64,000 nucleotides of DNA from a virus (taxonomy: Duplodnaviria > Caudoviricetes): IMG/VR virus record IMGVR_UViG_3300043177_000122, positions 64,001-128,000 of that record, one strand, 5' to 3'. The position numbers and the translations under genes are program-made. Positions 1 to 64,000 of this stretch are shown in pieces. Each line of letters begins with the position of its first letter. Position 1 is the first letter of the stretch. The notes under the pieces were generated by a model. It did no database searches, was not told where the DNA came from, and saw nothing but the letters and a program-made list of their open reading frames with translations.

Positions 1-1
1 C

Positions 2-934
2 AGGTTATTATCAGAATCTCAGGTTGCGTCTTGCTGGAAGCGTGGCGAATCTTTACAAGATTTGACCAAAGCTCTTAAAGAGTATCAACCAGATATTATT
101 TGGATTCAACATGAATTTGGTTTATGGCCAAATGCTAGTTACTGGTTATCTATGATGAGTCGGTTATCAGATTATCGTGTAATTGTAACTATGCACTCCA
201 TTTTTCACCATAAAGACAAAACAATTGTGGAAGCGGCAATGCCAGAAATTGTTGCTCATTTAGAGGGCGGCCGTAAACTTCTCAAAGAAGAGAAGTGCAT
301 TACTTCCAAGGTACATGTAATTCCGCATGGCTGTTATAAGCTCGATAATGAGCGATTATGGAATTTCTACAAATCTGACAAGACATTCTTGCAGTTCGGG
401 TTTGGGTTCCGTTACAAAGGCTGGGAGAATTCTATAAAAGCTACCGCCATCCTTAAAGAAAAGTATCCTGACGTTTTCTTCACTGGTTTATTCTCTGAAT
501 CACCATACGCTAAGCTTGAGCATCAAGTGTACTACAACGAGCTAATGAATCTAATTAATGAACTAGGAATACAAGAGAATGTTGCCTTGTTGCGCGGTTA
601 CCAGTCAGATGAAGTATTAGATAGTTTCTTACGAACAAATCAAGCCACTATTTTCCCGTATGTATCTCATCCTAATCATGAAGTGTTCGGAGCATCTGGA
701 GCTGCTAGAATGGCCATGTCAAAAGGATTGCCAGTTGTAACATCTTCCGTTAATCATTTCTCAGATTTACCAACGATAAAAGCAGATACACCAGAAGATA
801 TTGCAAAGGCCCTGGAAAAGATTTTCACGTCCTACAAAGCAAAAGAAAAACAACTTCAAGTTCAAATGGCCTATCTTAATGAAAATACTTGGGAAAAAAT
901 TGGTCAGCGCTATATTGATATTTTTGAGGAGTGA
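2..934 (+). CDS. GT4-like (GT-B) glycosyltransferase, 5' end outside window
   Basis: Frame is open from position 2 (RLLSESQ...); IWIQHEFG, VIPHG, FG..YKG.E and the C-terminal W.......Y..IF end are typical of GT4. Confidence 0.75.
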   Translation, partial: RLLSESQVASCWKRGESLQDLTKALKEYQPDIIWIQHEFGLWPNASYWLSMMSRLSDYRVIVTMHSIFHHKDKTIVEAAMPEIVAHLEGGRKLLKEEKCITSKVHVIPHGCYKLDNERLWNFYKSDKTFLQFGFGFRYKGWENSIKATAILKEKYPDVFFTGLFSESPYAKLEHQVYYNELMNLINELGIQENVALLRGYQSDEVLDSFLRTNQATIFPYVSHPNHEVFGASGAARMAMSKGLPVVTSSVNHFSDLPTIKADTPEDIAKALEKIFTSYKAKEKQLQVQMAYLNENTWEKIGQRYIDIFEE

Positions 935-1011
935 AATTACTGATAAAAAACGATATGACCTATGAAATTAATGATATAGGGTGATTGACAGACAATTACA
1001 TAGGAGAAATC

Positions 1012-1971
1012 ATGTCAACCTCAAATTACACCCTAGAAATTATTAGCCACCACCCAAAATTTAATAACAAGTCCCTTCGCAAATACTACGTTGATGGAAT
1101 TGAAACGGTAGGTGTTTGGGGCGATGAGCCATTCGAAATTCGTTTTAAAAATAATACTTGGCAAAAAGTTCAAGTAAAGATTACATTAGATGGTACCGAT
1201 ATTTTAACCGGCAAACCAGGAGATACTGAAGTCTCTAAGGATATGTGGGTAGTTAATGGATATGGCACTCTCAACCTTAAAGCCTGGCCAGAAGATAATA
1301 ATGGTGGAGCTGGTTTTGTTTTTACAAGCGCCAACAATAGCGTAGCAGTACATACTCATGGTGATATGTCTAGTCGTGGCATTATTGCTGCGGCTGTTTT
1401 CGTAGAAGGACATGTTGAGCCTATTAGACTTACCTATACTCCACCAATCTACGAAACGCATCACCACCACCATCACTATGAGAGACGTAAGTGTTCCGAC
1501 CATTTTTATAGTCCAATTTGGATTGGTGGCACAGGCGGTACTACTTATGGGTCTAGTACGGGCGGATTTGTTGGTGGCACCTTATCTTCAAATACTATCA
1601 GCTTAAACAGTGTTCAGCCTGCCGCATCATCCGCATCAGTTGATTGCTACATGAACGAGGTATGTGATTCAGATTCTCGTGGACTAGATAGTTTAGTTTC
1701 TGTTGGGGCCGGTACTCATGTTGATCAAAAGATTGTAGAGGTTGCTGGACTGATTAAGCCAACCTTTACTGAAACTATCAGAGTAAAATATATGTGGTGG
1801 GATGATTTACAAGCTAAGTTACGTACTGGTACTCGGGCTAAGCCACAACCTTCAGGATTCCCTGGAGACCACAATAAAAAGAATATTGATCTAAAGGGAA
1901 CTCCACGTATTGGAGAGAAGCCTGGATCATTTCGTCGAGTAGAACAACCACAAGTGTTTGATCGATTCTAA
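1012..1971 (+). CDS. Hypothetical protein with His6 tract and Ser/Gly/Thr-rich linker
   Basis: AGGAG RBS before ATG 1012; long ORF; HHHHHH at 1459-1476. Confidence 0.6.
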   Translation: MSTSNYTLEIISHHPKFNNKSLRKYYVDGIETVGVWGDEPFEIRFKNNTWQKVQVKITLDGTDILTGKPGDTEVSKDMWVVNGYGTLNLKAWPEDNNGGAGFVFTSANNSVAVHTHGDMSSRGIIAAAVFVEGHVEPIRLTYTPPIYETHHHHHHYERRKCSDHFYSPIWIGGTGGTTYGSSTGGFVGGTLSSNTISLNSVQPAASSASVDCYMNEVCDSDSRGLDSLVSVGAGTHVDQKIVEVAGLIKPTFTETIRVKYMWWDDLQAKLRTGTRAKPQPSGFPGDHNKKNIDLKGTPRIGEKPGSFRRVEQPQVFDRF

Positions 1972-1979
1972 TTCGACCT

Positions 1980-2008
1980 TGAGGCGAAATGGTTTCGCCT
2001 CATTTTTT
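1980..2008 (+). terminator. Rho-independent terminator
   Basis: TGAGGCGAAA-TGG-TTTCGCCTCA perfect 10-bp stem followed by T6. Confidence 0.85.
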
Positions 2009-2020
2009 ATTGGATGCGCC

Positions 2021-2048
2021 TTGACAGCGCATTCGTAGAAATTATATT
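2021..2048 (+). promoter_or_regulatory. sigma70-like promoter
   Basis: TTGACA-N16-TATATT in intergenic DNA. Confidence 0.65.
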
Positions 2049-2069
2049 TGAAGCACGAGGTAAATTTCA

Positions 2070-2531
2070 TGTGGCTTTTATTTCAAAGCAAGAACAGATG
2101 CAATTAAATCTTGAGCAACTAAAAGTTGTGGCTGTTTAACTGGTGATTTGATTTCATCTGGAAATAAACTATCAAATAATTTGGGAGCCATTAATTTAGT
2201 AAGAAGGCACTACAAACATAATGCAAAGAAAAGGGATTTAATTTTCAAGTTATCAGAAAAAGAATTTGAAAATTTCATATTTGGGAATTGTCATTATTGT
2301 GGGGCTGAGCCCAAATTAGTGAAATTTGCTAGTAGCTCTGAAAATAGAAGAGATAAAGAGATTATCTATAATGGTATAGATAGGATTAATAATTCTGTAG
2401 GATATGTATTGTCTAATTGTGTTACATGCTGTTCAATTTGTAATACAGCTAAATCTGATCTTTCATTTGAAGAATTTAATGATTGGATAAAAAGATTAGT
2501 GAGATATAATGGCCAACAAAAAAGTTTCTAA
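2070..2531 (+). pseudogene. HNH/EndoVII-like homing endonuclease, 5' part broken
   Basis: CHYC...GIDRINNSVGY..SNCVTCCSICN..K; upstream in-frame CGFYFKARTDAIKS*ATKSCGCL has TGA at 2112-2114; no intact start. Confidence 0.65.
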
Positions 2532-4998
2532 ATTTCCGCCTAAACGTCCAGACAATTCACATATAATTAAAGCAAGATCGAAACATGACTGGTCAGATTA
2601 TCAGAAAGCAATTTTTCAAGATATTGCAAAGGGGAAAGATCACACTGTTGTAATTGCTAGGGCTGGCAGTGGGAAAACAAGCACTATTGTTGAAGGTTTT
2701 AGATATATTCCAAAAGGAACGAAAACTCTCATGGTTGCTTTTAATAAAAGTATAGCCGAGGAGTTAAAACAACGAGCCGCATCTTATATTGATGTAATGA
2801 CTCTTCATTCTTTGGGATTCAGAGCTATTAAACAAAGTTTTGGAACTGATGTTATTCTAGAGAATGACAAATGTAATATGCTTATCTCCACACTAATTGG
2901 AGATGATCGGGATATGTGGGAAGTGAATCAGAGCATTGCAAAGTGTGTTTCTCTTTGTAAGGGTTTTCTTGTAGATACTCCATCTAAAGTTGGAGATTTG
3001 ATTGACAAGTTTGGAATCGAAATATTCGATTATTCTAGAGAGAAATTTACTGAATTAGTCCTCAAGACATTAGCTTTGTGCAAAGCAAAGAAAAATGTCA
3101 TTGATTTTGACGATATGATTTGGTTTCCCTTCGTTTATCGTTTAAACGTAGGGAAATTCGATGTTGTTTTTGTTGACGAAGCTCAGGATCTAAATCAGGC
3201 ACAAATTGCCATGGTGTTATCGGCTTGTAAAGTAGATGGTCGCATTATTGCAGTTGGAGACCCGGCGCAATGTGTTGATGAAAATACTATGGTAAATGTT
3301 GACGGAGGTTGGGCTTCCGTTAAAGATTGTAAAGTTGGACAATATATACTTTGCTATAATAATAGCAAATTAGATAGTAAAAAAATTATCAACAAAGTAA
3401 AATCTAATTGGGAATATGGTTATGAAATAACAACGTATTCTGGTAAGAAATTATTGATGTCCCCGAACCATAAGATTTGGGCGTCTGCACCAATGCTTGA
3501 CGAACAATATATTGTTTATTTGATGTATAGACCAGATTTAGGTTTTAGAGTAGGTAAAACTAATACGTGGAAGGATACAAATTATCCATTTGGTTTAAGA
3601 GCTAATTCTGAAAATGCAACCAAACTTTGGGTTCTTGATATTGCAAACTCTAATGAAGAAGCTCTGTTATTGGAAGAGCAGTATTCTTTAAGATATAAAA
3701 TTCCTACATCTGTATTTAATGGTGAACATAGAAATATCAATCAAGAAAGATTAAATACAATTTTTGCAGAGTTTGGAAAAAATGGACACTTTCTTCTTAA
3801 AGATAAAAATCTGCATTTTGCATACCCACATTGGATGGCTTCCTCTAATTCTAAAATCAATAGAAGAACTGTTAGGGTAAATGCTCATTCTAAAAAAGGA
3901 ACTCAAGTAACTTTGGAGTGGAAAGACGACGCTTTAGATAAAGTGTTTATGAAACATGGGGTTATCTTTTCTAAAGGCAAGAATTCAAGAATTAGAAAAT
4001 ACTTCTCTGATTATACTAGCGCCTTATCGTTTGCAGGAATGATTGCACAACTTTCTGGCGGAGAAGTTAACGAAAGATTATCGATTAATGATAATCCATA
4101 TTTGATTACCGCATCAGGTCTTCATGTTGGAATGAAAGTATATTCTTTACTTAAAAATCAACTTGTTGATGATATGATTATCAGTATAGATAAAAAATCC
4201 GGCTCATTTTATGATTTGGAAGTAGAAGAATCGGCCAATTTCATTGGTAATAATATTCTGAGCCACAATTCTATTTACCAGTTCCGAGGAGCTGATAGTG
4301 AGGCTATTCCAAACTTTATTGATAAGCTTAAAGCCAAAACTTTACCATTGTCCGTTACCTACCGCTGTCCGATCAAGGTGGTAGACCTAGCGAAGGAAAT
4401 TGTACCTGACATTGAGGCGGCCGAGAATGCCAAGGATGGGGTGGTAGAAGAGGTTCCAGCAGAACAATTTCTTAAATTGGTTAGGCCGGGGGACTTTGTG
4501 CTCTCTAGGACGAACGCCCCTTTGATTAAACACTGTATGGCTTTGCTAAAAGCAGGGGTACCAGCCAATATTCAAGGAAGAGATGTTGGCGCCAATCTAC
4601 AATATTTCATTAAAAAATCCAAATCAAAGACTATTGTTCAATTTACAGAATATGTAAATGCATGGAGAGAACAAGAAGTTAAGCGACTATTGGCTGAGAA
4701 AAAAGATCCAATTGCAACTATCGATAAAGCAGAATGTTTATTGAACCTCTGTGAAGGAACCCTTACTATTAAGGACCTAAAAGAGACAATAGAAAAGCTG
4801 TTCAACGATGTTAATGATACTGCTAAAGTTATTTTTTCAACAACACATAAAGCCAAAGGTTTGGAACGCGATAGAGTCTTTGTTCTCACCAACACCTACC
4901 GAAAAGGAGCCGGAGGAGAAGAAGACAACCTCTGGTATGTCGCGGTAACTCGTAGTAAATCTGAGTTGTACCTGGTAAAGAAATACTTGAAGCAATAA
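2509..4998 (+). CDS. uvrD: SF1 UvrD/Rep-like helicase containing an intein
   Basis: Walker A ARAGSGKT, VDEAQD, GDPAQ|SIYQFRGA split by an insertion, STTHKAKGLE, YVAVTRSK. Confidence 0.9.
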   Translation: MANKKVSKFPPKRPDNSHIIKARSKHDWSDYQKAIFQDIAKGKDHTVVIARAGSGKTSTIVEGFRYIPKGTKTLMVAFNKSIAEELKQRAASYIDVMTLHSLGFRAIKQSFGTDVILENDKCNMLISTLIGDDRDMWEVNQSIAKCVSLCKGFLVDTPSKVGDLIDKFGIEIFDYSREKFTELVLKTLALCKAKKNVIDFDDMIWFPFVYRLNVGKFDVVFVDEAQDLNQAQIAMVLSACKVDGRIIAVGDPAQCVDENTMVNVDGGWASVKDCKVGQYILCYNNSKLDSKKIINKVKSNWEYGYEITTYSGKKLLMSPNHKIWASAPMLDEQYIVYLMYRPDLGFRVGKTNTWKDTNYPFGLRANSENATKLWVLDIANSNEEALLLEEQYSLRYKIPTSVFNGEHRNINQERLNTIFAEFGKNGHFLLKDKNLHFAYPHWMASSNSKINRRTVRVNAHSKKGTQVTLEWKDDALDKVFMKHGVIFSKGKNSRIRKYFSDYTSALSFAGMIAQLSGGEVNERLSINDNPYLITASGLHVGMKVYSLLKNQLVDDMIISIDKKSGSFYDLEVEESANFIGNNILSHNSIYQFRGADSEAIPNFIDKLKAKTLPLSVTYRCPIKVVDLAKEIVPDIEAAENAKDGVVEEVPAEQFLKLVRPGDFVLSRTNAPLIKHCMALLKAGVPANIQGRDVGANLQYFIKKSKSKTIVQFTEYVNAWREQEVKRLLAEKKDPIATIDKAECLLNLCEGTLTIKDLKETIEKLFNDVNDTAKVIFSTTHKAKGLERDRVFVLTNTYRKGAGGEEDNLWYVAVTRSKSELYLVKKYLKQ
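3271..4269 (+). mobile_element. 333-aa intein in helicase motif III
   Basis: Begins CVDENT after GDPAQ; block B SPNHKI; ends FYDLEV...NNILSHN before Ser+1 (SIYQFRG). Confidence 0.92.
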
Positions 4999-5015
4999 TC
5001 TCGCATCTAGCTGAG

Positions 5016-6266
5016 ATGACTCGCTATAAAATGGTTGCTAGGGATATCAATTCCAATCCCACACAATGGAGAACTTGGGTAGTTCAGGGACAGCCTGATT
5101 TTGACGGATATTATTATACCGGTTATAAATCAGGTCCTAACGCCTTTACGGAAGTACATGCTTATGCTATACCTGATACAGGCACTATAGCTGACTTTAA
5201 TCTTCCAGACCCTACTAATTGGGTAGCTACTACGGACCGTTTAAATTGGGATTTCCCAATTCGTAAGGTTTTGCCAGCTCCATTAGAGGATTCAGCTCTA
5301 GCTGTTCTTGATGGGTACATCTATATGTTTGGCGGTAAGATTACCGACAAGATTTATCGTGCTCATGTCAATAATCCTGCTGATTGGGAAGATACAGGTG
5401 CCGTATTACCCAATCCATTGTTTGGGTCCTCTTTGGCCATTGTGGATGGATACATCTATTTATTTGGAGGAAACAACGGAGTAGATGCTGTAAATGGCCT
5501 TGGTGCTATAGATAATATCTACTCTGCTCCGGTTAGTAATCCATTAGTTTGGACTAATCATGGCTCTTTATTACCACGTAGATTAGAATACTCTCATTTA
5601 GCAATGGATGGTTATCAACTCTATCTATTTGGTGGTAGAGAAATTAACTCAGCTACTAATCTTATTTTTACAGCCACCACTTCTAATCCTTTATCTTGGA
5701 CAATAACTGGCTCCACTTTACCATACAAAGTATATGGCGGAACTTTAGCTCAAATTAATAATAATTGGATGATATTTGGTGGTCTTCTTACTCCTGATTC
5801 CCCTACTAACACAATAATTACAGCGTCAGTTAATACTCCGTTATCTTGGACAACTACCGGATTACTACCATGGTCTACTGGATTCGGACAATTTGTTAAT
5901 ATTGGTGGTGATGGATATCTCATTGGACCAATGAATGGTGCAAATACCAATTTTACATCTATTCTGCGTTGTAATTTGAATAATCCAAATGCATGGGTTG
6001 ATCTTCAAGTTGTGGTGCGCGGTGTTGTCTCTCATTCACAGATAGCAATCATTGCAGATAGAGTATGGCTTTTTGGCGGATCAGGATTAACTGCAATTTT
6101 CGCATGTAACCAGATTACTAAATACAATATATTAGCGCCCAAAGCTATCAATTATGGAACCATTACACGTGTTACTGTGCCTAATACTGATAACATAAAT
6201 AGACCATATACTGCAACTGGTATGCCGTGGTGGAAAACTGATTATCCTTTTTATAATAGACCGTAA
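5016..6266 (+). CDS. Kelch-repeat beta-propeller protein
   Basis: Repeated YIY(M/L)FGG/LYLFGG/WLFGG units at about 50-aa spacing, with ..NPL.W motifs. Confidence 0.75.
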   Translation: MTRYKMVARDINSNPTQWRTWVVQGQPDFDGYYYTGYKSGPNAFTEVHAYAIPDTGTIADFNLPDPTNWVATTDRLNWDFPIRKVLPAPLEDSALAVLDGYIYMFGGKITDKIYRAHVNNPADWEDTGAVLPNPLFGSSLAIVDGYIYLFGGNNGVDAVNGLGAIDNIYSAPVSNPLVWTNHGSLLPRRLEYSHLAMDGYQLYLFGGREINSATNLIFTATTSNPLSWTITGSTLPYKVYGGTLAQINNNWMIFGGLLTPDSPTNTIITASVNTPLSWTTTGLLPWSTGFGQFVNIGGDGYLIGPMNGANTNFTSILRCNLNNPNAWVDLQVVVRGVVSHSQIAIIADRVWLFGGSGLTAIFACNQITKYNILAPKAINYGTITRVTVPNTDNINRPYTATGMPWWKTDYPFYNRP

Positions 6267-6285
6267 TTTAGTAAATAAAGCAGGG

Positions 6286-6313
6286 TTGACTTCCCTCTGA
6301 AAATGATTAGAAT
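6286..6313 (+). promoter_or_regulatory. sigma70-like promoter of the pth2-pheRS operon
   Basis: TTGACT-N16-TAGAAT. Confidence 0.65.
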
Positions 6314-6320
6314 TTGAATT

Positions 6321-6812
6321 ATGAAAGACTATGATACGCCAGAGGAGTGTGAAAAGAGAGCTTCTCAAGAAGATCCTATTGTTATGTACTTAATTGTTCA
6401 TGAAACATTGAATATGAGTACAGGTAAAACAGCAGCTCAATGCGCTCATGCATCTCAGATGTTAACGCTAGAGTACTTTGAAGCTAAAGATAAATCTCGT
6501 GAATTGCAAAAACAAATTCAAAAAACTACCGATCCTGATGAGTTGCTTGTAATGAAAAGTCTGTATGCCGATTATGGTCGCAAGTTATCTATTTTTGGTG
6601 AATGGATGGAAAACTCTTTCCGTAAAGTAGTGCTTCGAGCAGATGACAAAGAATGGGCAAAAATCAAGCAAGACTATGGCCAACATATGGTTATGGTGGT
6701 TGATGCTGGTTTGACAGAAATTCCCAGCGGCAGTGAGACGGTTATAGGTCTATGGCCTATGCGCAAAAGTCAGAGGCCAAAAACTGTTCAACACTTACAA
6801 GTCTTGAAATGA
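6321..6812 (+). CDS. pth2: Peptidyl-tRNA hydrolase, Pth2 (archaeal/eukaryotic-type) family
   Basis: GKTAAQCAHA, RKVVL, VDAGLTEI.SGSETVIG; catalytic K/D/T present. Confidence 0.85.
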   Translation: MKDYDTPEECEKRASQEDPIVMYLIVHETLNMSTGKTAAQCAHASQMLTLEYFEAKDKSRELQKQIQKTTDPDELLVMKSLYADYGRKLSIFGEWMENSFRKVVLRADDKEWAKIKQDYGQHMVMVVDAGLTEIPSGSETVIGLWPMRKSQRPKTVQHLQVLK

Positions 6813-7183
6813 TACATGGATTAGTGGTACAAGAGACACAAAATCGTGGCCTTGGTGTATTTGCCACAAAACCTTTTGAAAAGGGAGAACTCATTGAGTG
6901 CTGCCATGTTATTGTTGTACCACGCACAGAGATTATGATTGGCAATACCAGTTCAGTTATGAGACATTATGTAATTGATTGGGACGGTAAACTAGCTGTA
7001 CCAACTGGTTATGGTTGCTTTTATAATCATTCATATAAGCCCAATGCCATTCATTATAAGCATATAGATTTAAATCAAATTCATTTGCATGCTTTAAGAG
7101 ATATTCTTCCATTTGAAGAGATAACGTTCAATTATGGTGGATTTCCTGACTGCAATGAAACATTATGGTTTGAGGTTAAATGA
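6809..7183 (+). CDS. SET-domain lysine methyltransferase
   Basis: GLGVFAT..FEKGELI, YNHSYKPNA, ALRDI..EEITFNYG; ATGA overlap with pth2 stop. Confidence 0.85.
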   Translation: MIHGLVVQETQNRGLGVFATKPFEKGELIECCHVIVVPRTEIMIGNTSSVMRHYVIDWDGKLAVPTGYGCFYNHSYKPNAIHYKHIDLNQIHLHALRDILPFEEITFNYGGFPDCNETLWFEVK

Positions 7184-7204
7184 AATGTACATGTCCAGGC
7201 TGGT

Positions 7205-7789
7205 ATGGTACTAAGTATCCTTGGCCACTTAGCTTATGTTCAATCTGACGAAATTTCTTTGTTAATAACAAACTATCAAACATTGGATACTCAATCTTGG
7301 TTTGATAATAATCTTCAGAAGATGATAAGTGTGGCTGCTGGCGTTGCGTCTAGTACTTTTACTACCGAATCTTGGAGAATTTGGATGGATGAGGATACTC
7401 CAAGTTTAAAGAAAATAGTACCAGCAATTTTTGATGCTAGAGCTTTTGTCCTTCCAAAAGAAGATGTTGTCAACTATTTCTTATGGCGTCAGCAGGATGC
7501 TACTAGAAACTCTGTGCAAATGTTAGCCCGATCTCTGTATTCGCACAAAGAGTGCACTAATAAAAATAACTCTGAATTACAAGAGTTGATTTTCCAAAAG
7601 GGAATCAACTGAAATGACTGCCCAACGTCACAAAAGCGTGGACGCTGTATTGTTAAAAAGTATACCAAAAAGTCTACTTTGAATCCTAAAGTTCAACAAT
7701 ATGAAACGGCACTTCGTAGTGAGTGGGAGGTTGATAATGAGATTCCTATCTTTTCACAAGATAGAAACTATATCAATCAATATGTCTAA
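7205..7789 (+). pseudogene. Thg1-like (TLP) guanylyltransferase, N-terminus missing plus internal stop
   Basis: AYVQSDEISLL, FDARAF, YFLWRQQDATRNS, GIN*NDCP..KRG (TGA 7610-7612 where Trp is expected), continues to IPIFSQDRNYI; the RLDG motif is absent. Confidence 0.85.
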
Positions 7790-8117
7790 AAGTCAAATTA
7801 GAAAAGAACGCAAACGAAAACGTTTTAAACAAAAGAAAATAAACACTAAGCTAAAGAAGAAATTGTTTGGTCATCTGTTTATGGCGCCCTGTATTTATTG
7901 TAGGCGGGCCTTTTTATTATCTACATTAACAGTTGAACACATTACGCCATTATGCCTTGGTGGAACCAATGATCCATCTAATATTGCATTGGCATGCTTT
8001 CCTTGCAATAATGATAAGGGAAGAGAAGCTTGGTTCCAAAAACGTGAATTTAATAAGAAACACTATGAACAATATCACTCACAGTATCGAATTGAAAATT
8101 GGGAAAGGATTATATAG
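7782..8117 (+). CDS. HNH endonuclease
   Basis: CIYC...TVEHITPLCLGGTND.SNIALAC..CNNDKG. Confidence 0.8.
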   Translation: MSKSQIRKERKRKRFKQKKINTKLKKKLFGHLFMAPCIYCRRAFLLSTLTVEHITPLCLGGTNDPSNIALACFPCNNDKGREAWFQKREFNKKHYEQYHSQYRIENWERII

Positions 8118-9132
8118 GAACCCAGCACACCCTTTGTGTATTGTCAAAGAGATGGTTTTTGATTATTTTGAAGATTTATCACGAATCGAAATTGATAATC
8201 CATATGTGCCTATTGAATATAATTTCGATAGACTACGTGTACCTACCGATCATCCTTCAAGACGTCCAACTGATACCTACTACAAGGATGATAAGAACTG
8301 CCTCCGCACCCATATGACATGTTATTTATATCCATTTGGGAAATCAGATACTGGTCAAAGTAAGCTTAAGTATATTACATGTGGTGACGTCTATCGAAAA
8401 GATACTATTGATGCTACACATTATCCAGTGTTCCATCAGATGGATGCATTTTGTATGGTTCCAGATGATGTAGATGTAAGGCAAGATTTGCGCAATAGGT
8501 TGCAAGGTTTAGTAAAACATCTTTTTGGCGAAAGCACAGAATGTCAGTTCTTAGAAGATTCAGAATATGAAGAGGTTTACTTTCCTTTTACAATTGATTC
8601 TGTCGAAGTGAGTGTTTCTTTACCGGATGAGCATGGCAAAATTAAACAACTAGAAATTTTAGGAGCAGGAACTGTCCATCCCGACATTATGGCCGATCTT
8701 GGTTTGCCAGGTAAAAAAGCGTGGGCTTTTGGTTTAGGTCTAGAAAGATTAGCTATGGTTATGTTCGGCATTCCTGATATTAGATTATTTTGGAGCACAG
8801 ATAAAAGATTTTTAAGTCAATTTACGCCGGGCAAGATTACCAAATTTAATCCTTACTCAAAATATGAGTCATGTTATAAAGACATTTCATTTTTCTTAAG
8901 TGAAAAATTTTCTTATAACGACCTCTGCTCTATCGCTAGAGATGAAGATGAGAACAACATAATTGAATCTATTTCATTGATTGATGAGTTCCAGGTTAAA
9001 GGCCGAACTTCGCAGTGTTATAGAATTACATATCGCTCCATGGATGGTACGTTACGAAACTCTGATGTAAATACAATTCAAAAATCAATCAGAGACCGAA
9101 TTATCCAAGAGCTAGGAGTAGAAGTAAGATGA
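8065..9132 (+). CDS. pheS: Single-chain (mitochondrial-type) phenylalanyl-tRNA synthetase
   Basis: HPSRR..DTYY, LRTHMT, GDVYRKD.ID.THYPVFHQMD, FPFT, LEILGAG, WAFGLGLERLAM...IPDIRLFW fused to an FDX-ACB domain (SKY....KDISF, SQCYRITYRS...TL). Confidence 0.9.
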   Translation: MNNITHSIELKIGKGLYRNPAHPLCIVKEMVFDYFEDLSRIEIDNPYVPIEYNFDRLRVPTDHPSRRPTDTYYKDDKNCLRTHMTCYLYPFGKSDTGQSKLKYITCGDVYRKDTIDATHYPVFHQMDAFCMVPDDVDVRQDLRNRLQGLVKHLFGESTECQFLEDSEYEEVYFPFTIDSVEVSVSLPDEHGKIKQLEILGAGTVHPDIMADLGLPGKKAWAFGLGLERLAMVMFGIPDIRLFWSTDKRFLSQFTPGKITKFNPYSKYESCYKDISFFLSEKFSYNDLCSIARDEDENNIIESISLIDEFQVKGRTSQCYRITYRSMDGTLRNSDVNTIQKSIRDRIIQELGVEVR

Positions 9133-9647
9133 AAACTGTCTATATCTTTTTTGGAGAAATGGGAAGTGGTAAAAGCTATTGTGGTTCCCGCTATGCAGAG
9201 AAGCATGGTTTCAAGTTTTTCGAAGGAGATAGTGTGGTCACTCCTCGTATGTTAGAGCGAGTTTCTAAGTTCAAAGCTATCAGTGAAGATATCTTAGAAG
9301 AATATATGGATGTTTTGGCTGATGCAATTGCCGATCAAATGACAGATTGTGAACATCTTGTTGTATCACAAGCTTTATACCGAGATGAAGATAGAAAATC
9401 TATGATTACTTTTCTTGAGTGCTTAGGTTATCAAGTAAGAATGTGGTGGGTCCAAGTTAAATGGAATCGTAACATTCAGAACTTGCTTACTAGACCAAAC
9501 GGATGGAAATGGGTTTTGTATTGGTTAATTAATAAACCATTCTTTCAAAGGCCCACTCATGTCCATCAGTTGTTTTACAATATATATATGGGTGAGCACA
9601 ATGGAGAACAAGGAAACCTTTCAAGCCAGAATTCAACCTTACTTTAG
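9129..9647 (+). CDS. P-loop kinase (gluconate/shikimate kinase-like)
   Basis: GEMGSGKS, FFEGD; 3' end runs into the next gene over a TA repeat, so the true stop is uncertain. Confidence 0.6.
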   Translation: MKTVYIFFGEMGSGKSYCGSRYAEKHGFKFFEGDSVVTPRMLERVSKFKAISEDILEEYMDVLADAIADQMTDCEHLVVSQALYRDEDRKSMITFLECLGYQVRMWWVQVKWNRNIQNLLTRPNGWKWVLYWLINKPFFQRPTHVHQLFYNIYMGEHNGEQGNLSSQNSTLL

Positions 9648-10233
9648 TCCATCAGATCAATTGGACGTTAAACTGGCATATTGCTTAGCTAAGTTTGGTC
9701 ATCGCGCCCAAACAAGAAAAGAGCTTACGGAAGGTAAACCCACTAGATATTTTGAGCATGTACGTAGAGTAGCAATTGTTCTTATGGATGAAATGAAAAT
9801 CATTGATCGTGATATGATTATTACCGCTCTACTTCATGATTCAATCGAAGATACACATGATTTAACGCCAGAACTATTAGAGCATTGCTTTGGATCTGAT
9901 GTAATCACTATGATTAAGCTGCTTAGCAAAGTTCCCAAGGAAGGATACATTGAGAGATTAGGAAATTGCCATAACTGGAAAGTATTAGCAATTAAAGCTT
10001 GTGATAGATTAGATAATCTGCGATCTTTAATGATACCGGGGACCAGTTTGGAGTTTCAAAAGAAACAAATTGCAGAAACTAAAGAAAAGTATTTCCCTAT
10101 ATTTGACAAGCTGATTAATAATCTATGTCCTCAAGAACACGTTGAAAATGTTTCGAAGGTCCGAGATGAAATTAGAAGATTAATTGAGCGATATAATACC
10201 ATTATTGAATTTCAGGAAGGAAAAACTGCATGA
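9601..10233 (+). CDS. RelA/SpoT-type HD hydrolase (small alarmone hydrolase/MESH1-like)
   Basis: H..Q.RK...YFEH..RVA, LLHDSIEDT, IKACDRLDNLR. Confidence 0.8.
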   Translation: MENKETFQARIQPYFSPSDQLDVKLAYCLAKFGHRAQTRKELTEGKPTRYFEHVRRVAIVLMDEMKIIDRDMIITALLHDSIEDTHDLTPELLEHCFGSDVITMIKLLSKVPKEGYIERLGNCHNWKVLAIKACDRLDNLRSLMIPGTSLEFQKKQIAETKEKYFPIFDKLINNLCPQEHVENVSKVRDEIRRLIERYNTIIEFQEGKTA

Positions 10234-10823
10234 CTTGTATTGTAGGATTAGTACACGATGGTGATGTATACATTGGCGGAGATAGTGCCGGTGTAGCTGG
10301 ATTATCTATTTCCATCAGGGCTGACGAGAAGGTATTTGGTAATGGGCCATTCATTATGGGTTTTACTACCTCATTTCGTATGGGTCAGTTACTAAGGTAT
10401 AAGTTATCACCCCCTGCACAGACTGTACATCAATCTGATATGGAATATATGGTAACCAGTTTTATTGATTCATGTCGTCAATGTTTTGCTGGCAATGGTT
10501 TCGGCGATAAAGACGCCACTATGGGTGGTAACTTTTTAGTAGGATACAAAGGAAAGCTTTACAACATTGAAGGTGATTATCAAGTAGGTGTTCCTAAGTC
10601 CCCATTTGATGCAGTTGGTTGTGGTTCTGATTTAGCCCTTGGCGCCATGTATGCTACCGAAGGTTTAAAGCCAGAAGAAAGAATCAATGCTGCCTTAGCA
10701 GCCGCCAGTACTTTTAGTGCCGGTGTTGCTCCCCCTTTCATTATTTTGAAGCTAGAGGGCGAGAATAAGACCAAAGCCAAGTCCAAACCAAGGAAGAAGT
10801 CGGCCAAGAGATCGGTAAAGTAA
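10230..10823 (+). CDS. Ntn-hydrolase (proteasome beta/HslV-like) protein
   Basis: Starts M-TCIVG (Thr nucleophile position), IGGDS, DEKVF, AVGCGS..ALGA; basic C-terminal tail. Confidence 0.65.
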   Translation: MTCIVGLVHDGDVYIGGDSAGVAGLSISIRADEKVFGNGPFIMGFTTSFRMGQLLRYKLSPPAQTVHQSDMEYMVTSFIDSCRQCFAGNGFGDKDATMGGNFLVGYKGKLYNIEGDYQVGVPKSPFDAVGCGSDLALGAMYATEGLKPEERINAALAAASTFSAGVAPPFIILKLEGENKTKAKSKPRKKSAKRSVK

Positions 10824-10838
10824 TAAATTGTCGTGCCC

Positions 10839-10866
10839 TTGACTTGCCACACGACAGCCTTATGTT
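10839..10866 (+). promoter_or_regulatory. sigma70-like promoter with flanking inverted repeat
   Basis: TTGACT-N16-TATGTT; TGTCGTG (10829) / CACGACA (10850) brackets the -35. Confidence 0.6.
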
Positions 10867-10950
10867 ATAGCTAGGCTGATGGGAGAGGTGTGTCTTAGGC
10901 ACGCCCTTTTAACTGGACCGCACTTACCCAATCGTAATAAGGTGAAAAAA

Positions 10951-12825
10951 ATGACTCCGAATCGTATCAGAGAGTTAGAGAACAAGATTTTCAAAGCTCG
11001 TACGGACTACTACAACCATCAACCTACTGTTTCTGACAAGGTGTATGATGCTTGGGTAGATGAACTACGCACTCTTGACCCTTCTAACAAGGCCGTAACT
11101 GCCATTGGTGCTCCAGTTGTTCCTTCTGAATGGACTAAAGCTAAGCATCAGATTCCAATGGGATCCTTGGATAAAGTTAATACTCCTGCCGAATTCTCTA
11201 AATGGGTAGAGGATACGTATCCTGATGGTAAGCTTCTTATCACCGAAAAGCTTGATGGACTCTCCATTGAGGTTATTTATGAGAATGGGCATCTTGTTCA
11301 GGCCATTACTCGTGGTGATGGTGACATTGGTGAAGATATTACTGTCAACGTTGTCAAGATGGGAGGCGTTCACTCTCACCTAAAACACAATTTTACCGGC
11401 TCTTTACGTGGTGAAATCATTATGAAGAAGAGCATTCATAAGCAATTCTTTGCTGATAAAGCTAATCCGCGTAATGCAGCATCAGGCACTAGTAAGCGTT
11501 TGGATGGTGTGGGTGTCGATAAGCTCAACATTTTGTTCTATCAAGCACTTGGTGATGTTGATTTTGGTGTGGAGCAAGCTCAATTCGCCTGGCTTGTTAA
11601 CCAAGGGCTAGATACGCCTAACTGGTGGGTAGTTAAAACTGCCGATCAAGTCAATAAATTCTGGCGTGATTACCAAGATACCAAGCGTGACAACCTGGAT
11701 TATGATATTGACGGATTAGTTATTCGTGTTGATGATATGGCCAAGCAGATGGCTCTAGGCGAGAAAGACCTCCGTCCCAAAGGAGCAATTGCGTTCAAGT
11801 TTGAAAATGAAGCTCGCGAATCTATCATTCGAGACATTGTTTGGCAGGTTGGTAACTCTGGTCGCCTAACTCCTGTTGCCACTGTTGATCCTGTTCAATT
11901 AGTTGGCGCTACCATTACACGAGCCAGCCTCTATAATTACTCTTATATTGAAGAACTGAGTCTTGATATTGGCGCCACTGTTCTTGTGGCGCGAGCTAAT
12001 GACGTTATTCCTCGTATTGAAGAGACTATCAAGAAGACAGGTACTGTGGCTAAGCCGCCCAGCAAATGCCCTGAGTGTGATGGTAAGACTGTTTTCGATG
12101 GGGAGAATCTCGTCTGTACTAATACTGAGTATTGTCGAGCACAGATCATTGGTCGTATTAAAAATTGGATTAAAGAACTTAACCTTCTTGAGTGGGGCGA
12201 TACTCTTGTTGAGAAGTTAGTTGAGGCAAAGAAGGTCAAGAACATTGCTGACTTGTACAAATTGAAAGTGGATGATATCGCTAATCTTGACCGTCTTGGT
12301 GAAAAGACAGCAAAGAAGGTGCTAGATATTCTTTGGGCCAACAAGAAAGTGCCTTTAGAAGTTTTTCTAGGTGCATTATCCATTCCTCTTATTGGGCAGG
12401 CTTCGATTAAATTAATTATGAAAGCCGGCTGTGATACTTTAGAAAAGTTTGGGCAATTAAATGCCGATGCTTTTGAACAAGTTCCTGGTCTTGGTCCGAT
12501 TAAAGCAAAATCACTGGCTGACGGTCTTAAAAATAACCAACAACTCATTCTTGATTTATTAAAAAATGGCATTGAAATCAAAGAGGCAATTGATGGTAAA
12601 TTAACCGGCAAAAGCTTTGCCATTACTGGGACTCTTTCTATCAAGCGTGCAGAAGTTGAAAAGATGATTGTAGATAATGGAGGAGAGGTTAAAAGTAGCG
12701 TTGGAAAGGGATTATCTTATCTAATCATTGCCGATCCTCAATCTGCCAGTAGCAAGGCCCAGGCGGCACGCAAATTGGGAACAATTCTTATCGACGAAAA
12801 GCAGTTTTTGGAATTGATTAAGTAA
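10951..12825 (+). CDS. ligA: NAD+-dependent DNA ligase
   Basis: EKLDG, RGE, NPRNAASG, DGLV, AIAFKF, C4 Zn finger, HhH repeats, C-terminal BRCT (FAITGTL). Confidence 0.96.
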   Translation: MTPNRIRELENKIFKARTDYYNHQPTVSDKVYDAWVDELRTLDPSNKAVTAIGAPVVPSEWTKAKHQIPMGSLDKVNTPAEFSKWVEDTYPDGKLLITEKLDGLSIEVIYENGHLVQAITRGDGDIGEDITVNVVKMGGVHSHLKHNFTGSLRGEIIMKKSIHKQFFADKANPRNAASGTSKRLDGVGVDKLNILFYQALGDVDFGVEQAQFAWLVNQGLDTPNWWVVKTADQVNKFWRDYQDTKRDNLDYDIDGLVIRVDDMAKQMALGEKDLRPKGAIAFKFENEARESIIRDIVWQVGNSGRLTPVATVDPVQLVGATITRASLYNYSYIEELSLDIGATVLVARANDVIPRIEETIKKTGTVAKPPSKCPECDGKTVFDGENLVCTNTEYCRAQIIGRIKNWIKELNLLEWGDTLVEKLVEAKKVKNIADLYKLKVDDIANLDRLGEKTAKKVLDILWANKKVPLEVFLGALSIPLIGQASIKLIMKAGCDTLEKFGQLNADAFEQVPGLGPIKAKSLADGLKNNQQLILDLLKNGIEIKEAIDGKLTGKSFAITGTLSIKRAEVEKMIVDNGGEVKSSVGKGLSYLIIADPQSASSKAQAARKLGTILIDEKQFLELIK

Positions 12826-12867
12826 AAACTACGTATATTATGAGAAAACGAAAAGTTTATTTAGCAG

Positions 12868-13458
12868 ATGTTCCTAACTCCCCCCACATCACGAGCAGTT
12901 TATTTTAATGGCGCCATTTGGAAACCAGTGGTAGATGAAACTTACTACAATGTAGGTGAGCTTATTGAATGTCAGTTGAAAGCTGAATCAGGCGAGTCTG
13001 TTTTACTAGTTGGAGGCAAACTTCGTGGATATTTAGAAACCTGGTTTGAGGTTTTCCGAAATAAAGAAGCAAAAAAGTGCCGAATACAGGGTTGTGAAAT
13101 CGGACCACCTTTCATTCGTGAGTTATGTAATACTCATTACCAACGAGCACAAAGATGCGGTGATGAAAATTACGTTCCACAAATAGCTCCAAAGGGTACA
13201 GGATTTATAAACAAAGCCGGTTATCGTATAATTTTAGATGGTAATGGTGGTAAAATAAAAGAACACAGATTGGTAATGGAGCAGCATTTGGGAAGAAAAC
13301 TATTATCTCATGAGAATGTTCATCACAAAAATGGCAATAAATCTGATAATAGATTAGAAAATCTTGAATTGTGGAGCACAAAACAACCGCAGGGTAAGAG
13401 AATAGAAGATTTAATTTTTTATGCAAAAGAGATTTTATCTCTTTATGAAGGTGAATGA
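12868..13458 (+). CDS. HNH (HNH_3-like) endonuclease, possibly fused to a small upstream ORF
   Basis: C...GC...LC..HY, EHRLVME.HLGRKL...ENVHHKNG.KSDNRLENLELW. Confidence 0.75.
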   Translation: MFLTPPTSRAVYFNGAIWKPVVDETYYNVGELIECQLKAESGESVLLVGGKLRGYLETWFEVFRNKEAKKCRIQGCEIGPPFIRELCNTHYQRAQRCGDENYVPQIAPKGTGFINKAGYRIILDGNGGKIKEHRLVMEQHLGRKLLSHENVHHKNGNKSDNRLENLELWSTKQPQGKRIEDLIFYAKEILSLYEGE

Positions 13459-13868
13459 TGTGGTTTCGTAATTTGATTGAAAACATTAAATCATTTTGGT
13501 GGTATTCAAGTGAAGGTCAGTTTGGAGCATTAGAAATGGAAGGGCCCATCATCAAAAGAGACCCTTTAGATAAAGAGCGCCCCAATTTCTATATTGGTAA
13601 AATTACACCAGACAGTATGTTTGATTGGGAAGTAATAGAGATTATTGATGACAACAATATCAAAATAAAAGTATTGAAAATCTATCACGATCGTATGGAT
13701 AGATATCTTGATGAGGGCAAAGTGTATCCCGTATTCAAACATTCTGGATGGAATGATGCAACGATGCAGATATGGGAAATTGCCCCAGAACATATGAAGC
13801 GAGATGTTTCGCAGGTTATTCTTATGTGGGATAAGGGGGTTGGATGGAGTTGGGATTTAGATACATAG
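13455..13868 (+). CDS. Hypothetical protein
   Basis: ORF overlaps upstream stop; operon context only. Confidence 0.5.
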   Translation: MMWFRNLIENIKSFWWYSSEGQFGALEMEGPIIKRDPLDKERPNFYIGKITPDSMFDWEVIEIIDDNNIKIKVLKIYHDRMDRYLDEGKVYPVFKHSGWNDATMQIWEIAPEHMKRDVSQVILMWDKGVGWSWDLDT

Positions 13869-13881
13869 TCTATAGGGTTAA

Positions 13882-14229
13882 ATGTTCAATTCATTATTAT
13901 TGCAGGGCCTTTATCAAAAGTTTCCGCTCTTTACAAAATACATATTCTTGCATCCAGATGGTTATGAAGGCAAATTATTTAACTTCTCTTCTGATTTAGA
14001 GAAAATTGGCATAGAGTGGGACGTCTCAATTAGAAACGGAACTTATATAGATGTAATTTCAGAGCCAATAGAAATTACTAGGCCCCAATATGGCGCTATC
14101 TCTGTTGTTAAAATCAAAGCTGATGTAGCAACCGACTATCATACGATAATCAAAGAGTTTTGGGTGCCTATCACATGTGTCGTGAAAGTAGAAAACAATG
14201 CAATTGAAAGTTCTGAACTCTCAGATTGA
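13882..14229 (+). CDS. Hypothetical protein
   Basis: ORF in + strand operon. Confidence 0.45.
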   Translation: MFNSLLLQGLYQKFPLFTKYIFLHPDGYEGKLFNFSSDLEKIGIEWDVSIRNGTYIDVISEPIEITRPQYGAISVVKIKADVATDYHTIIKEFWVPITCVVKVENNAIESSELSD

Positions 14230-15064
14230 TCACTCAGTTAACTTTGTCGAAGAACAATTGGTGGGTTTTCTTGAATCGCGCTTCGTCCGGAAGTGTGATG
14301 AGTACTTTATTGCCTATCTGTCATCTCAGACAGGCTGTAACCGTGGTTGTACCTTCTGTCACTTGACGGCAACGGGCCAGACATCCTTTGTGGATACCAG
14401 TCACAATGACTTTATGGCCCAGGCCATTCAAGTCTTCAAGCATTACCGCAGTCAAAAGAAGCCTGCTAAGTACATGCACTACAACTTTATGGCTCGTGGA
14501 GAACCCCTTGCCAATCAAATCCTATTGGATTCTGGTGATGAGCTTCTATCCAAGCTAGGTCAAGTGGCTAAAGATGAGGGTTTGTCCGCTAAGTTCAACA
14601 TCTCTACCATTATGCCACTGACTCTAAAGAAGTCTTTGACCAGTGTTTTCAGTTACATCAACCCAACAATCTACTACTCGCTGTATCATACCGATGAAGT
14701 GTGGCGCAAGAAGTGGATGCCAGCAGCTATGCCCGTATCTGAAGCTCTTTTCATGCTAAAAGAGTACCAAGAATTTTCTAAGAAGATAGTCAAAATCCAT
14801 CACACCTTTATTGCAGGAGAGAATGATTCTGAAGAATCCGTTCACGCTGTGTGCGATGCTACTGAAAACCACAAGTTAATTTGTGAATTTAACTTAGTCC
14901 GCTATAATCCCGCATCAGAAGATCAAGGAATTGAAAGTTCCGATGAAATAATTAGTCGTAATATCGGCATTATGAAGGATAGATTTAGATTCAATACGAA
15001 GGTTCAAACAATTCCTCGTGTTGGGTTTGATGTTAAAGCTTCTTGTGGAATGTTTGTAGAATGA
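14198..15064 (+). CDS. RlmN/Cfr-like radical SAM enzyme
   Basis: LSSQTGCNRGCTFC (CxxxCxxC), MARGEPL, YYSL, NLVRYN, GFDVKASCGMF. Confidence 0.8.
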   Translation: MQLKVLNSQIDHSVNFVEEQLVGFLESRFVRKCDEYFIAYLSSQTGCNRGCTFCHLTATGQTSFVDTSHNDFMAQAIQVFKHYRSQKKPAKYMHYNFMARGEPLANQILLDSGDELLSKLGQVAKDEGLSAKFNISTIMPLTLKKSLTSVFSYINPTIYYSLYHTDEVWRKKWMPAAMPVSEALFMLKEYQEFSKKIVKIHHTFIAGENDSEESVHAVCDATENHKLICEFNLVRYNPASEDQGIESSDEIISRNIGIMKDRFRFNTKVQTIPRVGFDVKASCGMFVE

Positions 15065-15867
15065 AGGATAAATATCTTTGGTTTACAGATACACATCTCG
15101 ATAAGGTTCCACCTTGGGATCTTATTAGACTACTTTTGCATATCATAAAAGAGGATCCAAAAGGCATCTTTTTAACAGGAGATATCTCTAATGGACTTCT
15201 AACTCCATGGCATTTAAGAATGATTGCCACTTTTGTAAAGTGCCCAATCTATTTTGTGTTAGGAAATCATGATTATCATTTCTCTTCAATCGAGAAAACT
15301 CATCAAAAAGTTCGCGCCCTTTGTAAAGAATTTCCCAATCTTATTTGGATGACAGAGGCGGGCGTTGTTCATCTCAATGAAGAAGTGGCCTTAATTGGAA
15401 CTGAAGGCTGGTATGATGCCAATAATGGTAAACCAGAGTATCTTCAGTTCACTTTTGATTGGATGTTAACGGAAGATTTTCGTAAACTATCTGATATGAA
15501 AGCAAGAATTGAGGCTTGGCGAGCAATTGCTGATCAAAGTACCTACTATTTGGTTGATAAAATTGAAAAAGCCATCGAACAAGGCTATAAGAATATCTAT
15601 GTTCTAACACATTTCCCGCCTTGGAAAGAGGCAACTCGTGATGTTGGAACGGTTTTTGAAAAATTTTGGATGCCATATAATGTGAATGTACGCCTTGGTG
15701 TAGCCTTAGAAGAGGTCATGGTTAACCATAAAAAGAAACACATCACAGTATTGGCAGGCCACACTCACACTGATTGCTGGATTCACGTGTCTCGTAACAT
15801 TGAGTGTAAAGTAAGTAAAGCAAAGTACTATGTTGAAATTCGTAACGATGAGCACATTTTTATTTAG
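15061..15867 (+). CDS. Calcineurin-like metallophosphoesterase
   Basis: TDTHLD, TGDIS, LGNHD, THFPP, AGHTH. Confidence 0.8.
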   Translation: MKDKYLWFTDTHLDKVPPWDLIRLLLHIIKEDPKGIFLTGDISNGLLTPWHLRMIATFVKCPIYFVLGNHDYHFSSIEKTHQKVRALCKEFPNLIWMTEAGVVHLNEEVALIGTEGWYDANNGKPEYLQFTFDWMLTEDFRKLSDMKARIEAWRAIADQSTYYLVDKIEKAIEQGYKNIYVLTHFPPWKEATRDVGTVFEKFWMPYNVNVRLGVALEEVMVNHKKKHITVLAGHTHTDCWIHVSRNIECKVSKAKYYVEIRNDEHIFI

Positions 15868-16579
15868 CCTTCTAATTTCATGTCAACAAGAGGTAACTCC
15901 TGCCCCAGTTATACCATCTGAAGATATTGGAGCTATTTATATTCCACCGCCCACCCCACCCGTTGTACAACCAACTATTTGTTCTGAAGATATGGTATTC
16001 GTTTCTAATGGCAAATTTTGTATTGATAAATACGAATGGCCTAATAAGAAAAATACATTGCCAGATTTTGCAATGACGGCTTTTGAAGCAGAAAAATTAT
16101 GTGAAAGTATTAAAAAACGTTTATGTACTCATACTGAATGGCTTAATGCGTGTCTTGGAAAAGATAGCTTACGTTATGGGTATGGTAATTTTTGGCAAAA
16201 AGATGCCTGTAATGACAATACTAACACAAAATATATTCCTGTTAACTGGGGTAAAATGAATGAAGGTCGAGATGCCTGGAAATCATATGCGAAAACTCTA
16301 TATAAAGGAAAACCAAGCGGCTCAATGGAACAATGTTTTGTTAGCGAGGCCAATGATAGAGTTTATGATATGATTGGTAATGTCAGAGAGTGGGTTCGCG
16401 ATCCTGCAGGATATGGTGGATATGCTTTTGAATCTTCTTTTTGGCATGGAACTATGCAAGGTCCTCAAGGTTGTGGTTTTGTAGTCCGCTCTCATGCTCC
16501 TGAATTTGCTTCTTATGAAGTTGGAACACGTTGCTGTAAAGAGACAAACAATGTTAAAGATAATCACCAGCCACAATAA
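15848..16579 (+). CDS. Lipoprotein with formylglycine-generating-enzyme (FGE/SUMF1)-like domain
   Basis: Lipobox LISC; FCIDKYE, KRLCT..EW..AC, VYDMIGNVREWV, GTRCC. Confidence 0.7.
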   Translation: MSTFLFSLLISCQQEVTPAPVIPSEDIGAIYIPPPTPPVVQPTICSEDMVFVSNGKFCIDKYEWPNKKNTLPDFAMTAFEAEKLCESIKKRLCTHTEWLNACLGKDSLRYGYGNFWQKDACNDNTNTKYIPVNWGKMNEGRDAWKSYAKTLYKGKPSGSMEQCFVSEANDRVYDMIGNVREWVRDPAGYGGYAFESSFWHGTMQGPQGCGFVVRSHAPEFASYEVGTRCCKETNNVKDNHQPQ

Positions 16580-16778
16580 ACAAGACGTAACATATACTTT
16601 TACTATTGGGCAAAACTTTCCACAAATTGAAGGAAAGTTATTAAGTGTTGAGCTTAGTGGTAAAGAGCTAGAAAAATTCCTGGAAGTCCGAGAGGTTCCT
16701 GTGAATGAAATGAAATGTGCTACCTGGTGTAATGAATATGCTGGTCGTGTCTTGAAGTTATTACGAGAGATATTATGA
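16551..16778 (+). CDS. Hypothetical protein
   Basis: Short ORF overlapping its neighbours. Confidence 0.4.
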   Translation: MLKIITSHNKQDVTYTFTIGQNFPQIEGKLLSVELSGKELEKFLEVREVPVNEMKCATWCNEYAGRVLKLLREIL

Positions 16779-17083
16779 TTGAAGCTATCATTACATTTTT
16801 TGCGATCTATGGTTTAGCCTTCTTAATAAAAGAGAGTTCTGGCCCGTTTGATATTATGGATAAGACGCGTTCATGGCTTATGAGGAATAAGTATGTTGGA
16901 GTCTTCTTCTTTAAATTATTAGATTGTTACTTTTGTGTGGGTTGCCATTGTGGTTGGATCGTATACCTGCTAAGTCACGACTCTTATAAGTGGCATTTTT
17001 TTGTATTGTGGACCCTTGCGGGCGGAGCAATTAGCCTTATATTGAACGGGCTGTTGACGAAGCTACACTCTTCGCACGGCTAA
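16775..17083 (+). CDS. Small membrane protein (DUF1360-like)
   Basis: Hydrophobic helices; LLDCYFCVGCHCGW. Confidence 0.45.
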   Translation: MIEAIITFFAIYGLAFLIKESSGPFDIMDKTRSWLMRNKYVGVFFFKLLDCYFCVGCHCGWIVYLLSHDSYKWHFFVLWTLAGGAISLILNGLLTKLHSSHG

Positions 17084-17103
17084 TACTTTTAGCGCATAAG
17101 TAG

Positions 17104-17310
17104 GTGAAACACTGCCTACTTTTGTTGTTTCTATTGACGAGTTGTGTCAAATTTGCTGCCCCCGTCCCATGGAAACAATCAGACAAATCTACAATAATTT
17201 GTACTGGAGATACTTGCTGTTATCCCCATACTCCGCAGACTATGCAGTGTATTTACAGCCGGCCATTGAACGGTACTGTAATTGTTTATATTAGAGTTGT
17301 TGAAAAGTAA
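17104..17310 (+). CDS. Small Cys-rich lipoprotein
   Basis: Signal peptide with LTSC lipobox; four further Cys. Confidence 0.4.
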   Translation: MKHCLLLLFLLTSCVKFAAPVPWKQSDKSTIICTGDTCCYPHTPQTMQCIYSRPLNGTVIVYIRVVEK

Positions 17311-17333
17311 TTTGTCGAGAAAAAGTTTAGATT

Positions 17334-17559
17334 ATGTCATTGAAAAAATGAAAATGACGCACTTCGAAAACGTAGTGGTACAGTCAAAATCAATAGTAAG
17401 TTGGTAAGTTTCCTTTATGAAATAATGAGGGATCATTTGCCAACTGGTACAGTCGAAGAAATAGTTCGAGCATCAGAGCAAGAATCAGAAGTAATTTATA
17501 CTAATGGTTGGCTTGCACAATATGCTGAAGATTTAGCAAACCGCCTGAAAGATAAATAA
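17334..17559 (+). pseudogene. Small hypothetical gene, +1 frameshift
   Basis: Removing one A from A6 (17343-17348) gives MSLKNENDALRKRSGTVKINSKLVSFLYEIMRDHLPTG...TNGWLAQYAEDLANRLKDK. Confidence 0.55.
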
Positions 17560-17567
17560 GAGAAAAT

Positions 17568-19064
17568 ATGAGTTTACCTGTCATTAAGGACCAATCCGTT
17601 ATTGATCGTATTAAAGTTGTAGAGTCTGTCAAGGGATGGACTTTAAACTTTACTGACATTGTAAATAACAACAACAAGTTCTATAATCTTGAAGTTGTGA
17701 AATCGTCAGATAATAGTTTCTATCTGTATACTGTGTATGGAAGAGTTGGAGCTAGCGGTGCTAAAGAGTATCGCGCTTGTTCTTCTCTTGCTCAGGCAGA
17801 AAAAGAAGCTGAAAGCATTATCAAATCCAAGAACAAAAAGGGATATATTGAAGTTAAACTTGCTAAAGCAGATGTTGGGTCTGAACAAGGTAAAGAGAAA
17901 GTGGATATTTCTGTTACCGTTGAGTCTTTGAAAAAGGCTGGCGTTCAAGTAAAAGAGGAGCCGCAAGTTGCAAGCAAATTGCACCCCGAGGTTCAAGATC
18001 TAGTTCGTACTTGGTTCGGTGTTACACAAGAGTTCGTCGAGTTGAACTTGGATACTAAGAAGTGCCCGCTTGGTCAATTATCTCTTGATCAGATTGATAA
18101 AGCCAAACAGATTCTTGGTGAAGCAACCAAGATTGTTAATCTCAAGAAACCAGATGTTGATGAGCTTAACAGTTTGACTAGCCAATACTACTCTAACATT
18201 CCACACGTACTCCCACATAGAATTAATGCCGATCTTCTGCGCTTTGATGATATGGCAAAGATTACTAAAGCACAAGATATTCTTGATGTCTTTGCAGATG
18301 CTAAAAATGTTCAAGCAGTTATTTCCAAGAAAAGCGCTGTAGATTCACAGTACGCAACCTTAAACGCTGGACTTGAGTATGTAGAACCTACCGATCCAAC
18401 TTGGAAATGGCTTGAGGCAATGGTTCATGAAACCCGCGCTTCAAATCACTCTGGTTTAGGTAAGATTAAAGTTCATAAAATCTTCAAACTTGCTCGTAAT
18501 GATGAGCAAAAACATTTTCTTGAGACGGCTGGTAAGATTGCCAAAGAATGTGGAAATTGGAATCCCTCTCCAATCTACTCTAACTTGGTTAAGAGGCGCC
18601 CTGATGTTCCGAAGGAGTTACAAGAGCTTTATGCTAAAGCTAACATCCTTCCAGGTTGGCACGGCACTCGTAGAGCCAATATGATTGGTATTACTACTAA
18701 AGGGTTGTTGATTCGCCCATCTGGTGTTATCCATGCGGGGTCTATGTATGGTGATGGTATTTATTGGGCCGTTCATAGCACTAAGTCTATTAATTATTGT
18801 GATGTCAAAGGCTCTTACTGGGCTCAGGGTGCTAATAAAACCGCTTATCTCTTCTTAGGAGACGTAGCCTTCGGTAATCAAAAAATGGCTGGCGGATCCT
18901 ACATGTATACCAAGAAGAACATTGCTCCAAACCATTCGGTGTGGGCCAAGTCTGGTGGTTGCTCAGGTCTATACAACGATGAGCTGATTACATATACTGC
19001 ATCTGGTCATGGCCAACAGCATGTACTTCGTTATATCATCGAATTTGAAACGCAGGCTCGCTAA
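17568..19064 (+). CDS. Poly(ADP-ribose) polymerase-like protein: WGR + helical regulatory + ART domains
   Basis: NNKFYNLEV..YGRVG (WGR); CPLGQLS, YYSNIPH (regulatory); WHGTR..N, GSMYGDGIYWA...KSINY, LYNDELITY, LRYIIEF (H-Y-E triad). Confidence 0.9.
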   Translation: MSLPVIKDQSVIDRIKVVESVKGWTLNFTDIVNNNNKFYNLEVVKSSDNSFYLYTVYGRVGASGAKEYRACSSLAQAEKEAESIIKSKNKKGYIEVKLAKADVGSEQGKEKVDISVTVESLKKAGVQVKEEPQVASKLHPEVQDLVRTWFGVTQEFVELNLDTKKCPLGQLSLDQIDKAKQILGEATKIVNLKKPDVDELNSLTSQYYSNIPHVLPHRINADLLRFDDMAKITKAQDILDVFADAKNVQAVISKKSAVDSQYATLNAGLEYVEPTDPTWKWLEAMVHETRASNHSGLGKIKVHKIFKLARNDEQKHFLETAGKIAKECGNWNPSPIYSNLVKRRPDVPKELQELYAKANILPGWHGTRRANMIGITTKGLLIRPSGVIHAGSMYGDGIYWAVHSTKSINYCDVKGSYWAQGANKTAYLFLGDVAFGNQKMAGGSYMYTKKNIAPNHSVWAKSGGCSGLYNDELITYTASGHGQQHVLRYIIEFETQAR

Positions 19065-19535
19065 ATGAATATTTTTGTGTTAGATACAAATGTAAAACTA
19101 GCCGCCCAGGCTCATGTTGACAAGCATTGCGTCAAAATGATTTTAGAAACAACGCAGCTACTTAATAATGCGTTGATTGTTGGATCCCCTGGTTATCAAC
19201 CGGTGTATAAACAAACACACAAAAATCATCCATGTAGTATTTGGACAACTGAGTCTGTTGATAATTTTAATTGGCTAAATAATCTTGGGCTAGCTCTTTG
19301 TGAAGAATATACGTTTAGATACAGCAAAACACATAAATGTCAGCCAATCCTAGAGCAATTTTCTTCTCTTATCGGCACATTAACTTTGCCCAAAATTGGC
19401 ATGACTCAATTTCAACTTTGTATGCCAGACCAATACAAAGTTGATGATCCTGTAGAATCATATCGTAATTACTATCGTGGTGATAAGGCATACATTGCAA
19501 AGTGGTCTAAACGCGAAAAACCTACTTGGTGGTAA
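19065..19535 (+). CDS. Pyrimidine-dimer DNA glycosylase (DenV/Pyr_excise)-like protein
   Basis: MNIFVLD...AA..H.DKH.VKMILE..QLL, YK.TH.NHPC..W, CMPD.YK..DPV.SYR.YY. Confidence 0.65.
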   Translation: MNIFVLDTNVKLAAQAHVDKHCVKMILETTQLLNNALIVGSPGYQPVYKQTHKNHPCSIWTTESVDNFNWLNNLGLALCEEYTFRYSKTHKCQPILEQFSSLIGTLTLPKIGMTQFQLCMPDQYKVDDPVESYRNYYRGDKAYIAKWSKREKPTWW

Positions 19536-19559
19536 AATATATTACGTTGAATATCAAGT

Positions 19560-19783
19560 TTATAGAATATGATTCCAAGTAATTTTTCTAACGGCTCGTG
19601 AAATTGCTGACTCGCTCACATTATTATCAAAACCATATTTTCTAATGCTTTGATAAAGAGGTTTTTGTTTAGTTTTGTAAAAGCTTCATACTTATGACGA
19701 CTCCATCATCTTTTAAGATTATTGGTTTGCCCAACATAAAGCTTTGAATTAATATTATTGCGAATAATATAGATGTAATACAT
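19560..19783 (-). pseudogene. GIY-YIG homing endonuclease remnant
   Basis: MYYIYIIRNNINSKLYVGQTNNLKR*WSRH (TGA 19708-19706), frameshift to PLYQSIRKYGFDN, then a jump to the C-terminal VSESAISRAVRKITWNHI. Confidence 0.75.
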
Positions 19784-19804
19784 GCCTACTCCTATATTAC
19801 ATTA

Positions 19805-20317
19805 TTGATAGGGTGTGGTGGTGCAGGTGATGTTTTGATTGAAATAATTACAGGCGATTTTTTGGAAGCCAAAGAAAAATATATTGTACACCAGACTAAC
19901 TGTATCTCTACTAATGGGGCAGCCGGGATTGCGAAGGATATTTTCGATAAATATCCTTATGCAGACTGTTACGTATCTCGCACCGAACCAAGTAAGCCCG
20001 GTACAATTGATATCCGTGGCAACGGATTAGATCAAAGATTGATTGTTAATCTTTACGGTCAGGTTTATCCTGGGCGATGCAGATACCCACTTTCAAGTTT
20101 AGATGGACTGGTAGCTCGTGAGAAATACTTTTACCACGGGTTACTACGTCTGGCCAAGATTGAGGGGCTGGAAAGTATAGCATTGCCGTGGAGGGTGGGG
20201 TGTGGGATCGCTGGTGGGAACTGGGAACATTATCTTGGAACAATTAATAATTTCGCTCAATATGTTAAGGAAAAGGGCGTTGATGTTCGCATCTATCGTC
20301 GTTCAGGAGACGAATAA
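19805..20317 (+). CDS. Macrodomain (ADP-ribose hydrolase)
   Basis: ITGDFLEA, IVHQTNC, GIAKDIF..YP, IVNLYGQ, IALPWRVGCGIAGGNW. Confidence 0.82.
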   Translation: MIGCGGAGDVLIEIITGDFLEAKEKYIVHQTNCISTNGAAGIAKDIFDKYPYADCYVSRTEPSKPGTIDIRGNGLDQRLIVNLYGQVYPGRCRYPLSSLDGLVAREKYFYHGLLRLAKIEGLESIALPWRVGCGIAGGNWEHYLGTINNFAQYVKEKGVDVRIYRRSGDE

Positions 20318-20666
20318 TGTCTGATGAAAAGAAAAAGTCTTATCTAGACTATGATTTCAAAAATCAAGAAGCTCCATATCAAGCGGCCAAGACAAATATT
20401 CAATCTGAGATCGATGAGATTCACAAGGCCACTAAAGCTAATGGTACTCGTCTTCTTGAACAAAAAGTTACTATGCGCCCGGATTGGGATCTCAGATTTT
20501 GTTTAAATCTTTGATGACAGGCAGAAAATATCGTATGTTCATTTCTGATTTTCATGACATGATGCTTACAAAAAAGATGCAAGATAATGTTATTGAAGGC
20601 GAATTTACCTTTGTTAAAAAGGGCAGAGTGCAGGGATTTAGAATGATCCTGCCGCCCGCACCTTGA
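20317..20666 (+). other. Two overlapping partial ORFs, probable deletion junction
   Basis: MSDEKKK... switches frame near 20480 to GSQILFKSLMTGRKYRMFISDF...GEFTFVKKG; the second part has no RBS. Confidence 0.4.
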
Positions 20667-20690
20667 CTTTAATTATTGAAAATACAGATT
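20663..20690 (+). promoter_or_regulatory. sigma70-like promoter
   Basis: TTGACT-N16-CAGATT. Confidence 0.45.
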
Positions 20691-20726
20691 TAGTTATTAG
20701 CCGCGTAGCGGTGTAAGGAGAAACAA

Positions 20727-21161
20727 ATGTCTAATTTGGAAGATACAGTTCGTTCGGTTGTGCAGGATTTCATTAATCGTGAAGTTCTTTTCACGGCATT
20801 GGATGTTAGCAATTCGGTCAAGCAGAGCTTGCCCCAAGTTCGTCATCGTGAAGTGAGGGATGTTGTTCGTAGCATTTTCTCTACTGAGATTGAGACTCAA
20901 GGTTGGGCTCGTACGCCTATTACCGTAACCTTAGGTGATGGTACTGCGGCCGAAGCCCTCTTGTATCACCCATTAACTGACTCTTGGGATTTGGATAACA
21001 AATATAATACTCAGCAACGTCAAGCGGTCCCAGTCCGCCCAGTGCAGCAAGCTCAGGCTACAATCGCCGCACCCGCTCCTGTTGCAGTTCCTCTTCCAAC
21101 CGCCCGCACACTTTGGGACAGTTTGTTTCAGACACAACCATCTCTTTTCCCCAAAAAGTGA
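20727..21161 (+). CDS. Hypothetical protein with Ala/Pro-rich tail
   Basis: AAGGAG RBS; clean ORF. Confidence 0.55.
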   Translation: MSNLEDTVRSVVQDFINREVLFTALDVSNSVKQSLPQVRHREVRDVVRSIFSTEIETQGWARTPITVTLGDGTAAEALLYHPLTDSWDLDNKYNTQQRQAVPVRPVQQAQATIAAPAPVAVPLPTARTLWDSLFQTQPSLFPKK

Positions 21162-21164
21162 TTT

Positions 21165-21970
21165 ATGCAGCGCAATATAATTCTGTATCGAGGCATTGAC
21201 TTCGAAAAGGAAGAGTTGAGCGAAGCACACCAATTCTTTGAATGTACTAGACGCCGCCCAGATATTCGAAAGGACGATCTAGTTATTGGCAGGTATTCGC
21301 TTTTACCTTTCTATTTGGAACGGGCCAAAGACATTCAGTATGTAGGTGCAAAGCTGATTAACGATTATCAGCAGCATCGCTACATTGCTGACCTACAGAA
21401 CTATGTTGTTGATCTTTAAGAGTTGACTCCACGTATTTGGACGAGTCCTGCTGACTTGCCAGATAAAGGTCAATTCGTCCTAAAAAAGGCGAGACTAATT
21501 CTCGTAAGTCTAATTGGAAGCGAGATATGTTTGCGCCCGACAAAAAAGCTGCAATTGAGGTCTATTCTAGATTAATGGACGATAGTTTAATCTGACAGCA
21601 GAATATTTACATCCGCCGGTATGAACCTATGGTAACATACCTAGAAGGAGTTAATGGTATTCCGATTACCAAGGAGTTTAGATTTTTTATTTCCTATGGA
21701 CAAATTCTGAGTAGTGGTTACTATTGGGCTAACTATATTGATCAGTTGCCTGAAGTCCCATCTCCTGATGAAGTTCCTCGTGAATTTTTGCAAGAAGTTA
21801 TTGAGCGTGTTGGTAATCAATCTAACTTCTATACCATTGATGTAGGGCAATCAGTTTCTGGTAAATGGTTTGTAGTAGAATTGAATGATGGGCAACAAGC
21901 TGGGCTTTCATGCAATGATCCATTTACGCTATATAAGAATCTAGATAAAGCTATCAGAAATAAAAATTAA
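21165..21970 (+). pseudogene. ATP-grasp (R2K/DUF4343-like) protein with three lesions
   Basis: TAA 21417-21419, frameshift in A6 21482-21487 (LK/GETNSRK), TGA 21593-21595; C-terminus EFRFF, YTIDVG, VVELNDGQQAGL. Confidence 0.75.
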
Positions 21971-22572
21971 GTCTTAGTTTTATCATCAGGGCCGAGTTTA
22001 TTTTCTGGCCCTAGAAAGCTTCTTCTAGCCGCTGGTGGTGGTTCAGTTGGAGTTTCTGAGCCGGCACTTCCTGGTGGAACAATAAGAGGATGTTGAATCA
22101 TATAATCTTTTAGTTCAGTTGCTAACTGTTTCAAAGCATCAATACTACGAATCTGTGGATGCTGTAGTTGAGTACTGGTAACAAAATCTTCGTTAGTAAT
22201 TTTTAAATGGTGTTTAGCTAGAAAGTCTAAATTATCCAATATAATTTTAGTAGACCTATCAAAAACATACTGAACCAGCTTTTCAGCGGCCCTATAAGGT
22301 TTATCCTCTTGTATACTCTTGTTAATAGTAATTAGTTCTTGGTAAGTTTTTGCAAATAACGCGAACATTTTGTGGTCAAACTTACGCTCTTTGAGCATAT
22401 AAAGATTCCCGCCCATTTCATTAATAATAATGCGTAGTTGTCTAGTGAAATGGTCATAAAACTTAGAAAGTCTATTGCGCTGTTCTTGATACTGCTTATT
22501 GTTTGGAGAAGTGCCTTTATCAGCTAGAGTGACGAAATTTTCAGCCATTTCTAAGATTTTTTGGATAGACAT
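21967..22572 (-). CDS. Hypothetical protein (isolated minus-strand gene)
   Basis: 201-aa ORF with AGGT RBS; N-terminal IQKILEMAENFVTLA. Confidence 0.6.
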   Translation of the reverse strand: MSIQKILEMAENFVTLADKGTSPNNKQYQEQRNRLSKFYDHFTRQLRIIINEMGGNLYMLKERKFDHKMFALFAKTYQELITINKSIQEDKPYRAAEKLVQYVFDRSTKIILDNLDFLAKHHLKITNEDFVTSTQLQHPQIRSIDALKQLATELKDYMIQHPLIVPPGSAGSETPTEPPPAARRSFLGPENKLGPDDKTKT

Positions 22573-22591
22573 TTAGTTACCTAATAGTTAT

Positions 22592-23209
22592 ATGAAATTA
22601 TTCAATACTATTCAAGAGCTGTGGGATTATTGCAGGTATTGTCCCATTTGTACAAGAAATTGTCGCGAGGTAATGGTTTCTGTAGGGCCAGACTTTTCTT
22701 TCATTCTAATTTCTCATTCTAAAAAAGATACAAATTTAGTTTTACAATGTATGTATAAAAGAAAGGGTGACATCTATAACGTTGACTATCAAATTAACTG
22801 TATAGATAATACCTTTCATATTACAGAGCCTAAAGTGGTTCAATTGGCAACTGAACTTGCCAAGCCAGAAAAAGTTAAAGAAGCCTATTTCTATTTCTTT
22901 ATTGAGGGTTTGTGTAATGAGTGTAATAGCTCGTCCACAAATAGTCAAGATTTAGAATTTGATTTGGAGGGCGGAACGATTTCTAATATGGGTCTAGAGC
23001 GTGAGAATTTTTATCTCTTTGAGACAGAAGAAAAATTCCATATCACTTCCATTCACGACCGCAATATAATGCTGGTCAGCCGCCTCTATCAAAACGGGGA
23101 AATTAGCTTCTCTGAGAGCAAGACGATAGAATTACCTATAGTTAAACTTGATCTTTCTGATCAAGCAAAAACTGTTAACAAGCTTAAAACTTTAATTCTG
23201 TTTAGTTGA
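22592..23209 (+). CDS. Hypothetical protein with CxxC pairs; C-terminal KLKTLILFS motif
   Basis: CRYCPIC, CNEC; 205-aa ORF. Confidence 0.55.
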   Translation: MKLFNTIQELWDYCRYCPICTRNCREVMVSVGPDFSFILISHSKKDTNLVLQCMYKRKGDIYNVDYQINCIDNTFHITEPKVVQLATELAKPEKVKEAYFYFFIEGLCNECNSSSTNSQDLEFDLEGGTISNMGLERENFYLFETEEKFHITSIHDRNIMLVSRLYQNGEISFSESKTIELPIVKLDLSDQAKTVNKLKTLILFS

Positions 23210-23218
23210 AAGGAAATC

Positions 23219-23422
23219 ATGTCTACTTTCAGTGATGCAAATCAGGTGCGCCTTTTGTTAAAAATGAAACTATCTGTGTACGCATGGTATAGCTCCAGTA
23301 CAGTCGTTTCTATAGACGATGGTTTTGGTGTTGTTATTGGCGTTAAGCAGATGGATAATTCTATTCGGAAACTAATCCCTCCGGTTGTCAATGACATTTC
23401 TGTGAAGGCAGAAGTAGAATGA
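23219..23422 (+). CDS. Hypothetical protein
   Basis: AAGGA RBS. Confidence 0.5.
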   Translation: MSTFSDANQVRLLLKMKLSVYAWYSSSTVVSIDDGFGVVIGVKQMDNSIRKLIPPVVNDISVKAEVE

Positions 23423-23462
23423 AAATCAAACGTATTTCAGATCAATTTGTTAGGAATTTAAG

Positions 23463-24134
23463 ATGCGACTTTGCCATATTAGCGATACTCACGGCAAATT
23501 TCCTTGTCTCTATGGGCGATATGATGCCGTTATCCATACGGGAGATCTATTCCCAAACAGCAATGCTGTAATGGTCGGTGATCGTAATGCAGAAATGTCG
23601 TACCAACTCAAATGGCTGCGTAATAGTATGGAAGAAATAAAGTCCTGGCTGCAAGACCATCCATTTTTGTATGTTCCTGGTAACCATGACTTTTTACCCT
23701 CCAGTCTAATGGAATTTGAAATGCGTAGCGCTGGACTAGAAGCTTTTGATTTAACAGACAAAACGCTTATGTTCAAAGGTGTAAATTTCTATGGTTTTCC
23801 ATACGTACCATATATTTCTGGTATGTGGAATTACGAGCGCCATTTTCCCGAAATGCAAAAAGAAGTTGACAAAATGGTAACAGTAATCAATAAGGAATTT
23901 GTTGATGTTATTGCTTGTCATGCTCCGCCCTATAAACAGCTTGACCTAACCATGGGTAATAAGGTTGTAGGTTGCCAGACAATGGCTACGGCGCTAGACT
24001 ATAAGATCAGCAAAGATATGATGCCTTCATATTTCTTGTGTGGTCATATCCATGAAGCTAATGGAATGTCTGTTCGCAATGGAATGATGATTAGCAATGC
24101 GGCGACCACGCGACATATTATAGAAATAATATAG
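23463..24134 (+). CDS. Calcineurin-like metallophosphoesterase (MPPED-like)
   Basis: HISDTHG, HTGDL, VPGNHD, HAPP, CGHIHE. Confidence 0.85.
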   Translation: MRLCHISDTHGKFPCLYGRYDAVIHTGDLFPNSNAVMVGDRNAEMSYQLKWLRNSMEEIKSWLQDHPFLYVPGNHDFLPSSLMEFEMRSAGLEAFDLTDKTLMFKGVNFYGFPYVPYISGMWNYERHFPEMQKEVDKMVTVINKEFVDVIACHAPPYKQLDLTMGNKVVGCQTMATALDYKISKDMMPSYFLCGHIHEANGMSVRNGMMISNAATTRHIIEII

Positions 24135-24292
24135 TAATAAAAGGTTGAATGTACAGTTTACGCTATGAATGCCAAGGAAGCTCGCAAAAAACTTACCTCT
24201 TCTAAACCCTGGAATAAGACAAATACAGAAGATGAAATTTCAAGAATTGAACTTGATAATTGGAAAATCCTTGTTTCTCCTAAGGAGATATC

Positions 24293-24919
24293 ATGAAGGT
24301 CAAACCTAAAGAAGTAATGGTGAATCTCCCGGTGGCTCTTCTATTTGATGAGCCCTGGGAGATCATCTCCTTTGCCGCTAATATCAACACAATTCTACAC
24401 GGCAAAGTCAAATTGAAAGTTGAAGAGCTGGGTACACTTGGTGGAAGGCATGTTGGTATTTTCTACCTTGATCGTAATGGTGAGTATCATCAGATTCGTG
24501 ATGAATTCGTTCGTTTGATTGAGCAAGAAGAGATTGTGAATCATTCACCTCCAGCTTTAAGTGAAGAGGATCGGATTGCTGAACAATATGATGAGAATTT
24601 TGGTGACAATAAGCTTTGTTTATGTGGTCACCCTTATTATCGTCATTTTGACACTTATGATCATATGTCAGCTATAGGTTGTAAGTATTGTTACAAATAT
24701 ACTGACAGGCACGTCCTTGATAAAGAGTGCCCATACTTTAAAGAGCAGAAAGATTCTACGGCAGATAAACATCCAAGAGAAGAAGACAAATATGCTCATG
24801 GTCTGTGCCCAGATTGTGATGAGTATTCTATGCTCCATCAAAAAGGAGAAGACCATTGCCGATGCGGTAGCGAAATAAATAATGGCGTTTGTGAGGTTTT
24901 AAGGAAGCAATATGCGTAA
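24293..24919 (+). CDS. Cys/His-rich hypothetical protein
   Basis: AAGGAG RBS; CLCGH.YYRH, GCKYC, CPDC, CRCG. Confidence 0.5.
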   Translation: MKVKPKEVMVNLPVALLFDEPWEIISFAANINTILHGKVKLKVEELGTLGGRHVGIFYLDRNGEYHQIRDEFVRLIEQEEIVNHSPPALSEEDRIAEQYDENFGDNKLCLCGHPYYRHFDTYDHMSAIGCKYCYKYTDRHVLDKECPYFKEQKDSTADKHPREEDKYAHGLCPDCDEYSMLHQKGEDHCRCGSEINNGVCEVLRKQYA

Positions 24920-25407
24920 ACATCAAGTTACTTTTTATAGTCCTGGAACTTTTGTATCTGAAGCGACCACTCGCGATATCGATAGCTGGGATACCACACC
25001 CAACTTATCTTCATGTCTGCCGTCAAATTGACCAAACCCTTAAAGACCTAAAGCCATAGAAAGTAATCTCGGGCATGGCTTTAGGAGTGGACCAATGGGC
25101 AGCTAACATTGCATATAAGCTGGGCATCCCTTTTATTGCCGCTGTGCCTTTTGAGGGCCAGGAGAAGGCGTGGCCCGAGCAATCCCAGAAAGTATTTAAT
25201 ATATTGATTGGAAAGGTCGCAGAGGTGGTTATCGTCAGCCCCGGAGGTTACACTGCTTACAAGATGCAAGTTCGTAACGAGTGGATGGTTGACAGGGCGG
25301 ATAAGGTCATTGCTATTTGGGATGGAACGCCCGGTGGAACTGGCAATTGTGTAAATTACGCCAAGTCTAAAAATAAGGAAATTATTTTTATTAACCCGCG
25401 CGGTTGA
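24912..25407 (+). pseudogene. Chimera: N-terminus of a small ORF joined to a YspA/SLOG (DUF1273-like) gene with an internal stop
   Basis: MRKHQVTFYSPGTF... then PTYLHVCRQIDQTLKDLKP*KVISGMALGVDQWAA (TAG 25057-25059), RNEWMVD, WDGTPGGT.NCV.YA. Confidence 0.72.
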
Positions 25408-25431
25408 CCCGACGAAAAACTGTGTTACATT
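25404..25431 (+). promoter_or_regulatory. sigma70-like promoter upstream of the Leu tRNA block
   Basis: TTGACC-N16-TACATT. Confidence 0.6.
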
Positions 25432-25469
25432 GGGCAACTCTAGCAATAAAGATATATAGTAACACTATT

Positions 25470-25555
25470 GCCGAAGTGGTGGAATGGCAGACACAGAAGT
25501 CTCAAAAACTTCCGGGCGCAAGCCCATGTGGGTTCGACTCCCACCGTTGGCACCA
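25470..25555 (+). tRNA. tRNA-Leu(CAA)
   Basis: GAAGT-CT-CAA-AA-ACTTC arm, long V arm, GTTCGA, CCA; A6:G67 mismatch. Confidence 0.93.
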
Positions 25556-25585
25556 ATTCATTTCTAATTTTGATTAAATAATATC

Positions 25586-26047
25586 ATGAATCTAAAGAAT
25601 TTGTTGACCTTGACAATTCGCACCATGGATTTTAACTTGGTTGCGCAACAGCCAGAGCTTTTAGCAAAATTACGGAAACTTACACTAGATCCCTCTTCTG
25701 GAATGAATCATGAGTTGGATCGAATGTTAGAAGATGTAAAAACCCGTTCTGTTAATTGTACAGTTATTTTGGCTTATCGATTTAGTACATTAGTAGGTTG
25801 GAGCATTCTTTCTAAGGAAAATACCACCTACCATTTCTCGCGTGCTCCTGATGGATTTAATGCCGAACATGGTGTTATGTTTCAAGTCTTCGTAGACCCA
25901 GAGTACCGGCGCCAAGGTATTGCAACGGAACTTTATAAAAAGGCTCAGGCACTAGCAAAAACGGAATTGATCTATGTTTGCCCATGGGATACAAGAAGTC
26001 GTTTTTTCTATGAAAAATTCCCTGATGTCAAAACTAAATGGATGTAA
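25586..26047 (+). CDS. GNAT acetyltransferase
   Basis: VFVDPEYRRQGIATEL acetyl-CoA motif. Confidence 0.8.
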   Translation: MNLKNLLTLTIRTMDFNLVAQQPELLAKLRKLTLDPSSGMNHELDRMLEDVKTRSVNCTVILAYRFSTLVGWSILSKENTTYHFSRAPDGFNAEHGVMFQVFVDPEYRRQGIATELYKKAQALAKTELIYVCPWDTRSRFFYEKFPDVKTKWM

Positions 26048-26082
26048 TATCTAGTAATAATAGGTTATATACAGTACACGAT

Positions 26083-26166
26083 GCGGATATGGTGGAACGG
26101 CAGACACAGCAGTCTTAGAAGCTGCCGCCGAAAGGCGTGAGAGTTCAAGTCTCTCTATCCGCACCA
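26083..26166 (+). tRNA. tRNA-Leu(TAG)
   Basis: GCAGT-CT-TAG-AA-GCTGC, long V arm, CCA. Confidence 0.95.
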
Positions 26167-26195
26167 AAGTAAGATGAAGTATTCGAAAGTATTAC

Positions 26196-26282
26196 GTTCA
26201 TGTGGTGGAATGGCAGACACACCAGTCTCAGAAGCTGGCGTCCGTAAGGACATTGAGGGTTCGACTCCCTCCAGGAACACCA
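26196..26282 (+). tRNA. tRNA-Leu(CAG)
   Basis: CCAGT-CT-CAG-AA-GCTGG, long V arm, CCA; A5:G68 mismatch. Confidence 0.93.
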
Positions 26283-26285
26283 AAT

Positions 26286-26371
26286 GCGGTTGTGTCGTAA
26301 TGGCAGCCGAGCTAGAATGAGAGTCTAGTGCCCGAAAGGGCGTGTGGGTTCGAGTCCCACCAACCGCACCA
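26286..26371 (+). tRNA. tRNA-Leu(GAG)
   Basis: CTAGA-AT-GAG-AG-TCTAG (atypical A32), long V arm, CCA. Confidence 0.85.
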
Positions 26372-26440
26372 GTGATTAAATATTCTAAAGAGTTATTAGA
26401 AACTGCATCTCAAGCAGATGCTACTTAATCGTGAGAAGAT

Positions 26441-26836
26441 TTAAGAATATTTCTTAAGTAGTGAGTCAGTAACTTCAACACAAGCCTTCTTGGATTTCTT
26501 TTCAGATTTTCCAATACTTGGATACTTAGAATGAACTTTACGGCTGACTAAGTCCTGCAAACCTTTGAGACTTCCTGAGTACCAGGGTGGAGCAGAACTA
26601 TACTGATGGACGCGGGCCAAAGCATTACGTGCTTGATCTTCGTCATTAATTGGGAAATGGTCCTTCTTATCCTTAGCAGACTCAGCGGGCACACAAACGG
26701 TGCCTCTATTACGCACCTTAGCTTTAGGATCAAGTTTCTTCTTGTCCTTCTTCTTAGCTTCAGTCATTAAAGAATTGATAGCTGTTTTTTCAAAAGCAAT
26801 TGCTTGCTCTAAAACCTGTTCGACGTTATTTATCAT
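26441..26836 (-). CDS. Hypothetical basic protein (HFPI.D...ARNALAR, DUF6582-like)
   Basis: Lys-rich; N-terminal VEQVLEQAIAFEKTA. Confidence 0.55.
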   Translation of the reverse strand: MINNVEQVLEQAIAFEKTAINSLMTEAKKKDKKKLDPKAKVRNRGTVCVPAESAKDKKDHFPINDEDQARNALARVHQYSSAPPWYSGSLKGLQDLVSRKVHSKYPSIGKSEKKSKKACVEVTDSLLKKYS

Positions 26837-27614
26837 TGTGCTTCCCCTTCTTTTCTTGGCGGCGTTTGGTTCTAGAAGGAGATTTGAGTTTTAACTCTTT
26901 CTTCCATTCTGGATATGAACGCCCAAACACAGCTCTATCTTCTCCTTGATCGCGAATAATAACATATCCACCATCTGTCATGCTAAATGGCTTGGAAAGT
27001 TTACCTAACCAATCAAATTTAGCACCAGCAGGAGGGGCAGGATCAAACCAAGCAGGAAGGACAAAATTAGAAACTGTGACTGTAGCTCCATCAACCTCTA
27101 CATCATAGTAATCGCTCTCAACAGGGTCTGCCACTTCTAAAGCGTAACTTAATCCTTCTTTCCAATTATCTGCCCAATAGTTAGCCTGTGGGTCCATCAT
27201 AATTTCTAATACCTCATGTGACAATACGGTAGAAATAGGAAGATTGTGCTTTTGGGTAACTTTCACAAAGACGCGGCCATATGGTAATCCATCAGGCCCA
27301 TCAGAATGATAGCCAAGAGCACCCGCAATATCAGCATCATCGAACACTAAAACTTTGAACGCGCCAAGCTCAGTAACAGCTTCGGAGTCTCTATAAACAA
27401 CTTTAGGTGGTTTTAAATCCCAAGTTGGTGCAGCGTGCTCACGAGCCTGTTTCGCAACACCTAAAGTCATGAGTTTTACATCTTCATTTGAAATAATTGA
27501 AGATTTATTGATGACTGCAATAAGCATATTTCCATCTTCACCAAGATTTACAGGTGGTGAAGTAACGGTATTATTTGAGCCAGTAAGCCAATTCCAAAAC
27601 TTTTTAAAGCACAT
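26826..27614 (-). CDS. Zincin-like putative metallopeptidase
   Basis: GALGYH, SHEVLEIMMDP, LEVADPVE, VSNFVLPAWFDP. Confidence 0.6.
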   Translation of the reverse strand: MCFKKFWNWLTGSNNTVTSPPVNLGEDGNMLIAVINKSSIISNEDVKLMTLGVAKQAREHAAPTWDLKPPKVVYRDSEAVTELGAFKVLVFDDADIAGALGYHSDGPDGLPYGRVFVKVTQKHNLPISTVLSHEVLEIMMDPQANYWADNWKEGLSYALEVADPVESDYYDVEVDGATVTVSNFVLPAWFDPAPPAGAKFDWLGKLSKPFSMTDGGYVIIRDQGEDRAVFGRSYPEWKKELKLKSPSRTKRRQEKKGKHNDK

Positions 27615-27645
27615 AGTTTAATCCAATTTTTTTATTTGGTAGGTG

Positions 27646-27673
27646 TTGACGAAATAAAGGGGAGGGTTATATT
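27646..27673 (+). promoter_or_regulatory. sigma70-like promoter upstream of the His/Glu tRNAs
   Basis: TTGACG-N16-TATATT. Confidence 0.65.
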
Positions 27674-27712
27674 ACTTACTACTAATAATTAGGCAATAAT
27701 ATTGCTACGTAT

Positions 27713-27789
27713 GGTGGGCGTTTACATCTGGTGATGTTGCGAGATTGTGACCCTCGCTAGGCTCGGTTCGAATCCGGCCGTTCACCCCA
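27713..27789 (+). tRNA. tRNA-His(GTG) #1, G-1 encoded
   Basis: Loop TT-GTG-AC; G-1:C73; CCA. Confidence 0.9.
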
Positions 27790-27799
27790 ACACTTTTAT

Positions 27800-27876
27800 G
27801 GTGATCGTATCCGAGTGGTTTCAGGAGACTGGCTGTGACCCAGTTCACGCGGGTTCAATTCCCGTCGATCACCCCA
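27800..27876 (+). tRNA. tRNA-His(GTG) #2, G-1 encoded
   Basis: ACTGG-CT-GTG-AC-CCAGT; G-1:C73; CCA. Confidence 0.94.
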
Positions 27877-27880
27877 AGAT

Positions 27881-27956
27881 GGTCCCATCATCTAAAGGTT
27901 CAGGATGAGAGATTTTCACTCTCTTCATAGGGGTTCGAATCCCCTTGGGATCACCA
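27881..27956 (+). tRNA. tRNA-Glu(TTC)
   Basis: AGAGA-TT-TTC-AC-TCTCT; CCA. Confidence 0.93.
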
Positions 27957-27957
27957 A

Positions 27958-28380
27958 ATGAAAATTTGCAGTAAATGCAAAATTGATAAAGAATTAGAAG
28001 AGTTTAATAGAAATTCGACTAAACAAGATGGATCACAGACAATCTGCCGAGATTGTAGTAATAAAAAATCAGCACAGCATTACGCTGTAAATAAACAAGA
28101 TTATAGAGATAGTAAAAGAAAATCTGTCCAAACATTACGTGAATATGTTCTTAGTTATTTATTAGAACATCCTTGTATTGATTGCTCAGAATATGATCCA
28201 GTATGTTTAGATTTTGATCATGTATCTGGTGATAAAGTTAGAAATATTGCAGATATGATTCATGCAGGAGTATCATTAGATAATATCAAACTAGAAATTG
28301 AAAAATGTGTAGTTTGTTGTGCTAATTGCCATCGAAAGAAGACTGCGAAAGATTTTGATTGGTTTAAGAATCGAAAATGA
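27958..28380 (+). CDS. HNH-type homing endonuclease inside the tRNA array
   Basis: CSKC...CRDC, HPCIDC, LDFDHV, EIEKC.V.CANCHR..T. Confidence 0.8.
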   Translation: MKICSKCKIDKELEEFNRNSTKQDGSQTICRDCSNKKSAQHYAVNKQDYRDSKRKSVQTLREYVLSYLLEHPCIDCSEYDPVCLDFDHVSGDKVRNIADMIHAGVSLDNIKLEIEKCVVCCANCHRKKTAKDFDWFKNRK

Positions 28381-28559
28381 AAGTTCTAATTGCTTGTTTA
28401 TTTCTATCGGGTTGTTTTCTCACAAATCATCCACAATACTGCCACACTGATGGCGATTGTTTAAACGGCCAATGGTGTCCAACAATTAGGGCGCCATCTC
28501 AACCACCTGATATTTGTAAGGGAAAAGCAATTATTAATCACAATATTTTAGCTGACTAA
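28377..28559 (+). CDS. Small Cys-rich lipoprotein
   Basis: LSGC lipobox; CHTDGDCLNGQWC. Confidence 0.5.
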   Translation: MKVLIACLFLSGCFLTNHPQYCHTDGDCLNGQWCPTIRAPSQPPDICKGKAIINHNILAD

Positions 28560-28588
28560 CTGTCAATAAAGTGATATAAAATACGTAC

Positions 28589-28664
28589 GGCCCATTCGTC
28601 TAATGGTTTAGGACGGCAGCCTCTCACGTTGCTAATACGGGTTCGAACCCCGTATGGGTCGCCA
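28589..28664 (+). tRNA. tRNA-Glu(CTC)
   Basis: GCAGC-CT-CTC-AC-GTTGC; CCA. Confidence 0.94.
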
Positions 28665-28670
28665 GCATAC

Positions 28671-28745
28671 GCCTCTGTAGTCTAAGGGATAGGCACTCGC
28701 CTTCTAAGCGATTTAATGTAGGTTCGAATCCTACCAGAGGTGCCA
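28671..28745 (+). tRNA. tRNA-Arg(TCT) #1
   Basis: TCGC-CT-TCT-AA-GCGA; CCA. Confidence 0.92.
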
Positions 28746-28758
28746 AGTAAGTGTTTAT

Positions 28759-28834
28759 GCGTCTGTAATTCAATGGATAGAAATTTTGCCTTCTAAGCAA
28801 AAAGTTTGGGGTTCGAGTCCCTCCAGACGTGCCA
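28759..28834 (+). tRNA. tRNA-Arg(TCT) #2
   Basis: TTTGC-CT-TCT-AA-GCAAA; CCA. Confidence 0.92.
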
Positions 28835-28838
28835 AAAT

Positions 28839-28922
28839 GTTACTGTAACCTAATGGAGAGGTATCGGTCTACGAAACCGAAGCGCAAGCTAAATGCAGGT
28901 TCGAATCCTGCCAGTGACGCCA
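28839..28922 (+). tRNA. tRNA-Arg(ACG) #1 with long variable arm
   Basis: TCGGT-CT-ACG-AA-ACCGA; 14-nt V region AGC-GCAA-GCT-AAAT; CCA. Confidence 0.9.
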
Positions 28923-28925
28923 AAT

Positions 28926-29001
28926 GGGTCTGTAGCTCAATGGATAGAGCACTCCGCTACGAACGGAACGGTTGAAGGTTCAACTCCTTTCAGACCCGCC
29001 A
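28926..29001 (+). tRNA. tRNA-Arg(ACG) #2
   Basis: TCCG-CT-ACG-AA-CGGA; CCA. Confidence 0.93.
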
Positions 29002-29006
29002 ATTAT

Positions 29007-29082
29007 GTCTCCATAACTCAATGGATAGAGTACTTCGCTTCGAACGAAGAAGTTGTAGGTTCAAGTCCTACTGGAGATGCCA
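29007..29082 (+). tRNA. tRNA-Arg(TCG)
   Basis: TTCG-CT-TCG-AA-CGAA; CCA. Confidence 0.93.
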
Positions 29083-29121
29083 TAACACCGAAAGGTGCTA
29101 TTTTTGTTTTTGGAGTATGCA

Positions 29122-29526
29122 ATGGAACTACACGATATTTGCTCTGGCTGCAGCCGACACCTAAGTGTCTGTATGTGTTGTGTGTCTATTGGCCCAGAAG
29201 GGGCAACTCGTTCCAAACCTAATCCAACAAACCTAGCCGGCAAACTAAAAATTATTACCAATAATTCAAAAATGGAACATATTAAAGTTCAAACCCAACG
29301 CCTAGCTGATCAGCTTGTCTGGCGGGCCACCCAAGCCGCCAAACAAGGAAACTTTTCAATTAGTTTATGGTTAAGTGATTTAGGTATCACAAAAGAAGCT
29401 GCTGAATTGGTAGCAAAAGAGTTGGAGCAAGATGGCTTCAAATGTACCATCAGCAACGAAATCACAGCGCATTATTCTAATACGGATTATGACACTGATG
29501 ATCTTTTGTTAATAAGTTGGGAATAA
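29122..29526 (+). CDS. Hypothetical protein with N-terminal Cys cluster
   Basis: GGAG RBS; CSGC..HLSVC.CC. Confidence 0.5.
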   Translation: MELHDICSGCSRHLSVCMCCVSIGPEGATRSKPNPTNLAGKLKIITNNSKMEHIKVQTQRLADQLVWRATQAAKQGNFSISLWLSDLGITKEAAELVAKELEQDGFKCTISNEITAHYSNTDYDTDDLLLISWE

Positions 29527-29530
29527 TAAA

Positions 29531-30490
29531 ATGAGAATTCTGTCGGGTATACAACCGTCAGGAACAATTCACATCGGCAACTATTTTGGAATGATCAAGC
29601 CCTTGGTCGATTTACAAGGTAAGGGAGAAGTGTATTGTTTCCTTGCGGATTATCATTCAATGACATCATTGTTTGATGCAAAAGAACGTAAAGCAAATTC
29701 AATTGAAGCAGCAACTACACTGCTAGCGTGTGGCATGGATCCTAAAACTGTTTTGTTTCGACAGTCAGATAGTCAGTCAGTGACTGAGCTAGCATGGATG
29801 CTTTCTACTGTAACTCCAATGGGCCTTTTAGAAAGGTGTCATAGTTACAAAGATAAAACTTCTAAAGGCATCCCAACCAATCATGGTTTGTTTGCTTATC
29901 CTGTTTTGATGGCGGCTGATATCCTACTATACCAATCTAATTTGGTACCAGTAGGAAAAGATCAACTTCAGCATTTGGAAGTGACGCGAGATATTGCCGT
30001 CAAGTTCAATACTACGTATGGGGAAATATTTACACTCCCCGAGCCCTATATTCAAGAAGCGGTAGCAACTGTTCCTGGAACTGATGGACAGAAGATGTCT
30101 AAAAGTAATGGTAACACTATCGAAATCTTTGGAGATGAAAAAGTTCTTAAGAAAAAGATAATGTCTATTGTGATGGATAGCCGCTCGCTGGCCACGCCAA
30201 AACCAGATGCAGATAAGAATATTGCAATTCAACTTCTAAAATTAGTAGCTCCGATGAATGTTGCTGAAGAATATGAAATGGAATTGCGAGATGGCTATCT
30301 TGGTTATGGTCAGCTTAAGAATGTTCTATTCGAACAATATTTTAGTTATTTTGAGAAACCAAGAGCATTGTATCAGGAATTGAAGAAGAATCCGGACTAT
30401 GTAGAGCAAATTCTTCAAGAAGGTGCAGAACATGCCCGCTATCAAGCCCATCGTACGATGGAAAAAGTAAGAGAAGTAGTGGGTTTATGA
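29531..30490 (+). CDS. trpS: Tryptophanyl-tRNA synthetase (bacterial type)
   Basis: GIQPSG.IHIGNY, YPVLMAADIL, VPVGKDQLQHLE, KMSKS. Confidence 0.96.
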   Translation: MRILSGIQPSGTIHIGNYFGMIKPLVDLQGKGEVYCFLADYHSMTSLFDAKERKANSIEAATTLLACGMDPKTVLFRQSDSQSVTELAWMLSTVTPMGLLERCHSYKDKTSKGIPTNHGLFAYPVLMAADILLYQSNLVPVGKDQLQHLEVTRDIAVKFNTTYGEIFTLPEPYIQEAVATVPGTDGQKMSKSNGNTIEIFGDEKVLKKKIMSIVMDSRSLATPKPDADKNIAIQLLKLVAPMNVAEEYEMELRDGYLGYGQLKNVLFEQYFSYFEKPRALYQELKKNPDYVEQILQEGAEHARYQAHRTMEKVREVVGL

Positions 30491-30762
30491 GAGTAGTACA
30501 CTGTAAGAAGGAACCATATGATGTCTATATTGGTAGACCATCAAAGTGGGGAAACCCATATACTCATCTAGAAAACACTTCCACACCATATGTGGTTGAC
30601 AGCCGTGAGGATGCGGTTAGATTATTCGAGGAATGGATCCGTTCACAGCCAGAGCTAATGGAGGCCGCCAAGAAAGAACTTAAAGGAAAAGTTTTGGGTT
30701 GTTGGTGCGCCCCATTAGCTTGTCATGGCGATGTACTTATAAGGATTGCTAATGAAGACTAA
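30487..30762 (+). CDS. DUF4326-family protein
   Basis: VVHCKK..YDVYIGRPSKWGNP, LKGKVLGCWCAP..CHGDVL. Confidence 0.8.
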   Translation: MRVVHCKKEPYDVYIGRPSKWGNPYTHLENTSTPYVVDSREDAVRLFEEWIRSQPELMEAAKKELKGKVLGCWCAPLACHGDVLIRIANED

Positions 30763-30928
30763 AGAATGGCTTTTACAGCGCAAGAAAGAGCTTGAAGAAG
30801 AGCTTATGGAATCACTCAAAGTAGTTGAAAAAGCATTAAAAGCCCTTGAGCCGAAAAAGGAGAAGACCGAATGTAATGGTTGTCCTGGCGGATGTGATAT
30901 CTGTCGTACCGGACCTTACTATAGATAA
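30752..30928 (+). CDS. Small coiled-coil/Cys-rich hypothetical protein
   Basis: C..CPGGCD.C tail. Confidence 0.4.
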   Translation: MKTKEWLLQRKKELEEELMESLKVVEKALKALEPKKEKTECNGCPGGCDICRTGPYYR

Positions 30929-30932
30929 AATC

Positions 30933-31616
30933 ATGAATAAATTAGTTGTATTTGATATCGCTGGCACCACAATTGAAGACAATGATGCGGTTGGTCAAGC
31001 TTTTTTGAAAGCTTTTTTATCGTTCGGGTTAAATCCAACCACTGAACAAATTAATAATGTGATGGGACTATCCAAACCACAATCTATCAAGATTATTCTG
31101 AAAGAGCTAGATAACACTACTCCAATTGCTGAAATACACGATCAGTTTTTAAAGAATATGATTGAGCATTATAGTCTTGATGAAAATATAAAAGAAATAC
31201 CTGGAGCTGCTGAAACATTCAACACCCTACATGAAATGGACTATTATGTAGCTCTTGATACTGGATTTAGTCGAGACATTACAAATATCATTCTAGATAA
31301 GCTAGGATGGGTTAACCAAGGATTAGTAGATGCTGTTGTTAGCAGCGATCAAGTCAAATATGGAAGACCTTATCCATATATGATATTCAAGTTAATGGAG
31401 ACGCTCCATATCAAAAGCGTCCATGATGTTGTAAAAGTTGGCGATACTGTCGCCGATATTTATGAAGGTTTAAATGCTGGGTGTGATGTAGTAATAGGCG
31501 TCACTACTGGAACAGAGACTAAACAATCTTTCAAAGAAAAATTATCCGGGTGTCACTACTGTGTAATGGATGACATTACAGAAGTGCCCGCTTGTTTACA
31601 TTACACTCCTATTTGA
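30933..31616 (+). CDS. Phosphonatase-like (PhnX-like) HAD hydrolase
   Basis: VVFDIAGTT, ALDTG, GRPYPYMI, VKVGDT..DI.EG.NAG. Confidence 0.75.
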   Translation: MNKLVVFDIAGTTIEDNDAVGQAFLKAFLSFGLNPTTEQINNVMGLSKPQSIKIILKELDNTTPIAEIHDQFLKNMIEHYSLDENIKEIPGAAETFNTLHEMDYYVALDTGFSRDITNIILDKLGWVNQGLVDAVVSSDQVKYGRPYPYMIFKLMETLHIKSVHDVVKVGDTVADIYEGLNAGCDVVIGVTTGTETKQSFKEKLSGCHYCVMDDITEVPACLHYTPI

Positions 31617-31623
31617 GGAAGTC

Positions 31624-32835
31624 ATGTCTAATATATTCGAAGATTTGGAGCAGCGTGGTTTGATTAAACAAACAACCAACGCAGATAAGTTGCGTCAACT
31701 ATTTAACTCAAATACTCCAGTCACGTTTTACATTGGATTTGACCCCACTTCTGATAGTTTACATATAGGCCACTTACTTCAAGTAGTAACAGCTAAGCGA
31801 CTAGTCCAAGCTGGGCATCGAGCTATCATGTTAGTTGGCGGAGCAACCGCTTTGATTGGAGATCCGACAGGCAAGTCAGAAATGCGAAAAATGCTTTCTC
31901 ATTCTGATATTAGGGTAAATGGTGAAGCCATCGGCGCCCAGATTCAAAAAATAATGGGAAGAGAAATTGAATTAGTCAATAACCTAACTTGGTTTGATGA
32001 TGCTGATTTTCTTTCTCTTTTGCGTACCATTGGCCCCTTTTTCTCTGTTAATAATATGTTGCGAGCTGAGTGCTTCAAAAGTCGAATGGAGCATGGACTC
32101 TCATTTTTAGAGTTCAATTACATGATTATGCAGGCGCAAGACTTCCGAATGCTTCATTTGGAAGAGGGCTGCATTTTACAAATTGGCGGTGATGATCAGT
32201 GGTCTAATATCTTAGCTGGTATTGATTTGATTCACAAAAAGCATGGGCACGAAGTATTCGGTCTAACACTTCCTTTGTTAGTCAATTCTGATGGAATCAA
32301 AATGGGAAAGACGGAAAAAGGAGCGGTGTGGTTGGGTCCGGCTAAAACTTCTCCCTCTGAGTTTTTTCAATTTTGGAGAAATATTCCTGACGATCAAGTA
32401 GAAAAATGTCTTCTTTTCTTTACTGATATGAAACCGGGTGAGTTGATTGAATCGTCTTTTAATATCAACCATCACAAAAAAAATCTAGCATTTGAAATTA
32501 CGAAATTGGTTCATGGCGAATCAATAGCACGACAGGCGCTCGAGCAGGCAGAAGCCTTGTTCGAGAAACAAGATACTTCTACTCTTGAAGCAATTTCTAT
32601 CCAAGAAGGCACGCACATTCTTGATTTACTTATGGTATGTGGTTTTGCAAAATCACGTACAGGTGGTAGAAATTTAATCAATAATAGAGGGATCTCAATA
32701 AACCAAGATGTTCTTACTGACCCTACGATTGTAATTTCCAGAAATCAGTTTGGAAATGAATTAATTGTGAAAAAGGGCAAGAAGAATTTCTGTCGCCTGC
32801 TTATTGAGGATAAATGCCAAGACCAAGTACCGTAA
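31624..32835 (+). CDS. tyrS: Tyrosyl-tRNA synthetase (bacterial type, S4 C-domain)
   Basis: YIGFDPT.DSLHIGH, EF.Y..MQA.DF, QIGGDDQW.NI, KMGKT, KKGKK. Confidence 0.96.
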   Translation: MSNIFEDLEQRGLIKQTTNADKLRQLFNSNTPVTFYIGFDPTSDSLHIGHLLQVVTAKRLVQAGHRAIMLVGGATALIGDPTGKSEMRKMLSHSDIRVNGEAIGAQIQKIMGREIELVNNLTWFDDADFLSLLRTIGPFFSVNNMLRAECFKSRMEHGLSFLEFNYMIMQAQDFRMLHLEEGCILQIGGDDQWSNILAGIDLIHKKHGHEVFGLTLPLLVNSDGIKMGKTEKGAVWLGPAKTSPSEFFQFWRNIPDDQVEKCLLFFTDMKPGELIESSFNINHHKKNLAFEITKLVHGESIARQALEQAEALFEKQDTSTLEAISIQEGTHILDLLMVCGFAKSRTGGRNLINNRGISINQDVLTDPTIVISRNQFGNELIVKKGKKNFCRLLIEDKCQDQVP

Positions 32836-33122
32836 CTAATGAAGACCTACTAAGATGGTCTGACACAATTGATAATGATCCACTAATGTCTAAAGGTTTG
32901 GCCCAGAATCCCATTATTCGGGAAGTTTGTTATGCTGGCCAATGGTTAGCTGATAAACTAGCTGAGCTAAACTGTCCAGATAATTTAATTGGTAGGATGA
33001 TGTTTACTGCGGGTCGATTATCTTTTGGTCGCCCAGACCCTTGGGAAGTTCATTTGGATATTCTTAATCGCTTTATTGATGGAACTTTGGAATTCGAAAC
33101 GGATCCCGAAGAAATTAACTAA
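32814..33122 (+). CDS. Hypothetical protein
   Basis: GAGGA RBS; clean ORF. Confidence 0.55.
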   Translation: MPRPSTVTNEDLLRWSDTIDNDPLMSKGLAQNPIIREVCYAGQWLADKLAELNCPDNLIGRMMFTAGRLSFGRPDPWEVHLDILNRFIDGTLEFETDPEEIN

Positions 33123-33185
33123 GAATTTTCTTAAAATTCTTATCGCTTAATGTAGGGAATCATTAATCTTTTTCTTTTGTTTGGG

Positions 33186-33213
33186 TTGACGCCAATCCTA
33201 GCATGAGTATATT
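33186..33213 (+). promoter_or_regulatory. sigma70-like promoter
   Basis: TTGACG-N16-TATATT; upstream AAGAATTTT-ctt-AAAATTCTT palindrome at 33121-33141. Confidence 0.65.
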
Positions 33214-33248
33214 GTTTAGTGAGCCCTTTTTATTTAGGAAGGAAAATT

Positions 33249-34379
33249 ATGCCAACTCCGCAACAGCCACAAATGGCCACGTCAGATTTCAATCTGCAAA
33301 AACTGAATACGAAAGAATTATCAGAGCATGTTTCTACGACCATTCAAATGGGAGGAAACATTGCTGTATTTGGCCGTCGTGGTACGGGCAAAACAGAAAT
33401 CTCTAAAACAGAAATCAAAAGGTTAGACTGTAAAGAAGTCTATATGAACCTTTCTGTTATGGAGCGCCCTGACTTAGGAGGCTATCCTGATGTTACTGCG
33501 CCTAATCGTGGCAGCGAATATGTTAATTTTTTGCTGCCTCGTTTCTATGAAGAGATGGTGGATGGCAAACAAGATGTAGTTGCCCTCCTAGATGAAGTTG
33601 ATAAGGCAGACCCATCTCTGTGGGCGCCTCTATTAGAGTTTGTCCAGTTTAGAAGTATTAACGGTAAGCCTCTGCCAAATCTGCAAGCTATTATCATGAC
33701 TGGTAACCTTATTTCTGAAGGTGGTCAGCGCCCAAGCCTACCTCTGCTAGATAGAACTGAAAAGTTCTTAGTTGAGGCAGACGCTGCTTCTTGGTTGGAT
33801 TGGGCCGGTAAATCTGGTCGTATTCATCCATCTGTTACTGCATATATTCATGATCATACAAAAGATTTGTTTGGTGCAGTAGACCCAGAAGAAAGATATG
33901 CTGACCCATCTCCTCGTGGATGGGATAGAGCTTCTCAGATTTTGTTTGCAGGCGAAGACCGAGGATGGAACCCCTCTCTTTTAAATAAGAAGGTTTCAGG
34001 TTGTGTTGGTAAAGATGCAGGTATCAAATACGCAAACTACTATGATCATTACCTAGAGGTAATTCCAATGGTAGAAAAGATTTATGCCGGGCAGAGTGTG
34101 ACTAATGAGTATCTTGCTATGCCTCCGACCAAGCAATTGGTCACCTGTATGATTGCTTGCACTCGTCTTGCAAATCAACTTGATCAGGTTGAGTTGGGCG
34201 GCGAATTACCTCCAGCCGTTAGACACATTGGTAAATTCTTGCATAAAGTCTCTCACGAAAATGTTTTGGTAGCTGTTCGCAGTCAGGTTCAAATTGAACG
34301 ACTTTGTAAGTTTAATCTAGATGAGCATCCAGATTGGGCTGATGTTCTTGGCAGAATCAACAAAGAAGTTGATCAATAA
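33249..34379 (+). CDS. MoxR-like AAA+ ATPase (paralog 1)
   Basis: GRRGTGKT, LLDEVDKA, MTGN, LLDR, PSPRGW. Confidence 0.85.
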   Translation: MPTPQQPQMATSDFNLQKLNTKELSEHVSTTIQMGGNIAVFGRRGTGKTEISKTEIKRLDCKEVYMNLSVMERPDLGGYPDVTAPNRGSEYVNFLLPRFYEEMVDGKQDVVALLDEVDKADPSLWAPLLEFVQFRSINGKPLPNLQAIIMTGNLISEGGQRPSLPLLDRTEKFLVEADAASWLDWAGKSGRIHPSVTAYIHDHTKDLFGAVDPEERYADPSPRGWDRASQILFAGEDRGWNPSLLNKKVSGCVGKDAGIKYANYYDHYLEVIPMVEKIYAGQSVTNEYLAMPPTKQLVTCMIACTRLANQLDQVELGGELPPAVRHIGKFLHKVSHENVLVAVRSQVQIERLCKFNLDEHPDWADVLGRINKEVDQ

Positions 34380-34418
34380 TTGCTTTTTTGCTAAGATATA
34401 TGATCCAATGGAGCTTTA

Positions 34419-36098
34419 ATGAAATTTAGCAAAGTAATAGGTAAAATAGATCCAAAATTAGTATCTCAAGCAGAAGATAAGCTGTCTAAGGTATTTTTGG
34501 AATTAGCTGTTAGATATAACAATGAGCACGTATCATCCGGTATGGGCGGGGATCCATTAATCTTTAGCCTAATGTATCCGGTGGAACATGTTTGTACTTT
34601 GAATATTCCTACTGCAGCTACTGATGGTAAGAGATATTATTGGAACCCAAGGTTCATTCTTAAACTCTCACACAGAGGATTGAGAATTGTTTGCGCCCAT
34701 GAGGCATGGCATGCTATCTATATGCATCCGTCTCGTAGAGGCTCTAGAAATCCTGAGCTATGGAATATTGCTGTTGACTATATTGTTAATGGTACAGCAA
34801 TGGAAGATTTTAAAGCTCGCAAGAAAGATGCATCAGTAGAATTTACCAAGAATCTTGGCCGATACATGCCGTTTGATACTTTCTGTCAGTTTGTAAAAAA
34901 TCCATTTGCTAAGATTCCTGGCTTTGAAGATATTAGTCCTGGTATTGAAGACCCGAATGGAAATAACCCGTCTTGTAATCTTCCTGCTCCACAGGAAGAC
35001 CGCGAGTTAACTGTTCAAGAACGTAAAGAACTAGAGAAGCGTGAAAAGGGTGTTAGATTTTATTATGCCGATCCTAACCTCGATGAGGATATGAAGAAGC
35101 CTGAAAAAATCTATGATATTCTTTATGCTCTTTTACCAAAATGTTCCAAATGTGGTCGTTTAGGAGTTTATCATAAGCCCAATCAAAAGAAGGGGCAAAA
35201 AGGGCAGCAAGGGCAACAAAAGGGACAGGGCCAAGGCCAACAACCAAACCAGAATGGTCAGCCTGGACATGGTGAACACGATCATGGTGATGGACAAGCC
35301 TGTGACTGTCCAGACCATCAGGGTCAAGGGCAAGGTCAACCAAATCAGACTCAAGGACAAGGTAACGGGCCTTGCGATGAATGTGGTGGCGGCATTGATA
35401 TTTTTGGTTTAGGTGGCACCGTAGATGATCATATGGACTCCGAGGAGTCTGAGGAAAAGCTGGCCAAGCGAATTTCTGAAGCCATGGAAGCGGCAAAGAA
35501 AATGGCAGGCTATGTCCCCGCAGCCCTAGAGGAGGAACTTGGTAAATTGACTGCGCCCAGAATAACTTGGCAAGATATTATTCGCACTCGCCTCCTCAAA
35601 GCTCGTGCTGGTAGTGGGCGTAATGATTGGACTAGATTTAGAACTCGCCCAATGTTTAGTGGACTTATGGTTCCTAAGAGAAAAAATTACTATGCTCACT
35701 TTGGGTGCTTGTTAGATACTTCCGGATCTATGAGTAAAGACGATATGGCTTTCGGACTATCTCAGCTTCAATCATTGGACGAGCGCTCTGAAGGCACTAT
35801 TGTACCAGCCGACGCAACTATCTATTGGGACGAAGCAACTAAGATTAAGAAAGCTGTTGCTGAAGAAATCACTAAGGTTAAAGTCGTTGGTCGAGGCGGA
35901 ACTAAGTATGCTGAATTCTTTACTGATTATGAAAAAAATATTGGTCATTGTGATTTCTTAATTGTAATTACTGATGGTTTCTTATTAGATACTGACATAG
36001 CAGAAATGAAACATCCTGGTATCGACGTTATTTGGTTGATTACCAGCGGTAGTGTTTTTAATCCACCATTTGGTCGTGCTTTTGATTTACGTGCATAA
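34419..36098 (+). CDS. Metallopeptidase-vWA protein (DUF2201-like)
   Basis: TAATDG, AHEAWH (HExxH), WNIAVD, Gln/Gly linker, MIDAS LDTSGS, GRGGT, ITDG. Confidence 0.85.
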   Translation: MKFSKVIGKIDPKLVSQAEDKLSKVFLELAVRYNNEHVSSGMGGDPLIFSLMYPVEHVCTLNIPTAATDGKRYYWNPRFILKLSHRGLRIVCAHEAWHAIYMHPSRRGSRNPELWNIAVDYIVNGTAMEDFKARKKDASVEFTKNLGRYMPFDTFCQFVKNPFAKIPGFEDISPGIEDPNGNNPSCNLPAPQEDRELTVQERKELEKREKGVRFYYADPNLDEDMKKPEKIYDILYALLPKCSKCGRLGVYHKPNQKKGQKGQQGQQKGQGQGQQPNQNGQPGHGEHDHGDGQACDCPDHQGQGQGQPNQTQGQGNGPCDECGGGIDIFGLGGTVDDHMDSEESEEKLAKRISEAMEAAKKMAGYVPAALEEELGKLTAPRITWQDIIRTRLLKARAGSGRNDWTRFRTRPMFSGLMVPKRKNYYAHFGCLLDTSGSMSKDDMAFGLSQLQSLDERSEGTIVPADATIYWDEATKIKKAVAEEITKVKVVGRGGTKYAEFFTDYEKNIGHCDFLIVITDGFLLDTDIAEMKHPGIDVIWLITSGSVFNPPFGRAFDLRA

Positions 36099-36592
36099 TG
36101 AATAAAAAACATTGCATATCTGGCTGTGATCATGAGAGACACGAGTCTCATCGTGAAAAATTTGCTCAGGCTAAAAAAGCCGCACTAGAAGGCCAATATT
36201 ATTGGTGTGTAGCTAGATATGTAACAGATCGAAACATTTCTCCATCAGACGCTGATGATTTAGAGTTTTTCCAAGACTCTGTCTTTGAAAGCCCTTGGGG
36301 ACGTATTCATATCTTTTTTTATGAGTGGATGTTTAAAAAGTATTATCAGACAAATCCTGATTGGTACATACTCGTTTTTACAAGCTATTTAGGGTATTTA
36401 GATAAGATATCTCCACTCTTTTCACAAGATGCTTTTTATTTTGTATTTAAGCAAAATAATATTTACCTAATAGAAGGCTTGCTTAAAATAATGCCGTTTG
36501 AAATTAAGCTACGATTCATTAAAGCGGCAGAAAAATATCCAGATATGATCCATAAAGTTCCTAAACTTAAGTTGTATAACTTATTTTCCTGA
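36098..36592 (+). CDS. Hypothetical protein; C-terminal KLKLYNLFS motif
   Basis: Overlaps vWA stop; AT-rich ORF. Confidence 0.5.
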   Translation: MNKKHCISGCDHERHESHREKFAQAKKAALEGQYYWCVARYVTDRNISPSDADDLEFFQDSVFESPWGRIHIFFYEWMFKKYYQTNPDWYILVFTSYLGYLDKISPLFSQDAFYFVFKQNNIYLIEGLLKIMPFEIKLRFIKAAEKYPDMIHKVPKLKLYNLFS

Positions 36593-36599
36593 CGAACTA

Positions 36600-36628
36600 T
36601 TGACAGTCACGCTCGGCATGCTTATCTT
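36600..36628 (+). promoter_or_regulatory. sigma70-like promoter
   Basis: TTGACA-N17-TATCTT. Confidence 0.55.
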
Positions 36629-36652
36629 GTAAGGTGTGTTATATTCACTAAT

Positions 36653-37123
36653 GTGAATAATGTAATCTTCATCGAGTTTTATAATAAACAAAATTTCCCT
36701 CCTGGCAAATGGATTTCAGAACCAGATTTGTGTTTTTGGGAAAACCAATTACCATGTTTAGCTATTCGTGACATGGGGATGGGTATCTGGAAAGGTTTTG
36801 TTGCTGTAGATAAAAGCCATCCATTGTATGGTAAGTCAGTAGAAGATATGCTGACACAATCGGTAATGCGGGATATTTTTATAGCAGTTTATGGTGGTTT
36901 AAGTGGAGCCGGGCGATTACCCATTAAATACAAAGAGTTTGCTAAAGATTCTTGGTGGATTGGCATTGAGACCTCTCATGGCGGCGATTTAATGCCCTTA
37001 CTTAATTTGGACAATAGTGATCCAAATATGGCTAAACTAATATCAACACAGACGTATAAAGATTTGCACTTTATTCGAAAAGAAACTAATAAATTGGCGA
37101 AGTTGATTTCGAAACTAAAATGA
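36653..37123 (+). CDS. Phage-type hypothetical protein
   Basis: G.WKGFVAV...HPLYG, YGGL, WWIGI...HGGD. Confidence 0.55.
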   Translation: MNNVIFIEFYNKQNFPPGKWISEPDLCFWENQLPCLAIRDMGMGIWKGFVAVDKSHPLYGKSVEDMLTQSVMRDIFIAVYGGLSGAGRLPIKYKEFAKDSWWIGIETSHGGDLMPLLNLDNSDPNMAKLISTQTYKDLHFIRKETNKLAKLISKLK

Positions 37124-37206
37124 CCATGACTGGTTTTATTATTCTAGACATATTACTAACTATTGGTCTCTTTTATAATTTAAGTAAAGATACCTATCGG
37201 TAATTC

Positions 37207-37518
37207 ATGAGAAAGACACCTATGACTGGTGCTACCCCGCGCTATCGATTAGAGGGAGTGAAGGGTGAGTTTTTTGATGTATTTGCTAAAAAAGCAAATG
37301 CTATTAAAGCGGCTATTCAAATGGCTACTGAATATCCAGGAACTACATTTCTAGTGGTTCGCACAACTTTTCTCAAAAAGAAAATTGTGTTTCGATTCAA
37401 ATTAGAAATTGAGTTTCAGTTTGACGATTTACAAGACGTTTATCGTGGAATCCTTGACGTTTATCAAGGCAAATTAGATAAAACCAAATATTGGAGAAAA
37501 CCAGATGTTTCTACTTGA
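37207..37518 (+). CDS. Hypothetical protein
   Basis: ORF in operon. Confidence 0.5.
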   Translation: MRKTPMTGATPRYRLEGVKGEFFDVFAKKANAIKAAIQMATEYPGTTFLVVRTTFLKKKIVFRFKLEIEFQFDDLQDVYRGILDVYQGKLDKTKYWRKPDVST

Positions 37519-37996
37519 AATTGCATTAACCGGTGGAATCTTAGCGATTCTTGTATTCATTCACTTTTTTGTAGATTGGATTTTTCAATCGCATGCCGAG
37601 GCAATGGTTAAGCACAATACCCCTAGAGTACGTGCCAAACACTGCTTTATTTATACATTGGGGTTTGCTCCAATCTTGATGTTGTTCCATCTAACATCAT
37701 TTGAATTATTCTTTGCTCTCAATCTTTTATTCTGGTCGCATTTTGCTGAAGACACCTATCTCCCCGTTTATCTTTGGGCAAAGTATATTCGTAAACCGCC
37801 TGAAATGACTGAACCTCGTAAAGTTGTTGGCACTGATGGTTATGTTTCAGTTCTTCCTCCTGATCCCAAAGCGGGGTTTGTCGAGTTTGTTCAAACTCCG
37901 ATGGGAAAGATTCTAATGATCGCTATTGATCAAATCATTCACATCGCATTTCTTATTCCTATTGCCTGGATGATGATGTGTCACCTAGCAGACTAA
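37505..37996 (+). CDS. DUF3307-like membrane protein
   Basis: HFFVDWIFQ, HCFIY, SHFAED, IDQIIH. Confidence 0.6.
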   Translation: MFLLEIALTGGILAILVFIHFFVDWIFQSHAEAMVKHNTPRVRAKHCFIYTLGFAPILMLFHLTSFELFFALNLLFWSHFAEDTYLPVYLWAKYIRKPPEMTEPRKVVGTDGYVSVLPPDPKAGFVEFVQTPMGKILMIAIDQIIHIAFLIPIAWMMMCHLAD

Positions 37997-38011
37997 ATTT
38001 ACGGAACTAAT

Positions 38012-38368
38012 ATGAAGTGGTCAGAATTCAATTCTCTAATTTTGAGAAATCTTACAGAATAAAGTCTCTAATACTTATGGTCACTGTTATGTAGCAAGCG
38101 AAGCGGCTTACTATCTTCTTGGCGGTAAAGAAGAAGGTTGGAAGCCAATGCACATGAAGCATTTAGGATCATCTCATTGGTTTTTAAAACATGAGTCTGG
38201 ATATATCTTAGATTTAACTAGTAATCAATTCAAAGTACCACTAGACTATAATAAGGCACGTGGTGCCGCTTTTTGACCAAAGAATCTAGCAAAAGGGCAA
38301 AGAAACTTCTAATTCGCATCAAAGATTCTCGCGCCCTTGACACTCTTATTTCTAAGAATAGATTGTAA
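38012..38368 (+). pseudogene. Hypothetical gene with two frame breaks
   Basis: MKWSEF..NLTE*, then GHCYVASEAAYYLLGG...HWFL...DLT..QF...Y..ARG, and a -1 break in T5 (38270-38274) to FLTK.SSKRA. Confidence 0.6.
38337..38364 (+). promoter_or_regulatory. sigma70-like promoter of rIIA/B
   Basis: gcgccc-TTGACA-N16-TAGATT. Confidence 0.65.
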
Positions 38369-38420
38369 GGCGTGGTGCTCGGTGAGAGTGCGTTGGTAAA
38401 CCAGAGAGTTATATTGAATA

Positions 38421-40514
38421 ATGAAACTGTCCGAAGCTAAGCCGTATTTCGAATCTTCTGGAGAGATGCAAGAACATTTCTTTTCAATTCAAGATCAGGG
38501 TATGTTGTTCGACATCTTGCGTAGCAAGATGTACTCGAATCCGATCCTAGCAATTTGTCGTGAGATTACTAGTAATGCTCGCGATGCACATCGTGAAATT
38601 GGAATGGCTGATAAGCCAATTCATATCCATTTGCCATCTGGATTGGAGCCTCATTACAAGATTAAAGATTTTGGTCCAGGTATTAGTCCAGATCGAATGG
38701 TTAATATTTTCATCAAATATACCGCCTCCACCAAGCGTGAAGATAATGTTCAGACTGGTGGATTTGGTCTAGGAGCCAAGACTCCATTTTCATACTCTGA
38801 TACATTTCAGGTAACCACCGTTCATGATGGAACTCGGTACAGTTATGCTTGTTTGATTGATGATACCAAGGTTGGTAAATTGGTTCTTCTAGATCAGAGA
38901 GCAACCACAGAACCTAATAGTACGGAAATCTCCATTCCAGTCAAGCCAGTTGATTATAATCTTTTTAGGCAGTATACAGAGCAAGCATGTCGTCATTGGG
39001 ATGTTAAGCCAGTCATTACTGGCGGCAACATTGATTGGCAAAAGCTCAATAAGATTGCAGAGGGTCCTGGTTGGGCAATCACTGCCACTCATGATTATAA
39101 TCGTCATGCTAAGTTAGTCATTGACGGTATTGAGTACCCACTTCCCCTTGATGACCTTCGTAAGTATGCTGACCCCAAACTAATTGATTCTTGTCGAGGC
39201 GACTTCATTATGTACTTTGGCGTCGGTGAGCTTAGCTTATCTGCCACCCGAGAAAACATTTTCTTGGATAAACCAACCCATGATAAAATCAAAGCCAGAA
39301 TTGATCAAATCACTACAGAGTTTAGAAAAACAATTTCTGATAAGATTGATACGTTTCCGAATTTGTGGGCGGCTAACGTCTACTATTGTAAAGAACTGAC
39401 ATCTGTATTCAATAATTTACATTTCTTGGGTAAGTTGTACTGGAAGACCCATGAATTGCATAATGGGTATGTGAACGTTAAATGTGGACTGTTCGAATTT
39501 ACTAAAGGGAAGTATTCTCGTCGTCACGGTAATGACCCTAATAAACTAACTCGCTCTGGTCATGCTATTGGACCTCGCTCGCTTCACTTTGAAGAGAATG
39601 TAGAGTTGTGGCTGAATGACTTGCCTATCAAAGAGCCAACTCCTCGACATGTCAAAAAGGCTTTCGAGGATGACCCTAATTTGAAACGCATTCTTGTAAT
39701 TTGTCCCACTGACAAATATACTGAAGCGGATTTGAATAAGGATATTCATCTTGATGAGATGAAGCCAAAGAGGTTGTCGTCCATTACTAAGGCATCTGGC
39801 CGAGCCTATACTCCTCCGGCTTCTAGGTTGCTTGTTTTTAAATTTGATCTGACTGCTAGCTCTTTCCGCCAAGTGAGTTACGATAACATGGAGGAAGATA
39901 CAAACGACAAAGTTTTGTGTCTTTTAAGTCGTGATCAATCGTATGGGCGTTTGGCTACGCTTAGTAATAAACAAAATTTAAGCGTGTCAGCTTTCAAGTC
40001 TCTTTTGGAACAAAATCCCAAAATTTCTTTCTATGGAGTGGATAAAGAAACTGACCCCAAACGTCTAGAAGAAGAATTCAATGATTTCGAGACTTTGGAT
40101 AATTTTATTGATAAAAAGGTTTTCAATAATAAGTCAATCAATTATGTCGAGATTAAGTTCGCGCAACAACATACTTATTGTGTAGATGAGCGAATGCTTA
40201 AGCATTATGACGTATTAGCTCCGCTTATCACTGACAAGAGTAGTTCATTCCTAGTTCGATTAGAACTTCACAAAGTTATTAAAAAACTTAGTGGGAATGA
40301 CCGAAGCTTGTTAGATATCTACGAAGCGGCTAAGGGCGAGATTAAAGAAGTTGCTCTGAAACAATTCGTGAAAGATAACCCTAACTGGGACATTGAGAGT
40401 ATCAACCGAGCCTACGAAAAGAAGTATCCATTGTTGACTGCAATCAACACATATAATATGCATCAAGTACTTGATCATGTGGCTCATTATGTAAATATGG
40501 TCGATAAGATTTAA
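38421..40514 (+). CDS. rIIA: rIIA-like protein (N-terminal GHKL/Hsp90-like ATPase)
   Basis: LRSKMYSNP..AICREI.SNARDAH, IKDFGPGI, STK, GGFGLG.K.PF.YSD.F. Confidence 0.87.
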   Translation: MKLSEAKPYFESSGEMQEHFFSIQDQGMLFDILRSKMYSNPILAICREITSNARDAHREIGMADKPIHIHLPSGLEPHYKIKDFGPGISPDRMVNIFIKYTASTKREDNVQTGGFGLGAKTPFSYSDTFQVTTVHDGTRYSYACLIDDTKVGKLVLLDQRATTEPNSTEISIPVKPVDYNLFRQYTEQACRHWDVKPVITGGNIDWQKLNKIAEGPGWAITATHDYNRHAKLVIDGIEYPLPLDDLRKYADPKLIDSCRGDFIMYFGVGELSLSATRENIFLDKPTHDKIKARIDQITTEFRKTISDKIDTFPNLWAANVYYCKELTSVFNNLHFLGKLYWKTHELHNGYVNVKCGLFEFTKGKYSRRHGNDPNKLTRSGHAIGPRSLHFEENVELWLNDLPIKEPTPRHVKKAFEDDPNLKRILVICPTDKYTEADLNKDIHLDEMKPKRLSSITKASGRAYTPPASRLLVFKFDLTASSFRQVSYDNMEEDTNDKVLCLLSRDQSYGRLATLSNKQNLSVSAFKSLLEQNPKISFYGVDKETDPKRLEEEFNDFETLDNFIDKKVFNNKSINYVEIKFAQQHTYCVDERMLKHYDVLAPLITDKSSSFLVRLELHKVIKKLSGNDRSLLDIYEAAKGEIKEVALKQFVKDNPNWDIESINRAYEKKYPLLTAINTYNMHQVLDHVAHYVNMVDKI

Positions 40515-40526
40515 TAGGAGATAGAA

Positions 40527-41462
40527 ATGCAAAAGAGAGTTAATTGGGCGATTACCGATAATAACGTTTCGGTAAATTATGAAGGCGAATCACACATTGT
40601 GCCTCGTTCGGATGCTTTGGCCGATCGTTTGATCAAAGCAATTAAAGAGGGTCGTTTACAGGAGATTCCTGCTCTTGTTTCAGTCGCCAAACGTATCGAG
40701 ATTTTCTCGAAAGGTAACTTCAAGGTTGAGAATGGCCAGGTTTTGGTTAATGGTGTGGCCGTACCTCATGCGTTAAGCAACAAAATCATTCGTTTCTCGA
40801 ATGATGGTCTTCCATTTCAGCCATTGGTTAAGTTTGCGGAGAATCTACAGAAGAATCCTTCTTTCCGAGCTGTAAACGAATTGTTTACATTCTTGGAGAA
40901 GAATGACCACCCTATCACAGAAAACGGAAACTTCATTGCTTATAAGCGTGTTCGTTCTACGTTCAAGGATATCCACTCCAATACTATGGATAATTCTGTA
41001 GGTAAGACTGTGGAAATTCCTCGCAATCAAGTAGATGAAGACTCTAGCCGTACTTGTAGTTATGGTCTACATGTTGCTAATTGGGACTATGCTCACTTGC
41101 ATTTTGCTAGTTCAGACTCTGCCTCTGACGTTATGTTAGAAGTTGAAGTCAATCCTGCTGATGTTGTTGCTATCCCTATCGATTACAACAACTCCAAAAT
41201 GCGCGTTTGCAAGTACAAGGTTCTAGGAGTTGTCACGACTCCATACGAGCCAAGCCGGATGCTTCGAGTGGTTGATGAGTCATATGACCCTTCCAGTGAA
41301 TATGAGGATCTCTCAGAAGATGAGGATTGCGAATATTGTGGCGAAGAGGTATATGATGGTGACCGCCTCTGTACTGAATGTAAGTACGATGAGGGATCTG
41401 ATGAAGACGAGGATGATGTCGAAGAAGATCGTTATCCTTACGAAGACGAAATTGAGGGCTAA
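40527..41462 (+). CDS. rIIB: rIIB-like protein with acidic tail
   Basis: AYKRV, DIHS.T.DNS.G, PRNQVDED..RTCSYGLHV, VNPADVV.IP.DY...KMRVCKY. Confidence 0.87.
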   Translation: MQKRVNWAITDNNVSVNYEGESHIVPRSDALADRLIKAIKEGRLQEIPALVSVAKRIEIFSKGNFKVENGQVLVNGVAVPHALSNKIIRFSNDGLPFQPLVKFAENLQKNPSFRAVNELFTFLEKNDHPITENGNFIAYKRVRSTFKDIHSNTMDNSVGKTVEIPRNQVDEDSSRTCSYGLHVANWDYAHLHFASSDSASDVMLEVEVNPADVVAIPIDYNNSKMRVCKYKVLGVVTTPYEPSRMLRVVDESYDPSSEYEDLSEDEDCEYCGEEVYDGDRLCTECKYDEGSDEDEDDVEEDRYPYEDEIEG

Positions 41463-42598
41463 TGCCAAATATCGCAATCCTTGGAGCAATGTGGGGAGAC
41501 GAGGGTAAAGGACACATTACCCATCGTCTTTCCCGTGGCTATGACTGGGTTATTCGTTTCAACGGTGGGGCCAATGCTGGTCACACCATCTACCGTGATG
41601 GAGTAAAGTTTGTTCATAACCTTCTGCCATCAGTAGACTTTAGGTATTCTAATGTCAAGGCATACTTGGGCTCAGGTATGGTTATTGATTTAGAAAAGCT
41701 TAGAGATGAGGTAGTAGAAGCTACTAAAACATATCCTGGGGTTGGATTAAGAATATTTGTCGACAATGATGCTTTTATTGTTGAAGCCAAACACAAAGAA
41801 GATAAAATATCTAATGGTCATATTGGCTCAACCAACAGGGGCATTGGGCCGGCTTACAAAGATAAAATCTCACGCTCAGGGAAAAGAGTTGGTGATTTGA
41901 TTTTTGGTGATGATGGTTTGGTAAATGAATACTATTCTATCATGAATGAGTTAATGGGTTTGGGCGTTACTTTTACAACTGTTTTGCAAATGGAAAAGCA
42001 TTTCCAGGTGAGTAAGCTTTTGTTTGAAGGTGCCCAGGGTGTACTCCTTGATATTAACCATGGCATATATCCTTATGTTAGTTGTAGTGATGCCACTATT
42101 GGAGGAATTATTGCCTCAGGATTTGCTTTTGCTAAATTAGATAAAGTTTATGGTGTAGCTAAGTGTTATACTACTAAGGTTGGTGAAGGTCCATTTCCTA
42201 CTGAAATTCATGGAGAATCGGCCAACGACTTGAGAAAAATAGGTAACGAGTTTGGCGCAACTACTGGCCGCCCGAGACGTGTTGGTTGGTTAGATTTACC
42301 GGCACTGCAATATGCTGTCAAGAAAGGTGGAATTACACATCTTATTCTTACTAAGTTTGATATTCTAAATGGCTTATCACAAGTTCCAATTTGTCTAAGT
42401 TATGAGTATCCTATTACCCGTGGTTATGATTTCTTTGATGCTCGCCCACAAATTACAACAATGCCTGGTTGGTCCGACGCAAAACAACCAAATCAACTTG
42501 AAACTTTCATCAAGTTGATTGAGTCTGTCGTTAATGTTCCGGTTGAATACATTTCTTGCGGCACTGACGAGTCAGATATAATAGATTGGGCGGCCTGA
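41462..42598 (+). CDS. purA: Adenylosuccinate synthetase
   Basis: WGDEGKG, GGANAGHT, RGIGPAY.DK, FEGAQG, GATTGRPRRVGWLD. Confidence 0.92.
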   Translation: MPNIAILGAMWGDEGKGHITHRLSRGYDWVIRFNGGANAGHTIYRDGVKFVHNLLPSVDFRYSNVKAYLGSGMVIDLEKLRDEVVEATKTYPGVGLRIFVDNDAFIVEAKHKEDKISNGHIGSTNRGIGPAYKDKISRSGKRVGDLIFGDDGLVNEYYSIMNELMGLGVTFTTVLQMEKHFQVSKLLFEGAQGVLLDINHGIYPYVSCSDATIGGIIASGFAFAKLDKVYGVAKCYTTKVGEGPFPTEIHGESANDLRKIGNEFGATTGRPRRVGWLDLPALQYAVKKGGITHLILTKFDILNGLSQVPICLSYEYPITRGYDFFDARPQITTMPGWSDAKQPNQLETFIKLIESVVNVPVEYISCGTDESDIIDWAA

Positions 42599-42610
42599 TA
42601 TAAATCAGAT

Positions 42611-43639
42611 ATGTTTATACTTGATAAAGTAGACCTTCAATTCAGGCTGATGGCCGATAAATTATTCTTTACTGATAATACAGATTTAGATTTATCCAAT
42701 TTCAAATCTTTATTTGAGAGTAATGAGTTTCATTATAATTACTTACTAGATCGATTTCATCGTAGCTTAGAGATATTTTGGGATGAAAATTTTTGGATTG
42801 ATCGTTTGGATACGCTTCTATCTTTGAATTCCAAACGACTTGATTCTGAAGTTGGTCAAATTCTACTATCTAGATTTAAAAGGATGATTGATATTCGTAT
42901 CAATCCAACTCCGAAAATAGATAGTGAATTTGTCCAATTTAATGCTTGGACCAAAGTTCGTGTCGCTAGAAAAGAAGAAATTATCTCCATCAGGGATTTT
43001 TTTACTAACCTAGTATATACTGTTAAAGTTGGTAAGCTAACTAATATCATTGGTCATTTTATTCCTCATTTGTTCCAAAATATGGAGGAGTATCTTTGTT
43101 TATTGGGCAAGAGGGTGGCTGAATCTGCTCGTAGCTTTGAAGTACTTCAGCAATTGGAGGGCCAAGGCATAACAATTGATAAAGCTCCCCTTTTTAAACT
43201 ATCTAAAAACTTGCTCTTAAAAAGAGCTTTGAATAAACCAAATAAGCGTTCACTTTTTGTTTTAATGAGCGATCCCGCTATTATGGATCATCTCAAATCA
43301 GAGTATAGCTCAAATGATCGTGGTAGGCTTATTGCCATTATTAAATCTTGTGAGCACAAAGATATTGAAGAGAATCACTTACGAAATGTGAAAAATCTAT
43401 TAGAGTTAGATCCTTCAATTGCTGATGAGTTATTTGTTATTTATGCTAACAAATTATGGGCTCGTGGCACAGGTAATCGTGGAGCTAATGTGAAAAAACT
43501 TGTTAGACTTTGCAAAACATTTCCTATTTTCTCTCCAAAAAAAGCATTAGTTTATCTTTCTACTACAGGCAAAATGGCTGACATCAAAACTCTGATAACG
43601 GCATTTCCTGAACTAAAAACATTGGCCCCATTCATATGA
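42611..43639 (+). CDS. Hypothetical helical protein; C-terminal ELKTLAPFI motif
   Basis: 342-aa AT-rich ORF. Confidence 0.55.
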   Translation: MFILDKVDLQFRLMADKLFFTDNTDLDLSNFKSLFESNEFHYNYLLDRFHRSLEIFWDENFWIDRLDTLLSLNSKRLDSEVGQILLSRFKRMIDIRINPTPKIDSEFVQFNAWTKVRVARKEEIISIRDFFTNLVYTVKVGKLTNIIGHFIPHLFQNMEEYLCLLGKRVAESARSFEVLQQLEGQGITIDKAPLFKLSKNLLLKRALNKPNKRSLFVLMSDPAIMDHLKSEYSSNDRGRLIAIIKSCEHKDIEENHLRNVKNLLELDPSIADELFVIYANKLWARGTGNRGANVKKLVRLCKTFPIFSPKKALVYLSTTGKMADIKTLITAFPELKTLAPFI

Positions 43640-43830
43640 TTTGGAATGAACTACCATATGAGCTACAACAAAAAGTTATCAATAGAATTGTAACATTATT
43701 AGAACATGAAGACGATGATTTGATGCAAGATGGTCTGATTGCCGCAGTTCATGAATTGGAAGTGTGGAGTAATACTCCTTGTGAAATAATGGGAGAATAT
43801 GGTTTCCCAGAAAAGGATCCCTTCAAATGA
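43636..43830 (+). CDS. Small hypothetical protein
   Basis: ATGA overlaps on both sides. Confidence 0.45.
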   Translation: MIWNELPYELQQKVINRIVTLLEHEDDDLMQDGLIAAVHELEVWSNTPCEIMGEYGFPEKDPFK

Positions 43831-44162
43831 TATTAGTAACAGAGAAGGCCGCTCTTAAAATCAAAGATATTTCAGATTCGGAAGGAATTGGACACTATAA
43901 TGTTCGCATTCGAGTTGTAGGTGGTGGTTGTGCCGGATTCACTCACGATATGTACTTTGAAGAGAAGATAAATGACATGGATGAAGTAGTAGAATTAACC
44001 GACTTCTACGGCACTATTAAAGTGGTCGTAGATCCAGTTTCTTTTCAATATTTAGAAAATGTAACAATAGATTGGGAAGATAGAGATTTTGCGTCAGGCT
44101 TTAGATTTATTAATCCTAATGTTACAGGCTCTTGCGGTTGTGGTAGCTCTGTGTCGTTTTAA
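43827..44162 (+). CDS. A-type Fe-S carrier (IscA/ErpA/HesB) #1
   Basis: VVGGGCAG, F.F.NPN...SCGCGSS. Confidence 0.9.
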   Translation: MILVTEKAALKIKDISDSEGIGHYNVRIRVVGGGCAGFTHDMYFEEKINDMDEVVELTDFYGTIKVVVDPVSFQYLENVTIDWEDRDFASGFRFINPNVTGSCGCGSSVSF

Positions 44163-44170
44163 GGTTAGTT

Positions 44171-44482
44171 ATGGAGAATTTAGAAGAAGCATTATCTTGG
44201 TTGAAAAATACTGATAATCACCATGCGTTTGCCAGTAATCGTTTTGATAGTAATAGTGATGCTATTGAATTTGTAGAGACACTTTATGCTGCTGGTGCAA
44301 CTAAAGTTGAAATAGAAGTTGATGATTATCGAGATGACGATTACGCAGACACAATCTATATTACTTTGCCTGATGATCTTCATAAGCGCCTAGATATTGT
44401 TCCTATAGTTTTCAGATATAGACCAGATGAATTTGATGATGATTGGAATGGTACAGAACCAATTAGATTATGGTGGGATTAA
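44171..44482 (+). CDS. Acidic hypothetical protein
   Basis: Clean ORF ending IRLWWD. Confidence 0.55.
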   Translation: MENLEEALSWLKNTDNHHAFASNRFDSNSDAIEFVETLYAAGATKVEIEVDDYRDDDYADTIYITLPDDLHKRLDIVPIVFRYRPDEFDDDWNGTEPIRLWWD

Positions 44483-44485
44483 ATT

Positions 44486-44809
44486 ATGGTAATTGTGGTT
44501 CCGCAAATGCAAAATCAAAAAAACATGTGATGGCTCTTTCGTTCGCATTCCATCTGAAAAACTAAAGAATGGCGTAAAAGTATTTGGTCCAAAATCTTTG
44601 GCTACAAAGAGCGTCCCGAACCAACTGATGAAGAACTTATAAAAATGCATGAGGGCAGCGGCACTCCAGGACTGATTTGGTTTCCAGAAACTTTCTGGAT
44701 TGACTATAGGTATGAGAAAAATATAGAAGTTGCCCATCGCCTACTCAATGCAGCCTCATATGCAGATGAGGTGGCCGTCTCTACACAAGATTTAGAAAGA
44801 TTGATATGA
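44486..44809 (+). pseudogene. Frameshifted hypothetical gene
   Basis: Coherent C-terminal frame (KEWRKSIWSKIFGY...AHRLLNAASYADEV) reachable only through A-run shifts. Confidence 0.45.
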
Positions 44810-45120
44810 ATTCTTGGTCGTTAGCAGAAGCTTTGGTTTTTGCTAATTCATTTCGTGAATTCTTAATACCACTAGGTTTTGATATTGCTTTAACCAGAAG
44901 TGTTCTGACTAAAGGTTTCAGCGAAAAGGATATAGATATAATAATCTATCCTTTAAAGAAGATATCATCTAACTACACTAAACTATTAGAAGAGCTTCCT
45001 AAATTTGGTTTGAAATATATCCGACTTCCTAATCATAATAAAGGTTATCAGGATGATGGAAAGAATGTTCAAGTTTGGGAATACAAAAATAAACGTGCAG
45101 ATTTATTCTTTTGGAGTTAA
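44806..45120 (+). CDS. Minimal nucleotidyltransferase-like protein (GS motif altered to RS)
   Basis: IALTRSVL.KG.SEKDIDII. Confidence 0.45.
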   Translation: MNSWSLAEALVFANSFREFLIPLGFDIALTRSVLTKGFSEKDIDIIIYPLKKISSNYTKLLEELPKFGLKYIRLPNHNKGYQDDGKNVQVWEYKNKRADLFFWS

Positions 45121-45122
45121 CT

Positions 45123-46235
45123 ATGAATAAGCATCCTGTACTAGATTTAATTGTGAAAAAGAGTCCGCACCTAAGCTGGATTCAAGATAACACCGCGCTA
45201 TTAGTGCGTCATGGCTCTCATGCTTATGGCACTAACACTCCCTCTTCTGACGAAGACTTTAAGGGCATTGCAATCCCTACTAAGAAGTATTTCTTGGGCA
45301 CTATGCATCGTTTTGAGCAAGCCGAATTAAAAGCGCCTGATCCTGATGCTGTCATCTATGACATTAGGAAGTTTTTCAATTTGGCCGCTGATTGTAATCC
45401 TAACATCATTGAGGTATTGCATACTGATCCGTCTGACCATTTTCTTGTAAGCCCTATTGGTGAAGAAATTCTGGCTCATAAGGACGATTTTCTTTCCAAG
45501 AAGATCAAGTTTACCTTTATGGGTTATTCAGTAGCTCAACTTAAGAGAATCAAGACTCATAAGCGATGGATTATGAATCCACCCAAAGAACCACCAACGA
45601 GAGCTAGTTTGGGTTTACCTGAACAAACTTTGATTCCTGCTGACCAGTTAATGGCAGCCCAAGCCGAAGTGCAAAAAGAATTGGATAGATTCCAGTTTGA
45701 TTTCATGGAAGGTATGGAAGAGTCTGCTAAGGTCGGTTTGCGCAGTACGGTCTCAGAGATGTTAGCGGAATTGAAAATTACTTCCGATCAGCACTGGGAG
45801 GCTGCCGCTCGTAAGATTGGGTTAAGTGATAACCTAATTCTTGTTATGCAACGAGAACGCGAGTATGCTGGCGCCAAACGAGAATGGGACCAATATCAGA
45901 ATTGGAAGAAGACCCGTAACCCAGCTAGGGCCGCTTTGGAAGAAAAGTCTGGTTATGATACCAAACATGCTTATCATTTAGTTAGACTGATTCGTATGTG
46001 CCGCGAAATTCTAACTACTGGCAAGGTTTTAGTAAAACGACCTGACAGAGAAGAGTTGCTCACTATTCGTAATGGAGCTTGGTCGTATGAACAGTTGATT
46101 GAATTCGCTGACCGAGAGGAAAGAGAATTAAATGAATTGTATAATACTACCACAATCCTTCCTAAGATGCCTGATAAAGATAAACTAGATCAGTTGTGTA
46201 TTCGATTGGTTGAGCGCTCTTTGTCTGGTGTATAA
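45123..46235 (+). CDS. Pol-beta superfamily nucleotidyltransferase (RlaP/NrdC.11-like)
   Basis: GSHAYG.NT.SSDEDFKG, YDIRKF..L...NPN..E.L, GYDTKHAYHLVRL. Confidence 0.85.
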   Translation: MNKHPVLDLIVKKSPHLSWIQDNTALLVRHGSHAYGTNTPSSDEDFKGIAIPTKKYFLGTMHRFEQAELKAPDPDAVIYDIRKFFNLAADCNPNIIEVLHTDPSDHFLVSPIGEEILAHKDDFLSKKIKFTFMGYSVAQLKRIKTHKRWIMNPPKEPPTRASLGLPEQTLIPADQLMAAQAEVQKELDRFQFDFMEGMEESAKVGLRSTVSEMLAELKITSDQHWEAAARKIGLSDNLILVMQREREYAGAKREWDQYQNWKKTRNPARAALEEKSGYDTKHAYHLVRLIRMCREILTTGKVLVKRPDREELLTIRNGAWSYEQLIEFADREERELNELYNTTTILPKMPDKDKLDQLCIRLVERSLSGV

Positions 46236-46253
46236 TTTCGTATCTAAGTACAT

Positions 46254-46601
46254 ATGGAAACCGAGAAAACTAATCACATTTCTATCTCATTTGCTGCTGC
46301 TGAACAAGTTAAGTTGCAACTTGAAAAGCGAGCAACTCCAGAGTCTTATATAAGGCTTGGAATTAAGGGTGGTGGTTGTTCTGGATTTTCATACGTACTT
46401 AGATTCGAGGATGATTCTCCAAAAGACCGCGATGTTGTGTTTGAACAATATGGTGTTAAAATTGTAGTTGATAAAAAGAGCTTAGTTTATCTTAACGGAG
46501 CCACACTAGATTGGGAGAAGACACTGATGAAACAAGGTTTCAAATTTGTTAATCCAAACGAAAAAGCTAGTTGTGGTTGCGGTCACTCTTTTACAGTCTA
46601 A
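46254..46601 (+). CDS. A-type Fe-S carrier (IscA/HesB) #2
   Basis: IKGGGCSG, GFKF.NPN...SCGCGHSF. Confidence 0.92.
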   Translation: METEKTNHISISFAAAEQVKLQLEKRATPESYIRLGIKGGGCSGFSYVLRFEDDSPKDRDVVFEQYGVKIVVDKKSLVYLNGATLDWEKTLMKQGFKFVNPNEKASCGCGHSFTV

Positions 46602-46614
46602 TAAAGGAATACAT

Positions 46615-46839
46615 ATGATTCACGGAATCTACTTGAGAAGCACGCCAAAAACCAAGTGGCTTTTGGTATCTCAGACCATTTCGCCAGAGATGGCCCATAT
46701 GGAAGTTGAAGCACTCAAAAAGCAGGCGGCCGAAGATGGTTTTGATCGTGCTGAAGTGGCTATTCAAACTTTTGATTCCGCTTTCTATATTCCAGAAACA
46801 TTAGTTGAACTCAAGGAACGGGAAATTCTGTTTAATTAA
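46615..46839 (+). CDS. Hypothetical protein
   Basis: AAGGA RBS before ATG 46615. Confidence 0.45.
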   Translation: MIHGIYLRSTPKTKWLLVSQTISPEMAHMEVEALKKQAAEDGFDRAEVAIQTFDSAFYIPETLVELKEREILFN

Positions 46840-46841
46840 TC

Positions 46842-47765
46842 ATGAGTAAATTTGAAGATCTTCTTTATCAATTAGAAGAGGATAGTATAACTAAGAAGCA
46901 AATAGATCGTTTTGTATCATTCTTTAAGAATGACAATCTCTATAAGCCATTATTTGATAGTTACGTTTCACGGCGGCTACACAATAATATCCACCCTGAA
47001 CGACTATTAAATATGGCTTACAATATGGAAAAACACGAAACTACAAAATATCTTAGTGAGGCAATCAATGACCGGATAGCTGATAGTATAATTCTTAAAG
47101 ACGAGAATTATGATCAGTTTTATTTTATGTATCGACACGATACTCGTGATGAGTATCACATATTCAAAACTTTATTATCTAAACTAGGAGATCGTTTAGA
47201 TGATAATGTTATTAAAGTAATAAACACAATTGCTCCTATTATTAAACGAGACAAATTTGATTTGATGATTGAAGCTTTGGGGACTTTTGAATTTGGAAAT
47301 TTTCGAACCATACTATTTATGGATCGACTTTCGGCTGAAGAGCAATATTTATTAGTATCCAAAGCTTTAGAGAAAGAAAGTATTGCCGGTCTTCGTATGC
47401 TTAGATTGTCTAACAATAACCTAAAAAACGAAATACAGAAAAAAGTTGATAACGATGGAGACAAAAGTATTTTTGCCACAGCACTTAAGAATACTCTCAT
47501 TCCAATTGATACGTTAGAGGGCAATGAGTTTATAAATTTTGTTATTTCTATGTATGGAGATAAGATGCCTGCTACATTAGGTAGATTATATGTGCGGGCA
47601 GAAAAAGAGAATAGATATGAATATCTAATTACTCTTGGGAAACATAAAAATAAGAAAGATGTATTACGGACTATTTGTAAGGCCAATGATAAAAAGCTGA
47701 TTGATCGTTTCTTTTCCATCTATAAGAATAGTCCAGAGGTCAAACATCTAGTTCCTTTCTTGTGA
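46842..47765 (+). CDS. Hypothetical helical protein; C-terminal EVKHLVPFL motif
   Basis: 307-aa AT-rich ORF. Confidence 0.55.
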   Translation: MSKFEDLLYQLEEDSITKKQIDRFVSFFKNDNLYKPLFDSYVSRRLHNNIHPERLLNMAYNMEKHETTKYLSEAINDRIADSIILKDENYDQFYFMYRHDTRDEYHIFKTLLSKLGDRLDDNVIKVINTIAPIIKRDKFDLMIEALGTFEFGNFRTILFMDRLSAEEQYLLVSKALEKESIAGLRMLRLSNNNLKNEIQKKVDNDGDKSIFATALKNTLIPIDTLEGNEFINFVISMYGDKMPATLGRLYVRAEKENRYEYLITLGKHKNKKDVLRTICKANDKKLIDRFFSIYKNSPEVKHLVPFL

Positions 47766-47804
47766 GATATCTGTTATATAGTCATGTGATATCCTAAGGG
47801 AAAC

Positions 47805-48911
47805 ATGACAAATGCGTTAAACTTACAAGAATTAGATCAAGAGCAGGCGCTCAATCTTACTAAATTCTTTATCCAATCAAAACATAATGTCTTTTTATTT
47901 GGAAGGCGTGGTGTTGGCAAGACTGATATTGCAATTCAAGCTGCTAAAGAATGTGGCTATAAAGTTAATTATATTAACCTAAGTGTAATAGAAAGACCAG
48001 ATTTAGCGGGCTATCCAGATATGAATGCGCCAGGTGATGTGATTAATTTCAAATCGCCTTATTTCTTACCCAAACTATTAGATGGTTATGAATCGGATAG
48101 TGTAATTCTTTTTGATGAAGTAGACAAGGCACAACCAGAAGTAACGGCTCCATTGTTGGAAATTCTACTATTCAAAAAAATCAATGGTATGCCAATCAAC
48201 GCAACCTCTTGTATATTAACCGGCAATCTAGCAAATGAAGGCGCCTATTCCAATGAGATAAGTTCAGCACTCTTGGATCGTGGCGCCAAATTCATTTTGC
48301 AATTTAATTTTGAGAAATGGGTTGATTGGGCCAAAGCACATAATGTACATGATCTTATTTTAGGGTTTTTACGCAGCGATCCTGAGTTTGCATGTGGGAA
48401 AGAAGAAAATACACTTTACGCCTCACCATCTCCAAGAAGTTGGACATGGGCATCAGATGCGCTACTGCGTGCCAAAGACCTCAAAGTGTCGGATATAGAC
48501 TCCGTCACCCAAATCATTTCTGGATATGTTGGAAGTGAGGCCGGGCTGAGATTCAAAATATGGTATGAACATTATCGTAAATTTGAACCTCACGTTCATT
48601 CTTTAATTGACCGTAGCGAAATGTCTCTCAATTATAGCGACTTAATGCCCACTGAAAAAGTAGTCTTTGTAGTGTCGGCATGTTATTACACAAAACAACG
48701 TGTCTTCAAAGACAGATCTAAGAATAGGTTTGCATATCTAGAGAACCTATGTAACTTCTTTCAACAATGTAAGGTAGAGCCTGAAGTTCAAATTATGGGG
48801 CTTCATAACTCTTTTGATTTTGATATGATTAGAGAACACAATTTGTATAAGTGTAAACCCTTTTTCGATCTCTTTACTAAGCTGAGTGAAAACGTTACGT
48901 TCAAGAAGTAA
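47805..48911 (+). CDS. MoxR-like AAA+ ATPase (paralog 2)
   Basis: GRRGVGKT, NLSVIERPDLAGYPD, LFDEVDKA, LTGN, LLDR, PSPRSW. Confidence 0.85.
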   Translation: MTNALNLQELDQEQALNLTKFFIQSKHNVFLFGRRGVGKTDIAIQAAKECGYKVNYINLSVIERPDLAGYPDMNAPGDVINFKSPYFLPKLLDGYESDSVILFDEVDKAQPEVTAPLLEILLFKKINGMPINATSCILTGNLANEGAYSNEISSALLDRGAKFILQFNFEKWVDWAKAHNVHDLILGFLRSDPEFACGKEENTLYASPSPRSWTWASDALLRAKDLKVSDIDSVTQIISGYVGSEAGLRFKIWYEHYRKFEPHVHSLIDRSEMSLNYSDLMPTEKVVFVVSACYYTKQRVFKDRSKNRFAYLENLCNFFQQCKVEPEVQIMGLHNSFDFDMIREHNLYKCKPFFDLFTKLSENVTFKK

Positions 48912-48921
48912 TGACGCGCCC

Positions 48922-48949
48922 TTGACATCCTAATTATAGGATTTATGTT
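48922..48949 (+). promoter_or_regulatory. sigma70-like promoter
   Basis: gcgccc-TTGACA-N16-TATGTT. Confidence 0.65.
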
Positions 48950-48966
48950 CTTATTTGTGAGGTTGT

Positions 48967-49290
48967 ATGAGTAATGTTGTTCATGTAGATGATAAAAATT
49001 TCGAAACTGAAGTCCTTCAATCTGAAGTCCCGGTTTTGGTAGATTTTGGAGCCGCGTGGTGCGGACCTTGTCAAAGACAACTACCTATTGTTGAAAAGTT
49101 TGCAACCGATAACGGAAACGTAAAAGTTTGCAAAGTAGATATTGATGATGCTCCAGTTGTAGCTTCTAAGCTCGGTATTCGTGGAGTTCCCACTTTAATG
49201 CTTTTTAATGAAGGGAAGTTTGTTGGTTCAAAAGTTGGATTAACTTCCCTAGCTGAGATTAGTAACTTTGTGCTTACTAAAACTGGCTGA
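48967..49290 (+). CDS. trxA: Thioredoxin
   Basis: LVDF.A.WCGPC, IRGVPTL. Confidence 0.92.
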   Translation: MSNVVHVDDKNFETEVLQSEVPVLVDFGAAWCGPCQRQLPIVEKFATDNGNVKVCKVDIDDAPVVASKLGIRGVPTLMLFNEGKFVGSKVGLTSLAEISNFVLTKTG

Positions 49291-49321
49291 GATTGCTAAA
49301 TTACAATTTAATATGAAATGA

Positions 49322-49345
49322 GGGCCGGCGTTTGCTGGCTTTTTA
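49322..49345 (+). terminator. Probable intrinsic terminator
   Basis: GCCGGC-GTTT-GCTGGC followed by a T run. Confidence 0.55.
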
Positions 49346-49349
49346 CTTT

Positions 49350-49607
49350 ATGGATATTCATACTGCTGCTAAATATATGTCCCATGGTTATAGGATAAAA
49401 CGAGCTGATTGGGATTCAAGAGTTTACCTATTCATTGGTTATCATGGTGGAGTTTTACAAGTAGATAGATGTATTCATCTCAATGGTGCGCCTGACACTT
49501 ACGAACCCGGCGATTGGTATCCAAGAATCCATGATATGATTGCTGATGATTGGGAATTAATTACTGAAGGTATTGTTATGTACTTTCCAGTTACTTACGA
49601 TAAATAA
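49350..49607 (+). CDS. DUF2829-like small protein
   Basis: GYRIKRADW ... DMIADDWE. Confidence 0.45.
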   Translation: MDIHTAAKYMSHGYRIKRADWDSRVYLFIGYHGGVLQVDRCIHLNGAPDTYEPGDWYPRIHDMIADDWELITEGIVMYFPVTYDK

Positions 49608-49609
49608 TC

Positions 49610-50006
49610 ATGTTTACATTTTTAATAATTGTATTTAGTATAATTATCTACCTTGCTATAGCAGGCACAACACATGGTTATGCAAAACATCGTTGGCCGC
49701 CAAATGTCGTTAGGAGACAAGTTCTAGTAAACTACAGGTGGGAATGGCAAGACCATGATACTAATAGTGGTAACAGAAGTGCGTCCACTATATTTTGGCC
49801 TTTTTATTGGGTTTTTTATTTGGCCATTTACCAAGATGAATGAGATAGCTTTCTCTAAAATTGAGAAAAGTGCAGGAGCCAAAGTTGCTAAGAATAAAGT
49901 TCGTATTGCCGAACTGCGGGCAACTCGTGATCAGCTTAAATCATCTAATGATGAATTAGAGCAGGCCGAAGCTGAATTGGAAAAAGAAATTGCTGAATCT
50001 ATGTAA
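49610..50006 (+). pseudogene. Membrane/coiled-coil protein split by a +1 frameshift
   Basis: Removing one T from T6 (49812-49817) joins ...FWPFYWVF to IWPFTKMNE... Confidence 0.55.
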
Positions 50007-50014
50007 GAGGGAAT

Positions 50015-50949
50015 ATGTCTCAAGTAAAAATGGTTGTTGGATTTCCAGCGTCTGGTAAAAGTACAGTTACAAAAGATCTAATTAAGAGTGGCGCAGTATC
50101 TCTCAACAGAGATACTGAAGGTGGAACCATTGCTAGTTTGCTCCCAAAATTAGAGCATCTTTTAAAAGACGGCAAGGATGTTGTACTTGATAATACTTTT
50201 CCTACCATTGAAGTTCGCAAACCATTTATTGAGCTGGCTAAAAAATATAATGCAGATATTAATTGTACACTAATGAGTACTTCAATTGAAGATGCTCAAT
50301 TCAATGTTGTGCAGCGTGCAATTGGTTTGATCGGAGAATTTCCAACACCAGAAACTATCAAGAAAGCTAAACATACAAACATTTTTCCTCCTACCGTCTT
50401 GTTTAAATACAAAAAAAGTTTCAAAAGCCGACCGTAGAAGAAGGGTTCTCTAAAGTAGAGATACATAAGTTTGTTCGACAGATCAATCCTGACTTTACTA
50501 ATAAGGCTTTGATTGTAGACTATGACGGCACTTTGCGCGAGTGTATTGGTGGAAATGGTAAATTTCCGGTAACCAAGGCTGAGATTGAAATTAAACCGGG
50601 ACGTACCAAAGTACTAGAAGAGTACCAAAAGAAAGGGTATCGTTTATTGGGAATTTCTAATCAAAGTGGTATAGCTAAGGGCGAGCTAAGTGATGTGGTA
50701 GCTCGTAGACTTTTTGAAGTAACTAACGACATGTTAGGCGTTGATATTGAAATTAGATACTGCCCTCATCAGTCAAATCCCATTGCGTGTTATTGCAGAA
50801 AGCCACAAACAGGTGTTTTGGTGGAATTTATGTTGAAGCATAAGCTAAATCTTAAAGAGTGTCTATTTGTAGGGGATATGACTACAGATGCAACCTGTGC
50901 TAAAAGGGCAGGGGTTCCATATGTAGATCAAGCAGAATTCTTTAAGTGA
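50015..50949 (+). pseudogene. Kinase-HAD phosphatase (PNKP-like) split by a -1 frameshift
   Basis: GFPASGKST; break at A7 (50411-50417); FQKPT.EEGF, VDYDGTLR, SNQSG, C.CRKP, FVGD. Confidence 0.8.
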
Positions 50950-50966
50950 TCTACTAATTTTTTGAT

Positions 50967-51002
50967 ATGTAGGAAACCAATTCTTAAAAAGGTTTCCTAC
51001 AT
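50967..51002 (+). promoter_or_regulatory. Hairpin sequestering the RBS and start codon of the HNH gene
   Basis: ATGTAGGAAACC-N12-GGTTTCCTACAT perfect 12-bp inverted repeat. Confidence 0.72.
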
Positions 51003-51528
51003 GAGTAATGTTAGAAGATGTATTCGCTGCAAAAAAGAAAAATCAGTTTCTGATTTTTATAATGAAAAAAGATGTCAATCCTGCAAAGATTACTATGATA
51101 CTTATTACAAGATCCATAGACAGCGGGAAATAGATCGAGCTAAAAATGTTCAGAATAAAGATAGAAATAAAACTAACGCCTATAAAAGAAAGCTCAATCG
51201 ACAAACTCCTCTAAACATTTGTTTACAGCAAGCTCGTAGGAGAGCTAAGTTAAAAGGTGTACCATTTGATATTACAATTGATGATTTAGAAATTCCTGAT
51301 GTATGTCCGGTTTTAGGAATACCCCTTCAAGTTAATACGGGTCATGCTAAAGAAAATTCTTACTCGCTTGATCGTATTATCCCAGAAAGGGGATATGTAA
51401 AAGGCAACGTTGCTGTTATAAGCTACAAAGCCAACACAATTAAGAATAATGCCACAATTGAAGATTTAGAAAAAGTTTTACAATGGTTAAGGTCCATTAA
51501 TGATAGCAATCATAGCACTACTAGTTAG
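51001..51528 (+). CDS. HNH/EndoVII-like homing endonuclease
   Basis: CIRC..CQSC, CPVLGI, SLDRIIPERGYVKGNV.VIS.KAN..K. Confidence 0.8.
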   Translation: MSNVRRCIRCKKEKSVSDFYNEKRCQSCKDYYDTYYKIHRQREIDRAKNVQNKDRNKTNAYKRKLNRQTPLNICLQQARRRAKLKGVPFDITIDDLEIPDVCPVLGIPLQVNTGHAKENSYSLDRIIPERGYVKGNVAVISYKANTIKNNATIEDLEKVLQWLRSINDSNHSTTS

Positions 51529-51934
51529 TATAACTAGTTTATTTTTTACCATAATTTCTTTTTGGAAAAACTCTGCCAGAGTTAACATGAAAGTAACAAG
51601 AGGCAAAATAGGATGCATAGGACCATTGTGGAAAAATGCTCATGAAGTTTTGTATTTTACAGTAGCTAATGTTGGTGGTAAAAGGGTCAAACTGAATAAT
51701 ATTGTTATGATGGCTCTTGGTAAATCAGGAGGAATATTAGTAACTCCACATTTAACTCACGCCTTTACTCCCCAAGATATTGATCCTGGACAAGATGTTT
51801 CGTTTGAATTAGCTTTAAATTCAACTGTCGCGCCTGAATATATTAGGCTTATAAAATATGGGTATGAGTTTTATGGCTGCTTAAATGATGGTCGTCAAAT
51901 AAAATTTGAAGGTGATTTAGGAGTTTTCAAATGA
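51500..51934 (+). CDS. Membrane-anchored hypothetical protein
   Basis: N-terminal hydrophobic helix. Confidence 0.45.
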   Translation: MIAIIALLVSITSLFFTIISFWKNSARVNMKVTRGKIGCIGPLWKNAHEVLYFTVANVGGKRVKLNNIVMMALGKSGGILVTPHLTHAFTPQDIDPGQDVSFELALNSTVAPEYIRLIKYGYEFYGCLNDGRQIKFEGDLGVFK

Positions 51935-52191
51935 AACGTAAATTCAAAATCACATTTGAAGTCGATTGTAAATATCCTTATATTGAAAAGGAAACTGAAA
52001 AGTTATCAAAAGCATTTGATCAATGGCTCAAAGACTGGTCCTCCCCCGACAGTTCTGGGCGTGATATAATCCCTGTATTATATGATAGGACAGATGAACA
52101 TCAACCGAATGGTACAGTTAGGGTTAAGATTATACGAGATGGAGAAGAGATTCTCAATGCTTGGTGGGATGAATTATCAAATGATTTCTGA
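51931..52191 (+). CDS. Hypothetical protein
   Basis: ATGA overlap, GGAG RBS. Confidence 0.45.
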   Translation: MKRKFKITFEVDCKYPYIEKETEKLSKAFDQWLKDWSSPDSSGRDIIPVLYDRTDEHQPNGTVRVKIIRDGEEILNAWWDELSNDF

Positions 52192-52459
52192 AGATGATTT
52201 AAAACCAGTTATCGAAATTGGTGAGGGCTTGATAAGTGCCGTTTATTACAACGATTTGTCTGGCGAAATAAGTATTGAGAATGAAGATTATGACCAAATC
52301 TTTTTCAGAGATGATGGTAAGCTTAAGCATCATATAGAATATTTAGAAGAAGAGATTGAAGCTTTGAAAAAAGCTTATTTCAATAATATGAAAGTTTTTA
52401 AACGCGCCATTTTTCTTTTGAAAAAAGAACAAGCTAAATTTAAAAAGGCAAAGAAATGA
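52181..52459 (+). CDS. Hypothetical protein
   Basis: Overlaps both neighbours. Confidence 0.45.
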   Translation: MISEDDLKPVIEIGEGLISAVYYNDLSGEISIENEDYDQIFFRDDGKLKHHIEYLEEEIEALKKAYFNNMKVFKRAIFLLKKEQAKFKKAKK

Positions 52460-53397
52460 TTAAAGTAGAAATGTTAGTTGGTATCCCTGGTTCGGGTAAG
52501 TCTACTTACGCTAAGCAGGTGGTTGCCAAAGACCCAAACAACTGGGTTCGAGTGAACAACGATGATTTGCGTGCTATGATGAATGGCAACGTGTGGAGTG
52601 CAGACTATGAAAAGATGGTTACGGATGCTCGCAACTATCTTATCCGAGATGCTTTGAAGCGTGGCAAAAATGTTATTATCGACAACTTGAATCTTAACCG
52701 TCGTCATTTTGATGATGTGTGTAAGATTGCTAAGTCAGTCAATGCTGATATTCAGGTTTTTGAAAAAGCATTCTACGTAGAACTTGATGAGGCTATGGTT
52801 CGCAATGCTGCTCGTACTGGTGCGGCCCGAGTTCCTGATGAAGCTATGAAGAAGTGGTGGAAGGAATCTGGTGGCAAGCAGTTCAAATTCTACAAGCCGC
52901 GTGTAGAAATCTACAAAGAACGCCAAGGGTCTGCTCCAGAGTTTGCACCTCCGGTTTGGCACGATACTCTTAAAACAGCCGTTCTTTGCGACCTTGATGG
53001 TACTTTGGCTTTGATTCATAATCGCAGTCCATATGATGCCACTGATTGTGATGTCAAAGATTTGCCAAACTGGCCAGTTATTGAGACAATTATTGCTCAC
53101 TATAATGCGGGCCGCAAAATCATTTTCTGTTCTGGACGTGAAGATAAACACCGTGAGGCCACTATTAGGTTTATTGAGAAATATTGCCTAGTGGATGGTA
53201 AACCCATCGAATATGAACTTTATATGCGCAAGACTGATGACTTCCGTAAAGATTCTATCATTAAAGAAGAAATCTACCAGCAGCATATTGCAAACCAGTA
53301 CAATGTGCTGTGCGTCCTTGATGACCGTGACCAAGTAGTTGAATTCTGGCGACGGATGGGATTAGCTTGTTTTCAGGTCGCTCCCGGCAATTTCTAA
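52456..53397 (+). CDS. pseT: Polynucleotide 5'-kinase/3'-phosphatase (T4 PseT-like)
   Basis: GIPGSGKST, NNDDLR, CDLDGTLA, FCSGR, RKD..IK.E, LDDR. Confidence 0.9.
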   Translation: MIKVEMLVGIPGSGKSTYAKQVVAKDPNNWVRVNNDDLRAMMNGNVWSADYEKMVTDARNYLIRDALKRGKNVIIDNLNLNRRHFDDVCKIAKSVNADIQVFEKAFYVELDEAMVRNAARTGAARVPDEAMKKWWKESGGKQFKFYKPRVEIYKERQGSAPEFAPPVWHDTLKTAVLCDLDGTLALIHNRSPYDATDCDVKDLPNWPVIETIIAHYNAGRKIIFCSGREDKHREATIRFIEKYCLVDGKPIEYELYMRKTDDFRKDSIIKEEIYQQHIANQYNVLCVLDDRDQVVEFWRRMGLACFQVAPGNF

Positions 53398-53760
53398 CCA
53401 GTTTTAGTGTAACGTGCGGGGTTCTGTTTGTTGGTTCGTTCTCTGTGACAATTAGCACATACAACTTCGCACTTTACTAACTCTTCTTTAATTTTATCGA
53501 AGGACATTCTTCGCCTGCGCATTGTACTAAGTTTCAAAAACTTGTTGCTTGGATTTACATGATCCAAATCCATTACGTAAGGCGGATACTTGATACCACA
53601 ATCTGCGCAGGGTTTGTCTTTGTATGAATTGATTAGTTCATCAAGCTCTTTGTCACGTTTCTTGGCTTGTTTGAAATAACGCTCTTTGTTCTCTTGATAG
53701 TTTTGTCTACCGGCAGCACGATGACACTCTACACAGTAGTGACTACGTTCGGGATTTTTG
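53394..53760 (-). pseudogene. HNH endonuclease, 5' end missing
   Basis: YCVECH, KPCADCG, MDLDHV, KCEVVCANCHR.RT; no credible start. Confidence 0.7.
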
Positions 53761-53787
53761 GATGGGTTAATTTTTGTTAAAATAACT

Positions 53788-54029
<242 letters not shown>

Positions 54030-54047
54030 ACTTTTCGGTTGCCGGCC

Positions 54048-54075
54048 TTGACGCCCTATTTATGAGAATTATGGT
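54048..54075 (+). promoter_or_regulatory. sigma70-like promoter
   Basis: gccggcc-TTGACG-N16-TATGGT; separated from the next + gene by an antisense LAGLIDADG gene. Confidence 0.45.
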
Positions 54076-54728
54076 ATAGGTGTGAGCGAGAATTTCTCGT
54101 ATTTCCGGGCCAGATAAATTGTAGCTTCGTTATAGAGATAATGGTAAATCTTTTTAATATCATCCTTTTTTCATAGCTGAGATAATATGGCCATTATCTT
54201 GTGTATAATGATGTAATTCTACTTTAAGCTCCTCTTCTATAATAGATTTGATTTTCATTAGAAATGAAAGCGAAACACTATACATACTAAATATTTTAGA
54301 CTTTTCATCACTGCGTATGTAGATGCAACCATCGCCATCAAAGAAGCCGCGAATAAAATCTCGTCTAAATTCTTTTGGAAGACTATTTGGATATTGTAAA
54401 CTGAAACTTTTATTTGGAATACATCCCCATTTATTAAGCTGTTGACATAAATATCGGCTTGCTATGCGAAGTGAGACCATCTTACTTTTATTTCGCGTTC
54501 TATAAGAAATAGGATGATTGGCACATAGATGCTTTTTCATAAGTAACAAATGTTCGCTATCATTTGCAGATAACTCTATTGTTAATTCGTCTCCCGTGTT
54601 ACAGGCGTCTGCCATACAAAAGCCCAACCAATACGCTTTAATTGAATTTTCGATTTCATCGAAGAACGATTCATCAAACGAATATTTTTTAGTGGCGTAT
54701 TTAGAACATTATTAATTCTGGCACACAT
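54069..54728 (-). pseudogene. LAGLIDADG homing endonuclease, frameshifted
   Basis: SFFDEIENSIKAYWLGFCMAD, FIRGFFDGDG; +1 in run 54166-54171 cuts off KIYHYLYNEATIYLARKYEKF. Confidence 0.78.
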
Positions 54729-54785
54729 CTAATTGACCGGATGCCATTATATAACATTTCTGTTTCACAAGGAGTATAAAGAGCT

Positions 54786-55046
54786 ATGGGCGCTATTGTA
54801 TTAGGTCTAATCTTCCTAATGGTAATTTGGGTTCTTTGGAAGATGTTTATTGATGGGTGGCTTTTTAAAGCTATTCTATTTTTCGCTGGGTGGGTCGGAC
54901 TATACGTGCTTCTAGCAGTTTATGTTGATGGAGCAAAGAATGTCGCATTCACCATGAGTAATGGGTTTTCTATGAGCTGGGCTGCGGTAGTTCCAACCAT
55001 TATTTGTTTCCTTTGTTTATTGTGTACGAAAGTTTCAAGTGAATAA
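54786..55046 (+). CDS. Small membrane protein
   Basis: Three hydrophobic segments; AAGGAG upstream. Confidence 0.5.
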   Translation: MGAIVLGLIFLMVIWVLWKMFIDGWLFKAILFFAGWVGLYVLLAVYVDGAKNVAFTMSNGFSMSWAAVVPTIICFLCLLCTKVSSE

Positions 55047-55237
55047 TGTATTGCATGAATTGTGGTGAGATTTGGCATGATTGCATTTGTATTCCTTGGT
55101 GTTGGGATCACGATTCGGTAGAGCCTTGTCAAACTTGCCAGTTTCTTAGAAAAGAAAAATTAGAAAAGGAAGCTATGTTAGCTCCTTTCTTAGTGCCTTG
55201 GTATAAACACATAATAAAGTATTTAACAGGAAAATAG
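55046..55237 (+). CDS. Small Cys-rich protein
   Basis: C..C...C.C...C..H....C..C. Confidence 0.4.
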   Translation: MYCMNCGEIWHDCICIPWCWDHDSVEPCQTCQFLRKEKLEKEAMLAPFLVPWYKHIIKYLTGK

Positions 55238-55239
55238 CC

Positions 55240-55452
55240 ATGAATAAAATGTTTACAGACAATGGATTTATTTCTGAAGAAGGTAAAAAGGTTTTACAAC
55301 CACTACATGATGGCTTAATGGAAGTTGTTCGTGCTCCCGAAGTGCAAGCTATGTCTGTACAAGAGCTGCGAACTTTACAGGCTAACTTGGCTAAACTGAT
55401 TGGCGAAGTTATGTCTGGAGAGATTTTTATTCGTAATAAGCAAGGAAAGTAA
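55240..55452 (+). CDS. Hypothetical protein
   Basis: AGGA RBS. Confidence 0.5.
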   Translation: MNKMFTDNGFISEEGKKVLQPLHDGLMEVVRAPEVQAMSVQELRTLQANLAKLIGEVMSGEIFIRNKQGK

Positions 55453-55453
55453 C

Positions 55454-56698
55454 ATGAAGCTTTTAGTCCAGGAATATCTGGAAACTCATTCATTTGGAGA
55501 TTTGGCACGTGAACATGGAGTATATGCGTCATTCTCTAAATCTGGCCACAAGTTTTCATTAAACTATGATCAGATTGAAGCAAAGGAATCTAATCCATTA
55601 GCACAACAATGCCGCGGATTGATCTTATCTTCTGTTGATGGTAAACCATATGCATGGAATCCAACACCAGATGGTAAATTGTCCCGCGATGATATTAAAC
55701 CAGGACCAACCAAAATTCTCGCTTATCCGATGAATAGATTTTTCAATCATGGTCAGGGTGCAGCTGCCGACATTGATTGGTCTGATCCTAAATTGGCCGT
55801 TCTAGAAAAATTGGATGGAACCCTATGTATTGTTTATTGGGATGAATTCGTTAACAAATGGTGTGTGGCAACTCGTTCTGTGCCTGAGGCAGATCTACTA
55901 ATGGATAATGGTATCTATACTTTTCGAACTCTGTTTGAAAAAGCTTTTGTGGATACTACCGGATATGAATTCGATGTGTTTACTAGGTACTTAGCAAAGG
56001 AATGCACCTACTGTTTTGAATTAACTACGCCATACAACCGTATCGTAGTTGAATATAAAACCAATGGTGTGGCTTTACTGGCCATTAGAAATCTCGTTAC
56101 TCTAAACGAAATCGCAACGGATCACCCATATTGGGACACTCTGCCAAGGAGCCTTCCATTCGTACAGGCATACACGTACACGTCTGTGGAAGATTTGGTT
56201 AATTGGGTATCGTCATTGAATCCAATTGAACACGAAGGTGTTGTTGTTCGAGACTCAAAATTCAATCGAATTAAAGTCAAGAATGCGGCCTATGTAGCTT
56301 ATAATAAACTTCATGATCGTCTAGGTTCATCAGAACGTAACTGTATGGAATTTGTTCTTTTAGAGAAGGATGATGATGTTGCTCCATTCATGCCCCCAGA
56401 AATTGTAGAGAATATGCAAAAACTGAAAAAAGGTTTACAAAAATCCTTTATGAAGTATGATAGTGTTTATAATTTAATTACACTAAACTTGAAGGCTTCA
56501 GGTCTAGAAGGTAATAAGAAAGAGTTTGCTCTTCTTGTTACAAAACATAAAGACTTATGGCATGCACCTTTCTTCGCAATGTGGGATGGTAAAGCATCAT
56601 CTTTGAAGGATTTTATTCAACAAAATCGCAAAGATGGCACCTGGGGTGATGGTTTTTTGGATAGACTTTTAGATTTATCAAAAAAATCTTTACCGTGA
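55454..56698 (+). CDS. RNA ligase, T4 Rnl1-like
   Basis: CRGLIL, RFFN, motif I EKLDG, FELT.P.NRIVV, EGVVV, IKVKN. Confidence 0.85.
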   Translation: MKLLVQEYLETHSFGDLAREHGVYASFSKSGHKFSLNYDQIEAKESNPLAQQCRGLILSSVDGKPYAWNPTPDGKLSRDDIKPGPTKILAYPMNRFFNHGQGAAADIDWSDPKLAVLEKLDGTLCIVYWDEFVNKWCVATRSVPEADLLMDNGIYTFRTLFEKAFVDTTGYEFDVFTRYLAKECTYCFELTTPYNRIVVEYKTNGVALLAIRNLVTLNEIATDHPYWDTLPRSLPFVQAYTYTSVEDLVNWVSSLNPIEHEGVVVRDSKFNRIKVKNAAYVAYNKLHDRLGSSERNCMEFVLLEKDDDVAPFMPPEIVENMQKLKKGLQKSFMKYDSVYNLITLNLKASGLEGNKKEFALLVTKHKDLWHAPFFAMWDGKASSLKDFIQQNRKDGTWGDGFLDRLLDLSKKSLP

Positions 56699-56719
56699 TA
56701 TATACGCAAATTGGAGGGG

Positions 56720-56748
56720 TTGACGCCATCGTCGGTCGACGTTACCCT
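56720..56748 (+). promoter_or_regulatory. Possible promoter of hsp20
   Basis: TTGACG-N17-TACCCT. Confidence 0.4.
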
Positions 56749-56798
56749 TCTAAATGACCTTCCATGGTCTTAACCTTTTTATTTTTTCGGAGGTAATT

Positions 56799-57251
56799 AT
56801 GTTATCACTTTGGAATCCATTTATTCCTGTTGTTAGGGATCGTTCTGATAGTAGAATTTCTACTAAGAACTATTTTGATCGTTTGTTTGAAGATACTTTT
56901 ACTACTATGACTCAAGACCTGTTTAATGGTCATTTGACAGGGTTAGGCATTGAGCAAAAGAAAAATGAAGATGGGTCACTTGCTGTATCCATTGACATAC
57001 CTGGCATTAAAGAAGAGGACATCACTATTGAGGTTGAAGACAATATAGTGCGTGTTAAAGGTGAACGTAAAACCGCTACCTCTTCTTATGCAGTTAATAA
57101 GAGCATTCTTATTCCAGAAGGATATTCTTCTGACGATGTAAAAGCAGAGCTTGTTGATGGTGTCTTATCTCTAACTTTGGCAGCCAAACAGTTACCACAA
57201 AAAGAGATAAAAAAGATAGCTATAAGCTCATCTCCTAAACAACTGAAGTAA
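56799..57251 (+). CDS. Small heat-shock protein Hsp20
   Basis: GGAGG RBS; IDIPGIKEEDI.IEV....V.GE, A.L.DGVL.LTL. Confidence 0.9.
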   Translation: MLSLWNPFIPVVRDRSDSRISTKNYFDRLFEDTFTTMTQDLFNGHLTGLGIEQKKNEDGSLAVSIDIPGIKEEDITIEVEDNIVRVKGERKTATSSYAVNKSILIPEGYSSDDVKAELVDGVLSLTLAAKQLPQKEIKKIAISSSPKQLK

Positions 57252-57260
57252 TATAGGGAA

Positions 57261-57295
57261 AGAGGTCGGTTGATTTAACCGGCCTTTTTGTTTTT
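57261..57295 (+). terminator. Rho-independent terminator
   Basis: AGGTCGGTT-GATTT-AACCGGCCT followed by TTTTGTTTTT. Confidence 0.78.
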
Positions 57296-57323
57296 GTACT
57301 AGTAATTACGATATATACTATGT

Positions 57324-58040
57324 ATGAACAAATACATGTTTGAGAGTGATTACAGTGGAGATTCTCTACGATGGCTTACAAAAATAACTGATACGAATCT
57401 TCATCTTAATGAATATCAAAAGCTTGAAGATTTTCAAAACGAAATCATCAAGAATAAAGATTCAGCGCTAGCGTATTTTTTTGCTGCAGAGTTTGGTAAA
57501 TATAAACCGCATAGAATGCAGCAAGTAATTCTGGATAAAAAAGATCCTAAATATGCTTTTGCATTTGCGCAGTCAATACCAAATGCAGATATTAAAGCGC
57601 TACAAAATGTGGTAGTAGAGTCTAAGAAAATTAAGTATGTTACTAAATTTGCTTGTTTTATCAAAGCTGCTGATAGAAAGTTATTAGAAGACTTGATTAT
57701 CAAATCAAAAAATGTCAAGTATGCTCACATGTATCTTAAACATGTAAAAGGTGCTGATGTTAAAAAGTTCAAGCAAATTATTCTAAGTTCAGGAAAACCC
57801 AGATATCTATTCGAATTAGCAAAACATCTTACATCAGATTCTGAGCTTGAAATGGTGGAAGATTTGATTATCGCTTCACAATCATTTACATATATGAGAT
57901 TGTTTGCTGAGAAAATAAAAAAAGCTAACGTTGATAAAATTGAACAAGCGGTACTAGCAACTGACAATGGGCCTGAGATTAAGAAATTTGCCAAATATGT
58001 TCGTAAGTCTAAGATGAAACAATTCTTATTGGTAATGTAA
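57324..58040 (+). CDS. 28-aa tandem-repeat helical protein; C-terminal KMKQFLLVM motif
   Basis: At least five repeats of KY...FA..I..AD...L...I..SK. Confidence 0.65.
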   Translation: MNKYMFESDYSGDSLRWLTKITDTNLHLNEYQKLEDFQNEIIKNKDSALAYFFAAEFGKYKPHRMQQVILDKKDPKYAFAFAQSIPNADIKALQNVVVESKKIKYVTKFACFIKAADRKLLEDLIIKSKNVKYAHMYLKHVKGADVKKFKQIILSSGKPRYLFELAKHLTSDSELEMVEDLIIASQSFTYMRLFAEKIKKANVDKIEQAVLATDNGPEIKKFAKYVRKSKMKQFLLVM

Positions 58041-58070
58041 GATGGATTCTCCCAAATATAATAGGACGTA

Positions 58071-58292
58071 TCATTTCCCGTTTTCACCGGGGGCGACAAA
58101 TGACGACAAGATAGCTACGTCAATGGATGCCCTACATTTCTTTATTTCCTTATTAGATTTTAGGAAGATTGAGGCGCATTTGCGTCCGCAAAACTTTTGA
58201 TTTTCGTCTCGTTTGCGTTTGATGGAAAAGTGATTATAACAGTTTAAACAGGACTTGTCGGATGTTTTTGGATAGTTTATAACTCTATTCAA
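58071..58292 (-). pseudogene. Zn-finger remnant of a homing-endonuclease-type gene
   Basis: CLNC..F.......KFCGRKC with no catalytic domain. Confidence 0.35.
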
Positions 58293-58339
58293 AGTTATTG
58301 ATAGACTAAATCACATTTATTATAAAGGTCATTGGAAAC

Positions 58340-58561
58340 ATGAAAATTACAACTGAAGCTGAGAAAGAATGTCGGCGATATCTTAAGAAACGCGGATATA
58401 GAGGTCGTAATAATTTTGATATCAAAATTATTGCTGGTAACAAACCGCCTCACTTAGTCGGAGATAGTTGGCATTACGAAACACGTGGTGGAAGATGGAT
58501 TAAATATCCATCAGCTTACTCCAAGTCTGGTTGGAGTAATATGGTTTATTGCAATATTTAG
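58340..58561 (+). CDS. Basic hypothetical protein (possibly frameshifted, continuing to 58641)
   Basis: GGA RBS; a second frame continues after 58560. Confidence 0.4.
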   Translation: MKITTEAEKECRRYLKKRGYRGRNNFDIKIIAGNKPPHLVGDSWHYETRGGRWIKYPSAYSKSGWSNMVYCNI

Positions 58562-58649
58562 TTATCTGTTCTGCTAATCACGTACAAATTTCAGAACATT
58601 GGAAAGACCAGGAAATCATTAGGAATAAATTGAAAACCTAATGCGGTGC

Positions 58650-58678
58650 TTGACTCCTCGTGGCACAATCCTTATTAT
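58650..58678 (+). promoter_or_regulatory. sigma70-like promoter
   Basis: gcggtgc-TTGACT-N17-TATTAT. Confidence 0.55.
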
Positions 58679-58728
58679 GTGAATATTAAGATATCAAATG
58701 TACGAGGGGAACTAACAAGGAAAAACAT

Positions 58729-58992
58729 ATGGGTTTACGTAGATTTCATTTCGAAAGAACTGAAGATGCGTCCGGTGTAAGTGGTTGTGGACGAGTAGCG
58801 GAAGGTTGTCTGTTTACGGACACAGGCGAAGCAGTAGTTCATTGGTTAGGAAGCCACGGCAGCATTAACGTTTATCACTCAATTGATGACATCATTTATG
58901 TTCACGGACATGAAGGTCGTACTAGAATCGTATTTGATGATCCTCAGCCTACTAATGAAGCTAAGGAAGAGTTAAAGAAGGATGGAAACTAA
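58729..58992 (+). CDS. Phage-type hypothetical protein
   Basis: R.ED.SGVSG.G.VAEG..F, VHGHEG.T.IV. Confidence 0.6.
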   Translation: MGLRRFHFERTEDASGVSGCGRVAEGCLFTDTGEAVVHWLGSHGSINVYHSIDDIIYVHGHEGRTRIVFDDPQPTNEAKEELKKDGN

Positions 58993-60193
58993 GCGTACCA
59001 TATTTATTGGTGATATTCACGGGTGTATTGAAGAGTTCAATGAACTTTTAGACAAAGTCTCCTACAGCCCTAGTGAAGACCGAGTTATTTTACTTGGAGA
59101 CTTGATTGACCGAGGACCAGACTCCGTGGGTGTCGTGCGTAGAGCACGAGAACTAAAACTTGAATGTGTAATGGGAAACCATGAACACAAATTTATCAAG
59201 TGGTTCCGCTCGCAAGGCACCCGCGTTGGCGTCTATGATCGACGGGATTTTTATTCTCAATTATCAGATCAAGATGTAACATATATTCAAGACATGCCGC
59301 TCTACATTGAGCTGCCAGATGTTATTGCCGTTCATGCCGGGCTCAAACCCGGTATTTCCTTATCTAATCAAACAAAAGATGATCTGATGTATTTGAGATA
59401 CACTGATTCAGATAGAAAATTTATTAGCTTGAAAAAAATTAACAAGCTAGGTAAGGAAGCAACTGGGGCGAAATTCTGGACAGAGTTTTGGCAAGGTCCA
59501 AAAAGCGTTGTGTATGGTCATAACGTTCCCTCTTATGAAGACCCGCTAATCGAAGAGGCGGCGCCCGGTATATTTTGTTACGGCATTGACACCGGCTGTT
59601 GTTTCGGCGGAAGACTTTCGGCATTAATTTGGGAAACTAAAGAAATAATACAAGTGCAAGCTAAGCAGGTATACTATCAGTCAAATTTTGAATCAAATAG
59701 GCAAGGAGAGAAAAAACTATTTAATGTATCTCATGTTAGTAAGGCAGGATCTGTCAAGCGACTATTGAAAGAAATAGAAAAATGTGATTTGGTCTGTTCT
59801 AATTGTCATAGGATTAGAACACATAGTCGTAAGGAACAAAAAATGAATTACTCCCAAAATCAACTAAAGCAATTAGCACAGAATAATCCACGAGAATTAA
59901 CACGAATTTTAACCAGCCCCAATGCCGACACCCACACGTTGACATTTGGGGCTGAACTTTTAGGTGATGTTACTGATGAGCGGTTGGTACTTCCAACTCT
60001 TAGGATGCTTCTCAAACATGTTAATGCGGTTGTACGAGAAGGAGCTATGATGGGATTATCTTCGTTCTATATGGAACGAAAGCCGCCACAGGACGTTTTA
60101 GAGAAACTTCGGTTAATGTCTAAAAGCGACCCATCACCTAGCAACAAAGAATTTGCGGAAACTCTATTGAGGGATTTTGAGGTGCTTCCATGA
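58982..60193 (+). CDS. PPP/ApaH-like metallophosphatase read through into an HNH remnant and a HEAT-like ORF
   Basis: GDIHG, GDLIDRGP, GNHE, HAG, IDTGC.FGG.LS (to about 59690); EIEKCDLVCSNCHR; internal AAGGA+ATG at 59843. Confidence 0.8.
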   Translation: METKRTIFIGDIHGCIEEFNELLDKVSYSPSEDRVILLGDLIDRGPDSVGVVRRARELKLECVMGNHEHKFIKWFRSQGTRVGVYDRRDFYSQLSDQDVTYIQDMPLYIELPDVIAVHAGLKPGISLSNQTKDDLMYLRYTDSDRKFISLKKINKLGKEATGAKFWTEFWQGPKSVVYGHNVPSYEDPLIEEAAPGIFCYGIDTGCCFGGRLSALIWETKEIIQVQAKQVYYQSNFESNRQGEKKLFNVSHVSKAGSVKRLLKEIEKCDLVCSNCHRIRTHSRKEQKMNYSQNQLKQLAQNNPRELTRILTSPNADTHTLTFGAELLGDVTDERLVLPTLRMLLKHVNAVVREGAMMGLSSFYMERKPPQDVLEKLRLMSKSDPSPSNKEFAETLLRDFEVLP

Positions 60194-60705
60194 AAGAGAA
60201 AAAGGCTGATTTGTTTGAGATGATTTACGAAGATGGCGTCGATGCTATCTGTATCACCACTAATGGTATGTATTTGACTGATGGTCGAGCTGCTATGGGT
60301 GGTGGATGCGCTGGAGTATGTGCCAAGCGCTGGCCCGAGACTGCTATGCGATTGGGCAAGTGTTTGAAAAATTTCCTAACCAATGTTCCATTTGTTATTG
60401 GGGCTCTAGATGAGAAAGGCGATTATATTGAGCCAACTCTCAAAATGATCAAAGAAAAGAAATTCAAAACCCTTATCTTTAGTTACCCCACTATTGATGA
60501 TTTAATGAGCGGAGCCAAGATTGATTTAATTAAAAAATCTGCACAAGAGTTAAAAATTCTGGTGGATCGTTTTGGGCTTAAAGGGGTTGTAGTGCCGCGA
60601 CCAGGTGTTGGTATTGGTGGCCTATCATGGGGTGATGTTAAAGCCGTAATTGAACCTTATATGGATGATAGGTTTACTGTTGTCTCATTTGATCATGAGG
60701 AATAA
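60190..60705 (+). CDS. Macrodomain (DarG/TARG1-like)
   Basis: DLF, CITTNG, AMGGG.A, YPT, VPRPGVGIGGLSW..V. Confidence 0.72.
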   Translation: MKEKKADLFEMIYEDGVDAICITTNGMYLTDGRAAMGGGCAGVCAKRWPETAMRLGKCLKNFLTNVPFVIGALDEKGDYIEPTLKMIKEKKFKTLIFSYPTIDDLMSGAKIDLIKKSAQELKILVDRFGLKGVVVPRPGVGIGGLSWGDVKAVIEPYMDDRFTVVSFDHEE

Positions 60706-60706
60706 G

Positions 60707-60952
60707 ATGACCAAATCTATAACTAAATATAGAGTTCGCATTTCTTTTGTTGATGATTCATATTGGGATGACGGGTCCAGATGGGCCAGTGAAACATTCA
60801 AATTTAATAAACGGCAGGAAGCTATTAATTTTGCAAATAATGCTATTGCTAAAGGCATCGTAGTTGACGGTCAAAGCGGCAAAGTAGATGTTAGGTCAGA
60901 TAAAAGAGATGTTACCATCTTTAAAGACACTTCCTCAGAAATCGATTTCTGA
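60707..60952 (+). CDS. Hypothetical protein
   Basis: GAGG RBS. Confidence 0.45.
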   Translation: MTKSITKYRVRISFVDDSYWDDGSRWASETFKFNKRQEAINFANNAIAKGIVVDGQSGKVDVRSDKRDVTIFKDTSSEIDF

Positions 60953-60967
60953 GATATATAAAGTAGC

Positions 60968-61123
60968 ATGAAACTACTTAAGTGCAAAATTTGTATGGGC
61001 GAGGTTGATCTAATCAACAACGATCACTCTGTTAATCGAAAAGTAAAATGCCGCAAATGTGACTTTACTAACGAAAACAAAGGACCAGAAATTGTTGTAA
61101 TTAGAAAGCGTCCCGTTCTATAA
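60968..61123 (+). CDS. 51-aa Zn-ribbon protein (not in the ORF track)
   Basis: MKLLKCKICMG...VKCRKCDF. Confidence 0.45.
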   Translation: MKLLKCKICMGEVDLINNDHSVNRKVKCRKCDFTNENKGPEIVVIRKRPVL

Positions 61124-62054
61124 TTAATTTTTTATTGTGGCGATACCAATCAATAGTACGGATTATGCCAGTTCTCAAATTGGTTTCCGCGTTCCAATCT
61201 AGCATCTCTTTAGCGCGAGTGATATCTAACATTCTCTTAGGCTGACCATCTGATACGCTGCCATTGAAAACAATTTCTCCAGTAAATCCGGTTAGCTCTT
61301 TAATTAGGTAAGCTAAATCCCTAATAGAAATATCTGTACCCGTGCCAAGGTTAATTGGTAAGTCTGTATCTAATCCCATCACTATAGCTTTGACAATGGC
61401 GTTAGCCGCATCTCCAGCATAAAGAAATTCTCTAGTTGCCTCACCTGTACCCCAACATTCAACGGTTGAAGACTTGGTTTCAATAGCCGCTTCAAACTTG
61501 CGAATTAAGGCGGGAATAACATGGCTATTAATAAGATTGAAATGATCATGCTCGCCATATAAATTAACTGGTATCAAATGTGCACCACCAATATTATATT
61601 GCTGTCTGTATGTCTGTCCTAACATTAAAAGAGTGCGCTTAGCTATTCCATATGGAGCATTAGTTTCCTCTGGATATCCATTCCATAAATCATCCTCTTT
61701 AAATGGAACAGAGCAAAATTTAGGATATGCGCATACACTTCCTAAAGTATATATTTTTGTACATCCTGCTTGACGGGCAGCTTCAAATAGGTTACTAGCC
61801 ATTTCTATATTTTTTTGCAAAAAATCGGCGGGACTATTTTTATTAGCCAAGATGCCGCCACAAACAGCAGCCATATGCAGAATTATATCTGGTTTTTGTG
61901 CTACAACCATTCTAATTGCAAATTCTCGATCTAGGAGGTTCAAACCTTTACTAGATGGGCGTATCAAATCTAATTGGTTAAAACTAAATTCGGTAAAACG
62001 TTTTGCAACATGCTTACCAAGAAAGCCTGTGCCGCCAGTAATCAAAAGTTTCAT
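61101..62054 (-). CDS. fcl: GDP-L-fucose synthase (GDP-4-keto-6-deoxymannose epimerase/reductase)
   Basis: TGGTGFLG, AAVCGGI.AN, GSVCAYPK, YGIAK, PVNLYG, SHVIPALI, WG.G...REFL, DGQP.R. Confidence 0.9.
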   Translation of the reverse strand: MKLLITGGTGFLGKHVAKRFTEFSFNQLDLIRPSSKGLNLLDREFAIRMVVAQKPDIILHMAAVCGGILANKNSPADFLQKNIEMASNLFEAARQAGCTKIYTLGSVCAYPKFCSVPFKEDDLWNGYPEETNAPYGIAKRTLLMLGQTYRQQYNIGGAHLIPVNLYGEHDHFNLINSHVIPALIRKFEAAIETKSSTVECWGTGEATREFLYAGDAANAIVKAIVMGLDTDLPINLGTGTDISIRDLAYLIKELTGFTGEIVFNGSVSDGQPKRMLDITRAKEMLDWNAETNLRTGIIRTIDWYRHNKKLIIERDAF

Positions 62055-63058
62055 TTGTGATGGTCCTTAATAGTTTTTTCTCTACGTGCTAATTCTAAAT
62101 CAGAATCAACCATTTCTTGAACTAGATCCATAAAACTATAGCTAGGAGACCAGCCAAGCCGAGTCCTTAGTTTAGTAGAATCGCCACATAATGCGTCTAC
62201 CTCTGATGGCCTTAGATATTTAGCATCGAACTCAATATATTGTGAGTAGTCTAAACCTAGTATTCCAAAAACCATTTTAGCGAACTCTAATACTGAGTAC
62301 ATCTCACCGGAGGCCACTACGTAATCGTCTGGCTGTGGTGCTGTAATAATCTTATACATTGCATCAGCTACATCGGCGGCATGGGACCAGTCACGTCTTG
62401 CGTCCAAATTTCCTAAATAAAGCTTGTCTTGCAAACCCAATTTGATTCGGGTCGCAGCTCTAGTAATTTTACGAGTAACAAACGTTTCTCCACGTCTTGG
62501 GCTTTCGTGATTGAAAGAAATGGCATTACAAGCATGTAGACCATAAGCCTCGCGATAATTTACAGTTGCATAATATCCTGCAACTTTAGCTACACCATAA
62601 GGACTGCGAGGATGAAATGGCGTTTGTTCATTTTGTGGTGGCGGGTGTGAGCCAAACATTTCTGAACTAGATGCAGTGAGAAATCTAGTTTGTGGACTGT
62701 TTTTACGGATAGCTTCTAATACTCGCATTACTCCAGTTCCTGTAATATCCATAGTATACTCTGGAATATCAAAGCTAACTCGAACATGACTTTGCGCAGC
62801 CATGTTAAAAAATAAATCTGGTTTAATATCGCCAATCCAATTAGCTAGAGACGAATAATCAGATAAATCGCCGTAGACCATCTCTAGCTTTCCACTATCG
62901 ATATGTGGATCTACATAAACGTGATCAATACGTTCTGTATTTAATGAGCTACTACGGCGCTTAAGTCCATATACTTTATATCCTTTTGATAATAGCAAAT
63001 CACATAAGTATGAACCTGTTTGACCTGTAATGCCAGTAATGCATGCTGTATCTGTCAT
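62051..63058 (-). CDS. gmd: GDP-mannose 4,6-dehydratase
   Basis: GITGQTG.YL, AQSHV.VSF, ASSSEMFG, PRSPYG.AK, FNHESPRRG.TFVTRKI, RDW.HA.D. Confidence 0.95.
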   Translation of the reverse strand: MTDTACITGITGQTGSYLCDLLLSKGYKVYGLKRRSSSLNTERIDHVYVDPHIDSGKLEMVYGDLSDYSSLANWIGDIKPDLFFNMAAQSHVRVSFDIPEYTMDITGTGVMRVLEAIRKNSPQTRFLTASSSEMFGSHPPPQNEQTPFHPRSPYGVAKVAGYYATVNYREAYGLHACNAISFNHESPRRGETFVTRKITRAATRIKLGLQDKLYLGNLDARRDWSHAADVADAMYKIITAPQPDDYVVASGEMYSVLEFAKMVFGILGLDYSQYIEFDAKYLRPSEVDALCGDSTKLRTRLGWSPSYSFMDLVQEMVDSDLELARREKTIKDHHK

Positions 63059-63738
63059 TAACTTATCCTTACCGCAAAAGCGACACCCGGTTTATTTTCT
63101 CTATAAGAAATGTATCTGAAGTTAGGGAATGTTTTAACTAGAGCATCCCAAACTCCTTGCAGACCTTCGCAATCAATTATATCATCAAAGACCATTACAC
63201 CGCCAACATTAATATGTGGCATAGTATCCATTAAGTCTTGATAGGCTCCGTCTACTGTATGATCTCCATCCACCAAGATCATATCAAACATTTTGTCTGG
63301 GAATTGATTAAAAAATGTTGACAGTGTTACATGAGAATCGCCGCTTATAAAATTAATTGGTTTTTTGTAGCCAAATTTTGCCAACTCAGATTGTACAAAA
63401 GATGGTCCAGGGTTAGCTGAACCGCCATAATTTTCATGCCATTCATCAAATGCATAAACTTCGCACTCAGGTGATGCTATAATAACTGATGCAGTAGACC
63501 ACCCCCTACGAACGCCTACTTCAAGAAAACTTTCAGGCATGATTTGTCGAGCCAGAAATGTCATAAAGGTTCTAGTTTCTGGCTTTCCATTTTTAATCAA
63601 ATCAAGTGTGTGTGGTCCATAAACAGTATCTGTTTTAATCATATCTTCTAATAAAAGAGTGTTTTTAATATTCTCGGCTGACTTAATAGCATTTAATATT
63701 TGCTCTTCTGGTAATACAGATAAATTATGAACTCTCAT
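63058..63738 (-). CDS. Class I SAM methyltransferase (Methyltransf_24-like)
   Basis: LEVGVRRGWS, GDSH, DMILVDGDH, GGVMVFDD. Confidence 0.72.
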   Translation of the reverse strand: MRVHNLSVLPEEQILNAIKSAENIKNTLLLEDMIKTDTVYGPHTLDLIKNGKPETRTFMTFLARQIMPESFLEVGVRRGWSTASVIIASPECEVYAFDEWHENYGGSANPGPSFVQSELAKFGYKKPINFISGDSHVTLSTFFNQFPDKMFDMILVDGDHTVDGAYQDLMDTMPHINVGGVMVFDDIIDCEGLQGVWDALVKTFPNFRYISYRENKPGVAFAVRIS

Positions 63739-64000
63739 GGGCTAAATACTCCGTTAATATATTCATTGGCAGCATTAATGATATATGTTTGCTCTTCGGA
63801 TGTTAATTCTGGAAAGCTCGGTAAAATAAAACATTCTTTGTTTAGAAGGTCGGCTACTGTACAAACCGTACCACCATCAACATTTGGGTTCTCTGCCAAG
63901 TGGCTATGGTTATATATAGAATAGAACATTGGTCTAATTTCTATTCCACGGGCGGCAAAGAAACTTTCCGCATCTGAATATGCATTTTGTCCAATGACAC
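63735..64000 (-). CDS. DegT/DnrJ/EryC1/StrS sugar aminotransferase, C-terminal part (gene starts beyond window)
   Basis: Open from the window edge: ...ARGIEIRPMFY...H.........LPSFPELT.EEQ.YI. Confidence 0.7.
   Translation of the reverse strand, partial: VIGQNAYSDAESFFAARGIEIRPMFYSIYNHSHLAENPNVDGGTVCTVADLLNKECFILPSFPELTSEEQTYIINAANEYINGVFSP

Follow-up and report, generated by a model that had tools for sequence, protein, structure and literature searches.

The internal proteins of phage T4 are small and variable, unrelated to each other apart from their tag, and encoded outside the head module. Encapsulin cargo-loading peptides are C-terminal tags of approximately ten residues which are carried by unrelated cargo proteins and bind the inner face of the HK97-fold shell; their consensus is Gly/Ser-rich, of the L-x-I-G-S-L-K type, and follows a flexible linker. 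To our knowledge, they represent the closest precedent for a C-terminal capsid address. The HbYX motif (hydrophobic-Tyr-X-COOH) of proteasome activators needs to lie at a constant distance from the free carboxylate. Non-polar C-termini are classic bacterial degradation signals, and the C-terminal signals of ClpXP are either ssrA-like (LAA-COOH) or MuA-like and basic (RRKKAI). The clamp-binding epitopes of T4 gp43, gp33, and gp55 feature a variable flexible linker (review PMC2988020). In jumbo phages, a MoxR-vWA-peptidase pair, ClpP, and lineage-specific expansions of zinc-ribbon proteins, numbering some 35 in Bacillus phage G, have been described (Iyer et al. 2021, PMC7824862).

The DNA studied here originates from an uncultured 359-kb huge freshwater phage (full record of 358,993 bp, referred to as G000; 484 genes in a greedy gene set), the window being the analyzed stretch of 64,000 nucleotides. 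Four related IMG/VR huge-phage records (including G002, G004, and G005) were compared with G000, resulting in a set of five genomes. In the preliminary description, five orphan proteins of differing lengths (P1 to P5) were reported to end in a common nine-residue motif, and translation of the open reading frames confirmed both the endings and the lengths (Table 1). Also in line with that description, no recognizable enzyme was found to carry the tail. The Lys at −7, described as invariant, is so among the five proteins, but is sometimes replaced by R, E, Q, or N in their homologues. The tail of P5 is the poorest fit to the motif among the five, with Val, not Phe, at −2.

Table 1. Proteins carrying the C-terminal tail, with positions in the window.
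Protein	Description	Length (aa)	Gene	Strand	Tail	Tail positions	Basis
P1	zinc-ribbon/beta-rich orphan	205	22592..23209	+	KLKTLILFS	23180-23206	translation
P2	orphan	164	36098..36592	+	KLKLYNLFS	36563-36589	translation
P3	HEAT-like alpha-solenoid orphan	342	42611..43639	+	ELKTLAPFI	43610-43636	
P4	orphan	307	46842..47765	+	EVKHLVPFL	47736-47762	
P5	helical-repeat orphan (HEAT/LRV-like)	238	57324..58040	+	KMKQFLLVM	58011-58037	

A genome-wide excess of the motif, on which the earlier claim depended, was confirmed. The regular expression of the preliminary description matched the C-termini of 6 out of the 484 G000 genes, with 0.002–0.003 matches expected from composition, and none of 107,487 internal positions. 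The sixth match, a 107-aa protein (genome positions 54311–54634) ending in KLKTYVLFQ, is located outside the window; as the pattern had been derived from the other five proteins, this match confirms it independently. C-terminal matches were also detected in the four other genomes, with zero internal matches in about 510,000 positions, and dozens of further proteins in these relatives carry this type of ending. A PSSM derived from the six tails and applied at a threshold of at least 10 bits yielded 6, 21, 4, and 2 matches in four genomes (0.02–0.06 expected). In an unbiased comparison of tails with each other, four pairs shared at least six of nine residues, compared to 0.43–0.49 pairs in controls represented by internal 9-mers and column shuffles (0 out of 200 replicates reached four). 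Within the five genomes, the pattern [LIVM]..[LYF]..F. was found to end 42 BLAST families at offset 0, versus 2–5 at offsets 1–8. In the first 100 kb of T4, a comparable C-terminal excess was absent. Most of the genome-wide excess is supplied by two expanded small-protein superfamilies (zinc-ribbon and group-ii). After removal of all proteins belonging to them, 9 families versus 2–4 were left, corresponding to an approximately threefold excess, and 4 versus 0–2 (about 0.75 expected) when K/R was required at −7. The last residue differs by family, being S, I/V, or W/L/M, with S, Q, I, L, M, W, and V seen overall.

Homologues were also found to keep the tail, as the earlier claim demands: four of the five proteins retain it, together with the exact stop position, down to 34–40% identity. 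All 54 homologues of P1 (34–93% identity) end in [KR][LI]KT[LY]ILFS, and the tail is the best-conserved 9-mer of this protein (rank 1 of 197). For P3, the ending L-x-x-L-x-x-[FLY]-x is common to 65 homologues and roughly 60 full-length cluster representatives without exception, and the tail is within the top 12% of 9-mers by conservation. Among the other homologues of P4 (38–93% identity), 30 out of 31 end in VKHL.PF[LMI], the exception being a truncated sequence of 239 aa. Orthologues of P5 are present in all five records and end in KM[KR][QK]F[LF]LV., while the sole P2 orthologue found, in G002, has an identical tail. No extension beyond F-x was detected among the full-length homologues of P1 (54), P4 (31), and P3 (about 125). 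For 119 control families, the median percentile of the last 9-mer was 0.78, and the same end register was kept in only 39, whereas four of the five tail families scored percentiles of 0.00–0.17 with the register kept. The conserved positions are encoded by freely varying codons (AAA/AAG 18:17 for K, TTC/TTT 18:15 for F, and six codons for Leu), indicating that selection acts on the protein, and the gap from the tail gene to the next gene ranges between −4 and +60 nt. The sequence hydrophobic(−8)-[K/R](−7)-x-[L/Y/F](−5)-x-x-F(−2)-x(−1)-COOH constitutes a genuine motif that is subject to selection at the protein level in this huge freshwater phage clade.

BLASTP and profile-profile comparisons among the tail proteins revealed similarity nowhere except from tail to tail; the hhalign alignment of P4 with P3, for instance, was limited to the last 10 residues. 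The five proteins had been described as unrelated and as differing in fold type. This holds for the absence of full-length similarity and for the zinc-ribbon/beta protein P1 as compared to the solenoid P3, but P1 is a member of a zinc-ribbon superfamily, and P2, P3, and P5 all resemble alpha-helical repeat proteins, as judged from models or look-alikes. The superfamily of P1 is a large group of paralogues with the tail as a family trait and a common architecture (N-terminal CxxC...CxxC, 100–210 aa, tail), of which an HMM built without the tail unites only 31. The N-terminal ribbon is present in P1, in the 107-aa protein, and in an array of about 25 tandem genes in G002 (405–417 kb), and missing in P2 to P5. 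One BLAST family terminates in a modified version of the tail; it has 18 members, of which 16 belong to G004. Searching GenBank phages by tblastn with P1 and one G002 paralogue yielded no match.

In the AlphaFold2 model of P1 (pLDDT 91), the tail is placed inside a helix spanning residues 191–204 (tail pLDDT 91–96), and in that of P3 (pLDDT 91), it forms the final helix (residues 333–341). The P3 model matches designed solenoids, with the tail aligning as the last solenoid helix, and the tail is preceded by the similar unit ADIKTLITAFP. For P2, weak helical-repeat look-alikes were found in the ESM Atlas, while those of P5 carry HEAT/LRV. By eye, P5 features about seven internal helix-hairpin repeats of 29 aa, e.g., ADIKALQNVVVES and ADVKKFKQIILSS, and the tail continues this series. 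We suspect that P4 is an alpha-helical repeat protein as well. According to the models, the tail makes up the final turns of an alpha-helix at the C-terminus; its spacing from the free carboxyl end is constant. It sits on unrelated sequences and on at least two unrelated folds, namely small zinc-ribbon/beta proteins and HEAT-like solenoids.

The gene neighborhood of the tail proteins corresponds to the preliminary description insofar as a MoxR-vWA system adjoins two of the genes. A MoxR-like ATPase gene is followed by a DUF2201 metallopeptidase-vWA gene (34419–36098), whose stop is overlapped by the start of P2; a second gene for a MoxR-like ATPase (MoxR2, 47805–48911) begins 40 nt downstream of P4. 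The order P4-MoxR2 is present in three records, and the gene at the P4 position in G005 ends in PEYKSLLPLL; P2 is missing from three records that do have MoxR1-vWA. Each of the five records retains both MoxR paralogues, the DUF2201 peptidase-vWA gene, and two tandem ClpP genes (172 and 167 bits; G000 153909–155098). All tail genes but one are located outside the virion block, among tRNA, RNA-repair, and translation genes. The exception, residing in the head block (G000 211181–212197), encodes a protein with a weak SLT domain whose ending, FLLKFI, fits the motif least well; its G004 orthologue is four residues longer.

Our preferred reading, which is tentative and to which we assign a probability of roughly 45%, is that the tail is a terminus-anchored docking motif for one common partner. 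It derives from the confinement of the excess to the very end of the proteins, selection at the protein level, the unusual conservation of the ends, the lack of extensions in the deep families, the same tail on different folds, and the residual excess outside the expanded superfamilies. From the motif with its conservation, fixed register, and different carrier folds, we infer that the tail may bind something outside its own protein. One common partner, encoded by the phage or the host, would read the hydrophobic ridge (−8, −5, −2) beside the free C-terminus, and the tail would work like T4 clamp-binding C-termini, HbYX tails, or encapsulin cargo peptides. If this is true, a library of variable orphan proteins plugs into one machine. 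Against docking, the tail is predicted to be an ordered helix continuing each fold, and the floppy linker usually preceding a free docking peptide was not seen in the models. Moreover, the tails of P3 and P5 resemble internal repeat helices of the same proteins, two superfamilies supply the bulk of the enrichment, leaving only an approximately threefold excess outside them, recognizable enzymes are devoid of the tail, and its last residue is family-specific. The search for a partner with clamp, proteasome, S41, and PDZ profiles was empty: PF02916, PF09116, PF00712, and PF02767 had no match in up to five records, a divergent or host clamp being possible; phmmer with T4 gp45, gp44, gp62, and gp43 had none; a T4-like replisome was not detected in the five records; PF00227 (proteasome-type genes) had none in G000; and PDZ_2 and S41 proteases had none in the five records.

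It is a realistic possibility that no common partner exists and that the tail is the closing helix, or hydrophobic plug, of a few fast-evolving superfamilies. The remaining parts of the proteins would have diverged beyond recognition, so that one superfamily passes for many seemingly unrelated families, and the likeness between zinc-ribbon and solenoid tails would be due to convergence of amphipathic terminal helices. The modeled helices built into the fold, the P3 and P5 tails looking like an extra repeat copy, the family of 18 with its tail variant, and the merely threefold excess after conservative removal of superfamilies are consistent with this explanation, as is the fact that zinc-ribbon proteins obviously alike in architecture are joined only in part by the tail-less HMM. 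However, such helices normally do not fix the stop codon over more than 100 homologues at 34–50% identity, and two thirds of the control families shift their end within the five genomes. The solvent-side residues K (−7), T (−6), and S (−1) are invariant in P1, the K-containing pattern persists in four families outside the superfamilies, and T4 is without such an ending. Far less probable is that the pattern arose by chance or as a side effect of a DNA signal (RBS, promoter, or terminator) conserved at gene ends. It is true that the regular expression was fitted post hoc to the five sequences, that TGA stops are somewhat commoner among the tail genes (50–80% versus 35–48%), and that many array genes overlap by ATGA. 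Nevertheless, the independent sixth match, the matches in four other genomes without a single internal one, the free synonymous codons, the variable spacing to the next gene, and the conservation over hundreds of homologues refute this explanation to our satisfaction.

Two special cases of docking appear unlikely. The tail could be a capsid- or core-targeting sequence by which a library of variable small proteins is selected to be packaged and injected, corresponding at the C-terminus to the N-terminal T4 sequence or to encapsulin cargo-loading peptides. The T4 sequence had been quoted correctly in the preliminary description (IPII and IPIII begin with MKTYQEFIAE), and it resembles, together with MKTFKEFT of IPI, the [LIV]-K-T-[YL]-x-x-F of zinc-ribbon tails; furthermore, one tail-like protein is encoded in the head block. 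The resemblance, recognized only in hindsight, extends over five amphipathic-helix positions; the protein from the head block fits the motif least well and has a longer orthologue in G004; the other tail genes occupy a non-structural part of the genome; and a protease site preceding the tail was not seen. The tail could likewise be a degron or adaptor tether for a phage-encoded proteolytic or remodeling machine, either the tandem ClpP pair or the metallopeptidase-vWA protein together with the MoxR ATPases, which is about as improbable. The conservation of these genes in all five records, the translational coupling of P2 to the vWA gene, the position of P4 ahead of MoxR2, the occurrence of such systems in other jumbo phages, and the non-polar character of the tail would fit. 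Adjacency, however, applies to only two proteins out of five, three records have MoxR1-vWA but not P2, the tail is unlike ssrA-type or MuA-type ClpX signals, and an ordered, possibly packed helix makes a poor degron. The three roles proposed in the preliminary description (loading into the capsid, import into a compartment, and recognition by MoxR-vWA) are therefore guesses, given that a partner was not found, that the genes reside mostly outside the virion block, that the helix is predicted to be ordered, and that two superfamilies account for most of the enrichment.

Among the known systems, ClpXP-type signals were rejected, since the tails end in [LVIPA]-F-x and thus differ from the ssrA- and MuA-like consensus, Clp protease genes being present. 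A PDZ ligand was likewise discarded; the last residue varies, and PDZ_2 and S41 profiles had no match in the five records. As in the case of the T4 clamp epitopes, unrelated proteins of one phage would dock on one hub by a short, interchangeable hydrophobic C-terminal peptide, and in a comparison with the ends of T4 gp43 and gp55, gp43 was seen to end in SLDFLFG, i.e., in Leu-Phe-x-COOH like ...LILFS. Assignment to this type was nevertheless rejected: T4 epitopes are hydrophobic and acidic, whereas the tails have a basic character (K at −9 and −7) and are located in a predicted ordered helix. The carriers are orphans instead of replication or transcription proteins. Neither a T4-like replisome nor a clamp was detected in the five records by profile and phmmer searches, which may miss a divergent or host clamp. 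With HbYX tails, the motif shares a penultimate aromatic residue after a hydrophobic one and before any residue; here, it is hydrophobic-Phe-X (L-F-S, P-F-I, A-F-W), Tyr occurring only rarely, and the tail is carried by proteins other than ATPases or activators. The likeness to encapsulin cargo peptides is one of form only, in that a C-terminal tag of about ten residues is the sole feature common to the families, with a consensus differing from the cargo type. The T4 capsid-targeting sequence is similar in being a ten-residue terminal tag (core M-K-T-[YF]-x-E-F) and the only common feature of small variable proteins. In T4, it is N-terminal and removed by the prohead protease, whereas here it is found at the extreme C-terminus in every case, register-locked to the stop, with no cleavage motif seen before it. 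The expansion of zinc-ribbon ORFans in jumbo phages is paralleled by arrays of small proteins with an N-terminal zinc ribbon, as in G002. The likeness to phage G is one of architecture, and the phage studied here differs in that the same tail also ends HEAT-like solenoids.

Translation of the five orphan reading frames (P1 to P5) reproduced, letter for letter, the C-terminal endings read in the preliminary description. A greedy, ORF-based gene set of the whole record comprised 484 genes covering 93% of the sequence; since the C-terminus is set by the stop codon, the choice of start codon is irrelevant to the tail counts. In this set, the regular expression derived from the five endings matched six C-termini and none of the 107,487 internal positions, whereas 0.002–0.003 matches were expected from composition, so the suggested enrichment was recovered genome-wide. 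The sixth match, a 107-aa zinc-ribbon protein located outside the window, ends in KLKTYVLFQ. Because the expression had been fitted post hoc, all tails were also compared pairwise without any pattern: four pairs shared at least six of nine residues, compared to 0.43–0.49 pairs in two controls, and none of 200 replicates reached four.

Related IMG/VR records were reached via a homologue search with the 342-aa protein P3, and four of them were fetched whole (G002, 480,838 bp; G003, 268,344 bp; G004, 327,423 bp; and G005, 204,190 bp). The same ending was present in all four, with seven, three, one, and one C-terminal matches, respectively, and none in approximately 510,000 internal positions. A position-specific matrix built from six tails retrieved 21 C-termini in G002 at a cut-off of 10 bits (0.06 expected). 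The looser pattern [LYF]..F. was found 110 times at the very end of proteins of the five genomes, versus 11–32 times when placed one to seven residues further in, and [LIVM]..[LYF]..F., collapsed to BLAST families, was represented by 42 families at offset 0 versus 2–5 at other offsets. Phage T4, examined in the same way over its first 100 kb, had no C-terminal excess. The observation is confirmed and is much broader than first seen, with a nine-residue ending common to 3–6% of the proteins of this clade.

Most of the enrichment is driven by two expanded superfamilies of small proteins. Members of the zinc-ribbon group, including P1 and the 107-aa protein, are 100–210 aa long, carry an N-terminal CxxC...CxxC ribbon, and end in [EK]K[LIV][KR][TLI][YL]x[LIV]F[S]. 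The second group (group ii) consists of small alpha/beta proteins ending in [KR]-h-x-x-L-K-A-F-[WLM]. One BLAST family of 18 ends in YHDQVMDYL[IV]F[ML]; its 16 G004 members, paralogues of about 110 aa, are related by BLAST to single genes of G002 and G003 with the endings RINNLKAFW and RYDSLKAFW. BLAST, and even a profile HMM built without the tail, unites only part of these superfamilies; their members evolve too fast for either method, so that the 42 families counted do not amount to as many independent cases. After removal of all zinc-ribbon-like and group-ii-like proteins, nine families remained versus 2–4, and with K or R required at position -7 (counted back from the stop codon), four families (P2, P3, P4, and a 158-aa family absent from the studied genome) versus 0–2. 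This residual excess is significant but modest (P roughly 0.005, Poisson, by our own arithmetic). The zinc-ribbon array of G002 is interrupted by a 364-aa gene in which, by eye, the GGQ and SPF motifs of a class-I release factor (RF2-like) are found.

Table. Tail-bearing proteins and further features of the studied genome and its relatives.
Feature	Record	Coordinates (strand)	Properties
P1 (205 aa)	Window		54 homologues, 34–93% identity; all keep [KR][LI]KT[LY]ILFS
P2 (164 aa)	Window		One orthologue (G002); KLKLYNLFS kept
P3 (342 aa)	Window		65 homologues, and about 60 full-length representatives of clusters found by exhaustive profile search; all end L-x-x-L-x-x-[FLY]-x, none extended
P4 (307 aa)	Window		31 homologues; 30 keep VKHL.PF[LMI]; exception is a truncated 239-aa sequence
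P5 (238 aa)	Window		Orthologues in all five records; KM[KR][QK]F[LF]LV.
UvrD/Rep-type helicase (829 aa)	Window	2509–4998 (+)	Intein splicing domain match at residues 284–587
498-aa protein	Window	17568–19064 (+)	WGR, PARP regulatory, and PARP catalytic domains
Sigma-70-like -35 word	Window	36593–36610	TTGACA just past the P2 stop; same position in G002: CCTTGACA
GHKL-type ATPase (697 aa), then 311-aa orphan	Window	38421–41462 (+)	Orphan ends ...YPYEDEIEG; in G003 ...EEEEEEYPYEDEIEGE
SCGCG paralogues	Window	43827–44162; 46254–46601 (+)	End ...SCGCGSSVSF and ...SCGCGHSFTV
Small tail-bearing genes	Whole record	30207–57572	Just upstream of the window; several begin directly after tRNA-3'-end-like sequences
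107-aa zinc-ribbon protein	Whole record	54311–54634	Sixth match of the expression
Tandem ClpP pair	Whole record	153909–155098	Outside the window; Pfam CLP_protease, 167 and 172 bits; conserved in 5/5 records
Tubulin/FtsZ-family homologue	Whole record; G002	308260–308748; 333917–334405	Open frame of ~463 aa; Pfam Tubulin, 60 bits
Zinc-ribbon array (L040)	G002	403718–417156	~25 small tandem genes at 405–417 kb, most overlapping by ATGA
YHDQVMDYL paralogues	G004	e.g., 133725–134057; 178773–179105	16 scattered loci
RRXRR-family (HNH-like) protein	G004	65388–66503; 111164–112210; 114719–115762; 313148–314194	Multi-copy, spread through the genome; probably a mobile endonuclease

The tail is kept in the homologues of all five proteins, P2 being represented by a single orthologue. 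In P1, no other 9-mer, those of the zinc ribbon included, is as well conserved as the tail (rank 1 of 197); in P3, the tail ranks 39th of 334. Among 119 single-copy control families without the tail, only 39 end in the same register across four to five genomes, and the median conservation percentile of their C-terminal 9-mer is 0.78; for the tail families, percentiles of 0.00, 0.06, 0.11, and 0.17 were obtained, and one of 0.47. Synonymous codons are free at the conserved positions (Lys AAA/AAG 18:17, Phe TTC/TTT 18:15, and Leu in six codons), and the spacing to the next gene varies from an ATGA overlap up to about 60 nt, indicating that the constraint acts on the peptide and not on a DNA signal. 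The lysine at position -7, initially described as invariant, is so in the five tails, but it varies in distant homologues of P3 and is replaced by glutamate in G004. In this most divergent genome, the orthologues of both P1 and P3 carry Glu at -7 (RVETLLVFG and ELEGLVAFV), a parallel exchange that, from two cases, is suggestive of a shared partner. Among 79 families present in all five genomes, scanned for a reversal from acidic to basic in G004 as a counterpart to this exchange, nothing stood out.

Searches against Pfam and PHROGs resulted in no match for P1 to P5 and nothing useful for 20 more tail-bearing proteins of the related records. Clear Pfam matches among the tail carriers were limited to an RRXRR endonuclease family and glutamine synthetase; both were regarded as chance carriers, and the statement that recognisable enzymes lack the tail was borne out. 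Likewise, GenBank phages contained no tblastn match to P1, P3, or one G002 paralogue, and blastn of 6 kb gave a single irrelevant one. Between the carriers, previously described as unrelated, profile–profile comparison of eleven tail families revealed no similarity at the level of domains; for several pairs, the best local alignment was tail-to-tail (residues 97–106 of the tail family P0 with 195–204 of P1, and 333–342 of P3 with 298–307 of P4).

The AlphaFold2 model of P1, computed with a homologue alignment (pLDDT 91, pTM 0.85), features an N-terminal helix, a zinc ribbon, two beta-meander sheets, and a C-terminal helix (residues 191–204) that includes the tail at a pLDDT of 91–96. No hit of the Foldseek, VIA-align, and ESM Atlas searches with this model rose above background (best Z 5.7), and one PUR-repeat-like beta-beta-beta-beta-alpha match (Z 5.6) may serve as a lead only. 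A segment of P1, PEKVKEAYFYF, appeared by eye to resemble the tail, a likeness left unsupported because hhalign of the two protein halves found no internal duplication. P3 was modelled as an all-alpha solenoid (pLDDT 91, pTM 0.75) with the tail as its last short helix (333–341), and matched only generic solenoids (HEAT, MIF4G, and designed) running through residue 342, with Z values of up to 9.2, short of the noise level given for helical proteins. HEAT/LRV-like look-alikes were obtained for P5, in which about seven 29-residue helix-hairpin repeats were recognised by eye, the tail being the second helix of the last repeat, and weak TPR/ankyrin-like ones for P2. Homodimer prediction of the 107-aa protein without an alignment did not predict the fold itself.

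The 358,993-bp record, of which the window covers bases 64,001–128,000, has a CheckV completeness of 83% and a GC content of about 38%. Its window is non-structural and dense in translation and RNA-repair genes, encoding PheRS, two class-I W/Y-type aminoacyl-tRNA synthetases, an NAD-dependent DNA ligase, a PARP-like protein, PNKP, an RNA ligase, an RlaP nucleotidyltransferase, adenylosuccinate synthetase, a UvrD helicase with a probable intein, a GHKL ATPase, two MoxR-like AAA ATPases, and a DUF2201 metallopeptidase-vWA protein. The UvrD/Rep-type protein is probably an intein-containing helicase, as deduced from the splicing domain match inside it, and the WGR/PARP protein has a eukaryote-like domain architecture in a phage. 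The strongly acidic end of the 311-aa orphan is kept in G003 and may represent a further terminal motif. The small SCGCG paralogues, copies of which recur in every related record, flank P3 and P4 and look, by eye, like IscA/HesB-type iron–sulfur assembly proteins. From their start positions, the small tail genes upstream of the window are interspersed in a tRNA/small-RNA region. Non-structural genes show an upstream enrichment of CCTTGAC (7 vs 0), which is thus possibly the early promoter word of the clade; searching by k-mer for early and late promoter words in front of the tail genes yielded no usable class assignment.

As possible hubs for the tail, sliding clamps (gp45-type and beta), a proteasome-type protease, an S41 protease, and a PDZ domain were searched for and none was detected, nor were T4-like replisome proteins. 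All five records retain the two MoxR paralogues as well as the DUF2201 peptidase-vWA protein. The ClpP pair is preceded by a small gene whose product has a DksA/TraR zinc-finger-like end, and the tubulin/FtsZ-family homologue occurs in two of the five records. A MoxR-vWA system was correctly placed beside two tail genes, P2 overlapping the vWA stop codon and P4 preceding MoxR2 in three records; this adjacency is weak evidence, since P2 is missing from three records that retain MoxR1-vWA. A MoxR/vWA-peptidase pair together with ClpP has been described in jumbo phages, and a role in virion assembly was suggested (Iyer et al. 2021, PMC7824862).

The tail is a shared terminal motif on unrelated phage proteins and may possibly function as an address tag. 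Our tentatively preferred reading, given a probability of about 0.45, is a terminus-anchored docking motif that would be read together with the free C-terminus. It is favoured because the same pattern ends structurally unrelated proteins, because the solvent-side residues are invariant, and, above all, because the distance to the free carboxyl end is fixed over hundreds of homologues. Such a fixed distance is characteristic of motifs that are recognised along with the C-terminus, as in HbYX, PDZ ligands, and SSB tails. The T4 clamp epitopes are also read in this way (PMC2988020). A purely structural closing helix is a serious competitor, though held at less than even odds: the tail helix is ordered and continues the fold in both AlphaFold2 models, the tails of P3 and P5 resemble their own internal repeats, the last residue is family-specific, no recognisable enzyme carries the tail, and two superfamilies dominate the enrichment.

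Unlikely is a C-terminal packaging address, the mirror image of the T4 capsid-targeting sequence, by which a diversifying library of small zinc-ribbon and solenoid proteins would be loaded into the huge capsid and injected with the DNA. The T4 tag, MKTYQEFIAE as confirmed in sequence, resembles [LIV]KT[YL]xxF, and the head block contains one weakly tail-like protein that has an SLT domain, but every other tail gene lies in the non-structural part of the genome. If true, it would represent a general huge-phage route for delivering early host-takeover or anti-defence proteins. Two further candidates were set aside: a membrane-targeting helix of the MinD/FtsA type (a linker is absent, and the final five residues, instead of being amphipathic, are hydrophobic all round) and a nascent-peptide signal for termination (both the spacing and the stop codon are variable, and the carriers are long, conserved proteins).

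Huge phages mostly encode orphan genes without a handle for study, and a shared ending in fixed register supplies one. Should the tail serve for docking, one pull-down with a tail peptide would be enough to identify the hub and to place dozens of orphans in one pathway (packaging, proteolysis, or remodelling), and engineering would gain a portable tag. Should it do no more than close the fold as a last helix, the tail nonetheless identifies two large superfamilies of small proteins that are undescribed, and would serve as a warning that a common ending of seemingly unrelated ORFans can be all that is still recognisable of a shared ancestry.

Closest in logic are two T4 elements, the clamp-binding C-termini and the capsid-targeting sequence, together with the cargo peptides of encapsulins and the HbYX tails; the tail motif departs from defining features of each and so probably belongs to none of these four systems. 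Its zinc-ribbon carriers fit the 'lineage-specific zinc-ribbon expansions' of jumbo phages (PMC7824862).
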